Assembly: GCA_965249275.1 (NCBI GenBank)
Contig: CBDFLQ010000007.1
Coordinates: 128,001 to 192,000, forward strand
Direction: 5' to 3'
From: Dehalococcoidia bacterium
Lineage (GTDB): Bacteria; Chloroflexota; Dehalococcoidia; Plut-88900
DNA length: 64,000 nt
In this document: positions 1 through 64,000 of the stretch, piece by piece
How the letters are laid out: each line of letters starts with the position of its first letter
Position numbering within the stretch: the first letter of the stretch is position 1
Translations under genes and position numbers: made by a program
Notes under the pieces: model-generated
Seen by the model: the letters and a program-made list of their open reading frames with translations, nothing else
What the model was told of the DNA's origin: nothing
The model's database searches: none

Positions 1-219
1 TAGCCTTCCACCGCCCGTTCCCTACGTCTTTACTCTCTCCTATGCCCGCACTTTGGCAAAAATAGGGTGGGTCTTCCAACAGGTTCTTGACCGGCCTATG
101 AGCTTCTAATAAACTGCCAGTCACTCGGCCCCTTGACCATCCGTCTCGATACTATTCATGGCAATAGCCCGAGGTTAGCGCATTTAGGGTAACCCACCTG
201 CCAGGAAGGAGCGTGCCGG

Positions 220-1050
220 TTGAAGAATCCAAACAACAACCCCGAGAAGCAAAAGGGCAGACCGACGCGCATAATGAGTGGCATCGAAGGTCATTTCCAG
301 GGCAAGGTGCTTGCCGGTCTTCTGGAGCTCGTCCCCCTGCTGGTGACCGCAATTGTCGTTCTATTCATTGTAGGTAAGACGGATAGTTACGTCCGTGACC
401 TGCCGTTCGTAAAAGAAGAGCCTTGGGATGTACCGGGCATCGGCTTAGCAGCCTTCGTCGTTGCGTTATATGTAATTGGGTTGCTGATTTCCTTCCGGCT
501 CGGCAAGTGGGTTATCTCCCTCATCGGCGTCGTCCTTCTACGCGTTCCCGTGATCAAGGTCATCTACAGGCTCATGCTGCAGGTCACCAACGTAGTGGCT
601 TCTGAATACGGTTTTAGTAGGGTGGTTTTCATAGAATGGCCCAGGGACGGTATGGTGGCCTTGGGATTCGTCACAGGCCGAGTACAGTCTAAGGACCGCG
701 AGCATTCCCTGGTTACTGTCTATATTCCCACCATACCAAATCCCACATCCGGCAACATGGCCTTTGTAAACGAGGATGACGTTATGGAGACTGACATCTC
801 CGTAGACTCTGCCATGAAGCTCGTTTTCTCCGGGGGGTTCGTACTGCCGGACACTCTTGCTATTGCACGCGTACCCAGAACTGACACCGACACCGACGCC
901 GACGCCGATTTTCTGGGCGCTTTCGAAGCAGACAACAGTGCAAGGGACGGAGAGAACCAACAGCGGGATTCCGCATCTAAGGGCGAGTCCGGCGCTCCTG
1001 CCGTAGGAGGCCTGATGCCCAAAGGGACCGAGTCGGGGAAGTCTTCCTGA
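220..1050 (+). CDS. DUF502 family membrane protein
   Basis: N-terminal TM segments, RVPVIKVIY, and the VYIPTIPNPTSG motif typical of DUF502; AGGAAGGAG RBS before TTG at 220. Confidence 0.85.
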   Translation: MKNPNNNPEKQKGRPTRIMSGIEGHFQGKVLAGLLELVPLLVTAIVVLFIVGKTDSYVRDLPFVKEEPWDVPGIGLAAFVVALYVIGLLISFRLGKWVISLIGVVLLRVPVIKVIYRLMLQVTNVVASEYGFSRVVFIEWPRDGMVALGFVTGRVQSKDREHSLVTVYIPTIPNPTSGNMAFVNEDDVMETDISVDSAMKLVFSGGFVLPDTLAIARVPRTDTDTDADADFLGAFEADNSARDGENQQRDSASKGESGAPAVGGLMPKGTESGKSS

Positions 1051-1156
1051 CAGGCGCCGTGCTTTGGACTCCTTGAAAGAGTGCAAAGTCTCGGCGCCAC
1101 TTTGGGTAATAAAGGCCTGCCCACGGATCAAGAAATGCCCTGCACGTGCTATAGGG

Positions 1157-3334
1157 TTAGGATGTAACCCCCGAAGCCGTTGCCTCTTCCACCATCTCTG
1201 TTGGGCGTTCCAGGGGCAGGGCCACAATCATCGTAGTGCCCTCCCCCGGCTCGGTTTCCACCCGTATCGCCCCCCCGTGCCGCCGCACGATGTCGTTTGA
1301 TATAGCCAGTCCAAGCCCCGTGCCCTGGTCCGTGGGCTTGGTAGTGAAGAATGGGTTGAATATCTTCTCTACCACGTCGGGGGGCATGCCCGTGCCGTTG
1401 TCCCGGATCCGAATTTCCACCCCATCCTCTTTTCGTATAGTAGACATCCACAAAGTCGGTTCGAAAGGTACTCCTTCCGCCATGGAAGCGCGGCGCCTCT
1501 GGTCGGTAGCATAGCAGGCGTTGCTGACTATGTTGAGGAAGACACGACCTAGTTGCTGGGGGACAACCTCTAGTTTCCCAACATCGGGGTTCAAGTCCCA
1601 TTGGAGGTCTACCTGGAACTCCTGGTTCGTGGCCCTGGTGCTGTGATAGGCCAGCCGGGCATGCTGGTCCACCAGTCCGTTGATGTCTGATTCCTGCCAG
1701 TCTCCCGAGTCTCTTCCCATCCTCAGCATATCGTGGACTATGCGGTTTGCCCGCTCGCCGTGAGAGCGTATCCGGACGACATTGCTCGTCAGGTCATCGG
1801 TGATCTCTTTCACCAGGCCCCGCTGTTCGTCGGGCAGGACTACACCCTCCTCCTCCAATATCTCCCGCAACTCTTCGATCAGCTCTCCCGACGCCTCGGA
1901 GAAGTTGTTGACGAAGTTCAACGGGTTGCGTATCTCATGCGCAACCCCCGCCGTTAGCTCACCGAGAGCGGCCAGCTTCTCCCGCATCACTATCTGGTCC
2001 TGTGCCTTCCGAAGCTCGGTTAGGACGCTCTCCAACTGCCCATTCTTGTCCTGAAGCTCGCCCGCTAGCTTCTCCACCTCGTTTAGCCGTAACGCCTCCA
2101 GGGCATTACGACGGAACACTTCAAGCGCAGCGGCCATGTCGGCAACCTCATCCTTGCCGCTCATCTCGACTCGCGCCTCCAGGTCTCCCCCCGCCATCCG
2201 GCGCATCCACTCGGAAAGCATCCCCAGCCGCCGCAGCAGCACCCTGCCGATAAACAGCCAGATAATTAGCGTCGCACCAATAATGCTTAAACCACTAATT
2301 ACCAGCAGCAGCGTACGTCCCGTGAATATCGCCTGGGTTGACGCCTGCGTCGCAACTGCCGCGCTGGCTTCTGCCGCGCTGACCAGACCGTCAACCTCCT
2401 CTACCAGGTCTACGGATATGTCCCGGTTAAAGGCCAGCAAGTCTCCTTGTTGCTGCGCTATCTGCAGCTCTCTTGCGAACACGTTGAAAATGCTGTCTTC
2501 ACCTGTCCCCAACTCAAACAACCTGGCGTAAATCGGTGCCGCCTCTTCGTAGAAACCCAATGCCCTCTGGGCTTCCAGGTTCCGGTCGATCCTTTCCACC
2601 GCCGCCTCGAACCGTTCCCTCAACGGCTCTATAAAAGATTCATCCGAAAGTGTGAATGCGTTGGCCAGAAGTTCGGTGGCGATGTTGGTGTCGGCCTGCA
2701 TCTCCGTAAGCCTTCGATAGCGGACGACCTGTTGCTCCGACAAGTGGGCCGGACGGGATACAGCACTGCCCTCGACGGTAACGTGCCCGGTGAGGACATA
2801 GAAGAGTTGATCGTCTATGGCAGGGGCCAATAGGGCGTCCAACTGGCTCCGCAGATCTGCGAGCTCAGCCTGCAAGCTCAATCTGTTTTCAGTTAGCTGG
2901 AACACCTCCGCCATGCTGAACTTTAGGTCATTGATATTGGTGATCAGTGTCTCTGCGTGAGTCAGGATCTCCTCTACCCGCTCCCTTCCTGCACTTTCGC
3001 TCTCTTCAAGAACGGTGATCTGCTCTTCGAATGATAGAAAAGCGTGATCAATGTTCCCCGCCACAAGGGCCAGTTCCAGTGGATTAGCGGCTGTAGTAAG
3101 GCTGGGCGCTGCGGCCACTAGAGTACTGCCGTACTGTGCCACTTCAAACGCAGCGGCCAATTCCGGCACACTTCCTTCGTTCACCCTGCTTTGCACTTCC
3201 CCTACCCGGTTGAACGAAAACCATCCGACCAAACTGGCTGCGATAGTCATGACCACAGCGCCGCCAACCGCGAGGTACAGCTGCGTGGATATCCTTGATC
3301 GCCTGGCCAGTATCCGCTTTAGTTGCTCGACCAT
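1157..3334 (-). CDS. Sensor histidine kinase (TorS-like extracytoplasmic domain, HAMP, HisKA, HATPase)
   Basis: Two TM helices around a large helical domain; HAMP (DEVADMAAAL); H-box AHEIRNPLN; N/G1/F/G2 boxes (NACYA, DNGTG, FNPFFTTK, GTGLGL). Confidence 0.92.
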   Translation of the reverse strand: MVEQLKRILARRSRISTQLYLAVGGAVVMTIAASLVGWFSFNRVGEVQSRVNEGSVPELAAAFEVAQYGSTLVAAAPSLTTAANPLELALVAGNIDHAFLSFEEQITVLEESESAGRERVEEILTHAETLITNINDLKFSMAEVFQLTENRLSLQAELADLRSQLDALLAPAIDDQLFYVLTGHVTVEGSAVSRPAHLSEQQVVRYRRLTEMQADTNIATELLANAFTLSDESFIEPLRERFEAAVERIDRNLEAQRALGFYEEAAPIYARLFELGTGEDSIFNVFARELQIAQQQGDLLAFNRDISVDLVEEVDGLVSAAEASAAVATQASTQAIFTGRTLLLVISGLSIIGATLIIWLFIGRVLLRRLGMLSEWMRRMAGGDLEARVEMSGKDEVADMAAALEVFRRNALEALRLNEVEKLAGELQDKNGQLESVLTELRKAQDQIVMREKLAALGELTAGVAHEIRNPLNFVNNFSEASGELIEELREILEEEGVVLPDEQRGLVKEITDDLTSNVVRIRSHGERANRIVHDMLRMGRDSGDWQESDINGLVDQHARLAYHSTRATNQEFQVDLQWDLNPDVGKLEVVPQQLGRVFLNIVSNACYATDQRRRASMAEGVPFEPTLWMSTIRKEDGVEIRIRDNGTGMPPDVVEKIFNPFFTTKPTDQGTGLGLAISNDIVRRHGGAIRVETEPGEGTTMIVALPLERPTEMVEEATASGVTS

Positions 3335-4578
3335 GCCTCCGCCTCTTGCAGGTTGTCGACAGCATGGTACGCACCGTCGTTACCTATAACCGTAAGAAAC
3401 ACTTTGTCCGATCCCTGGTTGTCGCCTTCCCCAAACTGCAACTCAAACCCTCCGATGTCGATCTGGCTGGAGCCCAAGATGCTATCCATAAAACATTCTC
3501 GGTTTACGTCTCGCCCACACTTTTCCAGCCCGGCTATTGCCATTCGGCCTGCCAGGTATCCTTCAAGGGAGACGAATCCCGGCGTCGTCTCCGGGGCATG
3601 TGCCCCAAGAGCCTCCTGGTAGGCCTCTACCACCGGGAGAGAATCGTCCCAGGGGAACGGCACCACTTGCGTCACAATCACCCCCGCGCCATTGATTCCC
3701 AGCTCTTCCCTCAGCGCATTGCTCCCGACGAACGATACGTTCAGGAATATCGAGTCGAAGCCCAGGCGTCGGGCCCAGATTATCAGCTCCGCACATGGCT
3801 CGTAGGCCCCAATCATGATCACGGCCTCGGGCTCCCCTTCCATCAGGTCGAGCAGGGCAGTTTTTACCGCTGTCGTGTTGCGCTGGTACAGTCCCACCGC
3901 AACGGGTTCCATGCCGTGAGGTTCAAGCGCGGCAACCACTCCCCTATATCCGCTTCGACCATAGGAATCGTCCTGGTACATTACGCCGATCCTGGTGATG
4001 TCCAAGTCCTCCATTAGCCGAGCCACCATCTCCGCCGTCTCCTGCTGGTAAGACGAACGCAAGTTGATGATATTGTCCCAGCTCGGGTCTCGCAGGAATC
4101 CTGCGCCCGTAAACGGGCCTATGAAGGGCACGTTGGACGCGGCCGCTACCGGTGTAGCTGAGCGGGACGTGGGTGTGCCCACTTCCCCTATCAAGGCAAA
4201 GACCTCGTCTTCATCTATTAGACGGTGGGTGTTGGCTATGGAAGCCTCGGGTTCGTAGGAGTCGTTATAGGATACGAGTTCGAGGCGCCGCCCGTGGACT
4301 CCCCCGTTCGCATTCGCCTCGGCAAATGCAACTTCAATGCCCAGCCGCATATTCTTGCCCAGTTCTTGCGCGGGCCCCTCAAACGCTGCCGACTGCCCAA
4401 AAAGCACCCTATCGTCCGATACTCCATGATTATCGGGCGTTGCCGGCACGGCGGTTGCCCTGGGTGTGGGGAGGGGCGTGCCCTCCGGTCCGTTGCAGCC
4501 CGAGACTACCAGTAAGGCCAGGACGCTCACCAGAAAAAACGCCAGGAGCATTGGGATTACGGGACGGGTGCCTCTCAT
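3319..4578 (-). CDS. LivJ/LivK-like type 1 substrate-binding lipoprotein
   Basis: Lipobox LVVSGC; GGVHGRRLEL, NDSYEP and GEVGTPTS motifs; 3' end overlaps the kinase start. Confidence 0.85.
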   Translation of the reverse strand: MRGTRPVIPMLLAFFLVSVLALLVVSGCNGPEGTPLPTPRATAVPATPDNHGVSDDRVLFGQSAAFEGPAQELGKNMRLGIEVAFAEANANGGVHGRRLELVSYNDSYEPEASIANTHRLIDEDEVFALIGEVGTPTSRSATPVAAASNVPFIGPFTGAGFLRDPSWDNIINLRSSYQQETAEMVARLMEDLDITRIGVMYQDDSYGRSGYRGVVAALEPHGMEPVAVGLYQRNTTAVKTALLDLMEGEPEAVIMIGAYEPCAELIIWARRLGFDSIFLNVSFVGSNALREELGINGAGVIVTQVVPFPWDDSLPVVEAYQEALGAHAPETTPGFVSLEGYLAGRMAIAGLEKCGRDVNRECFMDSILGSSQIDIGGFELQFGEGDNQGSDKVFLTVIGNDGAYHAVDNLQEAEAWSSN

Positions 4579-4626
4579 CAGAGTCTAAAGCCCTCCGATC
4601 CCTGCGTTACACAGGATCAGTTGCCT

Positions 4627-5802
4627 CTAAACGGCGTAACAGCCCAGGGTAAGACATGTGATGTCATCGTGCTGGGGTGCATTCTCAGCAAAGTGGTTCA
4701 CGGCTTTGACTACCTCTATCCCAACCTCTGCCGCGTCTCTAGGCGTAGTGTTTGCGAATATCCGCTGTACCCGTTTGATTCCCAGTTGCACGCCTTCGCT
4801 GTTCATTGCCTCGGTTACTCCGTCAGTATAAAGCACTAACGTATCACCCGAAGATAGATATACGGTCTCCTGCCGGTACTCAAAATCCGCAAGGACGCCC
4901 AGAGCTAGGCCCCCTGTAAGGGGAAGAAGGGAGGAGGTACCGTCGCTGTGGAGCAGTAGAGGCGGATCGTGGCCGCCGCTTGCATAGGTCAAGGCGCGGG
5001 TGTCGGGGTTGTACACCGCATAAAGCATCGTAACAAACATTTCGGCGCTGTTGTCCTCGTGGAGCAGGTTGTTTACTTCGGAAAGCACCGCCCCGGGCCC
5101 GTCCATTCCAATAGCCGCGCCCTTCAGCAGTGTACGGCTCGACATCATGAACAATGCAGCCGGCACCCCCTTGCCCGACACATCCGCTATGGCCAGACCT
5201 ATCTGCCCATTCTGCAGCCGTATGACGTCATAGAAGTCTCCTCCCACGTTCCGGGCCGGTTGCATCGTCCCAAATACTTTGTACCTGTCGCTGATAGGAA
5301 ATGCAGTGGGCAGAATGGACTGTTGCATGGTGCTAGCGACATTCAGCTCGTTCTGAAGGACCACCAGTTTATCGCGCGCATTGAGGGCGTCTCGTAGCTC
5401 CTCTATGTGCTGCAACGTCCTGTCTATAGTGAAGCGGAGATCGTCGAAGTCCACCGGCTTGGTCACGAAGTCGAACGCACCTCTGTTCATGGCCGTCCGG
5501 ATGTTCTTCATGTCGCCGTATGCCGAAATAATCACCGACCGCAGATTTGGGCTTACCTTCGGTATCTGCTCAAGCAGCGAAAGCCCGTCCATTCTCGGCA
5601 TGTTGATGTCCGACAGGACCATGTCGATCTCTTCGTCTGCCTCTAGCATCTCCAGGGCCTCGACTCCGTCCCCAGCGAAGCAAAACTGATAGCGCCCCGA
5701 CCGGATATCGCGCCGCATCCGCTGAAGCATGAGGGGTTCCAGGTCAGGCTCGTCGTCGACCACTAGGATTTTGTAGGGCTTAAGCCTGTCTGCCGTTGTC
5801 AT
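4627..5802 (-). CDS. Response regulator receiver fused to SpoIIE/PP2C phosphatase (RsbU/RsbP-like)
   Basis: REC motifs VVDDE, SDINMP, FVTKP; PP2C motifs GGDFYD, ADVSGKG, YTDG, HDDIT; start taken at ATG 5802. Confidence 0.92.
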   Translation of the reverse strand: MTTADRLKPYKILVVDDEPDLEPLMLQRMRRDIRSGRYQFCFAGDGVEALEMLEADEEIDMVLSDINMPRMDGLSLLEQIPKVSPNLRSVIISAYGDMKNIRTAMNRGAFDFVTKPVDFDDLRFTIDRTLQHIEELRDALNARDKLVVLQNELNVASTMQQSILPTAFPISDRYKVFGTMQPARNVGGDFYDVIRLQNGQIGLAIADVSGKGVPAALFMMSSRTLLKGAAIGMDGPGAVLSEVNNLLHEDNSAEMFVTMLYAVYNPDTRALTYASGGHDPPLLLHSDGTSSLLPLTGGLALGVLADFEYRQETVYLSSGDTLVLYTDGVTEAMNSEGVQLGIKRVQRIFANTTPRDAAEVGIEVVKAVNHFAENAPQHDDITCLTLGCYAV

Positions 5803-6134
5803 CTGTGCCTTTTTATATCCGTCTTGGCAAATGGGGTATCGGACACAAGCCACCAGCATTGAAGAAATAGTAGGTTAAGTTGGCAGAGAAACTGTGCCTG
5901 GTCAACATGGTCCACGCGGTCATTGCACCTCGTAAGTAGTGGGTTTCGCTCTTCCTTTCGGCGCTGAGTATCGCGTGCCGAGACAGTCTACAACATGGTA
6001 GCTACGTGCGACAATGTATTGCACTTGTTTAATACTTTTGTTTTGTTCCAGTTGCACCCAATGTCCCGACCGACTAAAGTTGGCCTGTATCTATCAGTTT
6101 GGCCCTCCCCGTCATTCAGGTAAGGAGCATACTA

Positions 6135-7682
6135 ATGAGATACGACCATATAATTGTTGGCGCTGGCTCGGCAGGCGCTGCCCTCGCCGCCCGACTCACC
6201 GAAGACCCCGACCGCTCCGTTCTCCTCCTCGAAGCTGGCGGCGACTACCCCGAGTTCGAGCGCATTCCCGAGGAGGTCAGACTGGCCTACGGCAGCAAGG
6301 TGCCCATCTGGGACAGCGACCACATCTGGAATTTCAGCGCCCGTGCCACCGACCTTGCACGCATAGACATTCCCCGCGGCAAGATCACTGGCGGCTCCAG
6401 CGGAGTCAACGGCGCCCAGTTCCTCAGGGGTGTCCGGGAGGACTACGACCGATGGGCTGAGTGGGGCAACGAAGAATGGTCCTTCGAAAACGTGTTCCCC
6501 TACTTCAAGCGCATGGAGGCCGATCAGGATTTCCGTGACGAGTTCCACGGCAACGACGGCCCAATAATGGCCCGCCGCTACCCCGAGGACGAGTGGCCGC
6601 CCCACGCCCATGCCTTCTACCAGGCCTGCCGTGACGCCGGCTTTCCAGACTGCCCCGACCACAACCGCACAGACTCCACGGGCGTCGGTCCCCTGACCTT
6701 TAACATCATCGATGGCGTGAGGATGAGTACTGCCATCGGCTATCTGAATCCTACCCGGCACCGCCTCAATCTGACTGTCAGACCCCAGTGTCATGTCCAC
6801 GGCATCATCTTCGATGGCAACCGGGCAGCCGGTTTGCTTGTCATAAGCGGGCGAGAGATGTTCTCAGTATATGGAGACGAAATCATCCTCTGCGCCGGAG
6901 CCGTGGGCACCCCACACATCCTGCTGCTCTCGGGCATTGGACCTGGAGACCAGTTAAGGAATCTAGGCATTCCGGTGGTCCAGGACTTGCCGGGCGTTGG
7001 CCGAAACCTTAGAGACCACCCGGATGTGCCCCTGTGCTGGTACACGAAGGAGGATTACCCTCTGAACATCGATCAGGTCACCTCCGGCACGGTGACCCTG
7101 AGGCACACGGCCCCGGGATCGCCCTTCGTGAACGACATGATCCTGTACGTCGGCAACTATTTGGCAGCGAGACCCTTCAGGGGCCTGGACGAGAAGGCCC
7201 CCGTCGGCGTCGGAGTCAGCCAATGCCTCTACCTGGCCTTGAGCGAGGGCGAGCTCAGGCTCCAGTCCACCGACCCGCGCCAGCAGCCCATCCTCGACTA
7301 CAACCTCCTCGACGACCCATTCGACCTGAAGCGCATGCGGGATGGCCTTAGGCTCTGCAATGAGCTATTCAGCCACGACGCATTCAGTGACATCGTCGAG
7401 AGCCGTACCGCCCCTTCGGACGAAGTCTTGGATTCCGACACTCTCCTGGATGAGTGGATGAAGACCGAGGTTGTAACGGCCCACCACATCTCCAGCACCT
7501 GCAAAATGGGCCCTTCCAGCGATCCCCTCGCCGTCTGCGACCAGTACGGCAAGGTCTACGGCGTCGATGGCCTCCGCATTGTGGACGCCTCCATCATGCC
7601 CGACACCGTACGCGCCAACCTCAACGTCACCGTCATTACAATGGGCGAAAAGGTCGCCGACTTCATAAAACAGGGCCGCTAA
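6135..7682 (+). CDS. GMC oxidoreductase (choline dehydrogenase/MftG-like), copy 1
   Basis: GAGSAG FAD motif, RGKITGGSS, GRNLRDH, C-terminal HHISSTCKMG...DASIMP; AAGGAG RBS before ATG 6135. Confidence 0.9.
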   Translation: MRYDHIIVGAGSAGAALAARLTEDPDRSVLLLEAGGDYPEFERIPEEVRLAYGSKVPIWDSDHIWNFSARATDLARIDIPRGKITGGSSGVNGAQFLRGVREDYDRWAEWGNEEWSFENVFPYFKRMEADQDFRDEFHGNDGPIMARRYPEDEWPPHAHAFYQACRDAGFPDCPDHNRTDSTGVGPLTFNIIDGVRMSTAIGYLNPTRHRLNLTVRPQCHVHGIIFDGNRAAGLLVISGREMFSVYGDEIILCAGAVGTPHILLLSGIGPGDQLRNLGIPVVQDLPGVGRNLRDHPDVPLCWYTKEDYPLNIDQVTSGTVTLRHTAPGSPFVNDMILYVGNYLAARPFRGLDEKAPVGVGVSQCLYLALSEGELRLQSTDPRQQPILDYNLLDDPFDLKRMRDGLRLCNELFSHDAFSDIVESRTAPSDEVLDSDTLLDEWMKTEVVTAHHISSTCKMGPSSDPLAVCDQYGKVYGVDGLRIVDASIMPDTVRANLNVTVITMGEKVADFIKQGR

Positions 7683-7712
7683 GCCCATCTATTCGACGGA
7701 TCTCGTTTACCC

Positions 7713-7746
7713 TGTCATTCCGAGGCTCCGCGGGGAATCTAAGGCG
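7713..7746. repeat. REP-like palindrome (GTCATTCCGAG...GGAATCT family)
   Basis: Recurs at about 27378, 42821 and 45931, and reverse-complemented at 48501, 55645 and 55981. Confidence 0.75.
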
Positions 7747-7828
7747 TATATCGCACCTCTCTACTCCTGTCCTTCGCCAACGAGGACTGAAGAACTGGGG
7801 ACGCCACCCCTCAAGAAAGGACCACACC

Positions 7829-9373
7829 ATGAAATACGACCACATCATAGTAGGCGCAGGCTCCGCCGGAGCGACCCTCGCCGCCCGACTCACCGAAGAC
7901 CCCGACCGCTCCGTCCTCCTCCTCGAAGCCGGCAGCGACTTCCCGGAATTCGAGCGTATTCCTGAAGAGGTTAGGCTGGCCTACGGCGGCAGGACTATTT
8001 ACGACTCCGAGCACATCTGGAACTTCAGCGCTCGCGCAACCTCCAAGGCCCACATGGACATCCCGCGCGGCAAGATCACCGGCGGGTCCAGTTCCGTCAA
8101 CGACGCCCAGTTCCTCCGCGGCGTCCGCGAGGACTACGACCGATGGGCGGAATGGGGCAACGACCAGTGGTCCTTCGACAACGTCTTCCCCTATTTCAAA
8201 CGCATGGAGGCCGACCAGGACTTCCGAGACGAATTCCACGGCAATGACGGCCCCATCATGTGCCGCCGTCATCCCGAGGATGAGTGGCCGCCCCACCAGC
8301 AGGCCTTCTACGAGGCTGCCCGAGACAAGGGCTTCCCACACTGCCCCGACCACAACCGCACCGACAGCACTGGCGTCGGCCCCCTCGCCTTCAACATCAT
8401 AGACCGCGTCCGGATGAGTACCGCCCTCGGCTACCTGAACCCCGCCCGTCACCGACTCAACCTCACCATCCGACCCAATTGCCTGGTCCACGGCATCATA
8501 TTCGATGGCAACCGGGCCGCTGGTCTGCTTGTCATAAGCGGTAAAGAGATGTTTTACGTCTACGCTGATGAGATCACTCTCTGCGCTGGGGCCGTCGGCA
8601 CGCCTCACATTCTCCTCCTCTCCGGGGTCGGGCCCGCCGACCAGCTTGACTCCTTCGGCATTCCCGTTGTCCAGGACCTTCCGGGGGTCGGTCACAACCT
8701 CCGCGACCACCCTTACGTTCCCTTGTGTTACCTGACCAAGCCCGACTACCCCCTGGACCTCCCCACCCCCGCTTCGGGCGCGGTCACCCTACGCTACACC
8801 GCCTCCGGCTCCCCTTTCGTCAACGACATGATCATTTACATGGGCAACTACGCCGCCAGGCGGCCTTCCAGGGGCCTCGATGACAAAGACCCGATCGGTA
8901 TCGGAGTTGGTCCCGCCCTTTACCTGGCCGTCAGCCAGGGCGAGCTCCGACTCCAGTCCACCAACCCCCGACAGCAGCCAGTCCTCGACTACAACCTTCT
9001 CGACGACCCCTTCGACCGTCAACGAATGCGCGAATGCCTCAGGCTCACCGACTCCCTTTTCCAACACTCCGCATTCTCCGACATCGTCGACAGGCGCAAC
9101 GCCCTCTCCGACGAGGCACTCAATGACGACGACCTCCTGGACGACTTCATGCTCCACGAGGTCATGACCGCCCACCACATCTCCAGCACCTGCAAGATGG
9201 GCCCTTCCAGCGATCCCCTAGCCGTCTGTGACCAGTACGGCAAAGTCTACGGTCTCGATGGCCTCCGCATCGTCGACGCCTCCATCATGCCCGACACCGT
9301 CCGTGCCAACCTCAACGTCACCGTAATGACCATGGGCGAAAAAGTCGCCGACTTCATCAAACAGGGTAACTAG
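7829..9373 (+). CDS. GMC oxidoreductase, copy 2 (tandem paralog)
   Basis: Same motifs and colinear with copy 1; ATG 7829 after AAGGA. Confidence 0.9.
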   Translation: MKYDHIIVGAGSAGATLAARLTEDPDRSVLLLEAGSDFPEFERIPEEVRLAYGGRTIYDSEHIWNFSARATSKAHMDIPRGKITGGSSSVNDAQFLRGVREDYDRWAEWGNDQWSFDNVFPYFKRMEADQDFRDEFHGNDGPIMCRRHPEDEWPPHQQAFYEAARDKGFPHCPDHNRTDSTGVGPLAFNIIDRVRMSTALGYLNPARHRLNLTIRPNCLVHGIIFDGNRAAGLLVISGKEMFYVYADEITLCAGAVGTPHILLLSGVGPADQLDSFGIPVVQDLPGVGHNLRDHPYVPLCYLTKPDYPLDLPTPASGAVTLRYTASGSPFVNDMIIYMGNYAARRPSRGLDDKDPIGIGVGPALYLAVSQGELRLQSTNPRQQPVLDYNLLDDPFDRQRMRECLRLTDSLFQHSAFSDIVDRRNALSDEALNDDDLLDDFMLHEVMTAHHISSTCKMGPSSDPLAVCDQYGKVYGLDGLRIVDASIMPDTVRANLNVTVMTMGEKVADFIKQGN

Positions 9374-9407
9374 CTACTATGGCCATTGCGAACCCCATTC
9401 CCCTCAT

Positions 9408-10864
9408 CCCCTCCCCACAAACGGCATCTTCGTAGCCTACCCCCCATTCCGTGCCTAAAACACAGGTGGGGGGTCTCTTGTCCCTAGTATTTCCCTAGAA
9501 ATCATCCCTAGCCCTTTTTGGGCCTTTACGCGAATTGGCCCTCCCCCCGGCGTCCCAAGCCATGCCGCAAATCGTCGAAACCTACAGACGGCGCCGGTCG
9601 GGTTTCGATACCAGGCGGTCGGTCGATGAACGGGGGAGAGGGCCAACTCTCCAAAACAAGGGGAGGGGGCCGCTATCAACTGCCCTCCCCGCGATCATTC
9701 TACACGATAGACCGGCAATCGCGATAGACCGGACAACCTTTTCCCCACCCGCAACCCCGGCATAGGCGGAACAATCAGACGGGGAAAGGTAAACGTTGAT
9801 ATCGCCGCCTTGCTAGCGAGTCTAAACAATGAGCAAGGCAAATGGGATTCTCAGTAATGGGAATGGAGAAAATATGATGGGTTGTACCAGCCGGAAGCAG
9901 GGGGGATTCCCCCATGGGTAGGGATGGGTGGGGCATGTCCTGGGGTATGGAATCCGGTACGGGGCCATACCCCATCCCCTCAACTCCTTCATCTTCAGCT
10001 CCCCAGCCCGTATAGGAGCCAAACGTGCCGGTCACTCCCTGTCACAATCGTCGCGGCCTCTTGTGCAGTGAAAACAAGTCGCGGCAAGGATTGAGTTTGC
10101 TGGCGTGAATCCATACCCGCCATTTTCAGCACTCACCACAGGGTGGGCAATGGCGTCCGCGCACCCGGTTTGCTGAACGTGTCAATATCAGTTGAACAAT
10201 GACGTTAACAACACTGTAACTAGAGAACCTACCGCTGCGCTAACGAGGCTAGTACATACCATTGTCAAAACTGGGCTATTGCGTTTCAGTCTTGCGAGGT
10301 ACCGGTGTTCCAATTCATAAAGCCGGTCTTCGCCCTCGGGCGTTATTCCTTGGGCAGTCAGATTCACAACCTCGCCTCCATTCTTAGTGAAAGGTAGTAA
10401 ATAGCCCGCGTCTACGAGAAACCTAAAGGTGGTGATAAGTTGGTCTATTTCGTGTCTTTTGACGTATGTCCTGTTTAACCATTGCACCCCCTCCGAAGAA
10501 TCCCCGGCGTAAAGCATAATGCTCCCGTGGTCTCTGACTACCCTCAAAATGTCTAGTTCGGTGTTCCTCTTTGGCATAATTCTCTCGACGATTCTCTGCT
10601 GTTCCTAGGTCATTTTTGTCCTGTTCTTCAAAGGGCCCCCCGGAATGGCGTTACCGGAGGGCCTTCTAGGTCTTTTGGTATGCCTAGCTTGTGACCCAAA
10701 GGGGGCAGTCGAAGGGCAAGAATCAATTGCCCCTCAAATTATAATCGCACCCCACACCCCGCTGGCTGATTGAAGCTCACGAGGGGTCGGGCGAGGCTGG
10801 GTTATCATCGAAGATTGCCGAGCAGAAATATTAACCCCTCCCCACAAACGGCATCTTCGTAGCC
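9408..10864. mobile_element. Integrase-less islet bounded by a 30-bp direct repeat of the SDR gene 3' end
   Basis: CCCCTCCCCACAAACGGCATCTTCGTAGCC is identical at 9408-9437 and 10835-10864. Confidence 0.65.
10188..10577 (-). CDS. Hypothetical protein (possible winged-helix N-terminus, C-terminal TM helix)
   Basis: 129-aa ORF, lower GC than its neighbours, ITPEG motif, hydrophobic C-terminal tail. Confidence 0.6.
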   Translation of the reverse strand: MPKRNTELDILRVVRDHGSIMLYAGDSSEGVQWLNRTYVKRHEIDQLITTFRFLVDAGYLLPFTKNGGEVVNLTAQGITPEGEDRLYELEHRYLARLKRNSPVLTMVCTSLVSAAVGSLVTVLLTSLFN

Positions 10865-11589
10865 ATGATGTTCATGAAAAGCACGTTGGTGTCCAATGGC
10901 AGATTCGCAATGAAAAGCACAGCCTCCGCCACCTTCTCCACATCAAAGGTCGGCTCCACCATCCGGCTCCCGTCCGGCTGAGGCACCCCCTTCGACATCT
11001 TCGCAGTCATCTCCGTCACCGCGTTGCCAATGTCTATCTGGCTGCAGGCGATGTCGTATTTCCTCCCGTCCAGAGCCGTCGATTTCGTCAATCCCACCAT
11101 CCCGTGCTTTGTAGCCGTGTAAGGCGCGGAGTTTGGCCTCGGGGTCTGGGCGGATATCGACCCGTTGTTGATTATCCGACCCCCCATCGGCGTCTGCTCC
11201 TTCATCATCCTGAACGCCTCCTGCGTGCAGAGGAATGGCCCCGTGAGGTTTGCATCGACTACCGTCTTCCACTGCTCATAGGTCAGGTCTTCCAGCGGGC
11301 GCCCCGGGGCCCCGACCCCCGCGTTGTTAAATAGCACGTCCAGCCGCCCGAATGCCTCCTTCGTCTTGGCAAACAACTCCCTAACCGCTTCCGGGTCTCC
11401 TACGTCTGTCCTCACCACTATGGCATTCTTCTCCTCTTCTCCTACCTGTTCCCGCGTCTTCTCCAACAGTTCCGCCCGACGTCCGGCCAGCGCTACCGAC
11501 CAACCGTCGTTCAGCAACGCCAATGCACTGCTCTTCCCGATTCCCGTCCCCGCACCCGTGATTATCGCGACCTTGCCCGTGGAACTCAT
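10831..11589 (-). CDS. Short-chain dehydrogenase/reductase
   Basis: [17 protein letters not shown]. Confidence 0.92.
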
Positions 11590-11644
11590 TTACATAACCT
11601 CCGAAGTTAGCCTTGTGAAACGACATAACGATAGAACTGGCTGT

Positions 11645-11673
11645 TTGCCATCTCCGACTGCCGACGATAGTAT
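11645..11673 (+). promoter_or_regulatory. Putative sigma70-type promoter
   Basis: TTGCCA-17 bp-TAGTAT upstream of ATG 11708. Confidence 0.35.
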
Positions 11674-11707
11674 ATCCGCAAGCCGAATCCCTTTCGAGGA
11701 GCGCAAC

Positions 11708-12859
11708 ATGAACGATTCCATCACCTACGTCGATGTCGACGGCCACATCCTCGAACCACCCAACATGTGGCTCGACTACATAGAGCCCGAGTACCGTGAC
11801 GGCGCCGTCCAGATTCTACTCGACGATAAGGGCCTGGAATATCTGAGCGTCGCCGGGGCGACCTCATGGTTCATGCAGGGTGGTGTCCTCGGCAACATTG
11901 CCGGCATTGGACAGGACGTCCGGGAGCACCTAACGCCCGGCTCCATCACCTACGAAGAGTCCCTGCTCCCCGGCGGCTATGACCCCCACGAGCGTATCAA
12001 GATCATGAACGAGGAGGGCATCGACGTCTCGATCCTCTACCCCTCCCTGGGCCTCTGCTGGGAAGACGTATGTTCCGACCCCAAGCTCGCCGCCGCCAAC
12101 TGCCGCGCCTATAACAACTGGATGATCGACTTCTGTCGCCCCTATCCCGACCGTCTCCACGCCGCCGCCCACATCCCCGCCCTGGACGTCGAGGAAGCGG
12201 TGAAGGAGCTTAGGAGGGTGGCAGGTCTGGGCGTCAGGTCGGCCATGCTGATCTCCGCCGCCCCCGACGGCCTCGCTTTCGGCAACCCACGCTTTGATCC
12301 CCTCTGGGCCGAGGCCCAGGAGATCGGCATCCCCATCTCCTTCCACCCCACCGGCAGCTTCACGTCCATCGGAAACCGCTTCTACCCCACCCCCGAAGAT
12401 TCATCGGTCTGGTGGGTCTACGTCGTCGCCTCCGACGAAGTCAAATACCAGTACACGTCCCTGCTCGGCGACGGCGTCCTGGAGAAATTCCCGGAACTCA
12501 AAATCGTCTTACTGGAGTCGGGGGTCGGGTGGCTCGCCTTCTGGATCGACCGCATGGACCAGAAATACGAGGTCAACGGCTTCACAACTCCTATGAAGAT
12601 GCTGCTCAGCGAGTATTTCCAGAGGCAGACCTGGATTGCCATAGAACCCGACGAACGCCTGGCCCAATTCAGCATCGAAACCCTCGGCGCGGACAAGTTC
12701 TTCTGGGCCTACGACTATCCTCACTCGGACTCAGTGACCGAGCCGCTCAGCAAGCTAAAGGAAACCCTAGCCCCCCTCCCCGAAGCCTCCCAGCGCATGG
12801 TCGCCGGCGAAAACGCCATCACCCTCTACGATCTTAAGGTGGGGGCAATACAAAGCTAA
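11708..12859 (+). CDS. Amidohydrolase_2 family protein
   Basis: DVDGHILEP, EEGIDVSILYPS, YNNW, ESGVGW, DYPHSD. Confidence 0.9.
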   Translation: MNDSITYVDVDGHILEPPNMWLDYIEPEYRDGAVQILLDDKGLEYLSVAGATSWFMQGGVLGNIAGIGQDVREHLTPGSITYEESLLPGGYDPHERIKIMNEEGIDVSILYPSLGLCWEDVCSDPKLAAANCRAYNNWMIDFCRPYPDRLHAAAHIPALDVEEAVKELRRVAGLGVRSAMLISAAPDGLAFGNPRFDPLWAEAQEIGIPISFHPTGSFTSIGNRFYPTPEDSSVWWVYVVASDEVKYQYTSLLGDGVLEKFPELKIVLLESGVGWLAFWIDRMDQKYEVNGFTTPMKMLLSEYFQRQTWIAIEPDERLAQFSIETLGADKFFWAYDYPHSDSVTEPLSKLKETLAPLPEASQRMVAGENAITLYDLKVGAIQS

Positions 12860-14045
12860 GCTGAGGGCTAGAAAATCCACTCTGTTTTCACTATAGCCAC
12901 TGGAGGAACCGAACAGCCGTACTTTACACCAATGGTTTCAGTTGATGCTTTATCGGCTGTACGGTGGGCTTTAATCAATTCTGGTATCGAGGTGCCTGAT
13001 GGTGGTTGTAGAACGATCTTCTCGATCTTGACTGAAAGTTCGTATGAGTCTGGAAATAGAGATAACCCAAACTTAGATAATCCACCCAATGTTATTACGA
13101 TGAGTTCCATCAACAATTCGGGGGGAATGTCAGATTCCTCTGGTTGCACCATATCTCTGAGTTGCGGGTGGATGCTCCGACTTCCCAAGTCATAGACCCG
13201 CAATTCTGCAATATGCCCTGTATTGTCAGCGAGGTCTTCGATTTTGGGGCGCTCCCAATAGGACCCATGAGCTTTAGGTGATTTGTTTTCAAAGTACTTC
13301 GCCCGTATGAGCCCCATCATTTACTTGGATGCTTCTAAATCGCATTTGCTGTAAGTATTTCGCAAATCAAAGTCGTTAAGACCTTTTCCAGCCCGATGAT
13401 AGACTTCTGAATAGAAGGCTTTGGCAAAGGCTTCATACTGATTATTGGTCTCGATGTGTCTGAGGGTCATCTCTCTTTCCAATAGCATCCGATAATTCGC
13501 AAATGCATCAGAAAAGCTACCCAGAGCTAATGAGAGGCAAGATAACCGTGCCAAACTAACTCCTCGAGCCATCATGCTGGTCACAGCCCATCCCTTGCTT
13601 TGGGCCACGTCGTCTGCTTGGTGTATCAGAGTTATTCCTTGCATTGTTAAATCCGAAATTAGTGCCAACTGTGTGTATTTTGGTGAGTTCCACACAGTTT
13701 TCCAGTTTTCTTCATCGACAGCCCAAGAGTTAAATACATTCATTAGCAGGTATTGCATCAAGGGAGATTCCATCATGCCGGCTAACTGCTCTTCAATTTC
13801 ATCGTTCTTTGATATGTCCATTCTCCCTTTTGATTCTTCGGATTTTCTCATTTATGTGACCTTTGAAATAAGTTCTGATTTGCCGCGGTTGCAGCATAGC
13901 ACGCGCTCTGTAATTGCCCTCGTGGTTACCAACAGGCAAGCTCAAAGACACCCTTGCCCCCCTCCCCGAAGCCTCCCAGCGCATGGTCGCCGGAGATAAC
14001 GCCATCGCCCTCTACGATTTAAAGGTAGGTGCCGCACGGGTTTAA
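12750..14045. mobile_element. Low-GC islet bounded by a 110-bp diverged duplication of the amidohydrolase 3' end
   Basis: 12750-12859 matches 13936-14045, with a 38-bp identical core; the intervening 12860-13935 is markedly AT-richer. Confidence 0.65.
12868..13851 (-). pseudogene. DUF5677/HEPN-like protein split by an in-frame TAA
   Basis: ORFs 13321-13851 and 12868-13320 abut in the same frame; RMLLE and YDLGSRSIH motifs resemble DUF5677. Confidence 0.55.
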
Positions 14046-14209
14046 CGTAAGGGCAGGGCAATCCGTTCGCCCTAATGCTCTCGAAGGGTCGAGCGGGGGG
14101 AGCCCGTCAAAGGGTCTACCGAGCAGATTTGGGGGCGGGGTAATCCGTTCGCCCTGAGCCGAGTCGAAGGGTCTCCCGAACGGATGGGTGTGGGGGTACA
14201 AACCCTCCA
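14046..14209. repeat. Cluster of REP-like palindromes (CCGTTCGCCCTGAG...TCGAAGGG family)
   Basis: Two units at about 14063 and 14144 between convergent genes. Confidence 0.7.
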
Positions 14210-15349
14210 CTACTCAATAAACCCGTAGAGCTTACCCGCATTCGTACGAGTGATCTTTTCCCGTGCCCCGGCAGGAACACCCGCCAGATTCTCCTCAATG
14301 GTGGCCAGGGAGTCGGGCCAGACGCCGTCCGGGTGCGGGTAGTCGGAGCCCCAGATGATGTTGTCCTCTCCCATAAGAGGCACCATGCCCGGATCGATGG
14401 TCTCCTTCTGGTAGGTGGAGAAGCCCTGCCTGAGCCAGAACTCGCGGGGCGTCATCGATAAGTTCAGGTGATAGAAGCGGTCCTCGTACTCATGGTCCAT
14501 CCTGTCCAGCACGTAGGGTAGCCAGCTCACCCCGCTCTCACCCAGCACGAACCTCAGCCCCGGGTGCCGATCGCACGCCCCCGAGAATATGACGCTCGCC
14601 AGGTACTCCACCCCCGATAGCTGGAACATTGTGATCCGTACCGCCTTGTATCGCCTCTCGTACTCTTCCGCCTCTTCAGGGTCCGGCTGCCGAGGCGTGA
14701 ACCCGACAGTGTGGAAGGATATCGGGGCCTGCGTCTCCTCCGCTGCTTCCCATAACACGTCCCAGTCCTCGTGGTACATCGGCTTACTCGCCGAGGCCAC
14801 TGCAAAGTCCGCCCCCCGCAGTCCCAGCCCCGAGGCCCTTCTGAGCTCCGATGCCGCTTCCGCAGGATCATGGTTGGGAATGCAGGCCAGCGCCCTGAAT
14901 CGCTCGGGGTTCGACTTGCAGAAGTCCGCCGCCCAGTCATTGTAAATGCGATAGACCAGGGACATCGCCTCGGGGTCCTTTAGGTTCAGCCCGACCCCAA
15001 GGATGCCGTATATGACCTCCGCCTCCACGCCGTCCAGGTCCTGGTCCTTCGCCCTGAGCTCCGGGGTGGTTGGGTGAAACAACCCCTTTGCCCCGTCCTC
15101 GTAGAAGCCCAGCGATATCATCCGGTCCAACCGTTTGGACCAGCCCTTCTCCACTTTTTCACCCGTGAACCCCAGCCCCCCGACCCCTCCCAGCTCAATC
15201 CCGTTCGCCCTCCACGATTTTCCCCGCTCGTCCTCCACCACCCGGGGCATCTTCGCCGCCATGTCGGCGGGGGCATTTGAAGCGAACAGGTCGCCCGGCA
15301 GCCAGGTCAAATCAACGTGAGAGTCCCCTGAGATAATCGTATACTCCAT
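14210..15349 (-). CDS. Amidohydrolase_2 family protein
   Basis: SGDSHV, DLDGVEAEVIY, YNDW, ESGVSW, GSDYPHPD. Confidence 0.9.
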   Translation of the reverse strand: MEYTIISGDSHVDLTWLPGDLFASNAPADMAAKMPRVVEDERGKSWRANGIELGGVGGLGFTGEKVEKGWSKRLDRMISLGFYEDGAKGLFHPTTPELRAKDQDLDGVEAEVIYGILGVGLNLKDPEAMSLVYRIYNDWAADFCKSNPERFRALACIPNHDPAEAASELRRASGLGLRGADFAVASASKPMYHEDWDVLWEAAEETQAPISFHTVGFTPRQPDPEEAEEYERRYKAVRITMFQLSGVEYLASVIFSGACDRHPGLRFVLGESGVSWLPYVLDRMDHEYEDRFYHLNLSMTPREFWLRQGFSTYQKETIDPGMVPLMGEDNIIWGSDYPHPDGVWPDSLATIEENLAGVPAGAREKITRTNAGKLYGFIE

Positions 15350-15469
15350 CGCACTCATCCCTCCCAATCGTCGCTAGTTGCCCCGCATATGTCCTAGGCC
15401 ACCACAATCCGATCCACTGGATTATATACAATCCCGCCCGAGCATACTCGTGAGCTTACAACATCATCT

Positions 15470-15770
15470 CCCGCAGGGGCGATTCCCGAATCGCCCTCCC
15501 CCTAACCTCAGCGAAAGTCCACCCTGACAGCTTAAAGAACGCGTGGAATATCGTGGGAGGGGAAGTCCAGTCCCTCCTCCCTCGATTAGACCTTTGCATA
15601 ACCTGTGTAGGAGGGACGTGGGGCCGCTCGTGCCGAGGCTCTCGAAGTATGAGCGGGGGTGTTAGGCGATCTGGACAGAACGACATGTGAGATCTGCAGC
15701 TACACAAAGCTCCCCCGGTCGGCCGCGGGTGCGCCTCTGTCGCGAAGGGATTGAGGGGGAGGGTGTTTCG
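15470..15770. repeat. Mosaic of REP-like repeats
   Basis: GCAGGGGCGATTCCCGAATCGCCC; AGACCTTTGCATAAC end; GGGGCCGCTC...GAGCGGGG unit; 22-bp insertion at 15722-15743. Confidence 0.65.
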
Positions 15771-15828
15771 AGAACCCCAATCAGAACCATTCGCAGCCGC
15801 GCATCGGCCTCATGGGGAAAAGGGGTGA

Positions 15829-15880
15829 TAAAAAAGAAGAGAAAAAGAAGGGGCCTCTCCCGACACGAGAAGCCCTCTTC
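15829..15880 (-). terminator. Intrinsic terminator of the RRM gene
   Basis: GAAGAGGGCTTCTC...GAGAGGCCCCTTC hairpin followed by a U-rich tract on the minus strand. Confidence 0.7.
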
Positions 15881-15905
15881 AATTAGCGGTCAGTTAGGGG
15901 TTTGG

Positions 15906-16184
15906 TTACCAGGAACGTCGGTTGTTCGAAGGCGCACGGTTGGCCCGGGGCCTCGCTTCGTTTACTGTCACGTTGCGACCGTCGATTGCGGTGCCGTTCA
16001 GCCCTTCGATAGCTGACCTTGCGGCAGAGTCGTCACCAATTTCAACGAAACCGAAGCCGCGGGAACGGCCCGTCTCCCTGTCCGTGATGACTACGGCGTC
16101 GTCGATGGTGCCGTAAGGCGCAAAGGCCTCCCTCAGATTTTCTTCCCGAGTGTCGTAGTTTAGGTTTCCTACGTAAATCTTCAT
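15906..16184 (-). CDS. RRM RNA-binding protein
   Basis: RNP2 IYVGNL and RNP1 RGFGFVE. Confidence 0.95.
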   Translation of the reverse strand: MKIYVGNLNYDTREENLREAFAPYGTIDDAVVITDRETGRSRGFGFVEIGDDSAARSAIEGLNGTAIDGRNVTVNEARPRANRAPSNNRRSW

Positions 16185-16466
16185 AGCGGTTCTCCTTATT
16201 TTTGTATCCGTCGATTGCTGGAGGAACCGCCGGCGCTCAGTGTGTCGGTCCGAGGGGGCAGGGGTAACTCTCGATATCTCTGGACTCCAGTATTATACAC
16301 CACATAGCAATAACGCGATCAATATCCCGGACACTGCCTCGTATTGCGCTAGTTTGCCACTCGAAAAGTGACACCATTTACTCTTTCAACATACCGGGTA
16401 CAATTGACTCCCGTGCAAAGGACTCACGAAACAAATTAACCCACACGAGATTAATAGGAGGCCCCA

Positions 16467-17306
16467 ATGCCCAGCAGAATGTCTATAGGCAACGCCGAGC
16501 TCGTCGGAGTCCTCGACATGATTCCCCCCACCCGGGACCCCACCGCCTTCTTCAACACAACCACCCGTCACTCCTGGGCCCCTTACGCCGATGATGTTCT
16601 CGAAGAAGGCCGGCTCCAGCTCTATTTCGGCTGCTTCTTCGTCCGCACCCCTGACAAATGCGTCCTGGTCGACACCGGCATGGGCCCCGGCCCCCACCCC
16701 GACCGCGAGAACCGCACCGGCGACCTTATCAACCAGCTCAAGGGCCAGGGCCTCCAGCCCGAGGACGTGGACATCGTCGTCCACACTCACCTCCACCCCG
16801 ACCACGTAGGCTGGAACCTCCATTTCGAAAACGGCGAAGCAATCCCCTTCTTCCCGAACGCCGAGTACCTCGTCCCCCAAAAGGACTGGGACCACTTCAC
16901 CGACCCGGAAAACCTGAAGTCGGCGTCCTACGTTCGGGACTACGTCGTCCCCCTTGAGAAGCTCGGCTGCATGAGACTCATCGACGGGGAGGCCGCCGTC
17001 ACCGACCTGATTTCCACCCTCCCCACCCCCGGCCACACCCCCGGACATCAGGTAATCCTCATCACCTCCCAGGGCGAGAAGGCCATGGTAGTCGGGGACG
17101 TGCTGCACAATGTGGTCCAGGTCCAGGAACCCGAGTGGTGCCCTCGCGTCGACATCAACAAGGACGACAGCCGTAGCAGCCGGGAAAAAATCCTCTCTAA
17201 AGCCGAAAACGAGGGCTACACCATAGCCGCCGGCCACTTCCACCCTGACCGCCACACCGGCCGCATAGTCCGCATGTCCGGCCGCCGCTACTGGCAAGCC
17301 TTGTAG
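16467..17306 (+). CDS. Metallo-beta-lactamase fold hydrolase
   Basis: THLHPDHVG, PGHTPGH, GDVLH. Confidence 0.9.
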   Translation: MPSRMSIGNAELVGVLDMIPPTRDPTAFFNTTTRHSWAPYADDVLEEGRLQLYFGCFFVRTPDKCVLVDTGMGPGPHPDRENRTGDLINQLKGQGLQPEDVDIVVHTHLHPDHVGWNLHFENGEAIPFFPNAEYLVPQKDWDHFTDPENLKSASYVRDYVVPLEKLGCMRLIDGEAAVTDLISTLPTPGHTPGHQVILITSQGEKAMVVGDVLHNVVQVQEPEWCPRVDINKDDSRSSREKILSKAENEGYTIAAGHFHPDRHTGRIVRMSGRRYWQAL

Positions 17307-17399
17307 TTACTCTTTGGACACACCTCTGCTGGCTCCCATGGCGGGAGACAGGGGCCAATCGTGCTGACGTAGATCCGCCGAGGCATGACCTCCGTATAA

Positions 17400-17500
17400 C
17401 TGGGGGTGGTGGGGCCGCTCGTGCTGAGGCTCTCGAAGTATGAGCGGGGGGCTCCTATCCCCTCTTCCTCGACGGGAGAGGACTAGGGTGAGGGTGATCG
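17400..17500. repeat. REP-like pair (GGGGCCGCTC... and CCCTCT...GGGAGAGG..TAGGGTGAGGGTG)
   Basis: Both units recur many times in the window. Confidence 0.7.
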
Positions 17501-17557
17501 TAAACTTGCAATAACCGCAACGAAAAAGTTGCAATGCTCCGAATTGGAGACACCACC

Positions 17558-18520
17558 TTGGAAAAAATCCTCGTAACCGGCGCCGCAGGCCAAATAGGCT
17601 CCGACCTCGTCCCCGAGCTCCGACACCTCTACGGCAACGACAACGTTATCGCTGCGGGCCACGTCACCCCCCTGCCCGAGGACATCCGAGCCTCAGGCCC
17701 TTGCATCACCCTCGACGTCCGGAGCTACGAAGACGTGGAACGCGTCATCAAGGAGTACGGCATCACCGTCATATACCATCTCAGCTCCCTGCTCTCCGTC
17801 CTCGCTGAGGCCAACCGACCCCTCGCATACGCCGTCAACTTCACCGGCAACTTCAACATCCTCGAAGCTTCCCTGTCCAACGGGGTCAAGAGAGTCAACC
17901 TGCCGAGCTCTATCGCCGTCTTCGGCGCAGACGCCCCCAGCCTCCACACACCCAACGACGTATCCCTGAACCCGACATCCCTCTACGGCGTATCCAAGGT
18001 CTACGGCGAGAATATGGGCACCTACTACCGGCACCTCGGCCTCGACGTGCGCGGCACCCGGCTCCCCGGCATCATAAGCTGGAAAACCGAGCCCACCGCC
18101 GGAACCACCGACTACGCCGTCGCCATCTTCTACGGCGCAATCTCCGAGGGCCGCTACACCTGCTACCTCCGCCCTGACACCGCCCTCCCCATGATGTACA
18201 TGCCCGACGCCATCCGCTCCCTCATCCTCCTCGACCAGGCCGACCCCTCCCGCCTAATTCACTCCGCCAACTTTAACCTCACCGCCTTCTCCTTCACCCC
18301 CGCTGAGATCGCCCGCGAGATCGAGGCGCGCGTCCCCGGCTTCCAGATCGACTACAAAGTAGACCCCTTACGCCAAGCCATCGCAGACTCGTGGCCCGAC
18401 TCCATAGACGACTCCCCCGCACGCGACGAATGGGGCTGGAAACCCGAATACGACCTACCCACCATGGTCGACGACTTGCTAGCCAACCTCCGCCCCAAAC
18501 TCATGGCCGGTCTCCCGTAA
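17558..18520 (+). CDS. L-threonine 3-dehydrogenase-like NAD-dependent epimerase/dehydratase
   Basis: TGAAGQIG, PSSIAVFG, YGVSK, GTTDYA, MMYMPD, RQAIADSWP; start could also be ATG 17534. Confidence 0.85.
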   Translation: MEKILVTGAAGQIGSDLVPELRHLYGNDNVIAAGHVTPLPEDIRASGPCITLDVRSYEDVERVIKEYGITVIYHLSSLLSVLAEANRPLAYAVNFTGNFNILEASLSNGVKRVNLPSSIAVFGADAPSLHTPNDVSLNPTSLYGVSKVYGENMGTYYRHLGLDVRGTRLPGIISWKTEPTAGTTDYAVAIFYGAISEGRYTCYLRPDTALPMMYMPDAIRSLILLDQADPSRLIHSANFNLTAFSFTPAEIAREIEARVPGFQIDYKVDPLRQAIADSWPDSIDDSPARDEWGWKPEYDLPTMVDDLLANLRPKLMAGLP

Positions 18521-18521
18521 A

Positions 18522-18682
18522 GAGACCTTTGCATAAAACGTCCCGGAGGTGCCGGGGCCGCTCGTGCTGAGGCTCTCGAAGTATGAGCTGAGGTCCAGTC
18601 CCATCTACCTTGATGGGAGAGGGCTAGGGTGAGGGTGATTCCTGGCTCACAAAATGCACGCTTGAAATTTTGTATAGGTCTC
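18522..18682. mobile_element. MITE-like element with IS5-type ends enclosing REP units
   Basis: GAGACCTTTGCATAA ... TTTTGTATAGGTCTC imperfect terminal inverted repeat; no ORF. Confidence 0.6.
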
Positions 18683-18757
18683 CGTGGCGGTGCGCTTACC
18701 CCTCCCCGTAGGGGCGACCGGCCGGTCGCCTTCCCTGCCGTCAGCCCCCTACCCCCC

Positions 18758-19798
18758 CTACCCCAATCCCTCCACCGCACCAAACCCGACAGGCAACTCC
18801 CCCCGCTCCACAGCCTTGACCTTCTTCACTAGCCCCTCGTTGATCGAGACGTTCACCCCCGCCTCCCGACCCTTCGCCACCACCAACCCGTTCAGGTACT
18901 CGATCTCCAGCCGACGCCCCTTCTCCATGTCCTGCGCCGTCGAAGACCGCCCCGATTCCTGATATTTCTCTGCCGCCTGCATTAGCGATAGCTCAAGCTC
19001 CTCCAGCCCCTCACCCCGCCCCGCGGCCAGCCAAACTTCCGGGGCCTTTCCACCTATGGAGACCAGCGTGTGGCCGATGGCCTGCCCGACTTCCACCGCC
19101 TCAGCCGCCAGGCGTATCGTCAGCCTCCTGACCTCGGCAGTCATGGCCATCTCCCGGCTGCTTAGGCCTGTGATCGCCTGCAGGCCGTTCCCCATCGAGT
19201 TCGCCACAAGCTTGCTCCACCTCTCGCCTCCCAGATTAGTCGTAACCTTTGTGCTGTCCACCATCTCCAGCAGCGCCGCCACCTCTTCGACCCTGGGCGT
19301 AACCTTACCGTCCATCTCTCCGACCCGGAACACCGTGTGCGCCGCGCCACCCGCCGCCGTCGTCCGAGTCACGTGCCCCGGCCCCAGAAGCCCCACGCCT
19401 ATGTTGCTCGCGATGCATCCCAGCACCCTCTCCCGCCCCAACGCTCCCGCTATCGTGTCTTCGTTTATCCCGTTCTGGATCGACACCGCAAACCCGTCCT
19501 CCGCTAGGTAGTCTCGAATTAAATGCGAAGCCCAGGCCGTGTCGTAGGACTTGGTGCAGATGAACGCGATGTCCACCGGCGACTTGATGAGGCTCTGTAC
19601 CTCGTTGATGTGCAGGGCTCGGGGCCGAGAGTGGTGTTCTCCCTGCGTCCCCGACACCTGCAACCCGCCCTCCTTGATCGCGTTAACATGGTCGGGCCAC
19701 GGGTCTATCAAGATGACTTCCTCACCTGCCGCCGAGATCAACCCTCCGACAAAGCTCCCCACCGCCCCCGCCCCGACAAACACTAGCCGTTTACTCAA
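18758..19798 (-). CDS. Ketopantoate reductase (PanE/ApbA) family protein
   Basis: GAGAVG, TKSYD, QNG, WSKL, SSTAQD...EIEYLNG. Confidence 0.88.
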   Translation of the reverse strand: MSKRLVFVGAGAVGSFVGGLISAAGEEVILIDPWPDHVNAIKEGGLQVSGTQGEHHSRPRALHINEVQSLIKSPVDIAFICTKSYDTAWASHLIRDYLAEDGFAVSIQNGINEDTIAGALGRERVLGCIASNIGVGLLGPGHVTRTTAAGGAAHTVFRVGEMDGKVTPRVEEVAALLEMVDSTKVTTNLGGERWSKLVANSMGNGLQAITGLSSREMAMTAEVRRLTIRLAAEAVEVGQAIGHTLVSIGGKAPEVWLAAGRGEGLEELELSLMQAAEKYQESGRSSTAQDMEKGRRLEIEYLNGLVVAKGREAGVNVSINEGLVKKVKAVERGELPVGFGAVEGLG

Positions 19799-19856
19799 CT
19801 GTATGCCCCTTCCTGATTGTTTTTCTTACCCTGATCATTCGGTTCGAAAACCGTGG

Positions 19857-20207
19857 TTAACTGTGTGACAGTATATTAACGAGCTTCCCGTAAGGGTCAC
19901 GAGTGTAAAACCGGCGTACACCCCAAGGCTCGTCCGTGAGAGGATAAACGATCTCGAATCCCGCGCAACGAGTCCGATCGTATGCCGCATCGACATCGTC
20001 AACTTCGATCGAAAGGTCCGGGACCTGAGTACCCGATCCTCCCTCACGCGCCACGCTGATCTGAGCGGGTGCATTCGAGCCGGAAGTGAAGGTCACGATC
20101 CACCCGAGATCCATCACGACCTCAAGTCCCAAAACATCACAGTAAAACCGACGCGCATCCTCGACTCGATCCACCGCGATGTTTGCGACAATGCGTTTTA
20201 CTTCCAT
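19857..20207 (-). CDS. VOC/glyoxalase family protein
   Basis: RRFYCDVLGL, EVDDVDA, EPWGVRRFYTRDPYG. Confidence 0.9.
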   Translation of the reverse strand: MEVKRIVANIAVDRVEDARRFYCDVLGLEVVMDLGWIVTFTSGSNAPAQISVAREGGSGTQVPDLSIEVDDVDAAYDRTRCAGFEIVYPLTDEPWGVRRFYTRDPYGKLVNILSHS

Positions 20208-20261
20208 CTCTATCTTGTTCTCGAAAGATACGGCGACAGTCCTCGGAGATCTCCCACCGAC

Positions 20262-21410
20262 CTACTTCTCACCCGCCCCGAACTCCGGCATCACCTCTTC
20301 ATGGAACCGAGTCAGTTGCTCCGAGTACTCCGCCAACGGCATCCCTTCCGGCCAGTGTAGGATCACGTGCTCCAGCCCCGGGTACCGTGCCTCGTACTCC
20401 TTCAGAACGCTGACCACGTAATCGGAGTCTCCGCAAAGCCACACTTTCTGGTCTACCCCATCCTCAAGAGTTGGGACGCGGCTCGGTGCGCCGGGCGTCC
20501 CCCAAGGCCGACCCTCCGCATCCGTATACCGCACCAGCCCGAAGGGCGCGAACCACTTGTACCGCTCATCGTGGAACAGCCTGGCCCGCTCCATAGCCTT
20601 TTCCTGGCTCTCGTCGATGTAGAAGAACAGACCCAGCGCAAGGTCCTCTCCCAGGACCAACTCCCTCCCGACTTCCGCCGCCGCATCCTGGTACTCGTGG
20701 ATGACCTCGTCCGCCAGCTTCTCCCCGGTCCCGTGCACCACTCCCTTGATCCCAATTTGAGCTATGTACCGCAGTGTCCGGCGGCTCGCAATCGGCTGCC
20801 ACACGTCGACGGGCCTGTGCAGAGGTCTCGGGACCAAGGTGATGTCCTTGAGGTCATATCCCCGGTATGGGACCTCGGCCGGGAGAGTGTAGTGCTTACC
20901 CTTGTGGGTGAAGGATTCTTCGTTGAACGCCTTGAAGATGATCTCCATCTGCTCCATGAACAGCTCTTTGTTGGCGTCGTTGTCCAGCATCGGCGAGCCG
21001 AACGTCTCCACTTCCCGGGTGTGATACCCCCTCCCCACCCCAAAGATCACCCGCCCCCCCGACAGGATGTCCGCCATCGCGAAGTCCTCGGCCAGCCGCA
21101 AAGGGTGCCACATCGGCACGATGTTGAACGCGCACCCGAACTTGAGCCGCTTGGTCTGCGTCGAAAGGTAGGTGCTGAGCATAAGCAAGTTCGGGATGCA
21201 CTCGTATCCCTCCCTCTGGAAGTGATGCTCCGCCATCCACAACGCATAGTATCCCTGCGAGTCCATCTGCCTGGCGATGGATTCCGCCATCCCGAAGCAC
21301 TCCGTCAGCCTTTCGTTGGGATACCGCCGGTCCTCCGGCGCCGTCCCTTCCGATCCGACGTTGTCCAACTCGATATGGCCCACATACAGGGACGAGAAAT
21401 GCTTGATCAT
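20262..21410 (-). CDS. LLM class flavin-dependent oxidoreductase
   Basis: WMAEHHF, HPLRLAED, GGRVIFGVGRGY. Confidence 0.92.
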   Translation of the reverse strand: MIKHFSSLYVGHIELDNVGSEGTAPEDRRYPNERLTECFGMAESIARQMDSQGYYALWMAEHHFQREGYECIPNLLMLSTYLSTQTKRLKFGCAFNIVPMWHPLRLAEDFAMADILSGGRVIFGVGRGYHTREVETFGSPMLDNDANKELFMEQMEIIFKAFNEESFTHKGKHYTLPAEVPYRGYDLKDITLVPRPLHRPVDVWQPIASRRTLRYIAQIGIKGVVHGTGEKLADEVIHEYQDAAAEVGRELVLGEDLALGLFFYIDESQEKAMERARLFHDERYKWFAPFGLVRYTDAEGRPWGTPGAPSRVPTLEDGVDQKVWLCGDSDYVVSVLKEYEARYPGLEHVILHWPEGMPLAEYSEQLTRFHEEVMPEFGAGEK

Positions 21411-21448
21411 CTATCTGGCCTCTTCAATAAAATGCCTTGGAATTCTTG

Positions 21449-22213
21449 CTAGGTTGCCATGTAGCCGCCGTCTATCGGGAGAACGTGCCCCGTGACGTAG
21501 GACGCTGCATCCGTGCACAGCCACACCACCACCTCCGCTATCTCCTCCGGCTTTCCCATCCTCCCGATGGGCTGGTCGTTGTGCAGCTCTTCCTGCGGCG
21601 TGTTATTCGATTCCATTATCAAGTCCATCATCGGCGTCATGATCACACCCGGCGCCACCGCATTCACCCGGATCCCTTGCCGCGCATAGTCCATCGCCGC
21701 GCTCTTGGTCAGCCCCGCTACCCCGTGCTTGCTCGCCGTGTACGCCGACGTTCCACTCGACGCCACCAACCCTGCCACCGACGAAGTGTTCACTATCGCC
21801 CCACCCCCCTGCGCCAGCATCTGCGGGAGTTCATACTTGATGCAGAGCCACACCCCCTTCAAGTTCACTCCGATCACCCGGTCCCATTCATCCTCGGGGT
21901 ATTCGTGGAACGGGATGCGGGTCCCTGTGTGGATTCCGGCGTTGTTGAAGGCCGCGTCTATCCGACCGAACCGCGACACCGTCTCCGACACCATCCGCTG
22001 CACTTCATCGGCCTTGGACACGTCCGCCGTCATCCCCGACGCCTCCCCTCCCCCACCGACGATCAAGTCCACCGTCGCCTGTGCCGGCTCTTCCGCCAGG
22101 TCCACCGCCATCACCTTCGCCCCTTCCCTGGCAAACACCAGCGAAGTCGCCCTCCCAATCCCAGACCCCGCCCCCGTCACCAGGGCCACTCTGTCTTTCA
22201 TACTATCGCCCAT
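21449..22213 (-). CDS. Short-chain dehydrogenase/reductase
   Basis: TGAGSGIG, NNAG, YTASK, IDGG. Confidence 0.92.
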   Translation of the reverse strand: MGDSMKDRVALVTGAGSGIGRATSLVFAREGAKVMAVDLAEEPAQATVDLIVGGGGEASGMTADVSKADEVQRMVSETVSRFGRIDAAFNNAGIHTGTRIPFHEYPEDEWDRVIGVNLKGVWLCIKYELPQMLAQGGGAIVNTSSVAGLVASSGTSAYTASKHGVAGLTKSAAMDYARQGIRVNAVAPGVIMTPMMDLIMESNNTPQEELHNDQPIGRMGKPEEIAEVVVWLCTDAASYVTGHVLPIDGGYMAT

Positions 22214-22259
22214 GTTTCTCCTCCTGTGTCGTTCCTATTCGGCCCACTCTCCCCTGACG

Positions 22260-22430
22260 AAGACTTTGCATAACCGTCATTCTCTCAGTGTCTGGCACCC
22301 CATCCGCAGGAGTGGGGCATTCCGCTCGCCCTGTCGCAGATGCGCCGTGGCGTAAGCTGAGTCGAAGGGTCTCAAGAGCAGAATGGGCGGGGCGTACCGC
22401 GCCCACACCCGGAGTCATGCAAAGACCTCT
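22260..22430. mobile_element. MITE-like element (CTTTGCATAAC ends) containing a REP with a 21-bp insertion
   Basis: GAAGACTTTGCATAAC ... GTCATGCAAAGACCTC; insertion at 22333-22353. Confidence 0.55.
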
Positions 22431-22454
22431 CGGCGAGTGAGAGTGAAAATCCCC

Positions 22455-23363
22455 TCACCCCTCAATCCCCGCGTAATGCAAACTTTGCCCGACAATATCC
22501 ACGCCCACAAGCTCGCTGTGCGCCGCCAGCAGTTGCCGAGTCACCGGCCCCGGTATCTCTCCCCCAATCGGCCTCTTGTCGACCCGGGACACGGGCATGA
22601 TCCTCGGGCTGGTACGGCTAAAGAACACCTCGTCGGCAGTGTATAGGTCGTATGGCTGAAGGTCTTCCTCGTAGGCCGGGATGCCGAGACCCTCGGCCAA
22701 CTCGAACACCACCTGCCTCGATACTCCCTGGAGAATGTTGTCGTCCTTCGGCGTCTTGAGAACTCCGTCGTTGACGATGAACACGTTGTACCCTAGCCCC
22801 TCGGTGACATTTCCTTCTACGTCCAGCAGAAGGGGCAGTCCCTCCGGGTCGACGTCCCGTGCCTCCAGCTCAGCCAGCACGAAGTTCATCCTGCTGTGGT
22901 GCTTCACCTTGGCGTCGAGCATCGAGCTGGAGTAGCTGCGCACCTTGGTGATGATGGCGTGCGCCCCGTCCATGTAAAACCTTGCAAATTCCTCGAAGTG
23001 TATCGGCTTGATAATCACGCACACACTCGGTGGCCCGTCCACCGAGGCCCCGCGAGTGATAATCGGGTTGATCGCAAAGTCCCCAACCTCGGCCCTCCGG
23101 TGGTCGTTCCTCGCCACTCCCTCGCGGCACACCTCTAACATCTCCTCCTCCCCGAATCCCGGGTCAACCCGCACGTACTTCAAAGACCGGTAAAGCCTGT
23201 TCACGTGGTCTTCCAGCCGGAACGGCACCCCACCGAATGTCCGCCCTTGATCGAAGACCACATCCGCCACCGCAAAGCCCCGATCGTGGGGCGGGAACAG
23301 TACCTCGCTATAAGGCACCCACTCCCCATTGAAATATGCCGTGTAGTCGTCGTAGTTTCCCAT
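22455..23363 (-). CDS. Class IV (branched-chain/D-amino acid type) aminotransferase
   Basis: AYFNGEWV, HDRGF, HVNRLYRS, EGLGYN, ILQGVSR, ADEVF; the ORF extension past 23363 is REP-derived. Confidence 0.9.
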   Translation of the reverse strand: MGNYDDYTAYFNGEWVPYSEVLFPPHDRGFAVADVVFDQGRTFGGVPFRLEDHVNRLYRSLKYVRVDPGFGEEEMLEVCREGVARNDHRRAEVGDFAINPIITRGASVDGPPSVCVIIKPIHFEEFARFYMDGAHAIITKVRSYSSSMLDAKVKHHSRMNFVLAELEARDVDPEGLPLLLDVEGNVTEGLGYNVFIVNDGVLKTPKDDNILQGVSRQVVFELAEGLGIPAYEEDLQPYDLYTADEVFFSRTSPRIMPVSRVDKRPIGGEIPGPVTRQLLAAHSELVGVDIVGQSLHYAGIEG

Positions 23364-23433
23364 CAATCTCCTCCTGATTTTCCCCTCTCCCTTGACGGGA
23401 GAGGGGTAGGGTGAGGGTGATCCTGCCCCCACA

Positions 23434-24600
23434 TTAACCAACAAATAACTTCACCGGAGCAACGGATTCGGTAGACCCATCCCCCACCAACTCAAACAAC
23501 TCCACCCCCTGCTCCCGAGCCATCCTCCTCAAAAACGCCTCCGCATCCACCCACCCCTCCGGACTCCCGACTCCCCTCCGCCCAATCTCCCCCGACGCCA
23601 CCATCAACGTCGCCAACGCCGCCACAGAGGTAGTTCCCCTCCTCGAATAGTCCTGCGCCTCGAATACCCGCTGGCACTGCTTCCCGTCCTTCTCTCCCTC
23701 CACCCTGACCCGCACAGCCATAGGTTCGTCCAACGGCTCGATGTCGAAATACGGCTTCCCCTCCTCCGACGACAGGAACGTCATCAGAAATTCCATCGGG
23801 TTGGTCTCGAGCCCCGGAACCTTCTCATACGACGAGAATCCCCACCGCACCATCGTCTCCATGAAGTTGTTCCCCTCGGCCTGGTGCAGCCCGCCGCTTG
23901 CCGTCACTTCGGTCAGGCTGGGTATCGACTGTGAGATGGTCACCGGGTCTGGAACGCCCGTGTAATACACCTCCTTCACCCCGACTGGCGGCAGAAACTC
24001 GATCTCTTCCCTATTGGCGAATGCCCCGGGTTTTACATAAGCACCATTGACAAACTGGGGCGCGAGCCCGCTGTTGATCCTCAGAAAGTGCTGTATCGCC
24101 GCCGGGTAGTTCAGCGAATAGTTCCACGAAAACCAGATATTCACCCGACGCGGGACGTCCATCCCGTCGCAGCCGTATCGAGCCAGCACTCCACTTAGCC
24201 CCGGCATGATCCCGCATCCCGTCAGCGCAGCGACTCCTGCCTCTTTTGCCCTGCGGTCCCAGTCCGGGTTGAAGAACAGCTCCTCCGTCGGTTCGTGGTC
24301 GTCGCCCATGTCCACGTAGTGCGTCCCCGACTCTATCGCCGCCTCTACTACCTTCAACCCATGCAGATGATAAGGCCCGACCGCGTTGAACACCGCGTCG
24401 ACTTTGCTTAGCGCCTCTTTCAACCCTACCCTGTCGTCCACGTCCAGCGTCATCCACTCGGCCCCCGTCCTCTCCGATACCCGCCGCGCCCGGTCCCCGT
24501 CCTTGTCCGCCGCTACCAGCTCTACTCCCTTTCCCTCTGCCGCGATCTGGTATGCGATCCCCCGGCCGTGGAACCCGCACCCCAGCACCATTACCTTCAT
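23434..24600 (-). CDS. Saccharopine dehydrogenase-like oxidoreductase
   Basis: VLGCGFHG, NAVGPY, HYVD, GCGIMPG; ATGA overlap with the upstream LLM. Confidence 0.8.
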   Translation of the reverse strand: MKVMVLGCGFHGRGIAYQIAAEGKGVELVAADKDGDRARRVSERTGAEWMTLDVDDRVGLKEALSKVDAVFNAVGPYHLHGLKVVEAAIESGTHYVDMGDDHEPTEELFFNPDWDRRAKEAGVAALTGCGIMPGLSGVLARYGCDGMDVPRRVNIWFSWNYSLNYPAAIQHFLRINSGLAPQFVNGAYVKPGAFANREEIEFLPPVGVKEVYYTGVPDPVTISQSIPSLTEVTASGGLHQAEGNNFMETMVRWGFSSYEKVPGLETNPMEFLMTFLSSEEGKPYFDIEPLDEPMAVRVRVEGEKDGKQCQRVFEAQDYSRRGTTSVAALATLMVASGEIGRRGVGSPEGWVDAEAFLRRMAREQGVELFELVGDGSTESVAPVKLFVG

Positions 24601-25592
24601 TGTCTCCCCAACAAAGGCGCCACCTCTTCGACGTACCGACCCAGCTGTTCCGTCATGTCCGGCCCCACGAAACGCAGCACGGGCGTCGTACACCCGACAT
24701 CCACGTAGGACTGGATCTTCTCCGCCACCTCTTCCGGCGGCCCGTACGCCACCCACAGGTCGATAAGTCCCGGTGTCACGAATGCGGGCCCGTAGTAAGA
24801 GACAAGGAATTGGTGGGCCTGTTCGTAGGCCACGTCCCTGTCATTGTGGATGTTCACCATCAGGTGCAGGCACGAGTCCAAAGCCCCCGCGTCCCGACCC
24901 ATCCCCGCTGCATACTCCCGTATCCTGTCGAATCTTTCCCTGAATTCCTGCGGTTCTATCGCGTCCGTCTGCCAACCGTCGGAATGCTTCGCCACCCGAC
25001 GCAGCACCCGTTCCATCAACTCCGGGCTATAGTCACCCTTGGGGTTTACAGCCAGCCACAGCGGGACCCGGGCCTGGACGGGCTTGGGTAGCGCGTCTAC
25101 TTCCTCGAACTGGAAGAAGCGCCCTTTGTGGGTAACCTTCTCCTCCGACCAGAGCCTCCGCAATATCTCCATCCCCTCCAGCACCCGGCCCACCCTCTCC
25201 CCCGACGCCACACCCATCACCTCTAGCTCTTGAGCGTATTGCGGCCCGTACCGGGCCGACCCGCCGTTTCAGACAGCCAGTATCGTTCTGCCCCCCGACA
25301 GCACGTCCAGGCTCGCCCACTGGATCGCCAGTTGGACGGGGTTGCGGAGTGGGAAGCTGGCCAGGCATATAGTGCCCAGCTTTACGTAACTGGTACGTGC
25401 AGCAATGGCTGACAGGAGAACAAGGTAGTCGAGCCTCGGCTTGGACAGCAGATTATCCCCGACCCAAACCCCGTCGAAGCACCCCGACTCCTCCGCCGCC
25501 ACCGCCGCATCCACCAACTCAGACACCGTCGTCCCCCCAGACACCACCGATCTGTTCGAAAGGCTTATTCCATAATTAACTTTGCTTACGAT
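24597..25592 (-). pseudogene. LLM oxidoreductase with in-frame TGA (pseudogene or selenoprotein)
   Basis: A single frame reads SKVNYGISLSNR...WVGD...GGRTILAV*NGG...PKPVQ; TGA at 25269-25271; no canonical start codon at the expected N-terminus. Confidence 0.7.
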
Positions 25593-25876
25593 GTTGTTAC
25601 CTTCCCTTTTCTGCTACGCCAACGCCGTATTCAGTGTCACTACTCGGCCCCGCGAGAACCTGAAGAGCTCCCCTGACCGACCACCCCTGGAGATCCCTTC
25701 CTTGGGCGGCGGGGCCGCTCACCCTGAGGTTCTCGAAGGGTCGAGTGGGGGGAGGCCCTGGACTGCCTTTCCGTTCCGTCCGACAACCCCTCACACCCTA
25801 AGGTACAACCATGCGGAATGTTATCATATCGCCCAGGCTAATCTAGCAGTACCCGCTATGTAATATCGGAGTTCCC

Positions 25877-27220
25877 ATGACAACCACCCACCCCAAAACC
25901 CTCGACACCATAATCGTAGGCGGCGGCATCGCCGGCCTAACTATCGCCTACCGACTCCAAAACCAGGACATCCTGCTCCTGGAAAAAGAGGACTACTGCG
26001 GCGGTCGCACCCTCTCCAAGCAGATGGGCGAGTACGTCTACAACATGGGCGCCCAGGTCGTAAACGGCGACGACAGCCTTGTCGCTCCCCTCGCCAACGA
26101 GCTAGGAGTGACCCGTAGCCTCATCAACAAGACCAAGCTCCCGATTATCATGAAGGGCAAGCTGGTAGCCGCCTCCAATGAGCCCTCCTTCCTCTGGCAG
26201 CTTCCCATTTCTCTCTCCGACAAGATCAAGCTCGGCTGGCAGGTGCTCAACCTCAGGCGCAAGTACGGCGAAGTGCGCAAAGACTTCCCCGACATCAACG
26301 ACCCCGATATCGTCCACCTCAACTCCATGACCCTCGCCCAGTACATGAATCTCGAATCCGGGGACCTCCGAGACATCTGGGACACTGTCGCCCTCGCCAC
26401 TACTACTACCCACGCCGGCGAGTCCTCTGCCTACCACCCCATCAGCACCTTCCTCCACTTCATGGCGAAGGAGTATTTCGTCAACGGCGGCACCTGGCAG
26501 ATCACCCGTGCCCTCTGGGACCGACTCTCCGACAGGATCGAGACCTCCGCCGAGGTTGCAAGGGTCGAGCAGGGCTCAGACGGCGTCACAATCACCTATT
26601 CCCAAGGGGGTCAGACCCACACCGTGCGCGCCCGAAAATGCGTCATGGCTGTCCCCGCGCCTGTCGCACTCCCCATAATCGACCCTCTTCCCGACTGGAA
26701 ACGCGAGGCCCTGGCCGCCGCCCGATACGGCTCCATAACCAGCGCCGGGTTCCTCCTCGACCGCAACTCAGAGGACTTTCTCGGAAAGGGTGTTTGGCGG
26801 GTCCCGACCGTGCGCAGCCGGCTCGTATCCGTTACAAACCCCACCATCACCTTCCCGCAGGAGGTAAAGGAAAGGACGGGCCAGGGTCTCCTGCGCGTCT
26901 ACACCGCCGACACAGAGTCCAAGCGGCTCTCCAAGCTCTCCGACGGCGAGTCCGTCGAGTCCCTCATGGAAGAGCTCTACGCCGTCCTCCCCGACACCCG
27001 TGGCCACGTAATAACCGGCGCCCTGAAACACTGGGAACACGGCGGAAGCCCTTGGCTTGTTGGTCGCCTGGCCCACGTCCCCAACATCCAGGCCCCCACC
27101 GACAACATCCACTACGCCGGCGACTACACCGCCGGCTCCGGCATGGACGCCGCCGTCCACTCCGCCTCCCGAGTCCTCACCGAACTAGGCCACGCCCCCC
27201 TCTTCCCCACCCCCGCCTAA
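25877..27220 (+). CDS. FAD-dependent amine oxidase/protoporphyrinogen oxidase family protein
   Basis: GGGIAG, LLEK...GGR, YAGDYT...GMDAAVHS. Confidence 0.82.
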   Translation: MTTTHPKTLDTIIVGGGIAGLTIAYRLQNQDILLLEKEDYCGGRTLSKQMGEYVYNMGAQVVNGDDSLVAPLANELGVTRSLINKTKLPIIMKGKLVAASNEPSFLWQLPISLSDKIKLGWQVLNLRRKYGEVRKDFPDINDPDIVHLNSMTLAQYMNLESGDLRDIWDTVALATTTTHAGESSAYHPISTFLHFMAKEYFVNGGTWQITRALWDRLSDRIETSAEVARVEQGSDGVTITYSQGGQTHTVRARKCVMAVPAPVALPIIDPLPDWKREALAAARYGSITSAGFLLDRNSEDFLGKGVWRVPTVRSRLVSVTNPTITFPQEVKERTGQGLLRVYTADTESKRLSKLSDGESVESLMEELYAVLPDTRGHVITGALKHWEHGGSPWLVGRLAHVPNIQAPTDNIHYAGDYTAGSGMDAAVHSASRVLTELGHAPLFPTPA

Positions 27221-27239
27221 CCCCCTCGCGACGCCGCCC

Positions 27240-27410
27240 TTTACCGTCACTCCTGCCTCCACAGGAATCCATCCAGCGGGGTCGGGCCGCTCACCCTGAG
27301 CGGAGTCGAAGGGTCGAGCGTGGGGGGCTCCGCGTCTCACCAACCCGCCACGCCCGCCTACCCTAACCCATTTGTCATGTCATCCCGAGGCCCCGCGAGG
27401 GATCTCAAGC
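27240..27410. repeat. REP-like cluster
   Basis: GTCACTCCTG..CAGGAATCC, GGGCCGCTCACCCTGAG..., and GTCATCCCGAG...GGGATCT units. Confidence 0.65.
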
Positions 27411-27490
27411 GCATCTTCCGCCAAACATTGAATTGTAGAGGCAACTCACACCTCTCTACTGGGGTGGCGAGGGGGAACTCCCCCCGAAAC

Positions 27491-27874
27491 CTAACTAGGT
27501 ATACAAGCCGTCACCATAATCTCCACCAACAGGTCCGGCCTGTTTAACATCACCTCCACCGTGGCCCTGGGCGGCTTGCTCACCGTAAAGTGCTTGCCAT
27601 ACTCCTCATTGAAATCGGCAAGGTCCTCCCTCTTCGTAAGCCAGCAGTTCACCGACAATACGTTCTCCAAGTTCGTGCCCGCCGCGTCCAACACCCTCTT
27701 GATCCGCTCGATCGTGAAGCGAGTCTGCTCCGCCACGCCCTCTCCCAGCTTCCCGGTATCCGGGTGCGTCCCCGTCTGCCCCGCCACGAAAACCAGGTCT
27801 CCAAATCTCGCACCCGGCGAAAGGTTCGGGTTCCCGCCCTTCATATCGACGTTGATAATTTCCTTCTTCGGCAT
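27491..27874 (-). CDS. RidA/YjgF family protein
   Basis: FVAGQ, EQT, FNEEY, PPRATV, VEI. Confidence 0.9.
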   Translation of the reverse strand: MPKKEIINVDMKGGNPNLSPGARFGDLVFVAGQTGTHPDTGKLGEGVAEQTRFTIERIKRVLDAAGTNLENVLSVNCWLTKREDLADFNEEYGKHFTVSKPPRATVEVMLNRPDLLVEIMVTACIPS

Positions 27875-28011
27875 TTCGATTCCTCCTGTACGGTTGTATT
27901 AGCTCCGGATCGACACGAGTCCAATGTCTTCCGCCTCGACCCAATGGGATACTATATGTACGGCACGACAAGCGCAATCTAGGCACGAAACGGCATCAGG
28001 GCGTTCAGCAA

Positions 28012-28569
28012 TCAGGGTGGGCGGACCATCCGGGTTTCCATGGCCCTAGCAGCAGGCAGATTACCCCTTCCAGCAAAGCTTTCTAAGGCCGTCAAGTATT
28101 GGATTAGGTCGACTCGCTGCTGTAAGTTGTCCAAATCGACGGTTATTGGAACCCATATACCGAGAATGGACAAATGGTTGAACAGTTGAAACAACTCAAC
28201 GTTCAATCGCTCCCGCTCCGCCACATCACTTAGGTCAAAGATGATTGGAGAAGGGTCGTCCAATTGGACTAGAACCCTCTTGCATTCTGTTAAATCCCAA
28301 CTAAGGTTCCGAAACTTCCGCTCGGCCGCATAACGCCATCTACGATACAACTTACGGGCAATAACCCAGGAAAATGCAGCAGATACCGCTGCGAACAAGG
28401 ATCCTAGGACGATGACCACAAATGGAAATACCGCTCCGAGAAGTGGCGCAATATCATTCAGGGCCGAGTCCAAACTGGACGCAAAACCTCCGACATTAAT
28501 GAAGTAAACCATGCATGCCGGAAGTCCGGTGAAGGCAAGCCAGATGAGAACCTTCCATAATGTACGCAC
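28012..28569 (-). CDS. Hypothetical membrane protein (lower GC)
   Basis: 185-aa ORF with two N-terminal hydrophobic segments and atypical codon usage. Confidence 0.55.
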   Translation of the reverse strand: MRTLWKVLIWLAFTGLPACMVYFINVGGFASSLDSALNDIAPLLGAVFPFVVIVLGSLFAAVSAAFSWVIARKLYRRWRYAAERKFRNLSWDLTECKRVLVQLDDPSPIIFDLSDVAERERLNVELFQLFNHLSILGIWVPITVDLDNLQQRVDLIQYLTALESFAGRGNLPAARAMETRMVRPP

Positions 28570-28679
28570 CCGGCCATGCTAACTTGCCCTAGTGGCAGTG
28601 GCAAGGAGTGAATCACCGTTTTTCTAGCGTACGTATGAATCGAAGTCACGCCTCAGTCTCAATGAGATTCCACCCCACC

Positions 28680-29753
28680 ATGAACACCCACACCCTCCGA
28701 TGCACCGCCTGCTCCCGAGACCACGCCCCCGACATGCGTACTCTGCACTGCCAAGAGTGCGCCTCCCCCCTCGTCGTGGCCTATCCCTCTGATGCAGAAC
28801 CCGTCCTCAATGCTTGCCCCGTCTCCCTCGGCGAAGGACACGCACCAGTCGTAACCCTGCCGACCATCGCTGACTCCCTTGGCCTGAAATCCCTCTACAC
28901 CAAGCTGGAGTTCGCCTCCCCGACCGGCTCCTTCAAAGACCGAGGCACCGCGGCCATGATTGCCGCCGCCCGAGAGTTCGGTATCAACGAGCTAGTCGAG
29001 GACTCCTCCGGCAACGCCGGGGCCTCCGTAGCTGCCTACTCCGCCCGATGTGGCATCAAGGCCCACGTCTTCGCCCCCGACTCCGCCCCCGATACCAAGC
29101 TCCGCCAGATCAAGGTCTATGGTGCAGAGCTGCACCTGGTCCCCGGCCCCCGAGAAACCGCCGCCGAGGCCGCCCTCGCCTTCTGCGAAGAACACAACCT
29201 CGTCTACGCCTCCCACAACCTGAGCCCCTACTTCCTGGAGGGCACAAAGACCTTCACCCACGAGCTTCCCGCAAACTTCCCGGACGGTCTCCCCGACCAC
29301 ATCGTCATGCCCGTCGGCAACGGCTCCCTCTTCCTGGGCGCGTGGCTCGGGCTACGAGAGCTCCAACGCCGCGGCGCTATAAACACCCTCCCGAAGCTCC
29401 ACGTAGTCCAGGCCGAGCCCGTCATGCCCATCGTCGCCGCCTTCCGAGGCCAAACCTGGGCCCCGTCTCCCGGCGCCCGCACCATTGCCGGCGGCATCTC
29501 CGTCGCCAACCCACCAAGACTCACCCACGTCCTCAGCATCCTCCGAGAGTCCGGCGGCAACGCCGTCGCCATCCCGGACTCCGAGATCAAAACCTGGCAG
29601 ACCCGCCTCGCGCAATCCGAAGGCCTCTTCTGCGAACCCACTTCCGCCGCCGCCTTTGCCGGCCTCCCAGCTCTCATCGCGTCTGGTGCAATATCGCCTA
29701 CCGAGACCGTCCTGGTCCCGATTACAGGCTCAGGCCTGAAGGACCCTACCTGA
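28680..29753 (+). CDS. Threonine synthase-like PLP enzyme
   Basis: CxxC/CxxC N-terminus, PTGSFKDRG, SSGNAG, PVGNG, EPTSA, TGSGLK. Confidence 0.85.
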   Translation: MNTHTLRCTACSRDHAPDMRTLHCQECASPLVVAYPSDAEPVLNACPVSLGEGHAPVVTLPTIADSLGLKSLYTKLEFASPTGSFKDRGTAAMIAAAREFGINELVEDSSGNAGASVAAYSARCGIKAHVFAPDSAPDTKLRQIKVYGAELHLVPGPRETAAEAALAFCEEHNLVYASHNLSPYFLEGTKTFTHELPANFPDGLPDHIVMPVGNGSLFLGAWLGLRELQRRGAINTLPKLHVVQAEPVMPIVAAFRGQTWAPSPGARTIAGGISVANPPRLTHVLSILRESGGNAVAIPDSEIKTWQTRLAQSEGLFCEPTSAAAFAGLPALIASGAISPTETVLVPITGSGLKDPT

Positions 29754-29803
29754 TCCCGATGTTGTATCATGAAACTCCTCGTATAACGCCATAGGAGCCA
29801 ACC

Positions 29804-31381
29804 ATGCCCACCCCCCTCCGCCCCTCCCTAGCCCCTTACGAGGCCTACCCTCTCTTCAAGGTCCTTCAGCGCACCGCCACCCGCCTCCCCGACAAAACTG
29901 CCGTCATCGACGGTGACCGCACCTTCACCTTCTCGCAGCTTGACGAACAGAGCGACAGGTTCGCCGCCGCCCTCGCGGGTCTCGGCGTGGTAAAGGGGGA
30001 CCGAGTCGGTCTCTTTGCTCCAAACTGCGCCGAGTTCGTCACCGCCTACTTCGGCATCCTGAAAACCGGCGCAGTCGTAGCCCCGGCAAACGCCGCCTAC
30101 CGCGCCCGAGAGCTAACCCACCAGATGGACAACTCAGATGTGAAAGTGCTCGTATCGCATCAGGCCAACCTCCCCGTGGTGGAAGCCGCCCGCCCCGACC
30201 TTCCCGGCTTGAAAACCGTCATCAACGTTGGACCCAATGCCCCCGACACCCTGAACTTTGACCAACTCATCTCCGAATCCGAACCCACCCCTCCTTCCGT
30301 CACCATCGATCCGAAGGAAGACCTTGCCGCCTTGCCTTCTTCCAGCGGCACCACCGGTCTCCCCAAGGGCGTCATGCTCACCCACTTCAACCTCACCAGC
30401 AACCTCGAACAGACCCTCAAGCGTCCCGGCGAAGCCTCTGCCCCCACCGAAGACGATGTCCTTTTGGTCCACCTCCCGCTCTTTCACAGCTACGGCATGA
30501 CCGTTCTGATGAACACCGCCATCGCCGCGGGGGCCACCCAGGTCCACATGGGCCGCTTCGACATGGACCTCTTCCTCGACCTCGTTCCTCGACACCATAT
30601 CACCATGCTCTTCACCGTCCCGCCCGTCGTCCTAGGCGTGGCCCAGGTCCCGGGCATCGAGTCCCATGACCTCTCTTCCCTCCGAGTCTGCCTCTCCGGC
30701 GCTGCCCCCCTCTCCGAGGAGCTTCAGACCCGGTTCGAGCGGCTGACCGGAGTCCCGACCGTCCAGGGCTACGGCCTAACCGAGACCTCCCCCGTCACAA
30801 ACATGGATTTCGTAGACCCCGCGCGCCGGCGCCCCGGCTCCATCGGTCCGCCAACCGCAGACACCGATGAGAAGATTGTCGACCCCGAAGACGGTTCTCG
30901 TGAACTTGCGCCCGGAGAGATCGGCGAGTTGATCATCCGCGGCCCTCAGGTCATGAAGGGCTACTGGCGCAACCCAGAGGCCACCGCCGAGACCATAAAG
31001 GACGGTTGGCTTTACACTGGCGACATGGCCCACATGGACGCCGACGGCTACGTCTACATCGTCGACCGGAAGAAGGAGCTGATCAAGTACAAGGGCTTCC
31101 AGGTCGCCCCCGCCGAGATGGAGGCCCTCCTCCTCGAGCACCCCAATGTCGCCGACGTTGCCGTCGTCGGCAAGCCCGATGAAGAGGCCGGCGAGCTTCC
31201 CAAGGCCTACGTTGTCGCCAAGGATTCGTCCCTAACCGCCGCCGACGTCATGTCCTTCGTCGCCGAGCGCGTGGCCGGTTTCAAGAAGATCCGTGAGGTC
31301 GAGTTCATCGACGAAATCCCCAAGAGCCCTTCAGGCAAGATCCTCCGCCGCGTCCTCAGCGACATGGAAAAGGCCCGTTAA
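29804..31381 (+). CDS. Acyl-CoA ligase (long-chain/4-coumarate type)
   Basis: SSGTTGLPKG, GYGLTE, TGD, DRKKELIK, PSGKILRR. Confidence 0.92.
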   Translation: MPTPLRPSLAPYEAYPLFKVLQRTATRLPDKTAVIDGDRTFTFSQLDEQSDRFAAALAGLGVVKGDRVGLFAPNCAEFVTAYFGILKTGAVVAPANAAYRARELTHQMDNSDVKVLVSHQANLPVVEAARPDLPGLKTVINVGPNAPDTLNFDQLISESEPTPPSVTIDPKEDLAALPSSSGTTGLPKGVMLTHFNLTSNLEQTLKRPGEASAPTEDDVLLVHLPLFHSYGMTVLMNTAIAAGATQVHMGRFDMDLFLDLVPRHHITMLFTVPPVVLGVAQVPGIESHDLSSLRVCLSGAAPLSEELQTRFERLTGVPTVQGYGLTETSPVTNMDFVDPARRRPGSIGPPTADTDEKIVDPEDGSRELAPGEIGELIIRGPQVMKGYWRNPEATAETIKDGWLYTGDMAHMDADGYVYIVDRKKELIKYKGFQVAPAEMEALLLEHPNVADVAVVGKPDEEAGELPKAYVVAKDSSLTAADVMSFVAERVAGFKKIREVEFIDEIPKSPSGKILRRVLSDMEKAR

Positions 31382-31459
31382 CCTCGGCTCGGATCACCGT
31401 GGCGCGTGCCTGTTGACTCTACATAATGGCCTTACCGACGAGAGGATACCCCTAGCCCC

Positions 31460-32638
31460 ATGCCTCGGCTCTTGGAAGTCCTCCTCATCGCCACCCGACT
31501 GGGCCTAACCTCCTTCGGCGGCCCCATTGCCCACATCGGCTACTTCCGCGATGAGTACGTAGTCCGGCGCGCCTGGCTCACCGAGCAGCGCTTCGCCGAG
31601 CTAGTAGTCCTCTGCCAGTTCTTGCCCGGCCCGGCCAGCAGCCAGCTTGGCATGGCCATAGGAATGCGTCGTGCCGGAATCTTCGGTGCCTTGGCCGCGT
31701 GGCTCGGTTTCACCCTCCCTTCAGCTATCGCCCTCGTCCTCTTCGCATATGGTGTAGAGGAACTCGGCGGAGAGGCCACAGAATGGTTGCACGGCCTGAA
31801 GGTCGTGGCCGTTGCAGTTGTCGTCCTCGCCTTGTGGGGCATGGGCAAAACCCTCGCCCCCGACAGGTCCCGAGTCACCATCGCCGTCTTGGCCGCAGCA
31901 GCGCTCCTTTTCACAGAAGGCGTGCTGATTCAGCTCGCCGTCATTGCCGGCGGTGCCGTCCTCGGCCTCACCTTCCTCCGCCCGACCACCCCCACCCAAG
32001 CCCCTCCCCCCGACAAACAGACCGGCGCGGGCGTCGGAGCCCTGGCCCTCGTCGTCTTCCTTGCCTTCCTTCTGGCCCTCCCTGTCGCAAACCACCTCCT
32101 CGACAACTTCCCCCTCGCCATCGCAGATAGCTTCTACCGCTCCGGGGCCCTTGTGTTTGGCGGCGGACACGTCGTCCTCCCCCTTCTTGAGGCAGAAGTC
32201 GTCCCGACAGGCTGGGTGACCAAGGACGACTTCCTCGCCGGCTACGGTGCGGCCCAGGCCGTCCCGGGCCCTTTGTTCACATTCTCGGCCTACCTTGGCA
32301 CTGCGACGGGAGTCCTGTCCCCGCGATGGCTTGGAGGCCTGCTGACCCTCGGCGCCATTTTCCTGCCATCGCTCTTGCTGGTCGTGGGCGTGCTTCCCTT
32401 CTGGGAGCGGATACGAGGCTTCACACATGTCCGGGGTGCGCTGGTGGGCGTCAACGCTGCAGTCGTCGGCATCCTTCTGGCAGCCCTCTACGACCCCGTC
32501 TGGACCAGCGCAATCACCTCCCCTCGGGATTTCGCCCTAGCCGCGGCCGCACTCGCACTTCTGGCCTTCTGGAAAGCTCCTCCTTGGTTGGTAGTCCTGT
32601 TGACCGGCGGGGCCGGGGCCCTACTGAACCTGATGTAG
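31460..32638 (+). CDS. chrA: Chromate efflux transporter
   Basis: Duplicated SFGG/VFGGG and PGP motifs; about 11 TM helices. Confidence 0.9.
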   Translation: MPRLLEVLLIATRLGLTSFGGPIAHIGYFRDEYVVRRAWLTEQRFAELVVLCQFLPGPASSQLGMAIGMRRAGIFGALAAWLGFTLPSAIALVLFAYGVEELGGEATEWLHGLKVVAVAVVVLALWGMGKTLAPDRSRVTIAVLAAAALLFTEGVLIQLAVIAGGAVLGLTFLRPTTPTQAPPPDKQTGAGVGALALVVFLAFLLALPVANHLLDNFPLAIADSFYRSGALVFGGGHVVLPLLEAEVVPTGWVTKDDFLAGYGAAQAVPGPLFTFSAYLGTATGVLSPRWLGGLLTLGAIFLPSLLLVVGVLPFWERIRGFTHVRGALVGVNAAVVGILLAALYDPVWTSAITSPRDFALAAAALALLAFWKAPPWLVVLLTGGAGALLNLM

Positions 32639-32679
32639 GACTCTTTAGCCGTGTTCCGTGTTTGCGGCGTCTCCGCAAA

Positions 32680-32708
32680 TTGACCCCTAAAATCAAGGGT
32701 GCTATCCT
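32680..32708 (+). promoter_or_regulatory. Putative sigma70-type promoter
   Basis: TTGACC-17 bp-TATCCT with extended TG. Confidence 0.4.
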
Positions 32709-32754
32709 CAATCCCAACTTCGTGCCGGACGCCCGAGTCCGAAGGAGGACGCCC

Positions 32755-32973
32755 GTGTACACACTGATTAGGTCCCTGCCCCTGCGCTCGCTTCTGACCG
32801 CCCAGACTCCGGCTTTGGCTGCCTCCTGGATTATCGCTGAACTCCTTTACAAGTTCGGCAGCTTCACGTTGGAGCTTTCCGCCTTCTTCGCCACCTGGTT
32901 TGTCATAGACACCGTTCTATCCTTCGCGCTCCGCTTCTTTTCTAAGCGAAAGACCGGCGACTCCCAAGCCTGA
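32755..32973 (+). CDS. Small (72 aa) membrane protein
   Basis: AGGAGG RBS followed by GTG; hydrophobic AELLYKFGSFTLE...ATWFV segment. Confidence 0.7.
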   Translation: MYTLIRSLPLRSLLTAQTPALAASWIIAELLYKFGSFTLELSAFFATWFVIDTVLSFALRFFSKRKTGDSQA

Positions 32974-33021
32974 TTCCCTACGCTCCCTTCAAATTAATCT
33001 CATCGGCTCTGGAGGACTTGA

Positions 33022-36000
33022 ATGGCCTTTGACCAGTCCCTCCTTCGCACCATGGAGTGGCGGTGCATAGGCCCGCCACGCGGCGGCCGAGTCGTCGCCG
33101 TTACCGGTGACCCCGCCGACCCCATGACCTTCTACTTCGGCGCTTGCGCCGGAGGCGTCTGGAAGTCCGACGATGGCGGCGCATACTGGCAAAACGTCTC
33201 CGACGGCTATTTCAAGACCGCTGCCGTCGGCGCAATGGCAGTCGCCGAGTCGGACCCCAACGTCGTCTACGCCGGCATGGGCGAGGCTTGCATCCGCACC
33301 GACGTCTCCCACGGCGACGGCGTCTACCGCTCCTCAGACGCGGGCCGCTCCTGGTCGAATATCGGCCTGCACAACACCCGACACATATCCCGAGTTCGTG
33401 TCCACCCAACCAACCCTGACCTGGTCTACGTCGCCGCCCTCGGCCACGCATGGGGCCCCAACCCCGAGCGCGGCATCTTCCATTCCTCCGACGGCGGTCA
33501 GACATGGGAGCACGTCCTTTACAAGAACGATATCACCGGCGCTGCAGACCTTTCTCTCGACCCGAACAACCCTCGGATAATGTTCGCCGCCCTCTGGCAA
33601 GTCCAGCGTTATCCCTGGGCATTGTCGAGCGGTGGCCCGGGCAGCGGCATCCACCGTTCGACCGACGGCGGACTTACCTGGCAGGATGTCACCCGTCACC
33701 CCGGCCTCCCCGAAGGCATCATGGGCCGCATAGGCATCGCCGTATCCGCCGCCAAGCCTGGCCGGCTCTGGGCCACCATCGAGTCCGAAGACGCAGGCCT
33801 CTTCCGCTCCGACGATTACGGCGACACCTGGTCCCTCGTCAGCGATAACCGAGACCTCCAGGGCAGGCCCTGGTACTACCAGCACGTCTTCGCCGACACC
33901 AAGGACCCCGACTCCCTCTGGATTCTCAACTACAAGACCTGGAAATCCATCGACGGCGGTGCGAACTTCTTCGAGGTCACGACCCCCCACGACGACAACC
34001 ACGACCTCTGGATCGACCCTCAAAACCCCCTCCGCATGATCGAGGGTAACGACGGCGGTGCTTGCGTATCTTTCAATGGTGGTGAGACCTGGTCTTCCAT
34101 CTACAACCAGATGACCGCTCAGTTCTATCACGTCACCACCGACAAACGGACCCCATATCGTGTCTACGGTACCCAGCAGGACAACACTTCCGTCAGCGTC
34201 CCTTCCCGCAACAGGAAGGGCGCGATCACTTGGGAAGAGTGCCGCGTCGTCGGTTCGGGTGAAAGCGGCCACATCGCCGTACACCCCGACAACCCGAACG
34301 TCGTCTTCGCTGGCGCCATCGGCAGCTCTCCCGGCGGTGGTGGCAACCTCCTCCGCTACGACTACGCCGCCGACCAGACCCGCATCATCACCGTCTGGCC
34401 CGAGCTATACACCGGCCTCGGCGCGAAGGAGATGAAGTACCGCTTCCAGTGGACCTATCCCATCTCATTCTCCCCCCACGACTCCGACACCCTCTACGTC
34501 GCCGGTAATCGCCTTTTCGCCTCCCGAGACCAGGGCCAAAGCTGGCAGGTCATCAGCCCCGACCTCACCCGTGACGACCCTTCCACACAGGAACCCTCCG
34601 GCGGCCCCATAACCAAGGACACCTCAGGGGCCGAGGTCTACGGCACCATATTCGCCTTCGCCGAGTCCCCCGTCGAGCCCGGTCTCTTCTGGGCAGGCTC
34701 CGACGACGGCCTCATCCACGTCTCCCGGGGTGGTGGGCATTTCTGGACCAATGTCACCCCTAAAGGACTGCCCGATTGGGCCCTCGTCTGCAACATAGAG
34801 CCTTCATGTCATGACCCCGCCGTAGCCTATATCTGTGCCACCCGCTACCGTCTCGACGACACCCGTCCCTATCTCTTCCGGACCGCCGACTACGGGCAGA
34901 CCTGGACGCCTATCGTCGATGGCATTCCGGTTGACGACTTCACCCGCGTCCTGAAGGAAGACCCGGAACAACCCGGCCTCATATACGCCGGCACCGAGAC
35001 CTCTATCTACTTCTCTGCTGACAACGGCGATAGCTGGCACCCCCTTTCCGCCAACCTTCCCAGCGTCCCCGTCTATGACATCACAGTGCAGGGCAACGAA
35101 ATGGCCGTCGCCAGTCACGGTCGCGGCTTCTGGATTCTCGACGACCTCCACCTCCTCCGCCAACTCGCCGAGTTTGAAGACTCCGGCATAACACACCTCT
35201 TCGCATCTAAGGACACCCTCAGGATGCCCGGCCCCAAGGAGACCAGCGGCAAGGCCACGGCGGGCGTTTCCACCTCCGTGGGCAAGAAGTACCGCATCGC
35301 CCTCGAGACCCCCGCCACCTACTTCGAGACTCCTCGACCAGGGCTAAAGCCCCGACGCGTTTTCCTAAATGCCGGCCAGAACCCCGAGGAAGGCGTCGCC
35401 TTCGACTACTTCCTCGAAAGCGCTGCCCAGTCCGCATCCTTAAGTATTCTCGACAGCCAGGATCGCGTCGCCGTCTCCTGCACCCCGGATTCCGAAGACA
35501 CATCCCTCCCCACAGCCCAGGGCATCAACCGCTTCGTCTGGGACATGCACTATCCTCCCGGCATCAAGCTCCCCGGTGACAAGACCACCGAGGACGATGT
35601 CGCTTCCGGCCCCCTCGCCCCTCCCGGCCTCTACAAGGTGCGCCTAAATATCGATGGCGCTTTGCATGAGGAACAGTTCCGCATTGTCAAAGACCCCAAC
35701 TCCGCGGTAACCGACGACGATCTAGTTGCCCAGTTCGACCTCCTCATGCAGGTCCACGCCAAAGTCTCCGAGACCCATCTTGGACTCATCAGGCTCCGCA
35801 GCATCACTGACCAGATCACCCGGTGGCGGGAGCGGGCTCTGGGTATGGGCGCCGAGGAAGCCGTGTCCACCGCCGACGAAATATTGGAAACCCTTGGCAA
35901 TGTCGAAGAACAGCTCGTCCAGACCCGATTCAAGGGCGCAAGAGACCGCCTACACTATCCTGTCCGACTCAATAAGAAACTCTCTGAGCTTACAAAGGTC

Positions 36001-36183
36001 GTTGGCGCAGGCGACTACCCTCCCACCGACCAGGCCCGAGCCGTCTTCTTAGATATCTCCGATCGCATCGATCAACATCTGGTCCGGTTGGATGAAACCA
36101 TCCTGACCGGTGTCGCCAAGTTCAATGATCAAGTGGGTTCGCTGGGTTTAATCCCCGTGGATGTGAGCCCCAGCCAGCCTTGA
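33022..36183 (+). CDS. BNR/Asp-box (VPS10/sortilin-like) repeat 'glycosyl hydrolase'
   Basis: WRCIGPPRGGR N-terminus and many SxDxGxTW Asp boxes; no signal peptide. Confidence 0.88.
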   Translation: MAFDQSLLRTMEWRCIGPPRGGRVVAVTGDPADPMTFYFGACAGGVWKSDDGGAYWQNVSDGYFKTAAVGAMAVAESDPNVVYAGMGEACIRTDVSHGDGVYRSSDAGRSWSNIGLHNTRHISRVRVHPTNPDLVYVAALGHAWGPNPERGIFHSSDGGQTWEHVLYKNDITGAADLSLDPNNPRIMFAALWQVQRYPWALSSGGPGSGIHRSTDGGLTWQDVTRHPGLPEGIMGRIGIAVSAAKPGRLWATIESEDAGLFRSDDYGDTWSLVSDNRDLQGRPWYYQHVFADTKDPDSLWILNYKTWKSIDGGANFFEVTTPHDDNHDLWIDPQNPLRMIEGNDGGACVSFNGGETWSSIYNQMTAQFYHVTTDKRTPYRVYGTQQDNTSVSVPSRNRKGAITWEECRVVGSGESGHIAVHPDNPNVVFAGAIGSSPGGGGNLLRYDYAADQTRIITVWPELYTGLGAKEMKYRFQWTYPISFSPHDSDTLYVAGNRLFASRDQGQSWQVISPDLTRDDPSTQEPSGGPITKDTSGAEVYGTIFAFAESPVEPGLFWAGSDDGLIHVSRGGGHFWTNVTPKGLPDWALVCNIEPSCHDPAVAYICATRYRLDDTRPYLFRTADYGQTWTPIVDGIPVDDFTRVLKEDPEQPGLIYAGTETSIYFSADNGDSWHPLSANLPSVPVYDITVQGNEMAVASHGRGFWILDDLHLLRQLAEFEDSGITHLFASKDTLRMPGPKETSGKATAGVSTSVGKKYRIALETPATYFETPRPGLKPRRVFLNAGQNPEEGVAFDYFLESAAQSASLSILDSQDRVAVSCTPDSEDTSLPTAQGINRFVWDMHYPPGIKLPGDKTTEDDVASGPLAPPGLYKVRLNIDGALHEEQFRIVKDPNSAVTDDDLVAQFDLLMQVHAKVSETHLGLIRLRSITDQITRWRERALGMGAEEAVSTADEILETLGNVEEQLVQTRFKGARDRLHYPVRLNKKLSELTKVVGAGDYPPTDQARAVFLDISDRIDQHLVRLDETILTGVAKFNDQVGSLGLIPVDVSPSQP

Positions 36184-36205
36184 GACTCGACATAAGGAGC
36201 GTAAA

Positions 36206-37342
36206 GTGCCGGAACAAACCCGACAACCCCTCGCCAACATCCAACGTCTGAAAGAGCACATGGCCGCCGAGGGCCTCGCCGCCGTCGTAGCACGGTCCGG
36301 CAAGAACTTCGCATACCTCTCAGGCGTCGCCTTCCCCGGCACCCTCGCCCGGCACCTTGACCTCGCAGACTCCCCCAGAGATGTCTTTTGCATCTGGCCC
36401 CTCGAAGGCGACCCCGTAATTATTATCAGCGCCCTCGGTGTTCCCGTCGTCGAACGAGATTCCTGGGTGACCAGGCTGGAGGTCGTCCAGGACTACGTCG
36501 AATCACCCCGCCAAAAGCTCGCCGCCGTGCTCACCGACATGGGCGTAGCCGACGCCAAGATCGGCATGGAAGCGTCCTACGTCAACGCTGCCCGCTGGGC
36601 CGAAATGCAGTCCCTCCTCCCCAACGCCGACTTCGTCGACTGCACGTCCCTCATGAACTCAGTGCGCTGGATCAAGACCGACGCAGAGGTCGCACTCCTT
36701 AAAGAAGCCGCCGACATCCAGGACGACGCCCACCTCGAAGTCTTCCCAACCATCCGTCCCGGCGACCGTGAGCGTGACGTCCACAGCCGTTTCATGAAGA
36801 GCCACTTAGAAAGGGGCTGCCATTTCGTCCACGGCGTCCTCACCTCTCATCGCAACACCTCCATGTACCTCGGCGAAAGCGACCTTGTCATTCAGGCCGG
36901 CGACATCATCCGCACCGACTACGTTTCCTACCTCCACGGCTACCCCGGCCACCAGTCCCGCATGGCCGTAGTCGGCCAACCCTCCCCCGACCAATCCCGC
37001 ACCTACGCCGAATACCGGGACATCTACCTGAAACTCATCGAAAAATGCACCATAGGCACCAAGGTCAGCGAGCTTTACTTCTTCGGCAGGGAGATGCTTT
37101 TGGCCAAGGGTTTCCCGCACAACCCCGCCTCGTTCGTTGGGCACAGCGTCGGTAGCTGGTGGCACCAGCAGGAGCCCTTCCTGGTCAAGGGTTGGGACGT
37201 AGAGATCGCCGAGAACATGGTCCTCGCCATCGAGCCCTACGTCGACTACTGGCACCTCCAGGACATGGTCCACATCACCAAAGACGGCCCCCAAATCCTC
37301 TCCAACCGCTTCGACACCTCTAGCCTTTTTGTCACACAATAG
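36206..37342 (+). CDS. M24 family (Xaa-Pro peptidase/creatinase-like) protein
   Basis: RWIKTDAEV, GDIIRTD, GHSVG, LAIEP. Confidence 0.82.
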   Translation: MPEQTRQPLANIQRLKEHMAAEGLAAVVARSGKNFAYLSGVAFPGTLARHLDLADSPRDVFCIWPLEGDPVIIISALGVPVVERDSWVTRLEVVQDYVESPRQKLAAVLTDMGVADAKIGMEASYVNAARWAEMQSLLPNADFVDCTSLMNSVRWIKTDAEVALLKEAADIQDDAHLEVFPTIRPGDRERDVHSRFMKSHLERGCHFVHGVLTSHRNTSMYLGESDLVIQAGDIIRTDYVSYLHGYPGHQSRMAVVGQPSPDQSRTYAEYRDIYLKLIEKCTIGTKVSELYFFGREMLLAKGFPHNPASFVGHSVGSWWHQQEPFLVKGWDVEIAENMVLAIEPYVDYWHLQDMVHITKDGPQILSNRFDTSSLFVTQ

Positions 37343-37405
37343 TTCTCCATTGGGTCGCTTGGTTATAGTATAATTGTGGCAGTTGCACCTATTTGGGAGC
37401 GCACA

Positions 37406-37960
37406 ATGGTTGAAACCAAACTCCACAACCTAACTTACGAGGACTATCTCAAGACTCCCGACGATGAGCGGTGGGAACTCCTCAACGGAGAATTGTTGAT
37501 GGTAGCGAGTCCCAACACCGCTCACCAGATCGTGACGGGAAATCTATATTGGCATTTGCGCGCATTCGTAGATAAGAGGGGTTTGGGCAGGGTCTTCGTC
37601 GCCCCGTATGATGTCGTTCTTTCTTCCCATAACGTACTCCAGCCCGATGTCCTGTTTATACCTGAAGAGCAGCAATCACTTATCACCGCCGAAAATGTGA
37701 AGGGCTCGCCCGCACTGGTTGTTGAGGTGATTTCACCTTCTTCCGGGGCCCGAGACCGGGAAATCAAGCGGCGCATTTACGCTCAGCAAGGAGTTGGAGA
37801 GTACTGGCTGGTGGATCCTGTCGCATACACCCTCTCCGTCATGGTTCTGCAAGGTGAGCAGTTTCGGCAAGTGGGTGTGTACGGCCCGGAGGATGTCCTT
37901 ACTTCTCCGGCGCTGCCGGGGCTCGCCCTTGAGGGTCGGGATATTTTCGCGGATGTCTGA
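37406..37960 (+). CDS. Uma2 (DUF820) family endonuclease
   Basis: ELLNGEL, QPDV, LVVEVISPSS, KRRIYA, EYWLVDP. Confidence 0.92.
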   Translation: MVETKLHNLTYEDYLKTPDDERWELLNGELLMVASPNTAHQIVTGNLYWHLRAFVDKRGLGRVFVAPYDVVLSSHNVLQPDVLFIPEEQQSLITAENVKGSPALVVEVISPSSGARDREIKRRIYAQQGVGEYWLVDPVAYTLSVMVLQGEQFRQVGVYGPEDVLTSPALPGLALEGRDIFADV

Positions 37961-37987
37961 CCGTCCTGCGGCAACCGGATAGTGAGG

Positions 37988-39268
37988 CTAAGAAAACTCC
38001 AACGCCTCCGCTGCCACCAACTCCCCGATCTCCTCTTCACTCAACCCCGCGAACTCCTTCAGTACCATCTCGCTGTGCTCCCCGACCAACGCCTGCGCCC
38101 ATCTCAGCTTACCCGGCGTCTTAGACAGCGTAAACTGCAGCCCGTCGTAGGGCATGGGCCCGCACTCCGTGTGCTCCAGCATCTGGTAGAAGCCGAGATG
38201 CGCCAGCTGTGGGTCGTTCCACAGCTCCGACTGGCTCTGCACCACCCCCGCCGGGACCCCCGCCCCTTGCAGCATCTCCATCAGCGCCCGTGACTCGAAC
38301 CCCGACGTCCACCCCGAGACTATCTCGTCCAAGGCCGCAGAGTTCTCCAACCGCTTCCCCATCGACTCAAATCTTGGCTCGACCTTCAGCTCCGGCGTCC
38401 CCATCGACTCACACAGCGCCCTCCACTCCTCCTCCGAGGTCACCGCAATCGCGCACCAGTGCCCGCCTTTGCGTATAGGCGTCTCAGGCTCGTTTTCGGG
38501 CGCGGCACAGGGATAGATCCCGTGGGGAGCATACGCCTCGTCACTGTTGCCATTTCTGCGCATCACACGGCCTGTTGCCTGGTAGTCGAGCGCCAGCGGC
38601 GAAAGATACTGAATTGCACACTCGAATTGGGCGAGATCTATGTGCTGTCCCTTCCCCGTCCGATCCCTGTATAGGAGCGCCGCCAAAATCGCCGCTGCCC
38701 CGTTAGGCGGATTGATGAAATCGCTGTAGGCGCCGTATGGAGGCAGTGGTCCATGGTCTGGCCATCCCGTCAGGTGATAGAAACCCGCATGCGCCGCCGC
38801 CTGCATCCCAAACCCCGCAAACGCCGACTTGGGCCCCGTCTGGCCCTGCTGGCAGGCGCTGAACAGGATGATGTCTTCCTTGATCTTCTTCAAGGTTTCA
38901 TAGTCCAGGCCCCACCTTTTCTTGACGACCGGGGTGAAGCTCTCCGCCACCACGTCGGGCTGCCACTCCTTAACCAGCCTTCGAATCAGGTCTTGAGACT
39001 CGGGTTTCGACATGTTCAGCCCCAGCCCGTATTTGCTCGTGTTGTAAATTGCGGGAAACTGGCTGCTGTTTATGCTTGATATTCCGTCCTTGCACGGCGG
39101 TGCCGCACGGAGGTCGTCCCGCCGGGTCACCGACTCCACCCTGACAACCGTGGCCCCGTTGTCTGCCAGGTATTTGATGGTTATCGGCCCGACCGCCACC
39201 CACGTGAAGTCCAGCACCTTCAGACCTTCAAGGGCCATCCCCTTTCCCGTGTCCAGTCCAGCGCTCAA
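37988..39268 (-). CDS. CaiB/BaiF family III CoA-transferase
   Basis: VLDFTW...GP, GATVVRVE, ESF, GQTGP, GKGQHIDLA, VGEHS. Confidence 0.9.
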   Translation of the reverse strand: MSAGLDTGKGMALEGLKVLDFTWVAVGPITIKYLADNGATVVRVESVTRRDDLRAAPPCKDGISSINSSQFPAIYNTSKYGLGLNMSKPESQDLIRRLVKEWQPDVVAESFTPVVKKRWGLDYETLKKIKEDIILFSACQQGQTGPKSAFAGFGMQAAAHAGFYHLTGWPDHGPLPPYGAYSDFINPPNGAAAILAALLYRDRTGKGQHIDLAQFECAIQYLSPLALDYQATGRVMRRNGNSDEAYAPHGIYPCAAPENEPETPIRKGGHWCAIAVTSEEEWRALCESMGTPELKVEPRFESMGKRLENSAALDEIVSGWTSGFESRALMEMLQGAGVPAGVVQSQSELWNDPQLAHLGFYQMLEHTECGPMPYDGLQFTLSKTPGKLRWAQALVGEHSEMVLKEFAGLSEEEIGELVAAEALEFS

Positions 39269-39269
39269 C

Positions 39270-40541
39270 TTATATCACCCCCGACTCTTTCATCGACTCG
39301 AATTCCTCATCCCCCAACCCCAACTCATCAACGAACACCTCACGATTGTGCTCCCCCACCCCCGGCGCCCGACGCCTGAACGAGATCGGGCACTCCGGCA
39401 TCGAGATGTACCGCCCCGCATATTTGAGAGGTTGGTCGTGGCACGGCGTATCTGCCTTCAGCCAGTACCCCCGGGCCCGTAGCTGTACGTCCCCCAGCAC
39501 GTCATCGATGGCATTGCATGGTGCCAATAGCACCTTTTCCTGGATCGACCTGTCGAAGAGTTCCTCTCGGGTCTTTGTCATGAAGAACCGGCGGATATAC
39601 TCCGTAACTGTGTTGATTTCCTGCTGCTCTTTCTCCCCCGGCACCGCCTCCTCATCCCATCCTCCCCACTTCTCCCAGTCCATTTCCTTCATTAGATCAG
39701 GGGCGAAGCCCTCTTCATCCATCCACCGCACCAACCCTTCCATACGGAACCCGTGCATCCCGCCCGCCAACGTGTAGCTCACGTATCCGTCCTTGCACGG
39801 AAAGATGGCCAAAACGTCCAGGTCGCCATTCTTGTTGTAGGCCCCGTTCCGCTCGACGTTGTACCCCTCCAGTTGCGGAAACTGGCTCGCATTCATCATC
39901 GTCCAGAACACCGACACCTGCGTAGAAACCTCAACTACCTGCCCCTCCCCGCCACTATGAGCTTTCCATAAAGCACACATCGACCCAACCGCCGCCTGCG
40001 CCCCTGCGTGGAGTTCCGCCTGCGGAAACGATATCCGAACGGGCGGACGGTCGGGTTCGCCGCTGATGTAGGCCATCCCACCCATCGCCCAGGAGACGAG
40101 GTCAGTCGCCTTGTACTTCGCATGTGGCCCCGACTCCCCAAACGGCGTCATCGACGCAACGACCAACCTGGGGTTGACCCTACTCAACTCCTCGTAACCC
40201 AGCCCCACCGACTCCATGTAGTCCAGCCCCCAGGACTGCACTAGGAAGTCCGTGTCGGCTGCCAACCTCTTCAGCAGATCTGCCCCTTCGGGCTTGGTGA
40301 TGTCCAAGGTGATTCCCCGCTTGTTGAAGCAGTACGTCTCCCAGTACCAGCTCCGGTCGGGCTGCTCTTGGCCCGGATATAGGGGCCAGTGGTAACGCGT
40401 TGGGCTTCCGCCCGGGGGCTCGACCTTTATCACGTCGGCTCCGAGGTCGGCCAGCACCTTCCCGCACCAGTTGTAGCCGCCCTCGGTCAGGTCCAGAGCC
40501 CTGTACAGCCCGAGAGCCATCGACTCCCTGTCAAATCCCAT
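39270..40541 (-). CDS. CaiB/BaiF family III CoA-transferase (partner subunit)
   Basis: LADLGADVIKVEPPGG, NKRGITLD, PFGESGP, APGVGEHN. Confidence 0.9.
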   Translation of the reverse strand: MGFDRESMALGLYRALDLTEGGYNWCGKVLADLGADVIKVEPPGGSPTRYHWPLYPGQEQPDRSWYWETYCFNKRGITLDITKPEGADLLKRLAADTDFLVQSWGLDYMESVGLGYEELSRVNPRLVVASMTPFGESGPHAKYKATDLVSWAMGGMAYISGEPDRPPVRISFPQAELHAGAQAAVGSMCALWKAHSGGEGQVVEVSTQVSVFWTMMNASQFPQLEGYNVERNGAYNKNGDLDVLAIFPCKDGYVSYTLAGGMHGFRMEGLVRWMDEEGFAPDLMKEMDWEKWGGWDEEAVPGEKEQQEINTVTEYIRRFFMTKTREELFDRSIQEKVLLAPCNAIDDVLGDVQLRARGYWLKADTPCHDQPLKYAGRYISMPECPISFRRRAPGVGEHNREVFVDELGLGDEEFESMKESGVI

Positions 40542-40696
40542 TCGCTTTCCGACACTCCAGCGTCCGATTTCGGCGGTTAGTATATACCCTATCCCACCCC
40601 TCATCCCGCCCACCCCTCGCCCTCCCTCCCCTTTCCCGCGACACGGGCCGAAGTTTCGCCGTGGCGTGAATCCATCCTCCAACCTCCCGTCATTCC

Positions 40697-41752
40697 TGTA
40701 GATGTCAGGTAATTCGTTGACAGAATTAGAGAGATTTAAGGGTTTGCAAAGGGGTCTTTCCGTCCATTGCCTGGTGGGGTCTCTGAGTATTGTAGTAGAT
40801 CAGGTATTGCTGAAGCTCGTCCTTCAGTTCCGAGACCGATTCGAAGGTTGTCCCCTCCAGCAGGTCCTCGTTCAAGGTTCTCCAGAACCGTTCTATCTTC
40901 CCGTTGGTCTGGGGCCTATAAGGGCGGGTGTAGCGGTGCTTTATGCCCAGTTCATTGAGCATGCGTTCCATAGGGTGGCCCTGGGTGTTCCTTGGGGAGG
41001 CCATCTCGGGGCCGTTGTCGGTGAGGATAGCCTCGAATTGGATGCCGTACTCCACGTTAAGGAAATTGATGGACTTCAGAGTAGCCAACATCACGGAGAG
41101 ACTCTTGATGTCTCCAACCACTTCGGCCCAGGCCAGACGGGTGAAGGCGTCGATGAGGGCCACGAGGTAGTAGCGGTGCTTAGTGCCCACGATGGTATCC
41201 CGGCTGAGGTAGTGGCTGTCCAGGTGGCCCAGCTCTCCTGCCCGGGTCTTGATGATCTTGCGCTTCGACTGCTGCATCGGCTTTGTGAGCCTATTGAAAC
41301 CGTGGCGTCTGGTGATGGCGTAGATGGTGGAGGGCTTAGGGGTGTTGTGTTTAAGGATGGGTTTGAGTATGGCATAGATCTCGTAACGGTTGGTACCGTT
41401 AAGGCGCTCGTTGATGACCTTCTGCTCAATGTAGGGCAGGGTGCGGCGGGACTTCCACCCGGGACCCCGCTTACGGGGGAGGAAGGCGTTGTCGGAGGGG
41501 GAGAGGAGGAACCGGTTGTAGTACTTGGCGAAGGTCTGACGGCTAGTGCCGTGGAAGGAGTAGAAGTCCTGGGCGAAGCGGAAACGGGGATGCTTCCCTG
41601 CCTTGACCAGTTGATACTCATGGATGAGGAACCGCCACTTCTGAATGTAGTTCCGTTCAAGGGTGAGGTCCTTGCTATTGTCTCGCATTCTCGCCTCCAG
41701 ATTGGTGTTGGCCTCTTATACCAATCTGTCAACGAATTACCTAACACTTACA
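40697..41752 (-). mobile_element. IS481 family element
   Basis: 28-bp TIRs TGTAGATGTCAGGTAATTCGTTGACAGA / TGTAAGTGTTAGGTAATTCGTTGACAGA; 5-bp direct repeat ATTCC on both sides. Confidence 0.9.
40726..41688 (-). CDS. IS481 family DDE transposase
   Basis: GHLD, TDNGPE, PQTNGKIER, YNTQRPH...TP (rve core). Confidence 0.92.
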   Translation of the reverse strand: MRDNSKDLTLERNYIQKWRFLIHEYQLVKAGKHPRFRFAQDFYSFHGTSRQTFAKYYNRFLLSPSDNAFLPRKRGPGWKSRRTLPYIEQKVINERLNGTNRYEIYAILKPILKHNTPKPSTIYAITRRHGFNRLTKPMQQSKRKIIKTRAGELGHLDSHYLSRDTIVGTKHRYYLVALIDAFTRLAWAEVVGDIKSLSVMLATLKSINFLNVEYGIQFEAILTDNGPEMASPRNTQGHPMERMLNELGIKHRYTRPYRPQTNGKIERFWRTLNEDLLEGTTFESVSELKDELQQYLIYYNTQRPHQAMDGKTPLQTLKSL

Positions 41753-41951
41753 ATTCCCGTGCCTCGACACGGGAATCCATTCCCCTGGAGGGGCCGCTCA
41801 CCCTGAGCAGAGTCGAAGGGTCGAGCGGGGGGTGGCCCTGCAACGCCAATCCGTCATGGTTTCTCGACGCCACTCCTCCCGATACCCCTCAGCCCACCCC
41901 TCCCCATGTTATATACTCTCCTACACAACCCCCAACAGGAGACCCCCGACT

Positions 41952-42683
41952 ATGCCTGAACAACCCGCCAAGCTCCTTCCCCTCCCCGAAAACTGGAACC
42001 GCGCCCTGGCCATCGCCGCCCACCCCGACGACCTCGAATACGGCGCTGCCAGCGCCATCGCCCGCTGGACTTCTCAGGGCAAGGAGGTCGGCTACCTCAT
42101 GGTCACCAAGGGCGAGGCGGGCATCGATTCCATGCACCCCGAAGAGACCGCTCGTCTCCGCATGCAGGAGGAGATCAACAGCGCCCGAGTCGTCGGCGTA
42201 AACTACGTCGAATTCCTGGGATTCACCGATGGCGTTGTCGAGTATGGCCTCCCCCTCCGCCGCGCCATCACCCGAGAAATAAGAAAGTTCAAGCCCGACG
42301 TCATCATCAGCGGCAACTACGACCTGTTTTTTCCCGGCGGCCATTTCAACTTTGCCGACCACCGAGCTGTTGGCGTCGCCGTCCTGGACGCCGCCCGGGA
42401 CGCCGACAACCGTTGGATCTTCCCCGAACTCCTTGAAGAAGGCCACGAGCCATGGCATGGCATAAAGCACATCTTCATTGCCTCCCCCCCCGTCACCACT
42501 CATTACGTCGACGTGACAGATTCCATAGACAAGGGCATTGCGTCCCTTGAGGAACACAAAGTCTACATCGACAATCTCTCCCAGGACTTCAACCCGGAAG
42601 ATTTCCTCAGCTTCGGCGCCGCCGCCACCGGTATGCAAGCCGGCTGCGACTACGCCATCGGCTTCGGCTTCATGGACTTTTAA
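41952..42683 (+). CDS. PIG-L family deacetylase
   Basis: AHPDDLE, TKGEAG, DG, DHR. Confidence 0.9.
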   Translation: MPEQPAKLLPLPENWNRALAIAAHPDDLEYGAASAIARWTSQGKEVGYLMVTKGEAGIDSMHPEETARLRMQEEINSARVVGVNYVEFLGFTDGVVEYGLPLRRAITREIRKFKPDVIISGNYDLFFPGGHFNFADHRAVGVAVLDAARDADNRWIFPELLEEGHEPWHGIKHIFIASPPVTTHYVDVTDSIDKGIASLEEHKVYIDNLSQDFNPEDFLSFGAAATGMQAGCDYAIGFGFMDF

Positions 42684-42704
42684 CCCACCATAAATTGTCA
42701 TCCC

Positions 42705-43025
42705 GCCCCCCCACAAGGAATCCGGGGCAGGGCATTCCACTCGCCCTGAGGCTCTCGAAGGGTCTCAATGACGGAATGGTGGGTGGCCCTTCCTACCCCA
42801 CCCACCCACACCCTTGTCGTGTCATCCCGAGGCTCCGCGAGGGATCTAAGGCGTAGGCCCACCTTTTCAGCGATTACTTGAATGCTCCCGGTGGCCGAGA
42901 CGCACCGCCCTCTCCCGTCATCCCACCCTCCCGAGCCGGTCGAAGATGCTGCAAGTGCTCATTTGGCGTGCGCCGAGGCGTGAATCCATCCCACCCCCAT
43001 CCTCTTCCCCGTAGGGGCAGGTCTC
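42705..43025. repeat. REP mosaic with a nested 43-bp insertion
   Basis: Several REP types; doubly nested insertion at 42939-42981. Confidence 0.7.
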
Positions 43026-44703
43026 GGAGTCTGTTTCATAAGTTATAGGCATATGGAGTAGGCTATGGTGGACAAGGTAGACAGCGTCATAAGGAGGTGA
43101 CTGGGGATGCCACATCGACCGATGAACCGGGAACAGGTATGGATGTTGCCGCCGAGTCTCGACGAGATGCTGGGGGCCGGTCATTCTGCTCGATTTGTTG
43201 CTGAGTTCGTCGATGCCTTGGATGGAGAGGGCTGGGCAGGGATTGGGATTGATAGAGACGGGGAGGCGATGGGAGCGCCGGCCTACCATCCCCGTGCGCT
43301 GTTGGGTGTGTGGCTGTACGGCTTCATGACCGGTGTGCGATCGAGCCGCAAGCTGGAGGCGGCCTGCTGCGACCAGATACCGTACCTTTGGCTGACGGGC
43401 TGCCAGCGCCCGGACCACGTGACGTTGTGGCGGTTTTACAGCTCGCATCGGGATGGTATGAGGAAGCTGCTCAAGCGGACGGTGCAGACGGCGGTTAATA
43501 TGGACCTGGTGGAGATGGCGGTGCAGGCGGTGGACGGGACGAAGATTAGAGCGAATGCGGCAAAGGACCGGACCTACGACGCCGCTGGGTTGCGCCGTCT
43601 GTTGGGCCGTTTGGAAGGTGCGATAGACGAGTTGGAAGCGCAGAACGAGGCTGGGGAGGAGTCGGCTATCGGCCATCTGCCGGAGAGGTTGCAAGACCGC
43701 AAGGCATTGCGTGAGCGGGTGCGTGAGACGGTGCACAGACTTGCCGATCGGGATGGGCAAAAGCAGATCAACCTGACCGATCAGGACGCCCGGATGATGA
43801 AGACGCGACAGGGTTATGCGGTGGCCTACAACGCCCAGGCGATGGTCTCTACGGTAGCAGCGGCTGAGGGTAAAGCGCCCGGCATGCTGATCACGGCAGT
43901 TGATGTGGTGAACGACATATCCGACAGACGGCAACTGGGTGCGATGATGGAGAAGGCTGAGGAGACGTTGGGACAAAGGACGGAGATGACGTTGGCGGAT
44001 GCGGGCTATCACTCCGGGAACAATCTACAGGAGTGCGCCCTAAGAGGCCAACGGGTGGTGATGCCTGAGTCGCAGGACCGGGCGCTGCAGAGCCCGTATC
44101 ACAAAGACCGTTTCACCTACGACGAGGCGAGCGACAGCTACCGTTGCCCCGAGGGCCGGTTGCTGCGCTTCACTCGCACCAAGCGCACTCGCAACACAGC
44201 AATGCGGCTCTACCGGGCATCAGGGGCCGTGTGCCGGGCCTGCCCGGCCTTCGGGGTCTGTACGAAAGACAAGCGTCATGGGCGTGCCCTGGAGATCGGT
44301 TCCCACGACGCTGCGTTGCGTCGACACCGGGCCTGGATGTCCACCGAAGAAGCCAAGGGTGCGTATAAACAGAGAATGCAACTGGTAGAACCGGTCTTCG
44401 GTATCATCAAGGAGCAACAGCAAGCCCACAGGTTCCTGTTGCGTGGCTTAACCAACGTCTCGGCTGAATGGAGCCTGCTCGCCACAGCCTTCAACTTGCG
44501 CACCCTGTGGAGGATACGGCGAGCCGCAGCTACCTGGACAAAGCATTGGGTAGCCGAGGGCGCATACTCGGCCTATCGGGCGCTTCGGACGGCAATCGTG
44601 GGCACACTCAGCCCCCTGCTTCGATTAATGCGGCTCCGCCATCAGCCAGCCCGACCAAGCCAACTCCCCACGTCAAGCACAACCTACATCTGAAACAGAC
44701 TCC
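43026..44703 (+). mobile_element. IS1182 family element
   Basis: 13-bp TIR GGAGTCTGTTTCA / TGAAACAGACTCC; no clear target duplication. Confidence 0.85.
43107..44693 (+). CDS. IS1182 family transposase
   Basis: YHPRALL, SSRKLE, PDHVT, VDGTKIRANA, TDQDAR, YNAQ, ADAGY, VEPVFG; stop codon lies inside the TIR. Confidence 0.92.
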   Translation: MPHRPMNREQVWMLPPSLDEMLGAGHSARFVAEFVDALDGEGWAGIGIDRDGEAMGAPAYHPRALLGVWLYGFMTGVRSSRKLEAACCDQIPYLWLTGCQRPDHVTLWRFYSSHRDGMRKLLKRTVQTAVNMDLVEMAVQAVDGTKIRANAAKDRTYDAAGLRRLLGRLEGAIDELEAQNEAGEESAIGHLPERLQDRKALRERVRETVHRLADRDGQKQINLTDQDARMMKTRQGYAVAYNAQAMVSTVAAAEGKAPGMLITAVDVVNDISDRRQLGAMMEKAEETLGQRTEMTLADAGYHSGNNLQECALRGQRVVMPESQDRALQSPYHKDRFTYDEASDSYRCPEGRLLRFTRTKRTRNTAMRLYRASGAVCRACPAFGVCTKDKRHGRALEIGSHDAALRRHRAWMSTEEAKGAYKQRMQLVEPVFGIIKEQQQAHRFLLRGLTNVSAEWSLLATAFNLRTLWRIRRAAATWTKHWVAEGAYSAYRALRTAIVGTLSPLLRLMRLRHQPARPSQLPTSSTTYI

Positions 44704-44864
44704 CCGTGCCTGCCCAGTCCCCACGCCCGCACACCTTGACCCGCAGAACACTGAATGCGGTAACCTCCGGGCCTGTCCGTCCCCTCTCCCTTAAAGGCCC
44801 AAAGGCGTCGTAGACCCGCCTTTAGCGGAAGAGGGGGCCAGGGGGAGAGGGTTCCCTATCCGCT

Positions 44865-45779
44865 CTACAACTTCGACAAATACTGATCGAAAATATCCAC
44901 ACCCACGAACCCGCTGTACGCCCTCTCCAGCCTCTGTGTCACGGGGCCCGGTATCCGACCATCCGCAATCGGCGCACCATTCACACTCGACACCGGGCAG
45001 ATGCACAGGCTAGTTGACGTAATGAACACTTCGTCCGCATTGTAGGCGTCAAACATGTCCAAGTCAGTCTCCACCGTCTCGATATCCATCTCCCGAGCCA
45101 GGTCAAGCACCGTCTGCCTGCTGATCCCTTCCAACGTGAACCGGTCGATGGGAGTATGAATCGCGCCGTCCTTCACCAGGAAGATGTTGCTGCCCGCTCC
45201 CTCGGCCAGGTTTCCGCTGACATCCAGCAGCACTGCCCATGCCTCCGAGTCCTGCGCCTTGACCTCCAGGTCAGCCAGCACCATGTTCACGTAGTTGTGC
45301 GTCTTCGCGCGAGGACTCATCGACGAAGGGGGCGTCCGACGCACCGATGGCGTGATCACCCGGATTCCGTCCCGGTAAAGATTGGCCCTCTGTTTGAAGG
45401 GGATCGGGTCCGTCTGGATAATAACCGTGGCCCCTCCGGCCTCTTTCGGGTTGTGCGACGGCGGATCGACTCCCCGAGTCACCCGCTGGATCACCCAGTA
45501 GTCCGCCCCCTCTTCCAGCAGAGGCAGGTTCGCATTGACTACCTCGTGGGTCAGTTCCGCCATCCTGTCCTTGCTCATTCCCGGGTCGAGCCTCAGGTAC
45601 TTGCAAGACCTGTACAGCCTGTCCAGGTGCTCCCGCACCTTGAATACCTGCCCGTTGAACGTCCGGGTGTTGTCGAACACCGCGTCGCCCATCTTGAAGC
45701 CCCGGTCCTGAATCGAGACCTTTGCCTCGCTCTCGGGAACAATCTCTCCGTTAATATAAACAACTCGTTCCTTCGTCAA
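44865..45779 (-). CDS. Class IV aminotransferase
   Basis: VYINGEIV, DRGFKMGD, HLDRL, AKTHNY, EGAGSN, LEGISR; start taken at TTG 45779. Confidence 0.9.
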   Translation of the reverse strand: MTKERVVYINGEIVPESEAKVSIQDRGFKMGDAVFDNTRTFNGQVFKVREHLDRLYRSCKYLRLDPGMSKDRMAELTHEVVNANLPLLEEGADYWVIQRVTRGVDPPSHNPKEAGGATVIIQTDPIPFKQRANLYRDGIRVITPSVRRTPPSSMSPRAKTHNYVNMVLADLEVKAQDSEAWAVLLDVSGNLAEGAGSNIFLVKDGAIHTPIDRFTLEGISRQTVLDLAREMDIETVETDLDMFDAYNADEVFITSTSLCICPVSSVNGAPIADGRIPGPVTQRLERAYSGFVGVDIFDQYLSKL

Positions 45780-45844
45780 CTTCGATTCCTTTCCTGCCTT
45801 GTCATTTTCTCCCTCCGACACTCTTATACCAACTGGTGCTGGAC

Positions 45845-46035
45845 GGGCCGGGGCCGCTCGTGCTGAGCCCGTCGAAGTATGAGCGGGGCGGGGGCCAATC
45901 CCCTCTCCCTCGGCGGAAACTTTGTACAACTGTCATTCCGAGGCCCCGCGAGGAATCTGGGGCTGGGTCCCATCCCCTCTCCCTTGACGGGAGTCGTAGA
46001 TGCGCCGAGGCGTGAGGGCTAGGGCTAGGGTGAAC
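45845..46035. repeat. REP mosaic with a 21-bp insertion
   Basis: Three REP types; insertion at 45993-46013. Confidence 0.7.
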
Positions 46036-46042
46036 TTCTCCC

Positions 46043-47074
46043 CTAAACCGTCACCTCCGCCGCCCGAAGCGCGGGCATTACCTCTTTCGCAAACATCTCC
46101 ATCGACGCCATCGCCTTGTCAGTCTCCAGCGCCCCGATGTCAAACTGGCAAAGCAGCGTGGTCACGTTCGCCTCGTCCCTGAATGCCCGAATCTTCCGCA
46201 AGCACTCCTCCGGCGTCCCCAGCATTAGCGTCGTCTCCAGCAACTCCTCGGCGGATGGTTCGTCGGGTAGCCGGTCAGAGTACGCCCGACCGTCGATAAT
46301 CCTTTCCCTCCCCGCCCGGAGCGACCCCGCTGTCCTGCGGACATACATCCCGTTTTCGAACTGCGCCGCCACCTCCTCGGGATCGTGGGAGACGTAGGTG
46401 TGCCGCAGGATCGTGAACTCCCTTGGCCCCCAGCCGTTGGCGTCGAGACCCTCCCGGAATATCCGGTTGTTGTTCTTCAGGTTGTCCATCGCCCCCGAGC
46501 AGATCGTGTGATAGCCCCGCTCCCCACTCAACTCCATGCTTGTCGGGCTGCTCCCCGCGTGCCAGAAGGGTGGATGGGGTTGCTGCAGGGGCCGGGGAAA
46601 CGTCCATGTCTTCGGAAACTGGTAGTGCTTCCCTTCGTGGGCAACGCCGTTTTCCGAAAGGCACCGGGTCACGATCTCCATGTACTCGTTGAACCGCTCG
46701 AAGTTCTCCTCGATAGGCACCCCGAACCGGTTGAATTCGTAGGGCTGATAACCTCTGCCAACCCCCAGGTCGAGTCGTCCATCCGTCAGCTGGTCCGCCA
46801 TCCCGATCTCCTCGGCCAGCCTGAGCGGGTTGTAGAAGGGCACCACCATCACCCCAATGCCGATACGGGCTTTCTTGGTGCGTTCCGCCAGCTTCACGGC
46901 CATCAGTAGTGGGTTGGGGCAGTAGCCGTAGCTGGAAAAGTGGTGCTCAGCCAGCCACACCGAGTCGAAGCCCAACTGGTCCGCAAATGCAGCCATCTCT
47001 ACAGTGCGGCCGTACACGTCTTCTGCTGGCTTCATCTCAGGAGACTGGTTCAAAAAGAAGGCCCCGAATTTCAT
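46043..47074 (-). CDS. LLM class flavin-dependent oxidoreductase
   Basis: WLAEHHF, NPLRLAEE, GRLDLGVGRGY, PRPLQQPHPP. Confidence 0.92.
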   Translation of the reverse strand: MKFGAFFLNQSPEMKPAEDVYGRTVEMAAFADQLGFDSVWLAEHHFSSYGYCPNPLLMAVKLAERTKKARIGIGVMVVPFYNPLRLAEEIGMADQLTDGRLDLGVGRGYQPYEFNRFGVPIEENFERFNEYMEIVTRCLSENGVAHEGKHYQFPKTWTFPRPLQQPHPPFWHAGSSPTSMELSGERGYHTICSGAMDNLKNNNRIFREGLDANGWGPREFTILRHTYVSHDPEEVAAQFENGMYVRRTAGSLRAGRERIIDGRAYSDRLPDEPSAEELLETTLMLGTPEECLRKIRAFRDEANVTTLLCQFDIGALETDKAMASMEMFAKEVMPALRAAEVTV

Positions 47075-47236
47075 ACATATTCTCCTTACGGCTTATCTGC
47101 GCTGGAACGCCAAACATTATAGTCATCCCCCTCTCCCCCTGTCGATTAGACATCCCCCTCCCCCTTTCCATAAGACCCTTGCATAACCCCAATGCCGGAC
47201 GGTGTCGGGAAGACTTATCCCCTCTCCCTTGATGGG

Positions 47237-47287
47237 TGTACAGACCGGGGACATGGGTTACAGTTGTTCGGGGAGATAGGTAACACA
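47237..47287. mobile_element. Isolated IS481-type end remnant
   Basis: TGTACAGACCGGGGACATGGGTTACA followed by the internal repeat CGGGGAGATAGGTAACA; it truncates a CCCTCTCCCTTGATGGG REP. Confidence 0.55.
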
Positions 47288-47300
47288 TTCTATCGACTTA

Positions 47301-48498
47301 GGGAAGCTCTGAACAACTCACTGTAAACCAGCTTAGGTTGTCTTGCATGGAGTTTTGGGGAGAGGTTGGGTCGTAATGTTGCGTCTCGGTGGCTTATTTG
47401 CATCCTATGTTCTGGCCTGTCAGGGCATCCAGTCACCATCGACCCGGATTTGACCACACTGCTCCTCCGTCACACCGCTAAGTGGCGCTCGGCCCTTACC
47501 AAGTTGGCCAGCCCCAGCAGCATCGCCACCCGTTGCGTGTTCTTGTACAAGCCCCTGTAGCGGACCTTGGCGTAGCCGAAGTGCCGTTTCACGTACAGGA
47601 ACGGATGCTCCACCTTAGCCCTGATGGATGATTTGCTCTTCTCCGCTAAGGCCTCGCAGCTCCCCGCCCTCAGTTTCCGACGCCGTCCAGGTCTCATCGC
47701 CACCCGCCACTCCACATCCATATCCCGATTCTCCGCCCGCTTCTCCACTCCCTGATATCCCGCATCTCCCCACACTCGCCTCTCCCCTCCATGCAGCAGC
47801 CGGTGCGCCTCCGTCACGTCATGCACGTTCGCAGCTGTCGTACTCATACTGTGCACCACCCCCGTGTCAGCGTCTGCACCAATGTGCACTTTCATACCGA
47901 AGTGCCACTCCTTCCCCTTCTTCACTTGGTGCATATCGGGGTCTCGCTCTCCAGCACGGTTCTTCGTAGACGCCGGCGCCTCGATGATGCTCGCATCCAC
48001 AATCGTACCCTCCCTGAGCCTCAGTCCCCGAGACTCCAGATGACGGTTGATCTCCTCGAACAGCCCCCGACCCAACTCCTGCTCTTCCAGCAGATGGCGG
48101 AAGTTCAGTATCGTAGTCTCGTCAGGCAAGGGGCCGGACAGCCTCAGACCTGCGAACCGCCTCACCGACTCCACCTCGTAGAGCATGTCCTCCATGCCCG
48201 GATCGCTCAGGTTGTAGAACAGCTGCACGCAGTGTATCCGCAGCATCACCGACAACTCGTAGGGCCTCCGTCCACGGCCCGCCCTGGAATAGTAGGGCCG
48301 GATTCGCTCCTCTAACTTTCCCCATGGAACCAGGTCCTCCATCCGCTCCAGAAATATCTCCCGGCGGGTCTTTCGCTTCTTGCCCTCGTATTCCAAGTCT
48401 GCAAATGTCGGCTGCTCCATCAAATCTCACCTCAGCTTTGGCCTTACTCTCCCTATCTTACCTATTACCTATGCCCTTAGACTTGTTCAGAGGTTTCC
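47301..48498 (-). mobile_element. IS5 family element
   Basis: 16-bp TIR GGGAAGCTCTGAACAA / GGAAACCTCTGAACAA; flanks TTAG and CTAG. Confidence 0.88.
47470..48420 (-). CDS. IS5 family transposase
   Basis: LSDPGMED, PDETTILNFR, VDASII, FGMKVHIG, GDAGY, RAKVEHPF. Confidence 0.93.
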   Translation of the reverse strand: MEQPTFADLEYEGKKRKTRREIFLERMEDLVPWGKLEERIRPYYSRAGRGRRPYELSVMLRIHCVQLFYNLSDPGMEDMLYEVESVRRFAGLRLSGPLPDETTILNFRHLLEEQELGRGLFEEINRHLESRGLRLREGTIVDASIIEAPASTKNRAGERDPDMHQVKKGKEWHFGMKVHIGADADTGVVHSMSTTAANVHDVTEAHRLLHGGERRVWGDAGYQGVEKRAENRDMDVEWRVAMRPGRRRKLRAGSCEALAEKSKSSIRAKVEHPFLYVKRHFGYAKVRYRGLYKNTQRVAMLLGLANLVRAERHLAV

Positions 48499-48915
48499 TA
48501 GATTCCTCGCGGGGCATCGGAATGACAGGGTTAAGGGGGTTGGAGTGGGGGAGGGGCGGACGCGACGGATCGGCAATGCGTGGACTGCCCCCGCTCGACC
48601 CTTCGACGGAGCTCAGGGTGAGCGGCCCTTCCCCAAGGATGGATTCACGCCTCGGCGCATCTTTGACCGGCTCTCTCGGCAGTCGGAATGGCGGAGGGGG
48701 AGGGAGTCCCGGCTCGGCGGGGGGGTGCGCCTTCAGGAGGGATGGATTCACGCCTTGGCGCATCTGCGACCTGCCTCCGCAGGAAAGACGGATGAGGGGT
48801 GGCAGTGTGGGGCGGTCCCCGCTCGCCCTTCGACCCGCCTCAGCGGACTTACAGCAAGCTCAGGGTGAGCGGCCCCTCACAGGGATGGATTCCGTCTCGG
48901 GGGCCGGAATGACGA
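48499..48915. repeat. REP mosaic with three 21-bp insertions
   Basis: Insertions at 48647-48667, 48750-48770 and 48835-48855; an uninserted unit at about 48887-48914. Confidence 0.75.
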
Positions 48916-48939
48916 GGTTGGAGAGGGAGGCGCGCTGGG

Positions 48940-51900
48940 TTAGGAGGGTTGTTGGGTGGGGCGGGGGGCGGCTGATACCATCTGGGCTGCGACCAGCTGG
49001 GCGTAGAGGCCGTTTCGTTCCATCAACTCGTCGTGGCTGCCCTCTTCGACTTTGCGACCACGGTCGAGGACTATCAACTTGTCGGCGTCTCGGACTGTGG
49101 AGAGCCGGTGGGCGATGATGACTGTGCTTCTGCCGGACATCAGGCGGTTGAGGGCCTGTCGCACCTGGTGCTCGCTGACGGCGTCGAGATGGGAGGTGGC
49201 TTCGTCGAGGATGAGGACTGGGGCGTTCTTTAAGAGGGCTCGGGCGATGGAGATGCGTTGGCGCTGACCGCCGGAGAGCTGCATTCCCCGCTCGCCGACC
49301 ATGGTGTCGTAGCCCTCAGGGAAAGAGGATACGAAGCCGTGAGCATTGGCCTGCTGGGCGGCTTCCTCGATCTCTTCCTGGGAAGCCCCGAATTTGCCCA
49401 AGGCGATGTTGTCCCCGATGCTGGCGTTGAAGAGATAGGTGTCCTGGGTGACGAAGGCGATGCTGTCTCGTAGGGGGTCGAGCCGGAATTCCTTCAGGTT
49501 GTGATTGCCCAGGGATACCTCGCCGGACTGAGGATCCCAAAAGCGCATTAGGAGATAGGCGCAGGTGCTCTTACCCGCCCCCGACCTTCCGACAAGGGCC
49601 ACGGTCTGCCCGGGCTCGATGGTGAAGCTGAGATCGGAGACGGCCTGGGGAAGGCCCGGACCGTAGGCGAAGGAAGTGCCTTCGAAGCGGACCAAGGGCG
49701 CTGTGGGCACTGCAACCTCTCCGGGTGCAGCTACGCCGGGACCGTCCTGGACGGACATAGGTTCATCGTGGACGGCGAAGACGCGGCGGCCTGCGGCAAG
49801 GGTCTCCATGAGGTCCTTGCCGGTGCGTGCGAGGTCTGATACGGGAGAGAAGGTGGAGAGGGCAAGGAGGGCGGCAAGGGGCAGGTCAGGACGGTCCATC
49901 CTGCCTTCCAAAACTAGCCATGCGCCCATTGCCAGTACCGCAAGGCCCCCAAGCCCCGTGATCGATTCTATGAAGGAGGTCTGCGACTCCTGGGCCTTCT
50001 TGAACTTGAGCTGGCTCCCTGCGAAGTCCCAACCCCGTTCTCGGATGTCGCCGGTCCTTGCGGGGCCCTGATCGAAGGCGGATATCTCCCGCATTCCCTG
50101 GATGTTATCGACCATCTGGGCATGGATGCCGCCGAGCTTGCTCAGCACTTCGTCGCCGAGACGTTCGTTGGTCTTCTGGGCGTAGAAGGGGCGGATTGCA
50201 ACGGCGAAGAGGAAAGGCAAAAGAACAATGGCGAGGGGCCAGGAGATGAGGGCAAGGGTGATGAGGACGGCAAGGGGCACGACAAAGGCCACGAAGGCCG
50301 GGCTGATGGTGTGGGCGAAGAAATACTCGATCTTCTCGATGTCTCCGCCGACGACACCTACGATGTCCCCAGACCTACGTTTAACCAGATAGGCGGGGGC
50401 TATGGCGTCCATCTTGCGGTACATGTCGATACGCATCTCGGCCAGGAGCCTGTAGGCGAGGTCGTGGGCGAGCCAGCCCTCGGCCCAAGTGAAGAATGCG
50501 GTGAGCGGGGCAAAGACCGCGAGGAGGATGAGGTATAGGGTCAGGTCTCCGCCCCGGAACACTTCGCCGACCAGCAACGCGCTGATCACGCCAAGTCCGA
50601 TTATGGAGCCGTGATGGGCAATGCCCAAGAGGAAAGTGACAGTCTGCTGTTTCCACCAGGGGACGATAAGTGTCATCAACCTCCGGAGGATCGTGAACGC
50701 GCCCATTGGATAAGAAGCCTCGAGAGCGGCAGGCGCAGGCAGGGGTTCCTCCTCGTGGGGTGGGGAGGCGAGGCCATCGACGGCGCTGGTGAGCTGGTCT
50801 ACAGTTGCGAGATTTGCCGGGCGGGAGGCAAACCCGGCGGTCTGCTGGTCGGCCATGAGCCGGGCGTAGATACCGTCGGCGGCGATAAGCTCGTCGTGGG
50901 AGCCTATTTCGACGAGATGGCTGTCTTCCAGGACGAGGATACGGTCGGCACCGACGATGCTGGAGAGGCGGTGGGCGATTATCAGGGTTGTGCGGCCTTG
51001 CATGAGCCGGTCCAGGGCTTCCTGGATTACGGCCTCGTTTTCGGCGTCCACGCTGGACAGGGCCTCGTCGAGGATAAGGATTGGGGCATCCTTCAGGAGG
51101 GCTCGAGCGATGGCGATGCGCTGCCGCTGGCCGCCCGAGAGGCGGATAGCCCTCTCACCAACATAGGTGTCGTAGCCCTGGGGGAGCTCGGAGATGAACT
51201 CGTGGGCATTGGCGGCTCTTGCGGCGGCTTCCAATTGTTCCTGGGTGGCGTCGCCCTTGCCGAACCTGAGGTTGTCGGCGACGGTGCCATGAAAGAGGTA
51301 GGTGTCCTGGGTGACGACCGCGATCTGCTCCCGGATTCGTTCGAGGGGAAGGTCTTTCAAGTCCTGTCCGCCGAGAAGAATGCGGCCCTTCTGGGGATCG
51401 AAGAAGCGATATGCCAGCCAGACGAGGGTCGATTTTCCTGCACCACTTGGCCCCGCCACACCTAGCTTTTCACCCTTGCCCAGGGTGAACGATACGTTCT
51501 CAAGGGCGTTGCCCCGGCCCTGATTGTAGCCGAAGGTAACGTTTTCGAAGCGGATTTCGGCGGCGAGGGGAGCGGTATTAGGGGTGTCGGGAGTGGGTGT
51601 GTTCCTGGGGCCTTCGATCTCTACGGGCTCTGCCATGAGGTTGAAGATGCTCTGCGCGGCTGCACTTGCGATCATGCCTTTGTGATAGAGCTGGGTCAGT
51701 TCCCGGAGAGGCCTGAAGACCTCGACGCCGAACATCATGACGATCAGGAGAGTTCGAATCTCCATGTCACCGGCGCTGACCCGGGCTGCTCCCACGCCGA
51801 GGGCGACGGCTGCACCGGCAGAGATTCCCAGCACGGTAACGCCGCCGGTGGCAATGTTGGCGGCGAGGACACCCATAGTGCTTCGATATAGGGCACGGGC

Positions 51901-52575
51901 CTTGTCCGCCAGCCGATCGCCGTGCCGGCCACTTTGGCCGTAGGCCTTCAGGGTGGCAAGACCCTGCACACCGTCCAGGAAGTCGGCGCCCAGGGAGCCG
52001 TAGGAGCGGTAGCGGTGCATGCTGCTCTTCTGGTTCCAGCTGTGGAAGACCGCCGGAGCGACGAGGGTGAAGAGGGCGAAGCCGAGGAAGATAAGAGCAA
52101 TGGGCAGGTCCAGGATGGCCATGAATACGAAGATGAGAATCGGGGCGACGGCGGCAATGATGATCTGGGGAAGGTATTGGCCGAAGAAGGTCTCCAGGCC
52201 CTCGACGCCATCGCCGAGGGTGAGGATCACGCCACCTGTGCGACGCTGGTCGAAGTGACCCGGGCCAAGGGCTAGGCAGTGCTGATAAAGATTCTCACGA
52301 ATCTTTATCTTGACGATGTTGGAAGTGTGATGAGCGTAGCTGTTCTGCAGGTATTGGAATACTCCTCGGACGCCGATGAGGATGGCGACGCCGATCATGG
52401 GAAAAGCAAGGGAGGAGTACTCGGCTTGTCCGCGAAAGACCCGGGCGATGACTATGCCGAAGATAGCGAGGCCGGCGACTCCAGCGCCAACGGCAATAAG
52501 CCCCAGCACTGTGGAAAGAAAGATACGGAGCCGAACGCCCTGCGTAAGCTGGAACAGTCTCAGATCGAAGTACAT
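48940..52575 (-). CDS. Fused double ABC exporter (TMD-NBD-TMD-NBD, CydD/CydC-like)
   Basis: Two Walker A motifs (GPSGAGKS, GRSGAGKS), two LSGGQ signatures, two LDEA motifs and two TM domains; start MYFDLRLF. Confidence 0.88.
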   Translation of the reverse strand: MYFDLRLFQLTQGVRLRIFLSTVLGLIAVGAGVAGLAIFGIVIARVFRGQAEYSSLAFPMIGVAILIGVRGVFQYLQNSYAHHTSNIVKIKIRENLYQHCLALGPGHFDQRRTGGVILTLGDGVEGLETFFGQYLPQIIIAAVAPILIFVFMAILDLPIALIFLGFALFTLVAPAVFHSWNQKSSMHRYRSYGSLGADFLDGVQGLATLKAYGQSGRHGDRLADKARALYRSTMGVLAANIATGGVTVLGISAGAAVALGVGAARVSAGDMEIRTLLIVMMFGVEVFRPLRELTQLYHKGMIASAAAQSIFNLMAEPVEIEGPRNTPTPDTPNTAPLAAEIRFENVTFGYNQGRGNALENVSFTLGKGEKLGVAGPSGAGKSTLVWLAYRFFDPQKGRILLGGQDLKDLPLERIREQIAVVTQDTYLFHGTVADNLRFGKGDATQEQLEAAARAANAHEFISELPQGYDTYVGERAIRLSGGQRQRIAIARALLKDAPILILDEALSSVDAENEAVIQEALDRLMQGRTTLIIAHRLSSIVGADRILVLEDSHLVEIGSHDELIAADGIYARLMADQQTAGFASRPANLATVDQLTSAVDGLASPPHEEEPLPAPAALEASYPMGAFTILRRLMTLIVPWWKQQTVTFLLGIAHHGSIIGLGVISALLVGEVFRGGDLTLYLILLAVFAPLTAFFTWAEGWLAHDLAYRLLAEMRIDMYRKMDAIAPAYLVKRRSGDIVGVVGGDIEKIEYFFAHTISPAFVAFVVPLAVLITLALISWPLAIVLLPFLFAVAIRPFYAQKTNERLGDEVLSKLGGIHAQMVDNIQGMREISAFDQGPARTGDIRERGWDFAGSQLKFKKAQESQTSFIESITGLGGLAVLAMGAWLVLEGRMDRPDLPLAALLALSTFSPVSDLARTGKDLMETLAAGRRVFAVHDEPMSVQDGPGVAAPGEVAVPTAPLVRFEGTSFAYGPGLPQAVSDLSFTIEPGQTVALVGRSGAGKSTCAYLLMRFWDPQSGEVSLGNHNLKEFRLDPLRDSIAFVTQDTYLFNASIGDNIALGKFGASQEEIEEAAQQANAHGFVSSFPEGYDTMVGERGMQLSGGQRQRISIARALLKNAPVLILDEATSHLDAVSEHQVRQALNRLMSGRSTVIIAHRLSTVRDADKLIVLDRGRKVEEGSHDELMERNGLYAQLVAAQMVSAAPRPTQQPS

Positions 52576-52821
52576 GAAGCCTCTAGGCCAGTTTGTCGTA
52601 GAAAGAGCCCTGGCGCAAGGGTTGCTAGCCGGGGCTCTGTTCGGTGGATTATACAGTCGGGCACAGAATACGGCAAACGAGGAGCGGTGCGTTGTATTGA
52701 CTCCCCAAGTGGATTCGCTTAGCGTATCCGGCTGTATGTGGGGAGGAGCGACCAGCCGCTCGCCCCTATGGGTTGGAGGTTCACGGAACACAAGCAAGAA
52801 CGGAAAGGGTGCAAGAAGAAT

Positions 52822-53958
52822 ATGAAGGACTACATAGCCGTCGACGTGGACGGTCACATCATGGAGCCACCCGACCTTTTCGAAAATAACCTGGAACCGA
52901 AGTATCGGGACCGGGCCTATAAGCTCGTGTTGGACGACCAAGGGGTCGAGCACCCGGTTATGGACAACATATGGCTGGACGATACGAGGCCGGTGGGCAC
53001 AGTGTCGGTGTACGGCGCTGTTGACAAGCCCATGGAGGACTACCTGGCGGGGAAGGTGCACTACCGGGACTCGATGGTCCCGGGGGCATGGGTGCCGGAT
53101 GAAAGGCTCAAGGTGATGGACGAGGAGGGGATCGATATTGCGTTGTTCTACCCGTCGCTAGGTCTGGACTGGGAGAGCTCCAGCGACGACGCCGACCTCG
53201 TGGCGGCCCACTGCCGGGTGTACAACGACTGGCTGATCGACTTCTGCAGCACCGATCCCAGCCGACTAGTGCCGATAGCTCACGTGTCTTTCATGGATGT
53301 CGAGCAGGCGGTGGCGGAGACCAGGCGGGTGGCAGATCTTGGGGCGAAGGGACTGATGTTACTTGCGTTTCCGCCAAGAAAGGGTCAGCCGTATGGCGAG
53401 CCGGAGTTCGACCCGATATGGTCGGAAGCCGAAAGCCTCGGGCTGCCTGTCGGGGTACATGTTCACGGGGGCGGGACCCGATTTGGCGGTGATTATTTCT
53501 ACCCGCACCCCTGGAAGGCGTCTTGGTGGTGGTGGTTCGTCACGGCAGCGAAGTTTGTGGTGGACTCGATGACCTCGCTGTTCCAGGGAGGTCTTTTCGA
53601 CAGGTTCCCAAACCTTCAGGTGATCGCGTTGGAGGCAGGCTGCGGCTGGCTGGCCTACTGGCTGGAGCGGATGGACGAATATTTCGAAAGGTACGGCTTC
53701 GAGACGTCGATGCAGCTTAAGCCGAGCGAATACTTCAATCGACAATGCTGGATATCGATGGAGCCCAGCGAGAAGATTGGCCTTACGATGATGCAGCTTC
53801 TCGGGGCCGACCGGTTCCTCTGGGCTTCCGATTACCCCCACTCCGATGCAGAGATGGGGACCGTGGCACAACTGAAGAAGAACCTTGCCCCCCTTCCGGA
53901 TGCGGAGTTCCGAAAGATACTGGGGGAGAATGCGGTCAAGCTGTATCAGCTTGGGTGA
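52822..53958 (+). CDS. Amidohydrolase_2 family protein
   Basis: DVDGHIMEP, YNDW, EAGCGW, SDYPHSD; paralog of 11708-12859. Confidence 0.9.
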   Translation: MKDYIAVDVDGHIMEPPDLFENNLEPKYRDRAYKLVLDDQGVEHPVMDNIWLDDTRPVGTVSVYGAVDKPMEDYLAGKVHYRDSMVPGAWVPDERLKVMDEEGIDIALFYPSLGLDWESSSDDADLVAAHCRVYNDWLIDFCSTDPSRLVPIAHVSFMDVEQAVAETRRVADLGAKGLMLLAFPPRKGQPYGEPEFDPIWSEAESLGLPVGVHVHGGGTRFGGDYFYPHPWKASWWWWFVTAAKFVVDSMTSLFQGGLFDRFPNLQVIALEAGCGWLAYWLERMDEYFERYGFETSMQLKPSEYFNRQCWISMEPSEKIGLTMMQLLGADRFLWASDYPHSDAEMGTVAQLKKNLAPLPDAEFRKILGENAVKLYQLG

Positions 53959-54106
53959 TTTTACATAATGCGTCGATGGGCGGTCTATGGCGAGGGTGGG
54001 ATGAGTGATTTTGTGAGGGACTTCGTTACATAAAGTGCGCGTTTGTCTTTTGGGATACATCCTCACTCTCTTCAGCGAGTCTTCGACCCTAGCCCTTTCC
54101 CGTCAA

Positions 54107-54421
54107 GAGAGCTTTGCACAACTACAGGTTGCCTCTGCTGTACTGTCCGGATCACGTAACCTCCACCCCCCGCTCATACTTCGAGAGCCTCAGCACGAGC
54201 GGCCCCGGCCCCACCGCGGGAGGTTAGGCAAAAATCTCATCAAGGGAGAGGGGATGGAACGCTCGCACATCATTCAGTTCTTGGGATCCCCTTCGAGAGC
54301 CTCAGGACAGGCTTCGACTTCGCTAACGCCACGGCGCATCTTCGACAGGGCGAGCGGAATACCCCGCCCCTGGGGATGGAGCCCGACTCGGGAGCAGAAA
54401 TGTCGGTTATGCAAGGGTCTC
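54107..54421. mobile_element. MITE-like element (GAGA[G/C]CTTTGCA ends) filled with REP units
   Basis: GAGAGCTTTGCACAAC ... GTTATGCAAGGGTCTC; insertion at 54326-54346. Confidence 0.6.
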
Positions 54422-54464
54422 ATACCGGAAACACAATGCGGGCTCATGCTGGAAAGGTGAATCG

Positions 54465-55385
54465 ATGCCAAAGATTGGACTGGTAGGGCTGGGAGTTATC
54501 GGGCGGATATACGCTGCCAACCTGACAAGGACTTTCGGGCCGATATATGTCTATGACAGCGTTCGGGAGCGGATGGCGGCAGTAGAGAAGCTGGGGGCTC
54601 TGGCGTCGGAGAGTGGGGCGGACTTGGCGAGGTTGTCGGAGGTGGTGTTGCTGGCGCTGCCAAACCCCGAAGCGGTGAGGGCGGCGGTAGATGGGAAGGA
54701 TGGCGTGTTAGAGGGGGCTCGGCCAGGGACAGTCATTGTGGACCTGAGCACCATTGACCCGAAGACTGCCATTGAGATGTATGCTTGGGCGAAGGAGCGG
54801 GGTGTTGACTACCTGGACTCTCCGATAAGCGGGGGGCAGCCAGGTGGGGCGGGCACCGACGGGGCGAAGGCGGCCAACGTAACCTTCATGGTGAGCGGGG
54901 ACCGAGGCGCATTCGAGAAGGCAAAGCCTGTGATGGAAGCGCTCGGCGAGAAGTTCTTCTTTCTGGGGGAGGCAGGGACGGGGACGAAGGTAAAGCTGCT
55001 GAGCAACTTCGTTAGTGGGATGGTCAACTTGATCTCGGCGGAAGCGTTTGCTCTCGGGGCGGCGGCGGGCATCGATGCGAAGACCCTGATGGACGTGTTT
55101 GACGAGACGGACGCCGACTGCTACTTCATGCAGAACTATGTCCGGCCGAGAATCGAGCGGGGTGATTTCGAGCCGGGCTTCTCGGTTGACCTGCAGTACA
55201 AGGACTTGAAGCTGACCAGCGAATGGAGCAGGGAGGAGGGGGTTCCCACCCCCATCAATGACCTGGGCGTGCAGCTATACCAGATGGCTCGGGCGGCGGG
55301 GCTGGGGCATAAGGACCTGGTGGAGTCGGTGAATTATTGGGCGCGGGTGTCGGGGGTGGAGTTGGTAACGGGTGACAGGGCTTGA
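54465..55385 (+). CDS. 3-hydroxyisobutyrate/beta-hydroxyacid dehydrogenase family protein
   Basis: GLVGLGVIG, DLSTIDP, DSPISGG, KLLSN, KDL. Confidence 0.88.
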   Translation: MPKIGLVGLGVIGRIYAANLTRTFGPIYVYDSVRERMAAVEKLGALASESGADLARLSEVVLLALPNPEAVRAAVDGKDGVLEGARPGTVIVDLSTIDPKTAIEMYAWAKERGVDYLDSPISGGQPGGAGTDGAKAANVTFMVSGDRGAFEKAKPVMEALGEKFFFLGEAGTGTKVKLLSNFVSGMVNLISAEAFALGAAAGIDAKTLMDVFDETDADCYFMQNYVRPRIERGDFEPGFSVDLQYKDLKLTSEWSREEGVPTPINDLGVQLYQMARAAGLGHKDLVESVNYWARVSGVELVTGDRA

Positions 55386-55399
55386 GCGCAGGCTCTAGC

Positions 55400-56110
55400 A
55401 CGCCGCTCATACTTCGATGCTTCATAGGCGGACTTGCAGCGGGCTAAGTATGAGCGGCCCCGCCTCCGGAGACTGGATTCACGCCATGGCGCACGCCAAA
55501 GGCGCATCCTCCCGAGGCGGACGTTCCGCTTGCAGCATCTTCGACCGGCTCGGAGGCCGAAATGACGGAGAGGGAGGGGCAGGATGAGGGTGTTTTAGGG
55601 GTGGGAGTCGTAGGGATGTACGTCCGGTAGGGATATATGCCTTAGGTTCCTCGCGGGGCATCGGAATGGCATGGTTGGGGTGGTGGGTTGGCGAAGAAGT
55701 TTCGCGGTGGACGCTTGTGCAACTCCGGGTTGGGGCGGAAACGCCCTGCCCATTCCGCTCTTGAGACCCTTCGACTCGGCTTACGCTATGGCGCATCTTC
55801 GACAGGGCGAGCGGAATGCCCCGCCTTTGGGGAGGTATTCACGCCTCGGCGCACGCCAAAGGCGCACTTTCAGCATCTTCGACCGGCTCGGAGGCCGGAA
55901 TGACGGAGAGGTAGGGGCAGGATGAAAAGGTTTTAGTGGTGGAGAGCGATATGGGTACGACTACTAGGGACATGCGCCTTAGATTCCTCGCGGAGCCTCG
56001 GAATGACAATGATTAGGGTGGTGGGTTGGGGGCGGAGGGACGTGACAGATTGGCAGTGCGTGGACTCCCCCCGCTCATACTTCGACGGGCTCAGCACGAG
56101 CGGCCCCGCC
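55400..56110. repeat. Large REP mosaic with an internal ~200-bp duplication and nested insertions
   Basis: About 55476-55690 resembles about 55836-56030; insertions at 55418, 55481-55545, 55783 and 55841-55883. Confidence 0.78.
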
Positions 56111-57256
56111 TCAGGACAGGCCGTAGAGGCGGGCGCAGTTGTCCCAGAGGATCTTTCGCAGGCTGTCGTGGGGGAAATCGAGGGTGAGTAGCATCTCCAC
56201 GGACTTGGGGTAGCGGCTGTCGGGGTGGGGGTAGTCGGTGGAAAAGACAATGTTGTCATCGCCAAGCCAGTCGATGGCATACTTGCCGGGCGCTTCGTCG
56301 GCCTCGACGGAGGTGAAGCACTGGCGTTTGAAGTACTCGGAGGGCATGAGGGGCAGCCTATCCTTGAGAATCGACTCCCTGTGCTCGTAGTGCTCGTCCA
56401 TGCGCCAGATCCAGAACGGCGACCAGCTGCAATTCCCTTCGAGGAAAGCGAACCTTAGAGTTGGAAATCTCTGGGTGACGCCCCCCATGATGATCGCGAG
56501 GCAGGCGTACATCTGCTCTATGGGATGGGCGGCCAGGTGCTCGGTAGTCCAGAGGTTTTCGTGGTTGCCGTCGAAACGTTCTCCCATAGCAACAGGAAGC
56601 TCACAGGGAGTGCCTTCGTGGAAACCGACGGCGAGGTCGAATGCCTGGCACTCGGCCCAAAGAGGGTCATAGTAGGGGTGGTTCCAGTTGCGGCCCTGGA
56701 CGGGGTTGGGGCGCAGGAATACGCCCTTGAAGCCGAAGTCCTGGGCCACGCGTCGGGTCTCCGCAATGGCGGCGTCTATATTCTGGGCAGGGACCATGCC
56801 CGAACCGAACATCCTCTTGGAGTCGCCCTGGCAGAACTCGGCGAGCCAGTCATTGTAGGCGCGCGATATGGCTGCTGCCAGCTGATCATCGTCGTAGACC
56901 TTGGCGTGGGCGAAGAGGCCCATGGAAGGGAAAAGCAAGGCCAGGTCTATCCCCTCAGCGTCCATGGCCTCGACCTGGGTGTCGGGGCCCCAGCCCCGGT
57001 CCTGGAAGGCGAGGAATTCATCGAACCTGCCGTAGCGCTTGGCTAATTCGACGTACATTTCCCCTTCGTCGGCGAAGTTGTCCTGATTGCGGGCGATGAC
57101 TCTACCATCGTGCTTGAGACGAAGGTCCATGAAGTACTCTTCCGCACCTACGGGGGCGAGGTCACGGAACTCGGGTGAGATGTAGGTCTGCCAGAGGTCG
57201 GCGGGCTCCATGACGTGCATGTCGCTGTCGATGACCTTGAAACCGTCCTTAGCCAT
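56111..57256 (-). CDS. Amidohydrolase_2 family protein
   Basis: DSDMHVMEP, YNDW, FHE, EGNCSW, TDYPHPD. Confidence 0.9.
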   Translation of the reverse strand: MAKDGFKVIDSDMHVMEPADLWQTYISPEFRDLAPVGAEEYFMDLRLKHDGRVIARNQDNFADEGEMYVELAKRYGRFDEFLAFQDRGWGPDTQVEAMDAEGIDLALLFPSMGLFAHAKVYDDDQLAAAISRAYNDWLAEFCQGDSKRMFGSGMVPAQNIDAAIAETRRVAQDFGFKGVFLRPNPVQGRNWNHPYYDPLWAECQAFDLAVGFHEGTPCELPVAMGERFDGNHENLWTTEHLAAHPIEQMYACLAIIMGGVTQRFPTLRFAFLEGNCSWSPFWIWRMDEHYEHRESILKDRLPLMPSEYFKRQCFTSVEADEAPGKYAIDWLGDDNIVFSTDYPHPDSRYPKSVEMLLTLDFPHDSLRKILWDNCARLYGLS

Positions 57257-57299
57257 TGCGGTGCCCTCCTTCGGGCTGGGGGTCTTTTGCAAGCCAGTA

Positions 57300-57475
57300 T
57301 CACTCTCTCGCGCCTCGGCGAGACTACGGCCTCAGCCCTCTCGCGCCTCGGCGCATCTCCGACCCATCGAGATATCTTTGCGTAACTGCTGATCACGCTA
57401 GTGGTGCCATCCAGGTTACCTGACGTCCCTCCCCCGCTCATACTTCGAGAGCCTCAGCACGAGCGGCCCCGGCCC
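57300..57475. repeat. REP mosaic with two 21-bp insertions
   Basis: Insertions at 57310-57330 and 57343-57363; REP unit at 57431-57470. Confidence 0.7.
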
Positions 57476-57523
57476 CTCCGGCAGGCAGAGGTTTCCTTAG
57501 TGCATTGTCCACCTTGGGCGTGG

Positions 57524-58138
57524 CTACTGCAACGGGTTGAAACGCATTGCGAGGCGAGGAAGCCAGTTACACGGGCGGTCGGGGAGGGGTCCTCGGACGA
57601 TTTCGAAGCCGGCGCGTTTGAAGAGGGGCTCGGTTCCGAAAAAGATATTGTCGGCGCCGGTGCGCTCGTTTCCGGCTCGGGGGTAGGCCTCCACGACAGG
57701 AGCGCCGTACTCGAATGCATATCGAGCCGCTGCCCGAATAAGGGCCACGGCGACGCCCTGGCCGCGTGCATTCCTGTGGACGGTCACGCAAGGGATAACC
57801 CAGACATCCTGATCGTCCACCCTGGGTGTGGCCCGGGACTTCTCGATGCGAGCAAGCTCGCTCCGGGGGGCGACGGCAACCCAGCCCACGGGGTCTTCTC
57901 CCTGGAAGGCGAGGAGGCCCGGAGCGTAAGAGCGTCGGGCCAGGTCTTCCATAGCTGCACGGCGGCGCTGAGAGCCGGACCCTTCGCCGGGGAGCTTCTT
58001 CCATTGGGCGCCTGGGATACGAGGGAACATGCACCAGCAGGTACTGCCCCAGCTTCCCCGGAGGACTGTCCTCATGCTGTCCAACAGGTCGGGGGTCAGG
58101 GGTCTGATGTCCAGAGTAGATGTCCCGGTAGTAGTCAT
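57524..58138 (-). CDS. GNAT family N-acetyltransferase
   Basis: CWCM, PVGWVAVAPR, RGQGVA, VEAYP, FKRAGF. Confidence 0.88.
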   Translation of the reverse strand: MTTTGTSTLDIRPLTPDLLDSMRTVLRGSWGSTCWCMFPRIPGAQWKKLPGEGSGSQRRRAAMEDLARRSYAPGLLAFQGEDPVGWVAVAPRSELARIEKSRATPRVDDQDVWVIPCVTVHRNARGQGVAVALIRAAARYAFEYGAPVVEAYPRAGNERTGADNIFFGTEPLFKRAGFEIVRGPLPDRPCNWLPRLAMRFNPLQ

Positions 58139-58323
58139 AAGCTGATTACCCCCTGACTGCAAGTCTATATGGCCAAATCAGGATTAGGATGCGAAAGTAT
58201 CCCGCGTAAGGATAACAGGTAAAAAAGCCCGGTTTGACCTATGGGTAACAAGGGGCCCGAAGCGTTGGGGTGGGGGCTTAGAAGTTACCGATCGGGAGGG
58301 GGCCTATGGCCTTGCGACCGTGG

Positions 58324-58587
58324 CTACCAGCGGGGGCGGCGGGGCTCTTTGGGTCGGGCCCGGTCTACGGTAAGGGGTCTGCCCTTGAGCTCTTTACCAT
58401 TCAGGCCTTGAACCGCAGCTTCACCTTCGCGCTCGTCAGTCATCTCGACGAAACCGAAACCGCGTGAGCGGCCGGAATAGGGGTCGGTGATCACGCGTGC
58501 CGAGTCGACAGTGCCGAAGGGGTCGAAAGCTTCTTTCAACTCCTCATCGGTCAGACTATAGGGAAGGTTGCCGACGAAAATGTTCAT
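58324..58587 (-). CDS. RRM RNA-binding protein
   Basis: IFVGNL and RGFGFVEM. Confidence 0.95.
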   Translation of the reverse strand: MNIFVGNLPYSLTDEELKEAFDPFGTVDSARVITDPYSGRSRGFGFVEMTDEREGEAAVQGLNGKELKGRPLTVDRARPKEPRRPRW

Positions 58588-58927
58588 GAACAGGTCCTCC
58601 AGGGCCAAGTATCTCCTGCTTCGAAACCCCTATCTTCCAAGCTGGAAGCAAGCGTTTACTACGCCCTTTCGGGGATACCGAAGATGGGGAGCATTCTACC
58701 ATACAAAAGATAAATGCAACTACCAGAACACATTGTTACGCATTTCCCAAAGACTCTTACATAAGGTGTATTTAAGGGCTTAGCCAGCGAGTGGAGCAGG
58801 GGCAACGTTGGGAAACAATGCGTCCCGTTTGCCGGCAGTCGTATAATCACCAGAACTCCTTGGAAGGGCGACCGTCGCCCTTCCGGAACATCAAAGAGAC
58901 CGCCGGGGAATTGGGGGATATTGGGTC

Positions 58928-59308
58928 ATGGGCGCGCGGCGTCAACTTATCGACGTAACTTATTCGTTCTTAGTCGCGCTAGGGATTGCGGTGATTATGA
59001 TTATGATCGTCACCGCGTTCCAGGACCGGCCCGACCTGGATGACGAGACACGGGAGCGGGTAGGGTTTCTTCTGCTGTTCCCGGTGTCTATTGCGATAAT
59101 AACGGGGACGATAGGCTTCGGGCTGTCGCTGATAAATTGGAGGGAATGGCGCCTGTTGATACTGGCGTTCCTGGGGGTGATAAGCCTAGTAAATGCAATA
59201 CTTGACGTATCGAACGCGCTTACCTATTTTGGCGTATCGATTTTCCTAGTGTTCGGAATGTATTTTGCCGTGGAGTGGTTCGGGGTCCGGCGTCGGCGCA
59301 GGGTCTAA
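58928..59308 (+). CDS. Hypothetical 4-TM membrane protein
   Basis: 126-aa ORF with four hydrophobic segments and a basic C-terminal tail. Confidence 0.65.
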   Translation: MGARRQLIDVTYSFLVALGIAVIMIMIVTAFQDRPDLDDETRERVGFLLLFPVSIAIITGTIGFGLSLINWREWRLLILAFLGVISLVNAILDVSNALTYFGVSIFLVFGMYFAVEWFGVRRRRRV

Positions 59309-59316
59309 GGCCGGGC

Positions 59317-59946
59317 CTAAGCCCGGAAGGCGAGCATAAGACCATCCCGCAGGGTAAGCAGAACGTTGTTGACCCGGGGGTCATTGGTAACGTAATCGTT
59401 CAAGGCGTTTATGGCCTTATCGCTCTCATCTTTCGGGTCCAAAACCTTCCCTCCCCACAGGGTGTTGTCCACTGCGATCACGCCTCTGGGCGCCAGCAAG
59501 TCGATGCATTTTACATAATAGTTCAGGTAGTTGGTCTTGTCGGCATCGATGAAGACGAGGTCGAAGGGGCCTTGGAGGGTGTCGATAGTGTCGAGAGCGG
59601 GGCCGACTCTTAGGTCGATCTTCTTGCCGTGGGGTGTCTTGGCGAAGAACTCGCGGGCCAGGGATCGAGGGGCTATGTCGCAGGTTATGAGTTCACCGTC
59701 CTCCGGGAGAGCATGTGCCATCATGAGGGCGCTGAATCCTGTGAAGGTGCCAATTTCCAGGACTCGCTTGGCTCCGGAAACTCGGATGAGTGCCTGGAGG
59801 AGGGTGCCGATGAGGCGGTCGGAAAGCATTTCGGCGTCGGGTGCCGAGTTGTAGGTCGCCTTTCTGAGTTCCTCCATGACTGGGGGGAGGGGGGTGGTGT
59901 GGTCGAAGGCGTAGTCGTCGATTTCTCGGGGGACGATGCCGATCAT
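59317..59946 (-). CDS. Class I SAM-dependent O-methyltransferase (caffeoyl-CoA OMT-like)
   Basis: LEIGTFTGFS, FIDADK, DNTLW, RDGL. Confidence 0.92.
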   Translation of the reverse strand: MIGIVPREIDDYAFDHTTPLPPVMEELRKATYNSAPDAEMLSDRLIGTLLQALIRVSGAKRVLEIGTFTGFSALMMAHALPEDGELITCDIAPRSLAREFFAKTPHGKKIDLRVGPALDTIDTLQGPFDLVFIDADKTNYLNYYVKCIDLLAPRGVIAVDNTLWGGKVLDPKDESDKAINALNDYVTNDPRVNNVLLTLRDGLMLAFRA

Positions 59947-59980
59947 GGATTACTCCTGTGGGGGGTGGGGGTCAATGGGT

Positions 59981-61114
59981 TTAGTTGAACCGGGGTATGA
60001 CCTGCTCGGTGAAGAGGGTTAGGCTTCGCATCACCTGCTGGAAGCTTAGCCCCGGGAAATTCAGGAAGAGGGCGATGTGCTGGCAGTTGAGCTCTGTGCG
60101 GTAGCGTTCGATCTGTTCTGCTACCGAGTCCGGGGTGCCGACCATTATGAGGTCGTGCTTCCTCTGGAAGTCGAACCAGTCCAGGTCTAAATCGCCGTCT
60201 TCTATTTCTCCCTCTATAAACGAATCTCTGGATGCCTTCATCGGGTCGCGCTTGTTCCACACGCCGAGCATGTTGGCCCCCGGCCTGACGGCCTCTAAGG
60301 CTTCTTCCATGGTGTCGGCGACGTAGGTGGCGATCATCACGGAGAGCTTATCGCCGAAGTTGTTCTCTTCGCCTCTCGCTTCCTTAGCGGCGTCGTAATA
60401 GGTGTTCCAGATTTCCCTTATCTTGCCGAGGGAGACGGTCTGGCACATGGTGGATATGCCTCGTCTGCCGGCCAACTTGTGGGAACTGTTGGAGGTTGAC
60501 ATCTGAAAGATGGGTGGGTGGGGTTTCTGGACAGGCTTGGGGTGTACGCCGAGAGCGACCATCTCGCCATCGTCGGCGTGGTAACGGGGGTCTCGGACCC
60601 ATTCGTTGGGTTCGTGCCAGCCGGGTTCAGGGAAAGTAAAGTGGTTGCCCTGATATTGGAAAGCTTCCTGTTTCCAGGCGTCTATGATGACATCCAAGGC
60701 CTCGTTGAAGAACTCGGAGTTGACCTTGGGGTTTCGCCGGTCTCCCGCCGAACTGAACTGGGCGGAGGCCCGGGTGTCGAAGCCACGGGCGATGCCGAAG
60801 TCGACACGGCCGTCAGTGAAATTGTCCAGGAGCGCGATGTCCTCCGCGACGCGCAGGGGATGCCAGTCGGGGAGGATGGTGCCGCACTGGCCGATTCTGA
60901 GGTGGTCGCTGTTCTTGATCAGGCCCGCGCCCATGAGAATGGGGTTGGGGGAGGCGCGGTACCAGCCGTCCCAGGCGAAGTGGTGCTCGGCGAGCCAGAG
61001 GCCTGTGAAGCCTCCCTGGTCGATGAGCTTAACCTCCTGGTGCATCTCGTCCATCAGGGTGTCCCAGGAATACTGCTCTCCGACGTGATAGTAGGGTGTG
61101 CAATCGAACCTCAT
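59981..61114 (-). CDS. LLM oxidoreductase (tandem paralog)
   Basis: WLAEHHFAWDGW, HPLRVAED, GRVDFGIARG. Confidence 0.92.
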   Translation of the reverse strand: MRFDCTPYYHVGEQYSWDTLMDEMHQEVKLIDQGGFTGLWLAEHHFAWDGWYRASPNPILMGAGLIKNSDHLRIGQCGTILPDWHPLRVAEDIALLDNFTDGRVDFGIARGFDTRASAQFSSAGDRRNPKVNSEFFNEALDVIIDAWKQEAFQYQGNHFTFPEPGWHEPNEWVRDPRYHADDGEMVALGVHPKPVQKPHPPIFQMSTSNSSHKLAGRRGISTMCQTVSLGKIREIWNTYYDAAKEARGEENNFGDKLSVMIATYVADTMEEALEAVRPGANMLGVWNKRDPMKASRDSFIEGEIEDGDLDLDWFDFQRKHDLIMVGTPDSVAEQIERYRTELNCQHIALFLNFPGLSFQQVMRSLTLFTEQVIPRFN

Positions 61115-61212
61115 TTGTCACCTCGTGTCTGGTCTGGGGTGGATGATCTTTGAAGAGTCCGAATCACCCTCACCCTAGCCCTCTCTCGTCAAGGGATAGG
61201 GGACTATTTTTG

Positions 61213-62346
61213 TTAAGCGAACTTGGGGATGATGCGGTCGGAGAAGAGGTGGAGGGAGTTCATGACCTGCTGGAATGATAGGCCGGGGAAGTTGAGGAAA
61301 AGGGCGATGTGCTGGCAGCGGGTCTTTGATTGGATGCGCTCAATCTGCTCGGAAACCGAGTCAGGTGAGCCGACCATGATCAGGTCGTGCTTGAGCTGGA
61401 AGTCGAACCAGTCGGAATCCAGGTCTCCTTCTTCCATCTCCTCTTCGATCAGTGTGGCCTGCCGAGCCTTGTGAGGGTTTACCGACGACCAGGCAGCGAG
61501 GCGGTTGGCACCGGGCCGCACGGCTTGAACTGCCTCTTCGTAGGTCTCGGCGAGGAAGGTTGGGCGCATGACGGCGACGCCCTCTCCGGTAGGGACGGGA
61601 CGCCCAAGCCTCCCGGAGGCTGCCTCGTTGTGGGCGGCGAAGGCCTCGTTGATTCTACCGGGGGACAGGGAGGCGCACATGGCGCTGTAACCCTTCTCTC
61701 CCGCGTAGCCGAAGGAGCCGACGGTTTCGGCCATGATGTAGACGGGAGGCCGGGGTTGTTGGTAGGGGCGGGGTGTGACGCCGAGGGCGATCAACTCACC
61801 GTCATCGGCGTGGTACTTGGGATCCCGAACCAGGGGGTTGGACTCATACCAGCCGGGTGTCGGGTAGGTGTAGAACTCGCCCTTGTAGGAAAAGGCGTCG
61901 TTTTCCAGGGCCTTGACTATGATTTCGAGGGCTTCTCGGAAGAGGGCGCGGTTGTGTTCCGGGTCTCGGCGGTCGGCTTCCTTGAAAAACTGGATGGTGG
62001 AGCGGGTGTTGATTCCCCGCCCTGCGCCGAAGTCGACGCGGCCCTTTGTCAGCTGGTCCAGGATGGCGATGTCCTCGGCGACGCGGATGGGGTTCCAGTC
62101 GGGGATGATGGTGCCGCACTGGCCGACACGCATCCTGTCGCTTTCGGCAATGAGGTCAGCGCCGACGAGGATGGGGTCGGTCGGGGCACGGTACCAGCCG
62201 TCCCAGGCGAAATGGTGCTCAGCGAGCCAGAGACCGGTGAAGCCGCCCTGGTCCATAAGGCGCACTTCTTCCCGCATCTCGCGGACCAAGGTCTGCCAGG
62301 AATAGTCCTCGCCGACGTGATAGTAGGGTGTGCTGTCGAACCTCAT
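61213..62346 (-). CDS. LLM oxidoreductase (tandem paralog)
   Basis: MRFDSTPYYH start; same motifs as its neighbours. Confidence 0.92.
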   Translation of the reverse strand: MRFDSTPYYHVGEDYSWQTLVREMREEVRLMDQGGFTGLWLAEHHFAWDGWYRAPTDPILVGADLIAESDRMRVGQCGTIIPDWNPIRVAEDIAILDQLTKGRVDFGAGRGINTRSTIQFFKEADRRDPEHNRALFREALEIIVKALENDAFSYKGEFYTYPTPGWYESNPLVRDPKYHADDGELIALGVTPRPYQQPRPPVYIMAETVGSFGYAGEKGYSAMCASLSPGRINEAFAAHNEAASGRLGRPVPTGEGVAVMRPTFLAETYEEAVQAVRPGANRLAAWSSVNPHKARQATLIEEEMEEGDLDSDWFDFQLKHDLIMVGSPDSVSEQIERIQSKTRCQHIALFLNFPGLSFQQVMNSLHLFSDRIIPKFA

Positions 62347-62414
62347 ATTCAACCTATTGCCGGGACTAGGAGCGCTGCCTAACGTTAAGTCTGCGGAGCT
62401 TTAAGGGATGGGAA

Positions 62415-62475
62415 TCACCCTCACCCTAACCCTCTCACGCCTCGGCGCATCTACGACCCGTCAAGGGAGAGGGGA
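62415..62475. repeat. TCACCCTCACCCT..CCCTCTCCC..AAGGGAGAGGG REP with a 21-bp insertion
   Basis: Insertion at 62437-62457; an uninserted sister unit at about 61164-61202. Confidence 0.75.
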
Positions 62476-62482
62476 TCAATTA

Positions 62483-63613
62483 TTAACTGAAGCGGGGGAT
62501 TACTTTTGAAGAGGCCAAGTCGAGAGAGTGCATGACCTGTTGGAAGGATAGGAGCGGGATATTTAGGAAGAAAGCGAGGTGGGGGCATCCGGTCTCGGTC
62601 TCCAGACGCTCGATCTGCTCGGAGACGGAATCAGGGGAGCCGACCAGGATGAGGTCGTGCTTGAGTTGGAAGTCGAACCAGTCCAAGTCCAGGTCGCCTT
62701 CTTCCAGCTCCTCTTCGCTGACCATTATCTTGCGGACTTTGTCGGGGTCGGTGGTTATCCAGGAGGCGAGGAGGTTTGTGCCTTCCCGGGCGTCGGCGAC
62801 GGCCTGTTCGTAGCTATCGGCTATATAGGTGGGGCGCATCACGGCCAGGTTTTGCCCGTAGGGCACATCGTGGCCTGCTGCTTCCGAGGCGGCGTTGTTG
62901 TAAGCCCGCCAGGCGTCTTTGATGCGCCCGTGGGAGATAGAGAAGCACATGGCTCCAATGCCCATGCGGGCTGAGTAGGCGTGGGAGCTCGAGGACTCGA
63001 CCATGTTGAAAACGGGAGGGTGGGGCCGTTGGAAGGGTTTCGGGGTGAGGCCCAGGGCCTTAAGCTCGCTGGTTTCGCTGTGAAATCTGGAGTCGCGGCC
63101 CAAGGGGTTGGTCTCCTGCCAGCCGGGAGCGGGATAGGTGAAGAACTCACCCTTGTATGAGAAGGCATCGTTCCGCCAAGCGCCGAGAATGACCTCAAGG
63201 GTCTCGTTGAAGAGGGAGCGGTGCTGTTCGTTTCGGCGGTCGGCTTCTTCCCGGAATTGGATGGTGGCACGATTGTTGATGCCTCGGGCCACGCCGAAAT
63301 CGACCCGGCCTCTGGTGAGTTGGTCGAGGAGGGCGATGTCCTCGGCAACGCGGATGGGGTTCCAGTCGGGGAGGATGGTGCCACACTGGCCGACTCGAAG
63401 CCGGTCACTTTCGTTGATCAGGTCGGCTCCGAGGAGGATGGGGTTGGGGGAGGCGCGGTACCAGCCGTCCCAGTGGAAGTGGTGCTCGGCGAGCCAGGTG
63501 CCGGTGAATCCACCCTGGTCCATGAGGCGGACCTCTTCCCGCATCTCGTCAACGAGGGTCTCCCAATCGTAGTCCTCGCCGACGTGGTAGTAAGGAGTGG
63601 AGTCGAACCGCAT
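62483..63613 (-). CDS. LLM oxidoreductase (tandem paralog)
   Basis: MRFDSTPYYH start; same motifs as its neighbours. Confidence 0.92.
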   Translation of the reverse strand: MRFDSTPYYHVGEDYDWETLVDEMREEVRLMDQGGFTGTWLAEHHFHWDGWYRASPNPILLGADLINESDRLRVGQCGTILPDWNPIRVAEDIALLDQLTRGRVDFGVARGINNRATIQFREEADRRNEQHRSLFNETLEVILGAWRNDAFSYKGEFFTYPAPGWQETNPLGRDSRFHSETSELKALGLTPKPFQRPHPPVFNMVESSSSHAYSARMGIGAMCFSISHGRIKDAWRAYNNAASEAAGHDVPYGQNLAVMRPTYIADSYEQAVADAREGTNLLASWITTDPDKVRKIMVSEEELEEGDLDLDWFDFQLKHDLILVGSPDSVSEQIERLETETGCPHLAFFLNIPLLSFQQVMHSLDLASSKVIPRFS

Positions 63614-63709
63614 ACCTAGTCTCCCGAGTCGAGTGTGCGTTGATGTTTAAGCAGGGTGCCGCCGCGGTGATTATATACCATGCCCTACGATTGCCGGGCG
63701 TTCCCCCTG

Positions 63710-64000
63710 CTACATAAACCGGGGCATCACCTTTTCGACGAAGAGGGTGAGGCTTCGCATGGTCTTTTCGAAGGTGAGGCCGGGGAAGTTGAGGAAGAGG
63801 GCCAGGTGTCCGCAGTTAACCGAGCTTTGGAGGTTCTCGATCTGCTCAGAGATGGTATCGGGGGTGCCGACGCAGACGAGGCCGTGCTTGAGTTGGAAGT
63901 CGAGCCAGGGGAGGTCGAAGTCGCCGGGGTCTAGCTCATCTTCGGTGGCCATGGCGGAGTAGGCTTTGACTGGGTTGTGGGAGTACCAGGCCCCGAGCTG
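63710..64000 (-). CDS. LLM oxidoreductase (tandem paralog; 3' part, runs off the window)
   Basis: DFQLKHGL..GTPD...HLALFLNFPGL C-terminus matches the three adjacent paralogs. Confidence 0.85.
   Translation of the reverse strand, partial: QLGAWYSHNPVKAYSAMATEDELDPGDFDLPWLDFQLKHGLVCVGTPDTISEQIENLQSSVNCGHLALFLNFPGLTFEKTMRSLTLFVEKVMPRFM

Follow-up and report, generated by a model that had tools for sequence, protein, structure and literature searches.

What fixes the orientation of short intergenic repeats, and what does its reversal at a single point mark? The question was raised by a window of 64,000 nt from a Dehalococcoidia bacterium (GCA_965249275.1, contig CBDFLQ010000007.1, positions 128,001 to 192,000), for which an earlier note had described strand-polarised repeats that flip together at 47.3-48.5 kb. 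The spread of REP-like repeats is still unsettled. Here, about ten unrelated hairpin families were near-fully locked to replication direction in genomes without a detectable Y1 transposase. Such locking makes direct testing possible in a natural system, and polarity without Y1 points to another enzyme or a host pathway. We favour, with somewhat better than even confidence, an explanation in which mobile hairpins carry a replication-fixed orientation set at insertion by a fork-coupled single-strand process, the flip in the window being an insertion sequence (IS) inversion.

Orientation switch and the IS5-bounded inversion

Repeats were located with family HMMs and by word matches allowing ≤1 mismatch (Table 1). 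By family HMMs, all 26 hits left of the IS (7.7-47.2 kb) had one orientation and all 18 hits to its right (48.5-62.5 kb) had the opposite one, with 0 exceptions among the 44 hits. The switch lay between 47237 and 48496, spanning the IS. GC skew in the window changed sign at 48 kb, from negative on the left to positive on the right. The word GTCATTCCGAG gave 7 window matches (≤1 mismatch) against 1.45 expected, five of them on the plus strand at 7714-45932 and two on the minus strand at 48516 and 55997. At the same stringency, GGGGCCGCTC was not enriched by itself (18 matches against 13 expected; 18 reached in 9 of 100 shuffles); all 11 plus-strand matches lay at or left of 45850 and all 7 minus-strand matches at or right of 46319. 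The flip was therefore real, and every repeat position listed previously was recovered.

Table 1. Repeats, insertion sequence and inverted block, in window positions
Feature	Position	Strand	Basis
Family B hairpin repeat, solo	7709..7747	+	word match and family HMMs
A2/F16-type repeats, two units	14063..14192	+	family HMMs
Family A repeat	15615..15659	+	word match and family HMMs
A then C (hairpin and G-rich tail)	17407..17499	+	family HMMs
A then C	18549..18641	+	family HMMs
F16-type (A2-like) repeat	22317..22393	+	family HMMs
Family C repeat	23381..23423	+	family HMMs
Family A2 repeat	25708..25759	+	family HMMs
A2 then B	27280..27411	+	family HMMs
Family A2 repeat	41786..41839	+	family HMMs
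F16-type repeat then B	42727..42854	+	family HMMs
Mosaic A - B - C; 21-nt micro-element within 3' arm of C	45846..46033	+	
C-type 5' arm fragment; final repeat in left orientation	47213..47237	+	family HMMs
IS5-family insertion sequence; left boundary of 72.7-kb inversion	47299..48501	-	
Mosaic B, A2, two micro-elements, A2; adjoins IS end; first right-orientation repeats	48496..48878	-	
Window share of inverted block C7:176.5-249.2 kb, positive GC skew	48502..64000	.	synteny
C-like, A, C 5' arm	54058..54260	-	family HMMs
A-type repeat	55403..55466	-	word match and family HMMs
Mosaic B, F16, B, A	55637..56112	-	family HMMs
F23 (C with micro-insertion), micro-element, A	57299..57475	-	family HMMs
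Family C repeat	61161..61204	-	family HMMs
C with micro-element	62412..62476	-	family HMMs

The IS at the switch contains an IS5-family transposase ORF at 47470-48423 (DDE_Tnp_1 and DUF772). A second IS5-family copy, inverted and 100% identical, was found beyond the window at C7:249207-250411. The block C7:176.5-249.2 kb, with about 40 repeat hits inside, is collinear but reversed in the relatives G002 and G005. The flip in the window is passive: recent recombination between inverted IS5-family copies inverted 72.7 kb. This inversion is specific to this genome; G002 and G005 are without it, and IS copies at its ends were not found in the sampled syntenic regions of both. On inverting, the segment took its skew and its repeats along. 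A replication origin or terminus at the flip was also considered, and was rejected on the basis of the identical inverted copies and the gene order of the relatives. In rearranged genomes the repeats document past replication direction alongside GC skew and independently of it, and their orientation makes inversions such as that of the window easy to detect and to order.

As a separate observation, a family B element adjoined 5 of 11 IS5 copies.

Polarity across the genome and in complete relatives

The repeats comprise about ten families of non-coding, hairpin-forming mobile elements of 21-60 nt confined to one Dehalococcoidia genus, and were present in 9/9 genus genomes, G000 included. Copy number was 92-152 hits per family, with 95-99% outside called genes. 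Of 311 loci of the short hairpin families, 258 were oriented against the local GC-skew sign (concordant) and 10 with it (discordant); the remaining loci were undefined (41) or mixed (2). The polarity described for the window thus holds genome-wide. For the four families defined by the earlier note, hits opposing the skew sign numbered 88/92, 137/148, 145/152 and 104/111 genome-wide, and families built de novo gave orientation splits such as 74:1, 118:6, 2:57, 52:2 and 32:0. Most discordant hits lay within small co-inverted blocks. Discordant or mixed loci carried dnaK-grpE, a MerR regulator, a glycosylase, an acyl-CoA dehydrogenase and an rve transposase.

The claim that all families are polarised was too strong, since not every family followed the pattern of the short hairpins. 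Modules of a 0.7-kb element were concordant at 52 and discordant at 14 loci, and IS ends and coding repeats were close to 50:50. The internal controls were DDE IS families (5:6, 4:4 and 1:5), coding repeats (8:8 and 19:25) and one repeat resembling an IS end (11:11); skew-linked orientation bias was absent in the DDE insertion sequences and intragenic repeats. Repeat density rose with |skew| (Spearman 0.44), and GC skew was flat to 30 kb away from repeats.

Replication direction was followed in two complete, single-contig relatives, G001 and G005, using dnaA as a marker. Skew turned from negative to positive at dnaA in both (at 3.18 Mb in G001). Among the matches listed for family B in G001 (100 of 129), orientation was plus in 53/54 at 1.53-3.13 Mb and minus in 26/26 at 0.78-1.20 Mb. 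All 12 of the 20-kb samples of this genome with repeats and |skew| ≥0.06 were fully concordant (94/94 hits). In G005, family B was plus in 29/29 at 2.33-2.73 Mb and minus in 34/40 at 0.77-2.30 Mb; at 513-533 kb, skew was near zero and repeat orientation mixed. Both genomes hold inverted blocks larger than 72.7 kb. Since both orientation and skew change over at dnaA and once more roughly opposite it in the two relatives, polarity follows replication. The comparison of orientation with GC skew proposed in the earlier note therefore had a positive outcome, and every family keeps one orientation with respect to chromosome replication, whose direction is given by GC skew and, in the relatives, by dnaA. 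The family B strand reading GTCATTCCGAGG sits on the C-rich strand, that is, the nascent-lagging strand and leading-strand template.

GC skew itself has the usual sign, is regional and depends on the strand. Grouped by coding strand, genes had a GC3 skew of -0.37 (C-rich strand) and +0.15 (G-rich strand), and the G-rich strand carries the 16S gene, L16 and rpoC. The G-rich repeat strand had been reported to sit on the C-rich genome strand; this applied to A, A2, C, F15, F16 and F23, and not to family B, of neutral composition (-0.02), or to F09 and F02, which are C-rich on the C-rich strand. The composition rules of the families disagree, in line with the original view that base composition does not explain polarity. 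Gene direction was similarly without influence, as had been proposed: with home-made, crude gene calls (G000 is 87% complete), the skew rule held in each of the four flanking-gene contexts, at 92-97%. Neither gene direction nor the G/C content of the repeats themselves governs polarity.

Element ends and enzyme search

The orthologous site of the 45846..46033 mosaic, an intergenic region, differed in content across seven genus genomes. At least six lineage-specific hairpin indels of 21-22 nt were found, with exact ends. Junction ambiguity was ≤1 nt, so target-site duplication was absent. The clean 21-22-nt indels were in canonical orientation in 6/6 cases, and polarity was apparently equally strong for 21-nt elements. 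From one species to the next, elements come and go, their ends exact and no target duplicated. The clean ends fit single-strand cut-and-join better than DDE transposition; what differs in presence between genomes could also reflect exact deletion instead of insertion. IS200/IS605-type elements have a fixed tetra- or pentanucleotide target 5' of the insertion; here the few candidate insertion sites read ..CTG^AGG.., ..GGG^AGA.. and ..CCA^ACT.., and several were within other repeats. In the micro-element, G-(A/T/C)-A-G stands 2 nt upstream of a hairpin with a 5-bp stem, a REP-like layout. In REPs, a conserved GTAG/GTGG stands at the 5' foot of the hairpin. The G-N-A-G tag was absent from families A, B and C.

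Like DDE-mobilised TIR-type MITEs such as Correia elements, the repeats are small and non-coding, lie between genes in many copies and are nested. They differ from these in their clean indels without target-site duplication, and the genome's own DDE IS families are unpolarised; the sole TIR-like element here, of 0.7 kb, was the least polarised (79%).

Nine genus genomes, six of them single-contig, were searched with domain profiles. Y1_Tnp (PF01797, RAYT/IS200-type HUH) was found in 0/9 at E up to 0.01, with the control positive in 6/14 known genomes. Y2_Tnp was found in 0/9, but its control was silent everywhere too, which makes this result uninformative. A TnpB-type domain was over the cut-off in 1/9 genomes, RT in 3/9 and IS110 in 4/9; none of the three was found in G000 and none co-occurred with the repeats. 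At discordant or mixed loci, no REPtron (a gene between oppositely oriented repeats) was found.

Proposed fork-coupled spread and rival explanations

Under the favoured explanation, new copies would be joined to, or copied from, a single one of the replication fork's two template strands. Polarity would be set on insertion of each element, because copies would use only one of these strands. The process would be a single-strand mechanism like the 'peel and paste' of IS200/IS605, with an enzyme other than a detectable Y1 HUH transposase. Fork-coupled single-strand spread, as the earlier note had it, agrees with polarity that tracks replication and with the clean ends; the mechanism itself we infer. 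Against it stand the lack of a matching enzyme in the searches above and a strand dependence of folding that is partial, being present in A, F16 and F23, missing in B and C and opposite in F09. More tentatively, it is possible that an undescribed HUH-independent machinery copies hairpins of 21-60 nt, which nest in each other's stems and loops, into one fork template strand, giving the fullest replichore polarity yet observed for a repeat class. Integron attC sites are imperfect hairpins that recombine in a folded, single-stranded form; they show a choice of strand, and an orientation relative to replication is reported for them. They form arrays with cassettes beside an integrase, whereas the present repeats are dispersed, much shorter and cassette-less.

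The data accommodate biased insertion as well as orientation-dependent retention, and no insertion younger than an inversion was encountered. In the latter, which we consider unlikely, insertion orientation would be random and one orientation would be lost, either because a hairpin or G-quadruplex is harmful on the lagging-strand template or because the element is a useful polar site like Chi or KOPS. Such polar motifs are a well-established feature of chromosomes, and Chi, KOPS and architecture-imparting sequences likewise show replication strand polarity, reversed on passing the origin or the terminus. The consensus of family C contains four G3 runs fitting a G-quadruplex motif, on the leading-strand-template strand. 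For families A, F16 and F23, folding is 1-2 kcal/mol better for the repeat strand placed on the C-rich genome strand, and less stable for the one that forms the lagging-strand template. Both features suit retention, as does the climb of repeat density with |skew|, and the mixed zone of G005 fits it and the insertion model equally. Retention would, however, require orientation-dependent fitness in each of about ten unrelated families, and their properties clash: on the C-rich strand, A is G-rich, F09 C-rich and B neutral, and B and C fold alike on both strands. Blocks with dozens of wrong-way repeats persist in every genome examined, and tolerance of such blocks argues against strong selection on each copy. 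Chi/KOPS-type motifs are roughly 8-nt words, mostly intragenic and conserved in function, unlike these hairpin insertions, which are intergenic only and variable between species.

It is quite improbable that the repeats are REPs or IS200/IS605-type miniatures mobilised by a RAYT/TnpA Y1 HUH transposase that works on the template of the lagging strand. According to the excerpted text of PMC5027513, IS200/IS605 members prefer the lagging-strand template for insertion and excision and show genomic orientation bias; IS608, ISDra2 and their miniatures share with the present repeats a replication-tied orientation switching at origin and terminus, hairpin ends and the absence of target-site duplication. 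REP, BIME and REPIN sequences are also short extragenic palindromes with hundreds of copies, mosaic nested clusters and genus or species specificity, and the layout of the micro-element is like that of a REP. Against this, the earlier suggestion of a Y1 driver is weakened by the lack of PF01797 matches in all nine genus genomes, with a control that detected it elsewhere, and the TnpB-type domain was over the cut-off in one genome only. Compared with IS200/IS605, the repeats are shorter, gene-less, spread over unrelated families and near-absolute in polarity. Compared with REPs, units within clusters are co-oriented rather than paired head-to-head as in REPINs and BIMEs, mixed loci are rare, and neither a RAYT gene nor a REPtron was found. 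The tetranucleotide of the micro-element has one variable position (A, T or C), and families A, B and C lack the tag. No replichore polarity is reported in the excerpts of the REP literature considered (PMC3333891, PMC6006769, PMC3733652, PMC3116915, PMC2718517).

Selection against rearrangement, whereby inverted copies within a replichore promote harmful inversions and co-oriented copies survive, is very improbable. The pattern it predicts was seen, with direct copies within and inverted copies between replichores. Elements of 21-60 nt are, however, near or below the length usual for efficient homologous recombination, and the documented inversion used 1.2-kb IS copies that are themselves unpolarised. 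Inversions are evidently tolerated, direct repeats would promote deletions equally, and the 21-nt elements are apparently as polarised as the others.

That transcription sets the orientation, through terminators or mRNA-stabilising hairpins, with the replication link only apparent, is scarcely credible and was refuted by the flanking-gene context analysis: although convergent contexts modestly outnumbered divergent ones (129 vs 90), as for REPs elsewhere in the excerpted text of PMC3733652, orientation relative to tandem flanking genes was 147 vs 122, the home-made gene calls gave no gene-strand bias to tie transcription to skew (246 plus and 208 minus in positive-skew regions; 534 plus and 532 minus in negative-skew regions), and the skew rule held in every context.

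Repeat orientation and GC skew in the window and across the genome

The studied Dehalococcoidia genome (G000) comprised 2.90 Mb in 7 contigs and was 87% complete. In the window, the 2-kb bins up to 48 kb nearly all had a + strand GC skew between -0.03 and -0.26, the 42-44 kb bin being at +0.04, and the 2-kb bins beyond had one between +0.07 and +0.18. All repeats listed in the earlier note were recovered in the window. The flip that it had described was reproduced with family HMMs, which gave one orientation for 26/26 copies at 7.7-47.2 kb and the other for 18/18 at 48.5-62.5 kb. The switch fell between 47237 and 48496, spanning an insertion sequence (IS) that encodes a DDE_Tnp_1/DUF772 (IS5-family) transposase. 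Rfam gave 0 matches within the window.

Profiles built from the window copies of hairpin families A, A2, B and C were searched genome-wide, and local skew was computed over ±10 kb with repeats masked. Copies numbered 92 (A), 148 (A2), 152 (B) and 111 (C), of which 88, 137, 145 and 104, respectively, were oriented opposite to the sign of local GC skew (concordant). De novo families were obtained from 12-mer seeds and HMMs; single-linkage clustering of intervals had merged 818 into one component. About fifteen polarised modules resulted (e.g. 74:1, 118:6, 2:57, 37:0, 32:0, 52:2, 24:1 and 2:28), together with three unpolarised controls from the same procedure (gene-internal repeats, 8:8 and 19:25; an IS-end-like repeat, 11:11). 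The modules made up roughly ten independent units, often solo (B alone 67 times, A alone 31 times) and also found in variable mosaics of co-oriented units.

Short hairpin families occupied 311 loci, with 258 concordant, 10 discordant, 2 mixed and 41 of undefined skew. Discordant short repeats were mostly grouped in small blocks, and isolated wrong-way elements amounted to ~1%. Polarity was weaker for a 0.7-kb non-coding element (52 concordant, 14 discordant and 19 undefined among 85 loci) consisting of module F24 and, ~0.5-0.7 kb from it, F19-F13-F06-F08. Three multi-copy DDE IS families of the same genome split 5:6, 4:4 and 1:5.

Repeats were sparse in weak-skew regions (1.7 per 20 kb versus 5.8 at |skew| of at least 0.12; Spearman 0.44), and this low density might be due to age, to selection acting on core genes or to the history of replication. 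One small block with an hspR-like MerR regulator, grpE and dnaK carried repeats opposite to those around it, suggestive of a heat-shock operon that was inverted locally.

By home-made, crude gene calls, on which all gene-strand and flanking-gene counts rest, genes showed no strand bias in positive-skew (246 +, 208 -) or negative-skew (534 +, 532 -) regions. Each of the four arrangements of flanking genes contained repeats (147, 129, 90 and 122 matches), with the skew rule kept by 92-97% in each. Transcription-linked orientation was therefore ruled out, as the earlier note had argued. The same note had placed the G-rich repeat strand on the C-rich genome strand; this was found for A, A2, C and modules F15, F16 and F23, but B is of neutral composition, and F09, F02 and the 0.7-kb element have their C-rich strand there. 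As families differ in the G/C content of the same-side strand, composition-driven orientation was also ruled out.

GC3 skew was -0.37 for 628 C-rich-strand genes and +0.15 for 654 G-rich-strand genes of G000, and AT skew was nearly absent at third positions of the same genes. It is unusual for a strong GC3 skew to be combined with so little AT3 skew and with no gene-strand bias that could be detected. At distances of 0.5 to 30 kb from repeats, skew stayed level and is thus regional, not hairpin-made; local hairpin-induced skew was ruled out. The 16S gene, L16 and rpoC were all on the G-rich strand, and the sole 16S rRNA gene found lay exactly at a negative-to-positive skew flip. On another contig, dnaA adjoined a small reversed-polarity patch, as is seen beside dnaA in the relative G005.

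The window switch and the replication origin in relatives

The window IS is one of 11 full-length copies in G000 (identity at least 99.3%). A second copy, inverted and 100% identical to this one (C7:175.3-176.5 kb, +), lies at C7:249.2-250.4 kb. In two relatives of the same genus, G002 and G005 (~92% identical here), the DNA homologous to C7:176.8-247.1 kb is reversed, and this block joins directly to the sequences that lie next to the IS pair in G000; sampling of 160 kb per relative revealed no copy of the IS. The inverted identical pair and the reversed block together indicate a recent 72.7-kb inversion in G000 between the two IS copies, before which the whole of C7:80-720 kb was of negative skew and a single repeat orientation. 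An origin or terminus at the window flip was ruled out by the same synteny and IS pair, and the flip is, as judged from these alignments, an inversion breakpoint. By synteny, the window lies ~0.13-0.27 Mb from a terminus-type switch of G005.

In five of the 11 IS5-family copies, the same IS end directly borders a family-B repeat, with blast alignments continuing into B. Some IS types target REPs, and the pattern here suggests that this IS likewise inserts beside B elements or within them.

Family B was present in 59-139 copies in 8/8 other genomes of the genus, and only 0-1 times in each of 22 genomes searched from other genera (20 families of the class). In the relative G001 (one contig, 3.26 Mb; dnaA at 3.18 Mb), skew changed from -0.14 (3.14 Mb) to +0.13 (3.23 Mb); the 1.0-1.3 Mb stretch was positive and the 1.6-3.14 Mb stretch negative. 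Among the 100 B matches listed, of 129 in all, orientation was + in 53/54 at 1.53-3.13 Mb, - in 26/26 at 0.78-1.20 Mb and in mixed blocks at 0.1-0.74 Mb. All 94 repeat matches in twelve repeat-holding 20-kb samples (|skew| at least 0.06) kept the rule; four weak-skew samples split 14 to 5.

Both the skew and the repeat orientation of G005 (3.15 Mb) flipped within 646.5-657.7 kb, around dnaA at 652 kb. B copies were - in 34/40 at 0.77-2.30 Mb and + in 29/29 at 2.33-2.73 Mb, the second orientation switch lying near the point opposite dnaA. Two + copies of B in the large - block, considered as possible post-inversion insertions that might tell biased insertion from selection, were situated in a sub-block with its own inverted skew or in a near-zero-skew zone. 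Skew and repeats were both inverted in a ~550-kb block (3.12 Mb through 0 to 0.52 Mb). At the edge of this block is a 20-kb zone of near-zero skew with repeats alternating at sub-kb spacing, possibly a place where forks have long met or where small rearrangements are clustered.

The earlier note had proposed that orientation plotted against skew should invert at origin and terminus. This was borne out in G005, by inversion at dnaA and near the opposite point, and in G001, where orientation follows skew and skew flips at dnaA. From these switches, the polarity follows the replichores with the usual sign, and superimposed on it are inversions that move skew and repeats together.

Anatomy of the elements and enzyme searches

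The repeat units form imperfect hairpins. For A, F16 and F23, the repeat strand on the C-rich genome strand has the more stable fold, by 1-2 kcal/mol, and B and C show no folding difference between strands. The 3' half of family C contains four G3 runs with 3-nt spacing, a textbook G-quadruplex motif, on the leading-strand template.

At the site orthologous to window 45.8-46.0 kb, module sets differed among seven genomes of the genus. Most repeats were common to G000, G002 and G005 over the ~150 kb compared. In the same comparison, one micro-element (consensus TCG-W/C-AGAT-S-CGCC...GGCG-K-G) accounted for at least six lineage-specific indels of 21-22 nt, with exact ends, no target duplication and a junction ambiguity of 1 nt or less; six of six were in the canonical orientation. 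Further copies of the micro-element lie in the loop of A and, in C and B'-type hairpins, within the 3' arm. This anatomy and these differences, each of which may be an insertion or a precise deletion, fit single-strand cut-and-join better than DDE transposition.

PF01797, PF04986, PF07282, PF00078 and PF01548 were searched in 9 genomes of the genus, six of them single-contig. The Y1 HUH transposase (PF01797) was found in 0/9, G000 included, with a positive control in 6/14 genomes; Y2_Tnp was likewise found in 0/9, its own control also being without any match. Matches above cut-off were obtained for a TnpB-type domain in 1/9, RT in 3/9 and IS110 in 4/9, none of them in G000. None of these distributions corresponds to that of the repeats, which are universal in the genus. 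Multi-copy genes of G000 and genes at discordant loci were also typed. No candidate enzyme co-occurring with the repeats emerged from the domain searches, multi-copy genes or discordant-locus genes, and no REPtron-like gene (flanked by oppositely oriented repeats) was present at discordant loci.

Origin of the polarity

Many unrelated small hairpin families of this genus show near-absolute replication-linked polarity that is independent of genes and composition, conserved across the genus and passively carried by inversions. This polarity was probably fixed at insertion, by a process that would use one template strand only at the replication fork, because many unrelated families are polarised, the elements that are smallest and changed most recently are polarised too, DDE elements of the same genome are not, and large wrong-orientation blocks are tolerated. 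The main rival, that elements are retained or function according to their orientation, is a possible but rather unlikely account. Mobilisation specifically by RAYT/HUH enzymes is very improbable, because a defining feature of it was looked for and not found.

Insertion at the fork as proposed here is analogous to the fork-strand-specific insertion of IS200/IS605, as described in PMC5027513. Passages of PMC3333891, PMC6006769, PMC3733652, PMC3116915 and PMC2718517 discuss REP/BIME/REPIN elements in terms of their flanking genes and of RAYTs, and these passages report no replichore polarity of such elements. No report of replichore-polarised REP-like repeats was found by full-text searches in a collection from which most subscription journals are absent. 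The present elements are REP/MITE-like and their polarity is IS200/IS605-like, but the known enzyme was not found (PF01797, 0/9).

Locations of individual features (window coordinates, or contig positions in G000 unless stated)
Feature	Location	Remark
IS copies adjoining B	window 48496-48529; C5:341.2k; C6:295.9k; C7:682.2k; C7:901.4k	
Family C copies with G3 runs	window 17470-17497; 18611-18638; 23393-23420	
0.7-kb element, examples	C7:556114-556823; C7:585532-586195; C6:732639-733277	
Weak-skew, repeat-poor regions	C6:530-650k; C7:0-110k; C7:730-1070k	ribosomal protein and rpoC loci included
Heat-shock gene block	C7:348.9-355.3k	
16S rRNA gene	C7:727339-728936	
dnaA	C5:162k	
Alternating-repeat zone	G005:C1:513001-533000	
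Four tandem paralogous genes	window 59981-64000	~1.2 kb each
Tandem paralogue pair	window 6099-9373	1.6 kb

The window also contains two sets of tandem paralogues, the larger with 63-81% DNA identity. A gene-internal repeat family related to them (F25) showed no polarity. Amidohydro_2 paralogues of high identity (85% or more) were found elsewhere in G000.

Follow-up and report, generated by a model that had tools for sequence, protein, structure and literature searches.

How a sequence of only 21 nucleotides comes to lie, with exact boundaries, inside repeats that are unrelated to one another is the question raised by the 64,000-nucleotide stretch of Dehalococcoidia DNA analysed here (the window). 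The original prediction described a 21-bp unit and a 21–22-bp variant set into REP-like palindromes, and took them as a sign of a minimal mobile element active in this lineage. Our analysis confirms that the recurring unit is real and wider than first described, and supports this reading; it adds a host family made of Ssn-related motifs, a strand rule, a nesting rule and a spread across phyla.

A two-hairpin unit inside hairpin repeats

The main unit, U1 (ACGCCWCGGCGCATCTNCGAC), is 21 nt long and non-coding. A pattern search matched it eight times in the window at up to two mismatches (0 of 100 shuffles matched, with 0 expected by chance) and 78 times at up to three mismatches in the whole 2.9-Mb genome (G000), the reversed-genome control giving 0; two related forms, U2 and U3, reach 32 and 25 copies in the same genome (controls 0). 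Every unit is built of two tandem mini-hairpins, part A (x-CGCC-N2-3-GGCG-y, 12–13 nt) and then part B, a nonamer A-YY-TNC-RR-C whose YY and RR positions covary (TC..GA in 65 cases, CT..AG in 18 and CC..GG in 7). The loop variants are lineage-specific, with a CA loop in 20 of the 29 units of the sister genome G001 and a TA loop in 18 of the 23 of G004. As originally claimed, there are no terminal inverted repeats and at most a 1-bp duplication, the junction being ambiguous by one nucleotide, a C, so that both hallmarks of a classical MITE, terminal inverted repeats and target-site duplication, are missing. Empty sites lack any sequence corresponding to the 9-nt tail, and an earlier interpretation of this tail as a target duplication was abandoned on that ground. 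An Rfam search over 40–64 kb gave 0 matches.

The copies in the window are collected in Table 1. Eight of the ten 21-bp sites originally listed are recovered at two mismatches or fewer, and the remaining two, at 40647 and 57310, are real but divergent, the latter being a U3. As to the second variant, the site at 48835 is a U2, that given at 55418 is a decayed copy and that at 44807 is plausible, whereas the one at 15722 does not fit the unit. The empty repeat at 23382 stands as described, and so does the use of two positions, 2 bp apart, in a single host family.

Table 1. Units and host repeats in the window (a slash marks the junction between flanking sequences).
Feature	Position	Strand	Host or context
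Divergent unit ATGCCTCGGCGGATCTACGTC	17366..17386	-	CCGCTC...GAGCGG-type host repeat
U1	22333..22353	-	Within host family C (..cttcgactcagctt/agggcgagcgg..)
Empty host family B copy (caccctcaccct..ccctctcccgtcaagggagagggg)	23382..23418	-	
Divergent unit ACGCCACGGCGAAACTTCGGC	40647..40667	-	Within Ssn-related motif (ggatggattc/ccgtgtcgcgggaa)
Nested pair U1 + 22-nt U2 at hairpin/tail junction, 43 nt	42939..42981	-	Ssn-related motif
Probable variant unit CCGCTAAAGGCGGGTCTACGAC	44807..44828	-	
U1	45993..46013	-	Host family B, 2 bp upstream of position used at 62437
U1	48647..48667	+	Ssn-related motif (ggatggattc/cggctc..)
U1	48750..48770	+	Ssn-related motif variant (ggatggattc/ctgcctccgcaggaa)
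U2 CCGCCTCAGCGGACTTACAGC	48835..48855	+	Host family C (cccttcgac/aagctcagggtgagcgg)
U1	54326..54346	+	Host family C
Decayed U2	55420..55440	+	Host family D
Three-level nest, 65 nt	55481..55545	+	Ssn-related motif
U1	55783..55803	+	Host family C
Nested pair U1[U2], 43 nt	55841..55883	+	Ssn-related motif
U3 GCGCCTCGGCGAGACTACGGC	57310..57330	+	
U1	57343..57363	+	Family-B-like host
U1	62437..62457	+	Host family B

The three nests and the divergent unit at 17366 lie beyond the earlier listing. The copy at 45993 has an orthologous copy in the sister genome G005 (L037), and the U3 at 57310, together with 12 nt of host, makes up a 33-nt indel relative to that genome. The U1 at 55783 has two T where the contigs of four public runs have C, and C restores the consensus. 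One contig set (short Logan contigs, public runs) skips the whole repeat at 62337–62489.

The host repeats fall into at least four unrelated families (at least three had been claimed), and earlier units serve as targets as well. Host family A, identified from its sequence, is the Ssn-related motif (SRM/NTS), whose consensus is given in the available text of PMC11893778 as an oriented CGTCATTCC-stem-loop-stem-GGAATC; the other three families are REP-like. The pattern GTCATTCC...GGAATC has 126 matches in G000 and 0 in the control, and in G008 and G004 the motif flanks small GIY-YIG genes on either side, so that family A has the consensus, the orientation and the position beside ssn genes by which an SRM is recognised. 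These motifs are preferred landing sites of the unit and are themselves strand-oriented. Host repeats occur mostly empty, and filled copies hold exactly 21, 22, 43 or 65 extra bases; removal of the unit restores the empty repeat, as had been proposed, the gaps between identical host flanks measuring 0, 21, 22, 43 or 65 nt. For the flanks tcgagagcctc/agcacgagcgg, for instance, 39 of 51 sites are empty, nine contain 21 nt and three contain 22 nt. When empty sites were reconstructed, 63 of 73 distinct ones fell inside a predicted ssDNA helix, with the junction in the 5' arm or its loop junction at 31 sites (shifted junctions give 12.5). This preference is partial, since the junction falls in a 3' arm at 14 sites and in a loop at 12. 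Immediately ahead of the unit the sequence usually has C or T, but there is no fixed word.

Nesting always takes place at the A/B junction of the older unit, giving A[A'B']B, and reaches at most three levels. Inner and outer units differ in type and each is internally matched (A with ATCT.CGAC, A' with ACTT.CAGC), as whole-unit insertion would predict, and ABB forms are explained if one A part of a neighbouring pair was lost. Nests placed exactly at A/B, as well as ABB forms, would also be expected if the 21-mers were scars of a larger element, with A as its left and B as its right end, which inserts in hairpins, excises imprecisely and generates nests by re-insertion at the scar. However, a search of G000 for host flank and A separated by 70–6000 nt from B and host flank found no split element, since all 13 pairs retrieved are two separate complete units; A is followed by B or a further A in nearly all true copies, the inner and outer units of nests are of different, internally matched types, and the unit pattern has 0 matches in 2.9 million viral contigs. 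An origin as scars is thus very unlikely.

Alleles in sister species and spread across bacteria

Comparison with eight sister species (nine genomes of the genus, G000–G008) shows that copies were gained singly and base-precisely, into DNA able to form hairpins when single-stranded. Empty orthologous sites are present in relatives. At C6:61621-61916 the host is empty in G000, G005 and G003 and contains U1 in G002 and U2 in G001; the host repeat at 62437 of the window is filled in G000, empty in G006 and G007 and occupied by a 22-nt variant in G001; an SRM at C7:723935 is empty in G005, has U1 in G002 and U1[U2] in G000; and the states at C5:351207-351492 run among species from no repeat through 0, 1 and 2+ units to multiple nests. 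Stepwise gain is visible at two loci, and the polarity, gain as opposed to precise loss, is settled by outgroups at no more than two or three. Precise presence or absence at orthologues, lack of target duplication and nesting, all seen here, reportedly mark SDR-type insertions. Between G000 and G002, over 360 kb, indels of 21 nt (n=8) and 22 nt (n=4) exceed those of neighbouring sizes (19 nt, n=1; 20 nt, n=2; 23 nt, n=0; 24 nt, n=2), and six of the twelve indels of 21 or 22 nt are units as judged by eye.

The exact 21-mer is also found in multiple copies, within local hairpins, in Planctomycetes, Ignavibacteria, KSB1, Verrucomicrobia and others. It is present in at least 76 stretches from at least 36 assemblies, and among the matches listed each lies in a hairpin of local sequence, at 33–65% GC; five genomes of other phyla carry 6, 34, 4, 9 and 16 copies (controls 0). 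Of 401 Dehalococcoidia genomes sampled, 11 contain a match, and outside this genus just one of them has it in multiple copies. The 21-mer is therefore distributed over several phyla, yet very patchily among close relatives. No prior description of the units was found in the literature searched, nor any paper on repetitive extragenic palindromes in Dehalococcoidia.

These data bear on whether the units are immobile by themselves, a few ancestral composites of host and unit having been copied as blocks, or the unit having been passed on by gene conversion within a host family. Several filled copies of one family do share near-identical flanks, and gene conversion among many near-identical host copies is plausible and could add to the spread within one family. 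Nevertheless, copies in at least four unrelated families, at positions 2 bp apart, within older units and in unrelated hairpins of other phyla are not traceable to a few composite blocks, and the 21–22 nt are the sole difference between orthologues whose flanks are up to 96% identical. The explanation by block copying is largely refuted, and we consider it exceedingly improbable.

Strand orientation and candidate enzymes

The G-rich strand carries 67 of the 78 units, and 54 of 57 where the absolute skew is at least 0.08. This strand is favoured by 21 units to 2 where both flanking genes lie on the C-rich strand and by 11 to 1 where both lie on the G-rich strand, while genes themselves are unbiased (725 vs 673): unit orientation tracks the GC-skew strand, independent of gene direction. 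In the window, all six copies left of 46 kb are on the minus strand and all 11 right of 48.6 kb on the plus strand, the switch coinciding with that of the skew, and in 400 kb of G002 18 of 24 units are on the G-rich strand. By textbook convention the G-rich strand is the lagging-strand template; the skew profile of the contigs is here a mosaic with many switches. Since empty host repeats are equally biased (125 of 131) and the orientation of the unit relative to its host is constant in G000, the bias could come from the hosts, the sole counter-hint being an Ignavibacteria genome whose units face either way with respect to the Ssn motif (two sites). The text of the Ssn paper (PMC11893778) is silent on strand orientation, 'lagging' and 'leading strand' each occurring 0 times.

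The original prediction proposed to compare the presence of units with that of HUH/RAYT, GIY-YIG and reverse transcriptase genes, among others. Y1_Tnp (PF01797) has no match in the nine genomes of the genus, the profile matching in 6 of 14 control genomes; genomes of other phyla do have it, with no unit within ~1.5 kb of the six best-scoring matches, and in genus g115 it is present alike in the unit-bearing genome and in three unit-free ones. Y2_Tnp gave 0 matches in the genus, and 0 in the control genomes. RVT_1 reverse transcriptase was found only in G006 and G008, the two unit-free genomes of five tested, and Uma2 in all nine genomes. Because G000 is 87% complete, a gene missing from it alone is weak evidence. 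As judged by these profiles, the actor in this genus is apparently neither a Pfam-recognisable Y1 transposase nor an RVT_1 reverse transcriptase.

No cis-encoded enzyme was found either. Around 47 unit loci outside the Dehalococcoidia, the 83 ORFs scanned encode ordinary housekeeping functions and share no family, and the four genes with units on both sides in G000 encode a luciferase-like protein, two glyoxalases and an amidohydrolase. Because the unit lacks coding capacity and its neighbours are ordinary, we infer mobilisation in trans.

A small GIY-YIG (Ssn-like) nuclease could be thought to act on the unit as its cognate ssDNA hairpin site, the unit then multiplying as Ssn-related motifs do. 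NTS/SRM as described by Chenal et al. 2025 (PMC11893778) have the same architecture, a hairpin joined to a conserved, oriented flank, and are likewise conserved across phyla, small GIY-YIG genes occur in all five other-phylum genomes tested, and in one Ignavibacteria genome units lie within ~250 nt of three of eight GIY-YIG loci. At one of these three, however, the unit is clearly inside a gene-flanking Ssn motif, and the proximity may therefore only reflect target choice. The unit, moreover, does not match the NTS consensus, interrupts SRMs and is not present in step with Ssn or other GIY-YIG genes: G008 has two Ssn-type genes with flanking motifs, yet no U1; in G007, which bears units, no small Ssn-type gene was found; and GIY-YIG occurs in all four genomes compared from a second genus, of which one bears units and three do not. 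We regard such a role for an Ssn-like nuclease as unlikely.

Another possibility is that no dedicated enzyme takes part, and that replication stalls at a hairpin, the nascent strand copying the unit elsewhere before it returns. Hairpin-forming, strand-specific targets and the missing classical transposase families would suit such templated insertion, but the homology at the junctions is just 1–2 nt and the unit boundaries are identical in every host and phylum. In addition, G006 and G008 each carry 0 U1, 1–2 U2 and 0 U3 although the same host hairpins are present, which argues for a specific factor, present or absent, and makes enzyme-free insertion highly doubtful.

Relation to known systems and proposed movement

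Elhai et al. (2008, Genome Res 18:1484) reportedly found that the SDRs of Nostocaceae nest and insert without target duplication. In the consulted portions of PMC4390886, PMC13756078 and PMC5861425, SDR5 is a dispersed, non-coding 21-nt repeat, of unknown function and mechanism, that enters the HIP1 palindrome precisely, between its third and fourth bases (GCG/ATCGC). The original analogy with SDRs is apt, by description rather than by sequence: the unit has the same length, is likewise non-coding and dispersed, and enters palindromes precisely, and U1, U2 and U3 are all 21–27-nt non-coding units with copies far above chance, as expected of SDR4/5/6-type repeats. In contrast to SDRs, reported only in Nostocaceae in the portion of PMC5861425 consulted, the units have an identical 21-mer in at least five phylum-level groups besides Dehalococcoidia, target Ssn motifs and REP-like hairpins, and obey a replication-strand rule.

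REP/REPIN sequences are described, in the extracts available from PMC3116915, as short extragenic hairpin units mobilised by RAYT (a Y1 HUH enzyme) and thought to move as single strands, and they resemble the unit in being extragenic hairpins of ~20 nt with a conserved oriented flank, in multiple copies and mosaic arrays. The unit, however, inserts singly and nests, whereas REPINs are inverted doublets, and the REP-flanked RAYT gene of such systems is absent from the genus along with PF01797.

With IS200/IS605 elements and PATEs the unit shares a hairpin-based structure without inverted ends or target duplication. IS200/IS605 elements move by 'peel and paste', and their orientation was reportedly tied to the lagging-strand template by Ton-Hoang et al. 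(2010, Cell); the ~10 nt from the hairpin foot of the unit to its 3' end presumably resemble the right end of IS608. Unlike these elements, whose two ends are distinct, the unit has a single terminal hairpin module, and it lacks a fixed target word of 4–5 nt; the genus has no TnpA (Y1), with TnpB in one of five genomes. A PATE would be expected to have a trans-acting TnpA, hairpin ends that differ between left and right, and a fixed target tetranucleotide, none of which is seen here.

All together, the units probably form a family of minimal, 21–22-nt, non-coding and non-autonomous mobile DNA modules that move via ssDNA and are mobilised in trans. The unit would be excised from ssDNA, or copied out of it, and inserted into ssDNA at the replication fork, to which the strand rule points, by a structure- and sequence-specific enzyme that would be supplied in trans and spread horizontally.

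At 21–22 bases the unit appears to be among the smallest mobile DNA elements seen. To our knowledge, very small mobile repeats have been unsolved since the cyanobacterial SDRs of 2008, and we know of no enzyme or mechanism. The present family makes the question testable: sequenced sister species differ cleanly in filled and empty alleles, gene content can be subtracted between sister genomes that have units and those that lack them, the 21-nt substrate is defined and its fold covaries, and the strand rule points to ssDNA at the fork. As a tool, too, an enzyme able to cut and join a single-stranded module of 21 nt at selected hairpins would be interesting. More tentatively, the two-hairpin unit might be a free-living genomic parasite, the smallest known, served by an undescribed ssDNA cut-and-join activity or by a hijacked conserved replication-fork enzyme, which would account for 21 letters persisting in at least six phylum-level groups, at 33–65% GC, while varying between sister species.

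A two-hairpin unit and its precise insertion

The source genome (G000; 2.9 Mb in 7 contigs, 59% GC, 87% complete) carries a non-coding unit of 21-22 nt, made of two hairpin parts, A and B, that is found in several forms. The U1 form, the 21-mer ACGCCWCGGCGCATCTNCGAC, has 8 copies in the window at up to 2 mismatches, with no match in shuffled sequences, and 78 copies in the genome at up to 3 mismatches, whereas the reversed genome has none. Form U1b reads CCGCC..GGCGG-ATCTNCGAC, form U2 ..GGCGS-ACTTNCAGC (21-22 nt, 32 copies) and form U3 ..CTCRGCGAG-NCTWCGRC (25 copies). The unit positions listed in the original prediction hold except for 15722; three nested copies and one variant had been overlooked. 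Part A consists of a GC stem of 4 bp that closes a loop of 2-3 nt. In part B, positions 2-3 covary with positions 7-8 (TC..GA 65, CT..AG 18, CC..GG 7), both pairs being Watson-Crick in 101 of 254 generic matches and in 10 of 144 control matches, and this covariation points to a constraint acting on a folded single strand.

Units lie in four families (A-D) of REP-like hairpin repeats, which by strict patterns comprise 131 empty and 40 filled copies. When the content between the same flank pairs (11 nt on each side of every unit copy) was scored across the genome, filler lengths were discrete: mostly 0, otherwise 21 or 22 nt and, more rarely, 30, 43 or 65 nt. For instance, 51 sites share the flanks tcgagagcctc/agcacgagcgg; there is no filler in 39 of them, one of 21 nt in 9 and one of 22 nt in 3. 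Nesting accounts for the longer fillers: a unit composed of A (ACGCCWCGGCGC) and B (ATCTNCGAC) receives a second entire unit exactly at its A/B junction, as in ACGCCTCGGCGC[ACGCCAAAGGCGCACTTTCAGC]ATCTTCGAC; a third unit may lie within the second, giving the 65-nt filler. As A and B types agree within the inner unit and within the outer one, it is whole units that insert. The ABB forms of 30 nt are consistent with two neighbouring A parts of which one was lost, and a simple insertion model does not explain the 33-nt indel at 57310-57342 (Table). A further module of 23 nt is similar to the core of host family D, and the host repeats may thus themselves be assembled from modules of this kind.

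Table. Features in the window (plain positions, counted within C7:128001-192000) and elsewhere in G000 (contigs C5, C6, C7). G001-G008 are sister species of the same genus; L-numbers are fetched loci. Length differences marked with an r come from a look-up of the relatives' units back to G000.
Position	Strand	Feature	State or comparison
62437		host repeat	empty in G006, G007; 22-nt variant in G001; 21-mer in G000; missing from the five remaining genomes of the genus
C6:61621		host repeat	empty in G000, G005, G003; U1 in G002; U2 in G001 at a different point of the same host; clean 21-nt difference (r)
C6:126415			clean 21-nt difference (r)
C7:723935		host motif	empty in G005; U1 in G002; U1[U2] in G000; 21-vs-43-nt difference (r)
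C5:186932			21-vs-43-nt difference (r)
C5:351207		spacer	from repeat-free (G004) to multiply nested array (G003); clean 21-nt difference (r)
57310-57342		33-nt indel against G005	one U3 plus a 12-nt copy of the host CCCTCTC-type segment; filler type found at further G000 sites
54288-54311		23-nt module cccttcgagagcctcaggacagg in host family C	another precise presence/absence insertion
C5:351253-351492		same module	compared with L046/L072
C5:489475-489801		same module	compared with L070
48637-48700		strand-oriented host repeat	
48740-48800		strand-oriented host repeat	
43107-44693	+	IS5-type DDE transposase gene	DDE_Tnp_1 + DUF772
47470-48423	-	IS5-type DDE transposase gene	DDE_Tnp_1 + DUF772
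C5:342507-346295 (L228:108-3896)	-	dnaE ORF	PHP to OB-fold domains up to residue 1053, then ~200 more residues with no stop codon, across an Ssn motif and a second motif; the first carries a nested unit pair (translated ...VEDVEDAPRRAPGRESIP...)

Alleles in sister species and spread across phyla

The region syntenic to the window is present in all 8 other species of the genus, at 78-95% identity. The original prediction of a minimal mobile element active in this lineage had proposed a comparison of orthologous loci, and filled and empty alleles are indeed found at 62437, C6:61621, C7:723935 and C5:351207. At C6:61621 there have been two gains, and C7:723935 records stepwise growth. An unbiased comparison of G000 with 400 kb of G002, of which 360 kb aligned, gave an indel spectrum that declines steadily from 1 nt and then shows a second peak, with 8 indels at 21 nt and 4 at 22 nt, the neighbouring lengths of 19, 20, 23 and 24 nt having 1, 2, 0 and 2; 6 of these 12 indels of 21-22 nt are units, as judged by eye.

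Of the 9 genomes of the genus, 7 carry U1; G006 and G008 have no U1, 1-2 copies of U2 and no U3, despite having host repeats. The dominant loop variant differs by species (CA in 20 of 29 copies in G001, TA in 18 of 23 in G004), as expected of separate bursts. Any unit match at all was found in 11 of 401 Dehalococcoidia genomes, and multiple copies are confined to this genus and G338, a genome from outside it (9 copies; 0 in three of its congeners). When one genome per species was scanned for exact matches, the 21-mer was found in at least 76 stretches from at least 36 assemblies, the chance expectation being about 2 if bases are assumed equiprobable. Among the matches listed, 8 assemblies are labelled Dehalococcoidia; the other labels are Planctomycetales/Phycisphaerae, Ignavibacteria/Kapaibacterium/Bacteroidetes, KSB1, Verrucomicrobia groups and Thermodesulfobacteriota/Desulfovibrionales, with one single match in a haloarchaeon. 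Mis-binned Dehalococcoidia contigs are ruled out as the source of the matches in other phyla, since the units there lie again within local hairpins, at loci of 33-65% GC, in multiple copies (6, 34, 4, 9 and 16 in five genomes; controls 0) and between ordinary housekeeping genes.

Host repeats and the strand rule

Read as its reverse complement, host family A (GGATGGATTCC-stem-loop-stem-GGAATGACGG) gives the NTS/SRM consensus CGTCATTCCCGCGMAVGCGGGAATCYRG, a motif that the GIY-YIG nuclease Ssn binds in the form of single-stranded DNA (PMC11893778). This Ssn motif is a host of the unit and not the unit itself; families B, C and D consist of other hairpin repeats rich in GC. DNA folding of reconstructed empty sites placed 63 of 73 junctions within a predicted helix, with 31 in the 5' arm against 12.5 in shifted controls, an enrichment that is not exclusive. 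Small GIY-YIG genes with a flanking Ssn motif are found in sister genomes. At the dnaE locus, the reading frame appears to be lengthened by repeats.

The orientation of the units tracks local GC skew: they are on the G-rich strand in 67 of 78 cases in G000, in 54 of 57 where the absolute skew is at least 0.08, and 18 of 24 follow the rule in 400 kb of G002. A crude gene model places 75 of 78 units between genes and shows the genes to be free of skew bias (725 vs 673); units favour the G-rich strand whether both neighbouring genes lie on the C-rich strand (21 vs 2) or both on the G-rich one (11 vs 1). Along the window, copies up to 46.0 kb are all on the minus strand (6 of 6) and those from 48.6 kb onwards all on the plus strand (11 of 11), with the sign change of the skew in the interval; past this switch genes are mostly on the minus strand and units on the plus strand. 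The rule also holds for empty host repeats (125 of 131 in G000, all four families), and unit and host are co-oriented in every case in this genome, so that the unit's own bias is inseparable from that of its hosts. Motifs of the type GTCATTCC...GGAATC number 126 in G000 and 0 in the control, and their Ssn-cleavable strand coincides with the C-rich one in 88 of 96 cases in clear-skew regions, an orientation by which it would stay clear of the exposed template of the lagging strand; the text of PMC11893778 makes no mention of orientation with GC skew. Two IS5-type transposase genes flank both sides of the point where the skew and all repeat orientations flip, and the switch may mark the breakpoint of an inversion instead of an origin.

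Candidate movers, proposed mechanism and known systems

No Y1_Tnp was found in the 9 genomes of the genus, and Y2_Tnp had no match in the genus, nor in the control genomes. Uma2 (in 9 of 9 genomes), TnpB (1 of 5) and GIY-YIG genes, which do not track the units, yielded no mover. Among five genomes tested, RVT_1 reverse transcriptase matches occur only in the unit-free G006 and G008 (6 and 1) and not in G002, G004 or G007. The unit pattern had no match in 2.9 million viral contigs, and a search of G000 for split elements (A, cargo and B within host flanks, 70-6000 nt between) gave none, its 13 pairs being separate complete units. The patchy occurrence among sister species speaks for a specific factor that moves horizontally, and the identity of the 21-mer across phyla for conserved specificity. 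A second type of small GIY-YIG gene (81-104 aa) stands in each case beside a tRNA gene (Asn, Cys, Pro or Asp), at L151 and L168 in G002 and G005 and at L169, L170, L171, L172 and L180 in other phyla. In the loci read at the DNA level (L151/L168, L169, L180), the gene is followed by a broken second tRNA copy whose anticodon arm is swapped for a GC-rich hairpin or, in L180, for unit-like sequence; the whole looks like a tRNA-targeting mini-element.

Given mobility, we would put at about even the chances of the following mechanism. The unit would fold on the lagging-strand template when exposed, a structure-specific single-strand enzyme would cut at its ends, and the same enzyme would insert either the unit or its copy immediately 5' of C in some other hairpin region that is single-stranded, the A/B junction of resident units being a favoured site. 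Movement would rely on single-strand chemistry, be linked to the replication fork and be driven in trans, with horizontal transfer probably accounting for its spread.

The closest known system is SDR5 of the Nostocaceae, an element of 21 nt inserted between GCG and ATCGC of HIP1 (PMC4390886, PMC13756078), whose role, as far as the sources consulted go, was still not known as late as 2026; SDRs were not found outside Nostocaceae, according to PMC5861425. The logic of REP/RAYT and of IS200/IS605 resembles that of the unit family, but the family belongs to neither, as no Y1 enzyme was found in the genus. No earlier description of the family was found in the literature searched, which covers few subscription journals. 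The unit family makes the open SDR question testable.

Follow-up and report, generated by a model that had tools for sequence, protein, structure and literature searches.

Nested 21- to 22-nucleotide stem-loop modules inside REP-like hairpin repeats of a Dehalococcoidia genome

Three short non-coding DNA modules, nested one within another, occupy 65 nt of a larger hairpin repeat in an uncultured, sponge-associated Dehalococcoidia bacterium. Modules of this kind are cleanly gained or lost between sister genomes, which gives them the look of mobile DNA among the smallest described. The nest lies at positions 55481–55545 of the window, i.e., the whole stretch of 64,000 nucleotides analysed here (C7:128001–192000 of the source genome, hereafter G000; 2.9 Mb, 59% GC, 7 contigs, 87% complete). 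Public sequencing runs holding the stretch include sponge metagenomes.

In each unit, a 9-nt tail (T) comes after a short GC stem-loop (H), and the 65 nt can be parsed exactly into 21 + 22 + 22 nt in the order H1, H2, inner unit, T2, T1, which bears out the original prediction of a triple nest. The outer, middle and inner units belong to class I, class II and class III, respectively, and the whole is surrounded by a REP-like host hairpin (GGATTC^CGGCTC...GGAATGAC, the caret marking the insertion point here and below). Its parts are as follows:

55475–55480, + strand: host left arm GGATTC (REP-like hairpin family R5), with the insertion point directly after it
55481–55492, + strand: H1 ACGCCATGGCGC, stem-loop of the outer unit (class I), which makes 21 nt with T1
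55493–55505, + strand: H2 ACGCCAAAGGCGC, stem-loop of the middle unit (class II), followed by the first tail base, A, at 55506
55507–55528, + strand: inner unit TCCTCCCGAGGCGGACGTTCCG (class III, 22 nt), i.e., T + CCTCC-CGA-GGCGG + ACGTTCCG
55529–55536, + strand: remainder of the middle-unit tail, CTTGCAGC
55537–55545, + strand: T1 ATCTTCGAC, tail of the outer unit
55546–55572, + strand: right part of the R5 host hairpin, CGGCTCGGAGGCCGAAATGACGG...

In this copy, the edges of the inner unit are unambiguous (GGCGCA^T...G^CTTGCAGC), and a class III unit is found at the same nest position in nine further nests (from G000 and the congeners G002, G003 and G005), while an uninterrupted middle unit (ACGCCAAAGGCGC ACTTTCAGC) is present at 55853–55874. 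Because the three tails come from three classes, each of which also occurs singly elsewhere, the nest is due to insertion and not to duplication. Nor is it a product of chance, since the window has 9 occurrences of the core ACGCCNNGGCGCA against 0.07 expected, a count reached by none of 100 shuffles.

The window was also said to hold empty, single and double (43-bp) states of the same site, all of which were recovered (first, second, fourth and fifth lines below), along with units in other host repeats:

48885–48912 (approximately), + strand: empty R5 hairpin GGATTCCGTCTCGGGGGCCGGAATGACG, of the form GGATTC^CGTCTCGGGGGCCGGAATGACG
48647–48667, + strand: single class I unit in R5
48750–48770, + strand: single class I unit in the R5 variant GGATTC^CTGCCTCCGCAGGAA
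55841–55883, + strand: 43-nt double, class II within class I, in another R5 copy
42939–42981, − strand: 43-nt double in R5, with a degenerate inner stem-loop
48835–48855, + strand: class II unit CCGCCTCAGCGG ACTTACAGC at R1 site 1
54326–54346, + strand: single class I unit at R1 site 2, of which the G005 and G002 orthologue has an extra 22-nt unit between H and T
45993–46013, − strand: single class I unit in R3 (CCCTCTC^CC..GGGAGAGGG type)
62437–62457, + strand: single class I unit in R3
22333–22353, − strand: single class I unit at R1 site 2
55418–56091, + strand: whole stack of co-oriented repeats containing the nest (675 bp)

The suspicion that the two 43-bp copies might not be independent was right, doubles and triples being host-repeat subfamilies. 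As a separate observation, the sign of the skew and the orientation of the repeats both flip between 46.0 and 48.6 kb of the window, at a synteny breakpoint relative to G005 that is flanked by two IS5-like transposase genes.

Nested forms were enumerated across G000 using a tokeniser, as had been proposed for checking the nest. This returned 113 simple H-T units, 5 H-H-T-T forms, 2 H-T-T forms and 2 H-H starts followed by an inner unit, the last two being triples (the 55481 nest and the one at C5 666286); the order H-T-H-T was never encountered genome-wide. The stem-loop reads x-CGCC or x-C(G/T)CC, a loop of 2–5 nt and GGCG-x, with a stem of 4–5 bp, and is either of A-type (ACGCC...GGCGC) or of C-type (CCGCC or CCTCC...GGCGG). 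The 9-nt tail has the general form A-Y-S-T-N-C-N-R-C, which is ATCT-N-CGAC in class I, ACTT-N-CAGC in class II and A(C/T)GTTCC(G/A)(C/T) in class III. Units start with A/C-CGCC and end with GAC, AGC or CGC; variation affects the loop and tail position 5, the stem and the rest of the tail being conserved. Many of the 113 simple units lie directly behind GGATTC, and the inner 22-mers do occur outside the composite, as had been surmised (29 core hits, most of them in other hosts). Some class III units form tandem arrays in G000, and another Dehalococcoidia MAG (L120) has four identical class I units in tandem within an R5-like hairpin. Neighbouring units are co-oriented, both within 60 nt (7/7 pairs) and within 500 nt (14/14). 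Long H...T elements carrying cargo were sought, and only truncated repeat fragments beside ordinary genes turned up.

The modules are a genus-specific family: the class I pattern is present in 8/8 congeners (2–98 copies, with 98 in G004, 64 in G001, 4 in G006 and 2 in G008), for 0/3 other genera of the family, 1/19 further genomes of the class and no match with the reversed control pattern. In metagenome contigs, the triple-junction pattern had no match, and the pattern GGATTC plus unit had 28 loci, of which three (L226, L240, L241) hold genuine units within R5-like hosts, the others being chance matches; 11 single matches in viral contigs were likewise taken for chance. A scan of genome contigs yielded at least 112 stretches, from which no distribution was drawn. 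No Rfam 15 family matched window positions 40000–64000 at the gathering score, and full-text literature searches returned no description of such repeats in Dehalococcoidia.

The REP-like hairpin families that host the units have about 40–90 copies each, and the units occupy fixed points in at least 10 different host repeat contexts, among which:

R5: GGATTC^CGGCTCGGGGGCCGGAATGACGG and variants
R3: CACCCTCACCCTAGCCCTCTC^CCATCAAGGGAGAGGGG
R6: CCCCCTCTC^CCTTAGGGCC
R1: site 1 after CCCTTCGA(C/T); site 2 at GCTC^AGGG(C/T)GAGCGG
R2: GAGAGCCTC^AGCACGAGCGG
R4: GATCCCT(C/T)^GCGG(A/G)GCCTCGG in G000; in G004, a double behind AGATTC^
R7: GCAAAGGTC^TCATCGAG
R8: TTCAGT^TGTGGGG

These contexts were established from unit listings, an automatic classification having failed to place 72 units and to recognise class II tails. 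Primary insertion sites follow a short sequence, mostly (C/T)TC, and not the structural feature (a short GC hairpin) that had been put forward as the target. The target-site profile that had been suggested was derived from a loose set of 136 class I units and has C at position −1 in 90 of them and T at −2 in 82. Since C is likewise the last base of the unit, its edges can be placed only to within 1 nt, and in A-type nests to within 3 nt at worst. In L226, L240 and L241, the unit is found behind GGATTC although the inner stems of the R5-like hairpins differ, which points to the 5′ sequence, rather than structure, as the probable target. Moreover, the stems are weak and often mismatched, including a central mismatch in the common inner-class stem CCTCC/GGCGG, and DNA folds did not differ from those of shuffled sequences (z from −2.2 to +1.4) except for the top strand of the triple (z −2.2).

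Within a resident unit, the rule is another: class I and class II units enter at the junction between H and T, and class III units enter one base into the tail, or two bases into it if an ambiguous edge is read the other way. Removing inner units in silico reveals 14 cases, i.e., 12 nested ones at 0 to +3 nt from the end of the stem-loop and two tandem neighbours; units had been expected to insert into one another just 3′ of their own hairpin, and 12/14 cases indeed have the insertion at the stem-loop end or 1–2 nt 3′ of it. As a control, removals shifted by 3–10 nt also “revealed” units (1–9 per shift under strict settings, up to 16 under loose ones), owing to the similarity of stem-loops and tails from one unit to another; this control was uninformative and no statistic was drawn from it.

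The nest at 55481 represents a single copy of an old composite that is inherited and copied along with its host repeat. The canonical triple (class I, then II, then III, in R5) is present at three loci of G000 (C7 183481, which is the nest described above, C5 666286 and C5 339894) and at two loci each in G005, G002 and G003, which indicates that the composite spreads with the host repeat, and not that three insertions took place at 55481, if the original prediction is read in that sense. Copies of the triple differ mainly in their loops, and the first base of the inner unit is T in 8/9 canonical R5-hosted triples and C in the remaining one. G000 further has a degenerate triple at C6 215317 and a variant one at C7 313956, the latter being an orthologous nest common to G000 and G005, with four units, one of which sits in the loop of the outer stem-loop. 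The locus as a whole is young: the nest is flanked by a 3-hydroxyisobutyrate-dehydrogenase-like gene and an amidohydrolase gene, which are only 28–37 bp apart in G002, G005, G004, G006 and G008, so the 675-bp stack is absent there.

An error of assembly or polishing in a repeat-rich intergenic region, which had been named as a possible source of the nest, has to be considered, given that the locus belongs to a 675-bp repeat stack and that no public contig reaches on its own from one unique flank across to the other. Yet the same architecture recurs at the three canonical loci of G000 and at six loci in three separate assemblies, the four-unit nest is common to G000 and G005, and independent contigs run through the nest without gaps. 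Thus, a Logan contig (X8 record 20) covers 55336–55505 with 0 differences, while two others (X10 records 13 and 14) cover 55474–55566 and 55488–55580 gaplessly, with 11 and 7 differences, and may be paralogous or related copies; Logan contigs are fragmented at repeats, and rare alleles or starts are not visible in them. An artefact is therefore very unlikely, to the point of being scarcely credible.

To follow single units across genomes, C7 was aligned to 400 kb of G005 and to 400 kb of G002 (about 0.33–0.36 Mb aligned to each), the three genomes being about equidistant (92.5–93.3% identity). At seven loci, clean indels of 21–22 nt correspond to exactly one unit in an otherwise conserved host repeat:

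C7 112785: unit in G005 only; G002 not comparable
C7 143590: unit in G005 and G002, absent from G000
C7 145426: unit in G002 only
C7 182336 (window 54326): class II inside class I in G005 and G002; single class I in G000
C7 212568: unit in G005; G002 not comparable
C7 251257: unit in G002 only
C7 256494: unit in G000 and G002, absent from G005

An R4 host likewise carries a 42-nt double in G004 and is empty in G006 (same flanks), with an empty R4 at the same position in G008. No target duplication longer than 1 nt was found at the gain/loss loci, where it amounts to at most an ambiguous 1 nt. Since the three genomes are equidistant, insertion cannot be told from excision at these indels; if recombination is set aside, every rooted tree of the three genomes would require one precise loss or more. 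Distant congeners were considered as an outgroup for the nested/single locus (182336) and set aside, the repeats in the corresponding gap not being orthologous.

These state changes could also be explained by units that are mere passengers, which would have entered each host family rarely and then been copied with it, empty, single and nested states being flipped by homology-driven exchange (gene conversion, template switching or repair of hairpin-induced breaks using a paralogous copy). Of the alternatives to mobility of the units themselves, gene conversion between host repeats is the strongest, and several observations agree with it. For the most part, each host family has its own unit variants (only C-type units in R2, only 3-nt A-N-A loops in R6, mostly ATCTACGAC in R3) and units gained at orthologous sites are the variant typical of their host; in four genomes, doubles and triples are found again as complete composites, and sister genomes differ by entire stacks of host repeats; unit polarity equals host polarity; profile searches returned no transposase candidate (see below); and the H-T-T and H-H-T forms are what slippage between similar modules could produce. 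On the other hand, the presence of one family in at least 10 non-homologous contexts, as well as inside itself, implies that some homology-independent insertion took place repeatedly. Identical 21-mers are present in non-homologous hosts (ACGCCTCGGCGCATCTGCGAC with 4 copies in 4 contexts, ACGCCTCGGCGCATCTTCGAC with 10 copies in 4 context types), R1 site 2 accepts both A-type and C-type units, and the R5 site accepts units with class I, II and III tails. Moreover, at C7 251257 the unit seen in G002 alone has the loop TGC, shared by 0/7 other G002 copies within 2 mismatches, which leaves it without a visible donor in that genome, and no co-converted changes were found in the flanks of the clean indels at C7 145426 and 251257. 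That the units are passengers only is a serious but doubtful proposition. In our reading, both processes act: rare homology-independent insertion would generate new contexts and nests, while host copying and exchange would account for most copies.

The units have a marked strand polarity. The strand that reads from H to T is the locally G-rich one in 100/120 units, and in 82/93 when considering units outside ORFs with an absolute skew above 0.05, the concordance holding in all four arrangements of the flanking genes (25/25, 24/28, 16/17 and 17/23). Host families are found on the G-rich strand as well (R2: 81/84, R3: 59/61, R4: 69/75, R1: 77/90, R5: 75/93; 573/633 host signature hits overall, with most exceptions where the skew is near zero). 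Units and hosts are thus on the G-rich strand at about 85–95%, regardless of the orientation of neighbouring genes, whereas only 913/1676 called genes are co-oriented with the skew (gene calls are from a calibrated home-made caller and are approximate). Orientation therefore tracks a replication-associated asymmetry and not transcription. Host families match or exceed the units in polarity, and the units may therefore inherit theirs from the hosts. The G-rich strand is usually the leading strand and, under this rule, the H-to-T strand would be the lagging-strand template, an orientation reported for single-strand transposons. The original prediction also had ssDNA as the substrate; strand polarity is what speaks for this part of it.

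So strong a replication-related polarity in every family would also be expected of selected motifs, such as the binding sites of a dimeric protein or signals oriented with replication, arranged in mosaics as in enterobacterial BIMEs and for which mobility would be secondary. Stem and tail are indeed the conserved parts of the unit, with variation confined to the loop and tail position 5, and the central mismatch of CCTCC/GGCGG suits a double-stranded binding site better than a hairpin. A function of this sort is nevertheless improbable, considering that copy number goes from 2 to 98 among congeners, that whole stacks are dispensable between sister genomes, that units are present or absent at orthologous sites and that they have no fixed position with respect to genes, the four gene arrangements being represented in similar numbers.

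As for a mobilising enzyme, the profile Y1_Tnp (PF01797, covering IS200/IS605 TnpA and RAYT) matched none of the nine genus genomes, six of which are single-contig, for 6/14 controls matched. TrwC and Rep_trans were also at 0/9, Relaxase matched in 1/9 genomes (one congener only), and TnpB (PF07282), the IS110 transposase and RVT_1 had no match in G000 (87% complete). MITE features were absent too: inverted repeats are lacking at the ends of the unit, and empty sites show no target-site duplication of 2 bp or more. A link to the two IS5-like DDE transposases of the window was rejected, their terminal inverted repeats being unrelated to H or T. With contigs as the only read-out, neither an ssDNA circle nor a junction was seen.

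A Y1 (HUH) transposase might move the units as elements of the REP or IS200/IS605 type, if its gene lay on a replicon missing from these assemblies or had diverged beyond the reach of the Pfam model. In the right end of IS608, as in the nic region of relaxases, a stem-loop is followed by 8–9 nt and then the cut, a geometry that the unit resembles; gain and loss are precise and without target duplication, and orientation is strand-specific, as for ssDNA transposons. This has to be set against the distribution of PF01797 (0/9 versus 6/14), the near absence of the other candidates (TrwC and Rep_trans at 0/9, Relaxase at 1/9), and the lack of a GTAG or CGTC tag and of inverted doublets, and a Y1 origin appears very improbable.

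From their anatomy, precision and polarity, we infer that the modules may be non-autonomous mobile DNA of the small-dispersed-repeat kind, inserted in a strand-specific and replication-coupled manner by a putative factor acting in trans, a mechanism that we favour tentatively and to which we give nearly as good a chance of being right as of being wrong. Such a factor would insert, and probably excise, the modules strand-specifically during replication; it would read the stem-loop and tail of the module and cut after C, usually in a YTC context; and nesting would ensue from the stem-loop/tail junction of a resident module being itself an acceptable target. A bolder proposal, which we regard as speculative and rather unlikely, is that the modules, and perhaps the whole replication-polar repeat system, are moved without any known transposase family, either by an undescribed enzyme or by a housekeeping replication or repair activity on ssDNA at the fork. 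If this were true, they would be the smallest autonomous-looking mobile units with a stem-loop-plus-tail grammar and a self-targeting nesting rule.

By analogy, the closest known kind appears to be the small dispersed repeats (SDR1–8) of Nostoc punctiforme and other Nostocaceae. Elhai and colleagues reportedly described SDRs of Nostocaceae in 2008, including SDRs nested in each other, and we know of no enzyme mobilising them. SDRs are about 21–27 nt long, non-coding and dispersed, while the units reported here measure 21–22 nt, with 113 simple ones in 2.9 Mb; both are inserted precisely at fixed points of other repeats, as seen here in seven orthologous indels and 12 nested cases. The differences, for SDR1–8 compared by description only, are the phylum, the stem-loop with its 9-nt tail, the three tail classes, the REP-like hairpin hosts and an orientation that strictly follows GC skew. 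In HIP1, the precise insertion point of SDR5 lies between nt 3 and 4 (PMC4390886), and SDRs were not found in other HIP1-enriched cyanobacteria outside Nostocaceae (PMC5861425); the SDR study is also cited in PMC3116915 and PMC2884548.

Other systems share fewer traits. As described in part of the REP/REPIN-RAYT literature (Bertels and Rainey 2011, PMC3116915), REPs are short, GC-rich, imperfectly palindromic intergenic repeats with many copies, like the units, and a section of PMC3733652 (Di Nocera et al. 2013) indicates that they can sit inside other palindromes, for example in T. roseum, where GTAG-23 elements lie inside CCGSSCC(n3,4)GGSSCGG. In contrast to REPs, the units have no GTAG/CGTC tag, are shorter and end in an asymmetric tail, do not form inverted doublets (0/7 pairs within 60 nt, 0/14 within 500 nt) and occur in genomes with no RAYT gene (0/9 of the genus). 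IS608 and ISDra2 insert 3′ of a short target without duplication, excise precisely, have subterminal hairpins that are recognised and exhibit a fork-linked orientation bias. The units resemble IS200/IS605 elements in the lack of target duplication beyond 1 nt, in precise presence/absence and in replication-linked orientation; yet such IS need two different ends and TnpA, whereas the unit is a single stem-loop of 21–22 nt and PF01797 is at 0/9. BIMEs are enterobacterial intergenic mosaics in which a small number of short motif types keep a fixed orientation relative to one another. Among the units, fixed orientation and recurrent composites are seen, but with nesting in place of juxtaposition: BIME motifs lie side by side between palindromic units, while our modules are found within each other and within host stems and loops. 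BIMEs are named in PMC2884548. This leaves a last comparison, outside bacteria. The GC clusters, or double-hairpin elements, of fungal mitochondria are tiny GC-rich hairpin mobile modules with preferred target motifs, at least 30–50 nt long, in AT-rich organellar genomes, and to our knowledge no enzyme is associated with them either. The likeness lies in very small, GC-rich, hairpin-forming modules with preferred target motifs, the difference in these clusters being organellar, larger and devoid of a stem-loop-plus-tail grammar.

As a variant of a known but poorly understood kind, the family has useful additional traits, namely a clear grammar, changes of state at orthologous sites, strict polarity and the absence of known transposases. 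How repeats of about 20 nt move has been an open question since cyanobacterial SDRs were described in 2008, and the absence of Y1/RAYT, TnpB, IS110, reverse transcriptase and common relaxases and Reps narrows the search for the mobilising activity. In practice, the units create intergenic indels of 21–65 nt that aligners and annotators will misread. Finally, tiny nested modules are not a cyanobacterial oddity, and the present genus, with nine genomes (most of them single-contig), 2–98 copies, four states and about 93% identity, is a tractable comparative system in which to study them.

Across the whole genome under study (G000), 573 of the 633 signature hits of the REP-like hairpin repeat families that host the small units (R1–R7) are oriented with the G-rich strand, the proportion ranging from 81 to 100% across the families, and this orientation does not depend on that of the neighbouring genes. 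At about 46000–48650 of the window, the sign of the GC skew changes and the orientation of the repeats flips at the same place: units lie on the minus strand up to 46013 and on the plus strand from 48647. The switch coincides with a synteny or inversion breakpoint relative to the congener G005, and no dnaA was found among the nine ORFs scanned. The region is probably a rearrangement breakpoint and not an origin. Repeat clusters adjoin both IS5/IS1182-like transposase genes of the window, of which the candidate terminal inverted repeats bear no relation to the small units:

43107–44693, plus strand, IS5/IS1182-like DDE transposase gene (DUF772 and DDE_Tnp_1)
43026–43043/44686–44703, candidate terminal inverted repeats of this element
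47470–48423, minus strand, IS5/IS1182-like DDE transposase gene (DUF772 and DDE_Tnp_1)
47299–47319/48480–48500, candidate terminal inverted repeats of this element

Elsewhere in the genome, half repeats, made of either GGATTC and a stem-loop or tails and CGGCTC..., directly adjoin ordinary genes, as if a rearrangement had removed the missing half:

C6 141255, minus strand, half repeat
C7 511156, minus strand, half repeat

Repeat content also differs between genomes. Five congeners lack the whole of the following stack, its two flanking genes being there 28–37 bp apart:

55418–56091 of the window, 675-bp stack in which the repeats share one orientation, flanked by genes for a 3-hydroxyisobutyrate-dehydrogenase-like protein and an amidohydrolase

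In G004 (L250), a 42-nt H-H-T-T double (H, GC stem-loop; T, 9-nt tail) stands behind AGATTC in an R4 hairpin, in the intergenic space upstream of the dehydrogenase gene, while the host is empty between the same flanks in G006 (L249) and R4 is empty at this position in G008 (L251). A clean 21-nt indel at C7 100188 (CTGGGTTATCAAATCAGGCCG), present in G000 only versus both G005 and G002, does not belong to the unit family.

Nesting reaches four units in one case in G000. Here the outer stem-loop carries one unit in its loop, and a nest of two levels occupies the H|T junction of the outer unit, an arrangement kept by the G005 orthologue (about 89% identity):

C7 313850–314100, minus strand, four-unit nest

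In contrast to units with class I and II tails, those of class III form short tandem arrays (H-T H-T H-T) in G000:

C5 477306–477350, class III array
C7 805089–805111, class III array

Moreover, in another Dehalococcoidia MAG (4.5 Mb; L120 1–250 and 1380–1440, minus strand), 22-nt units inside R5-like hairpins are found in tandem, four identical ones in one place and two elsewhere; therefore, tandem growth occurs as well.
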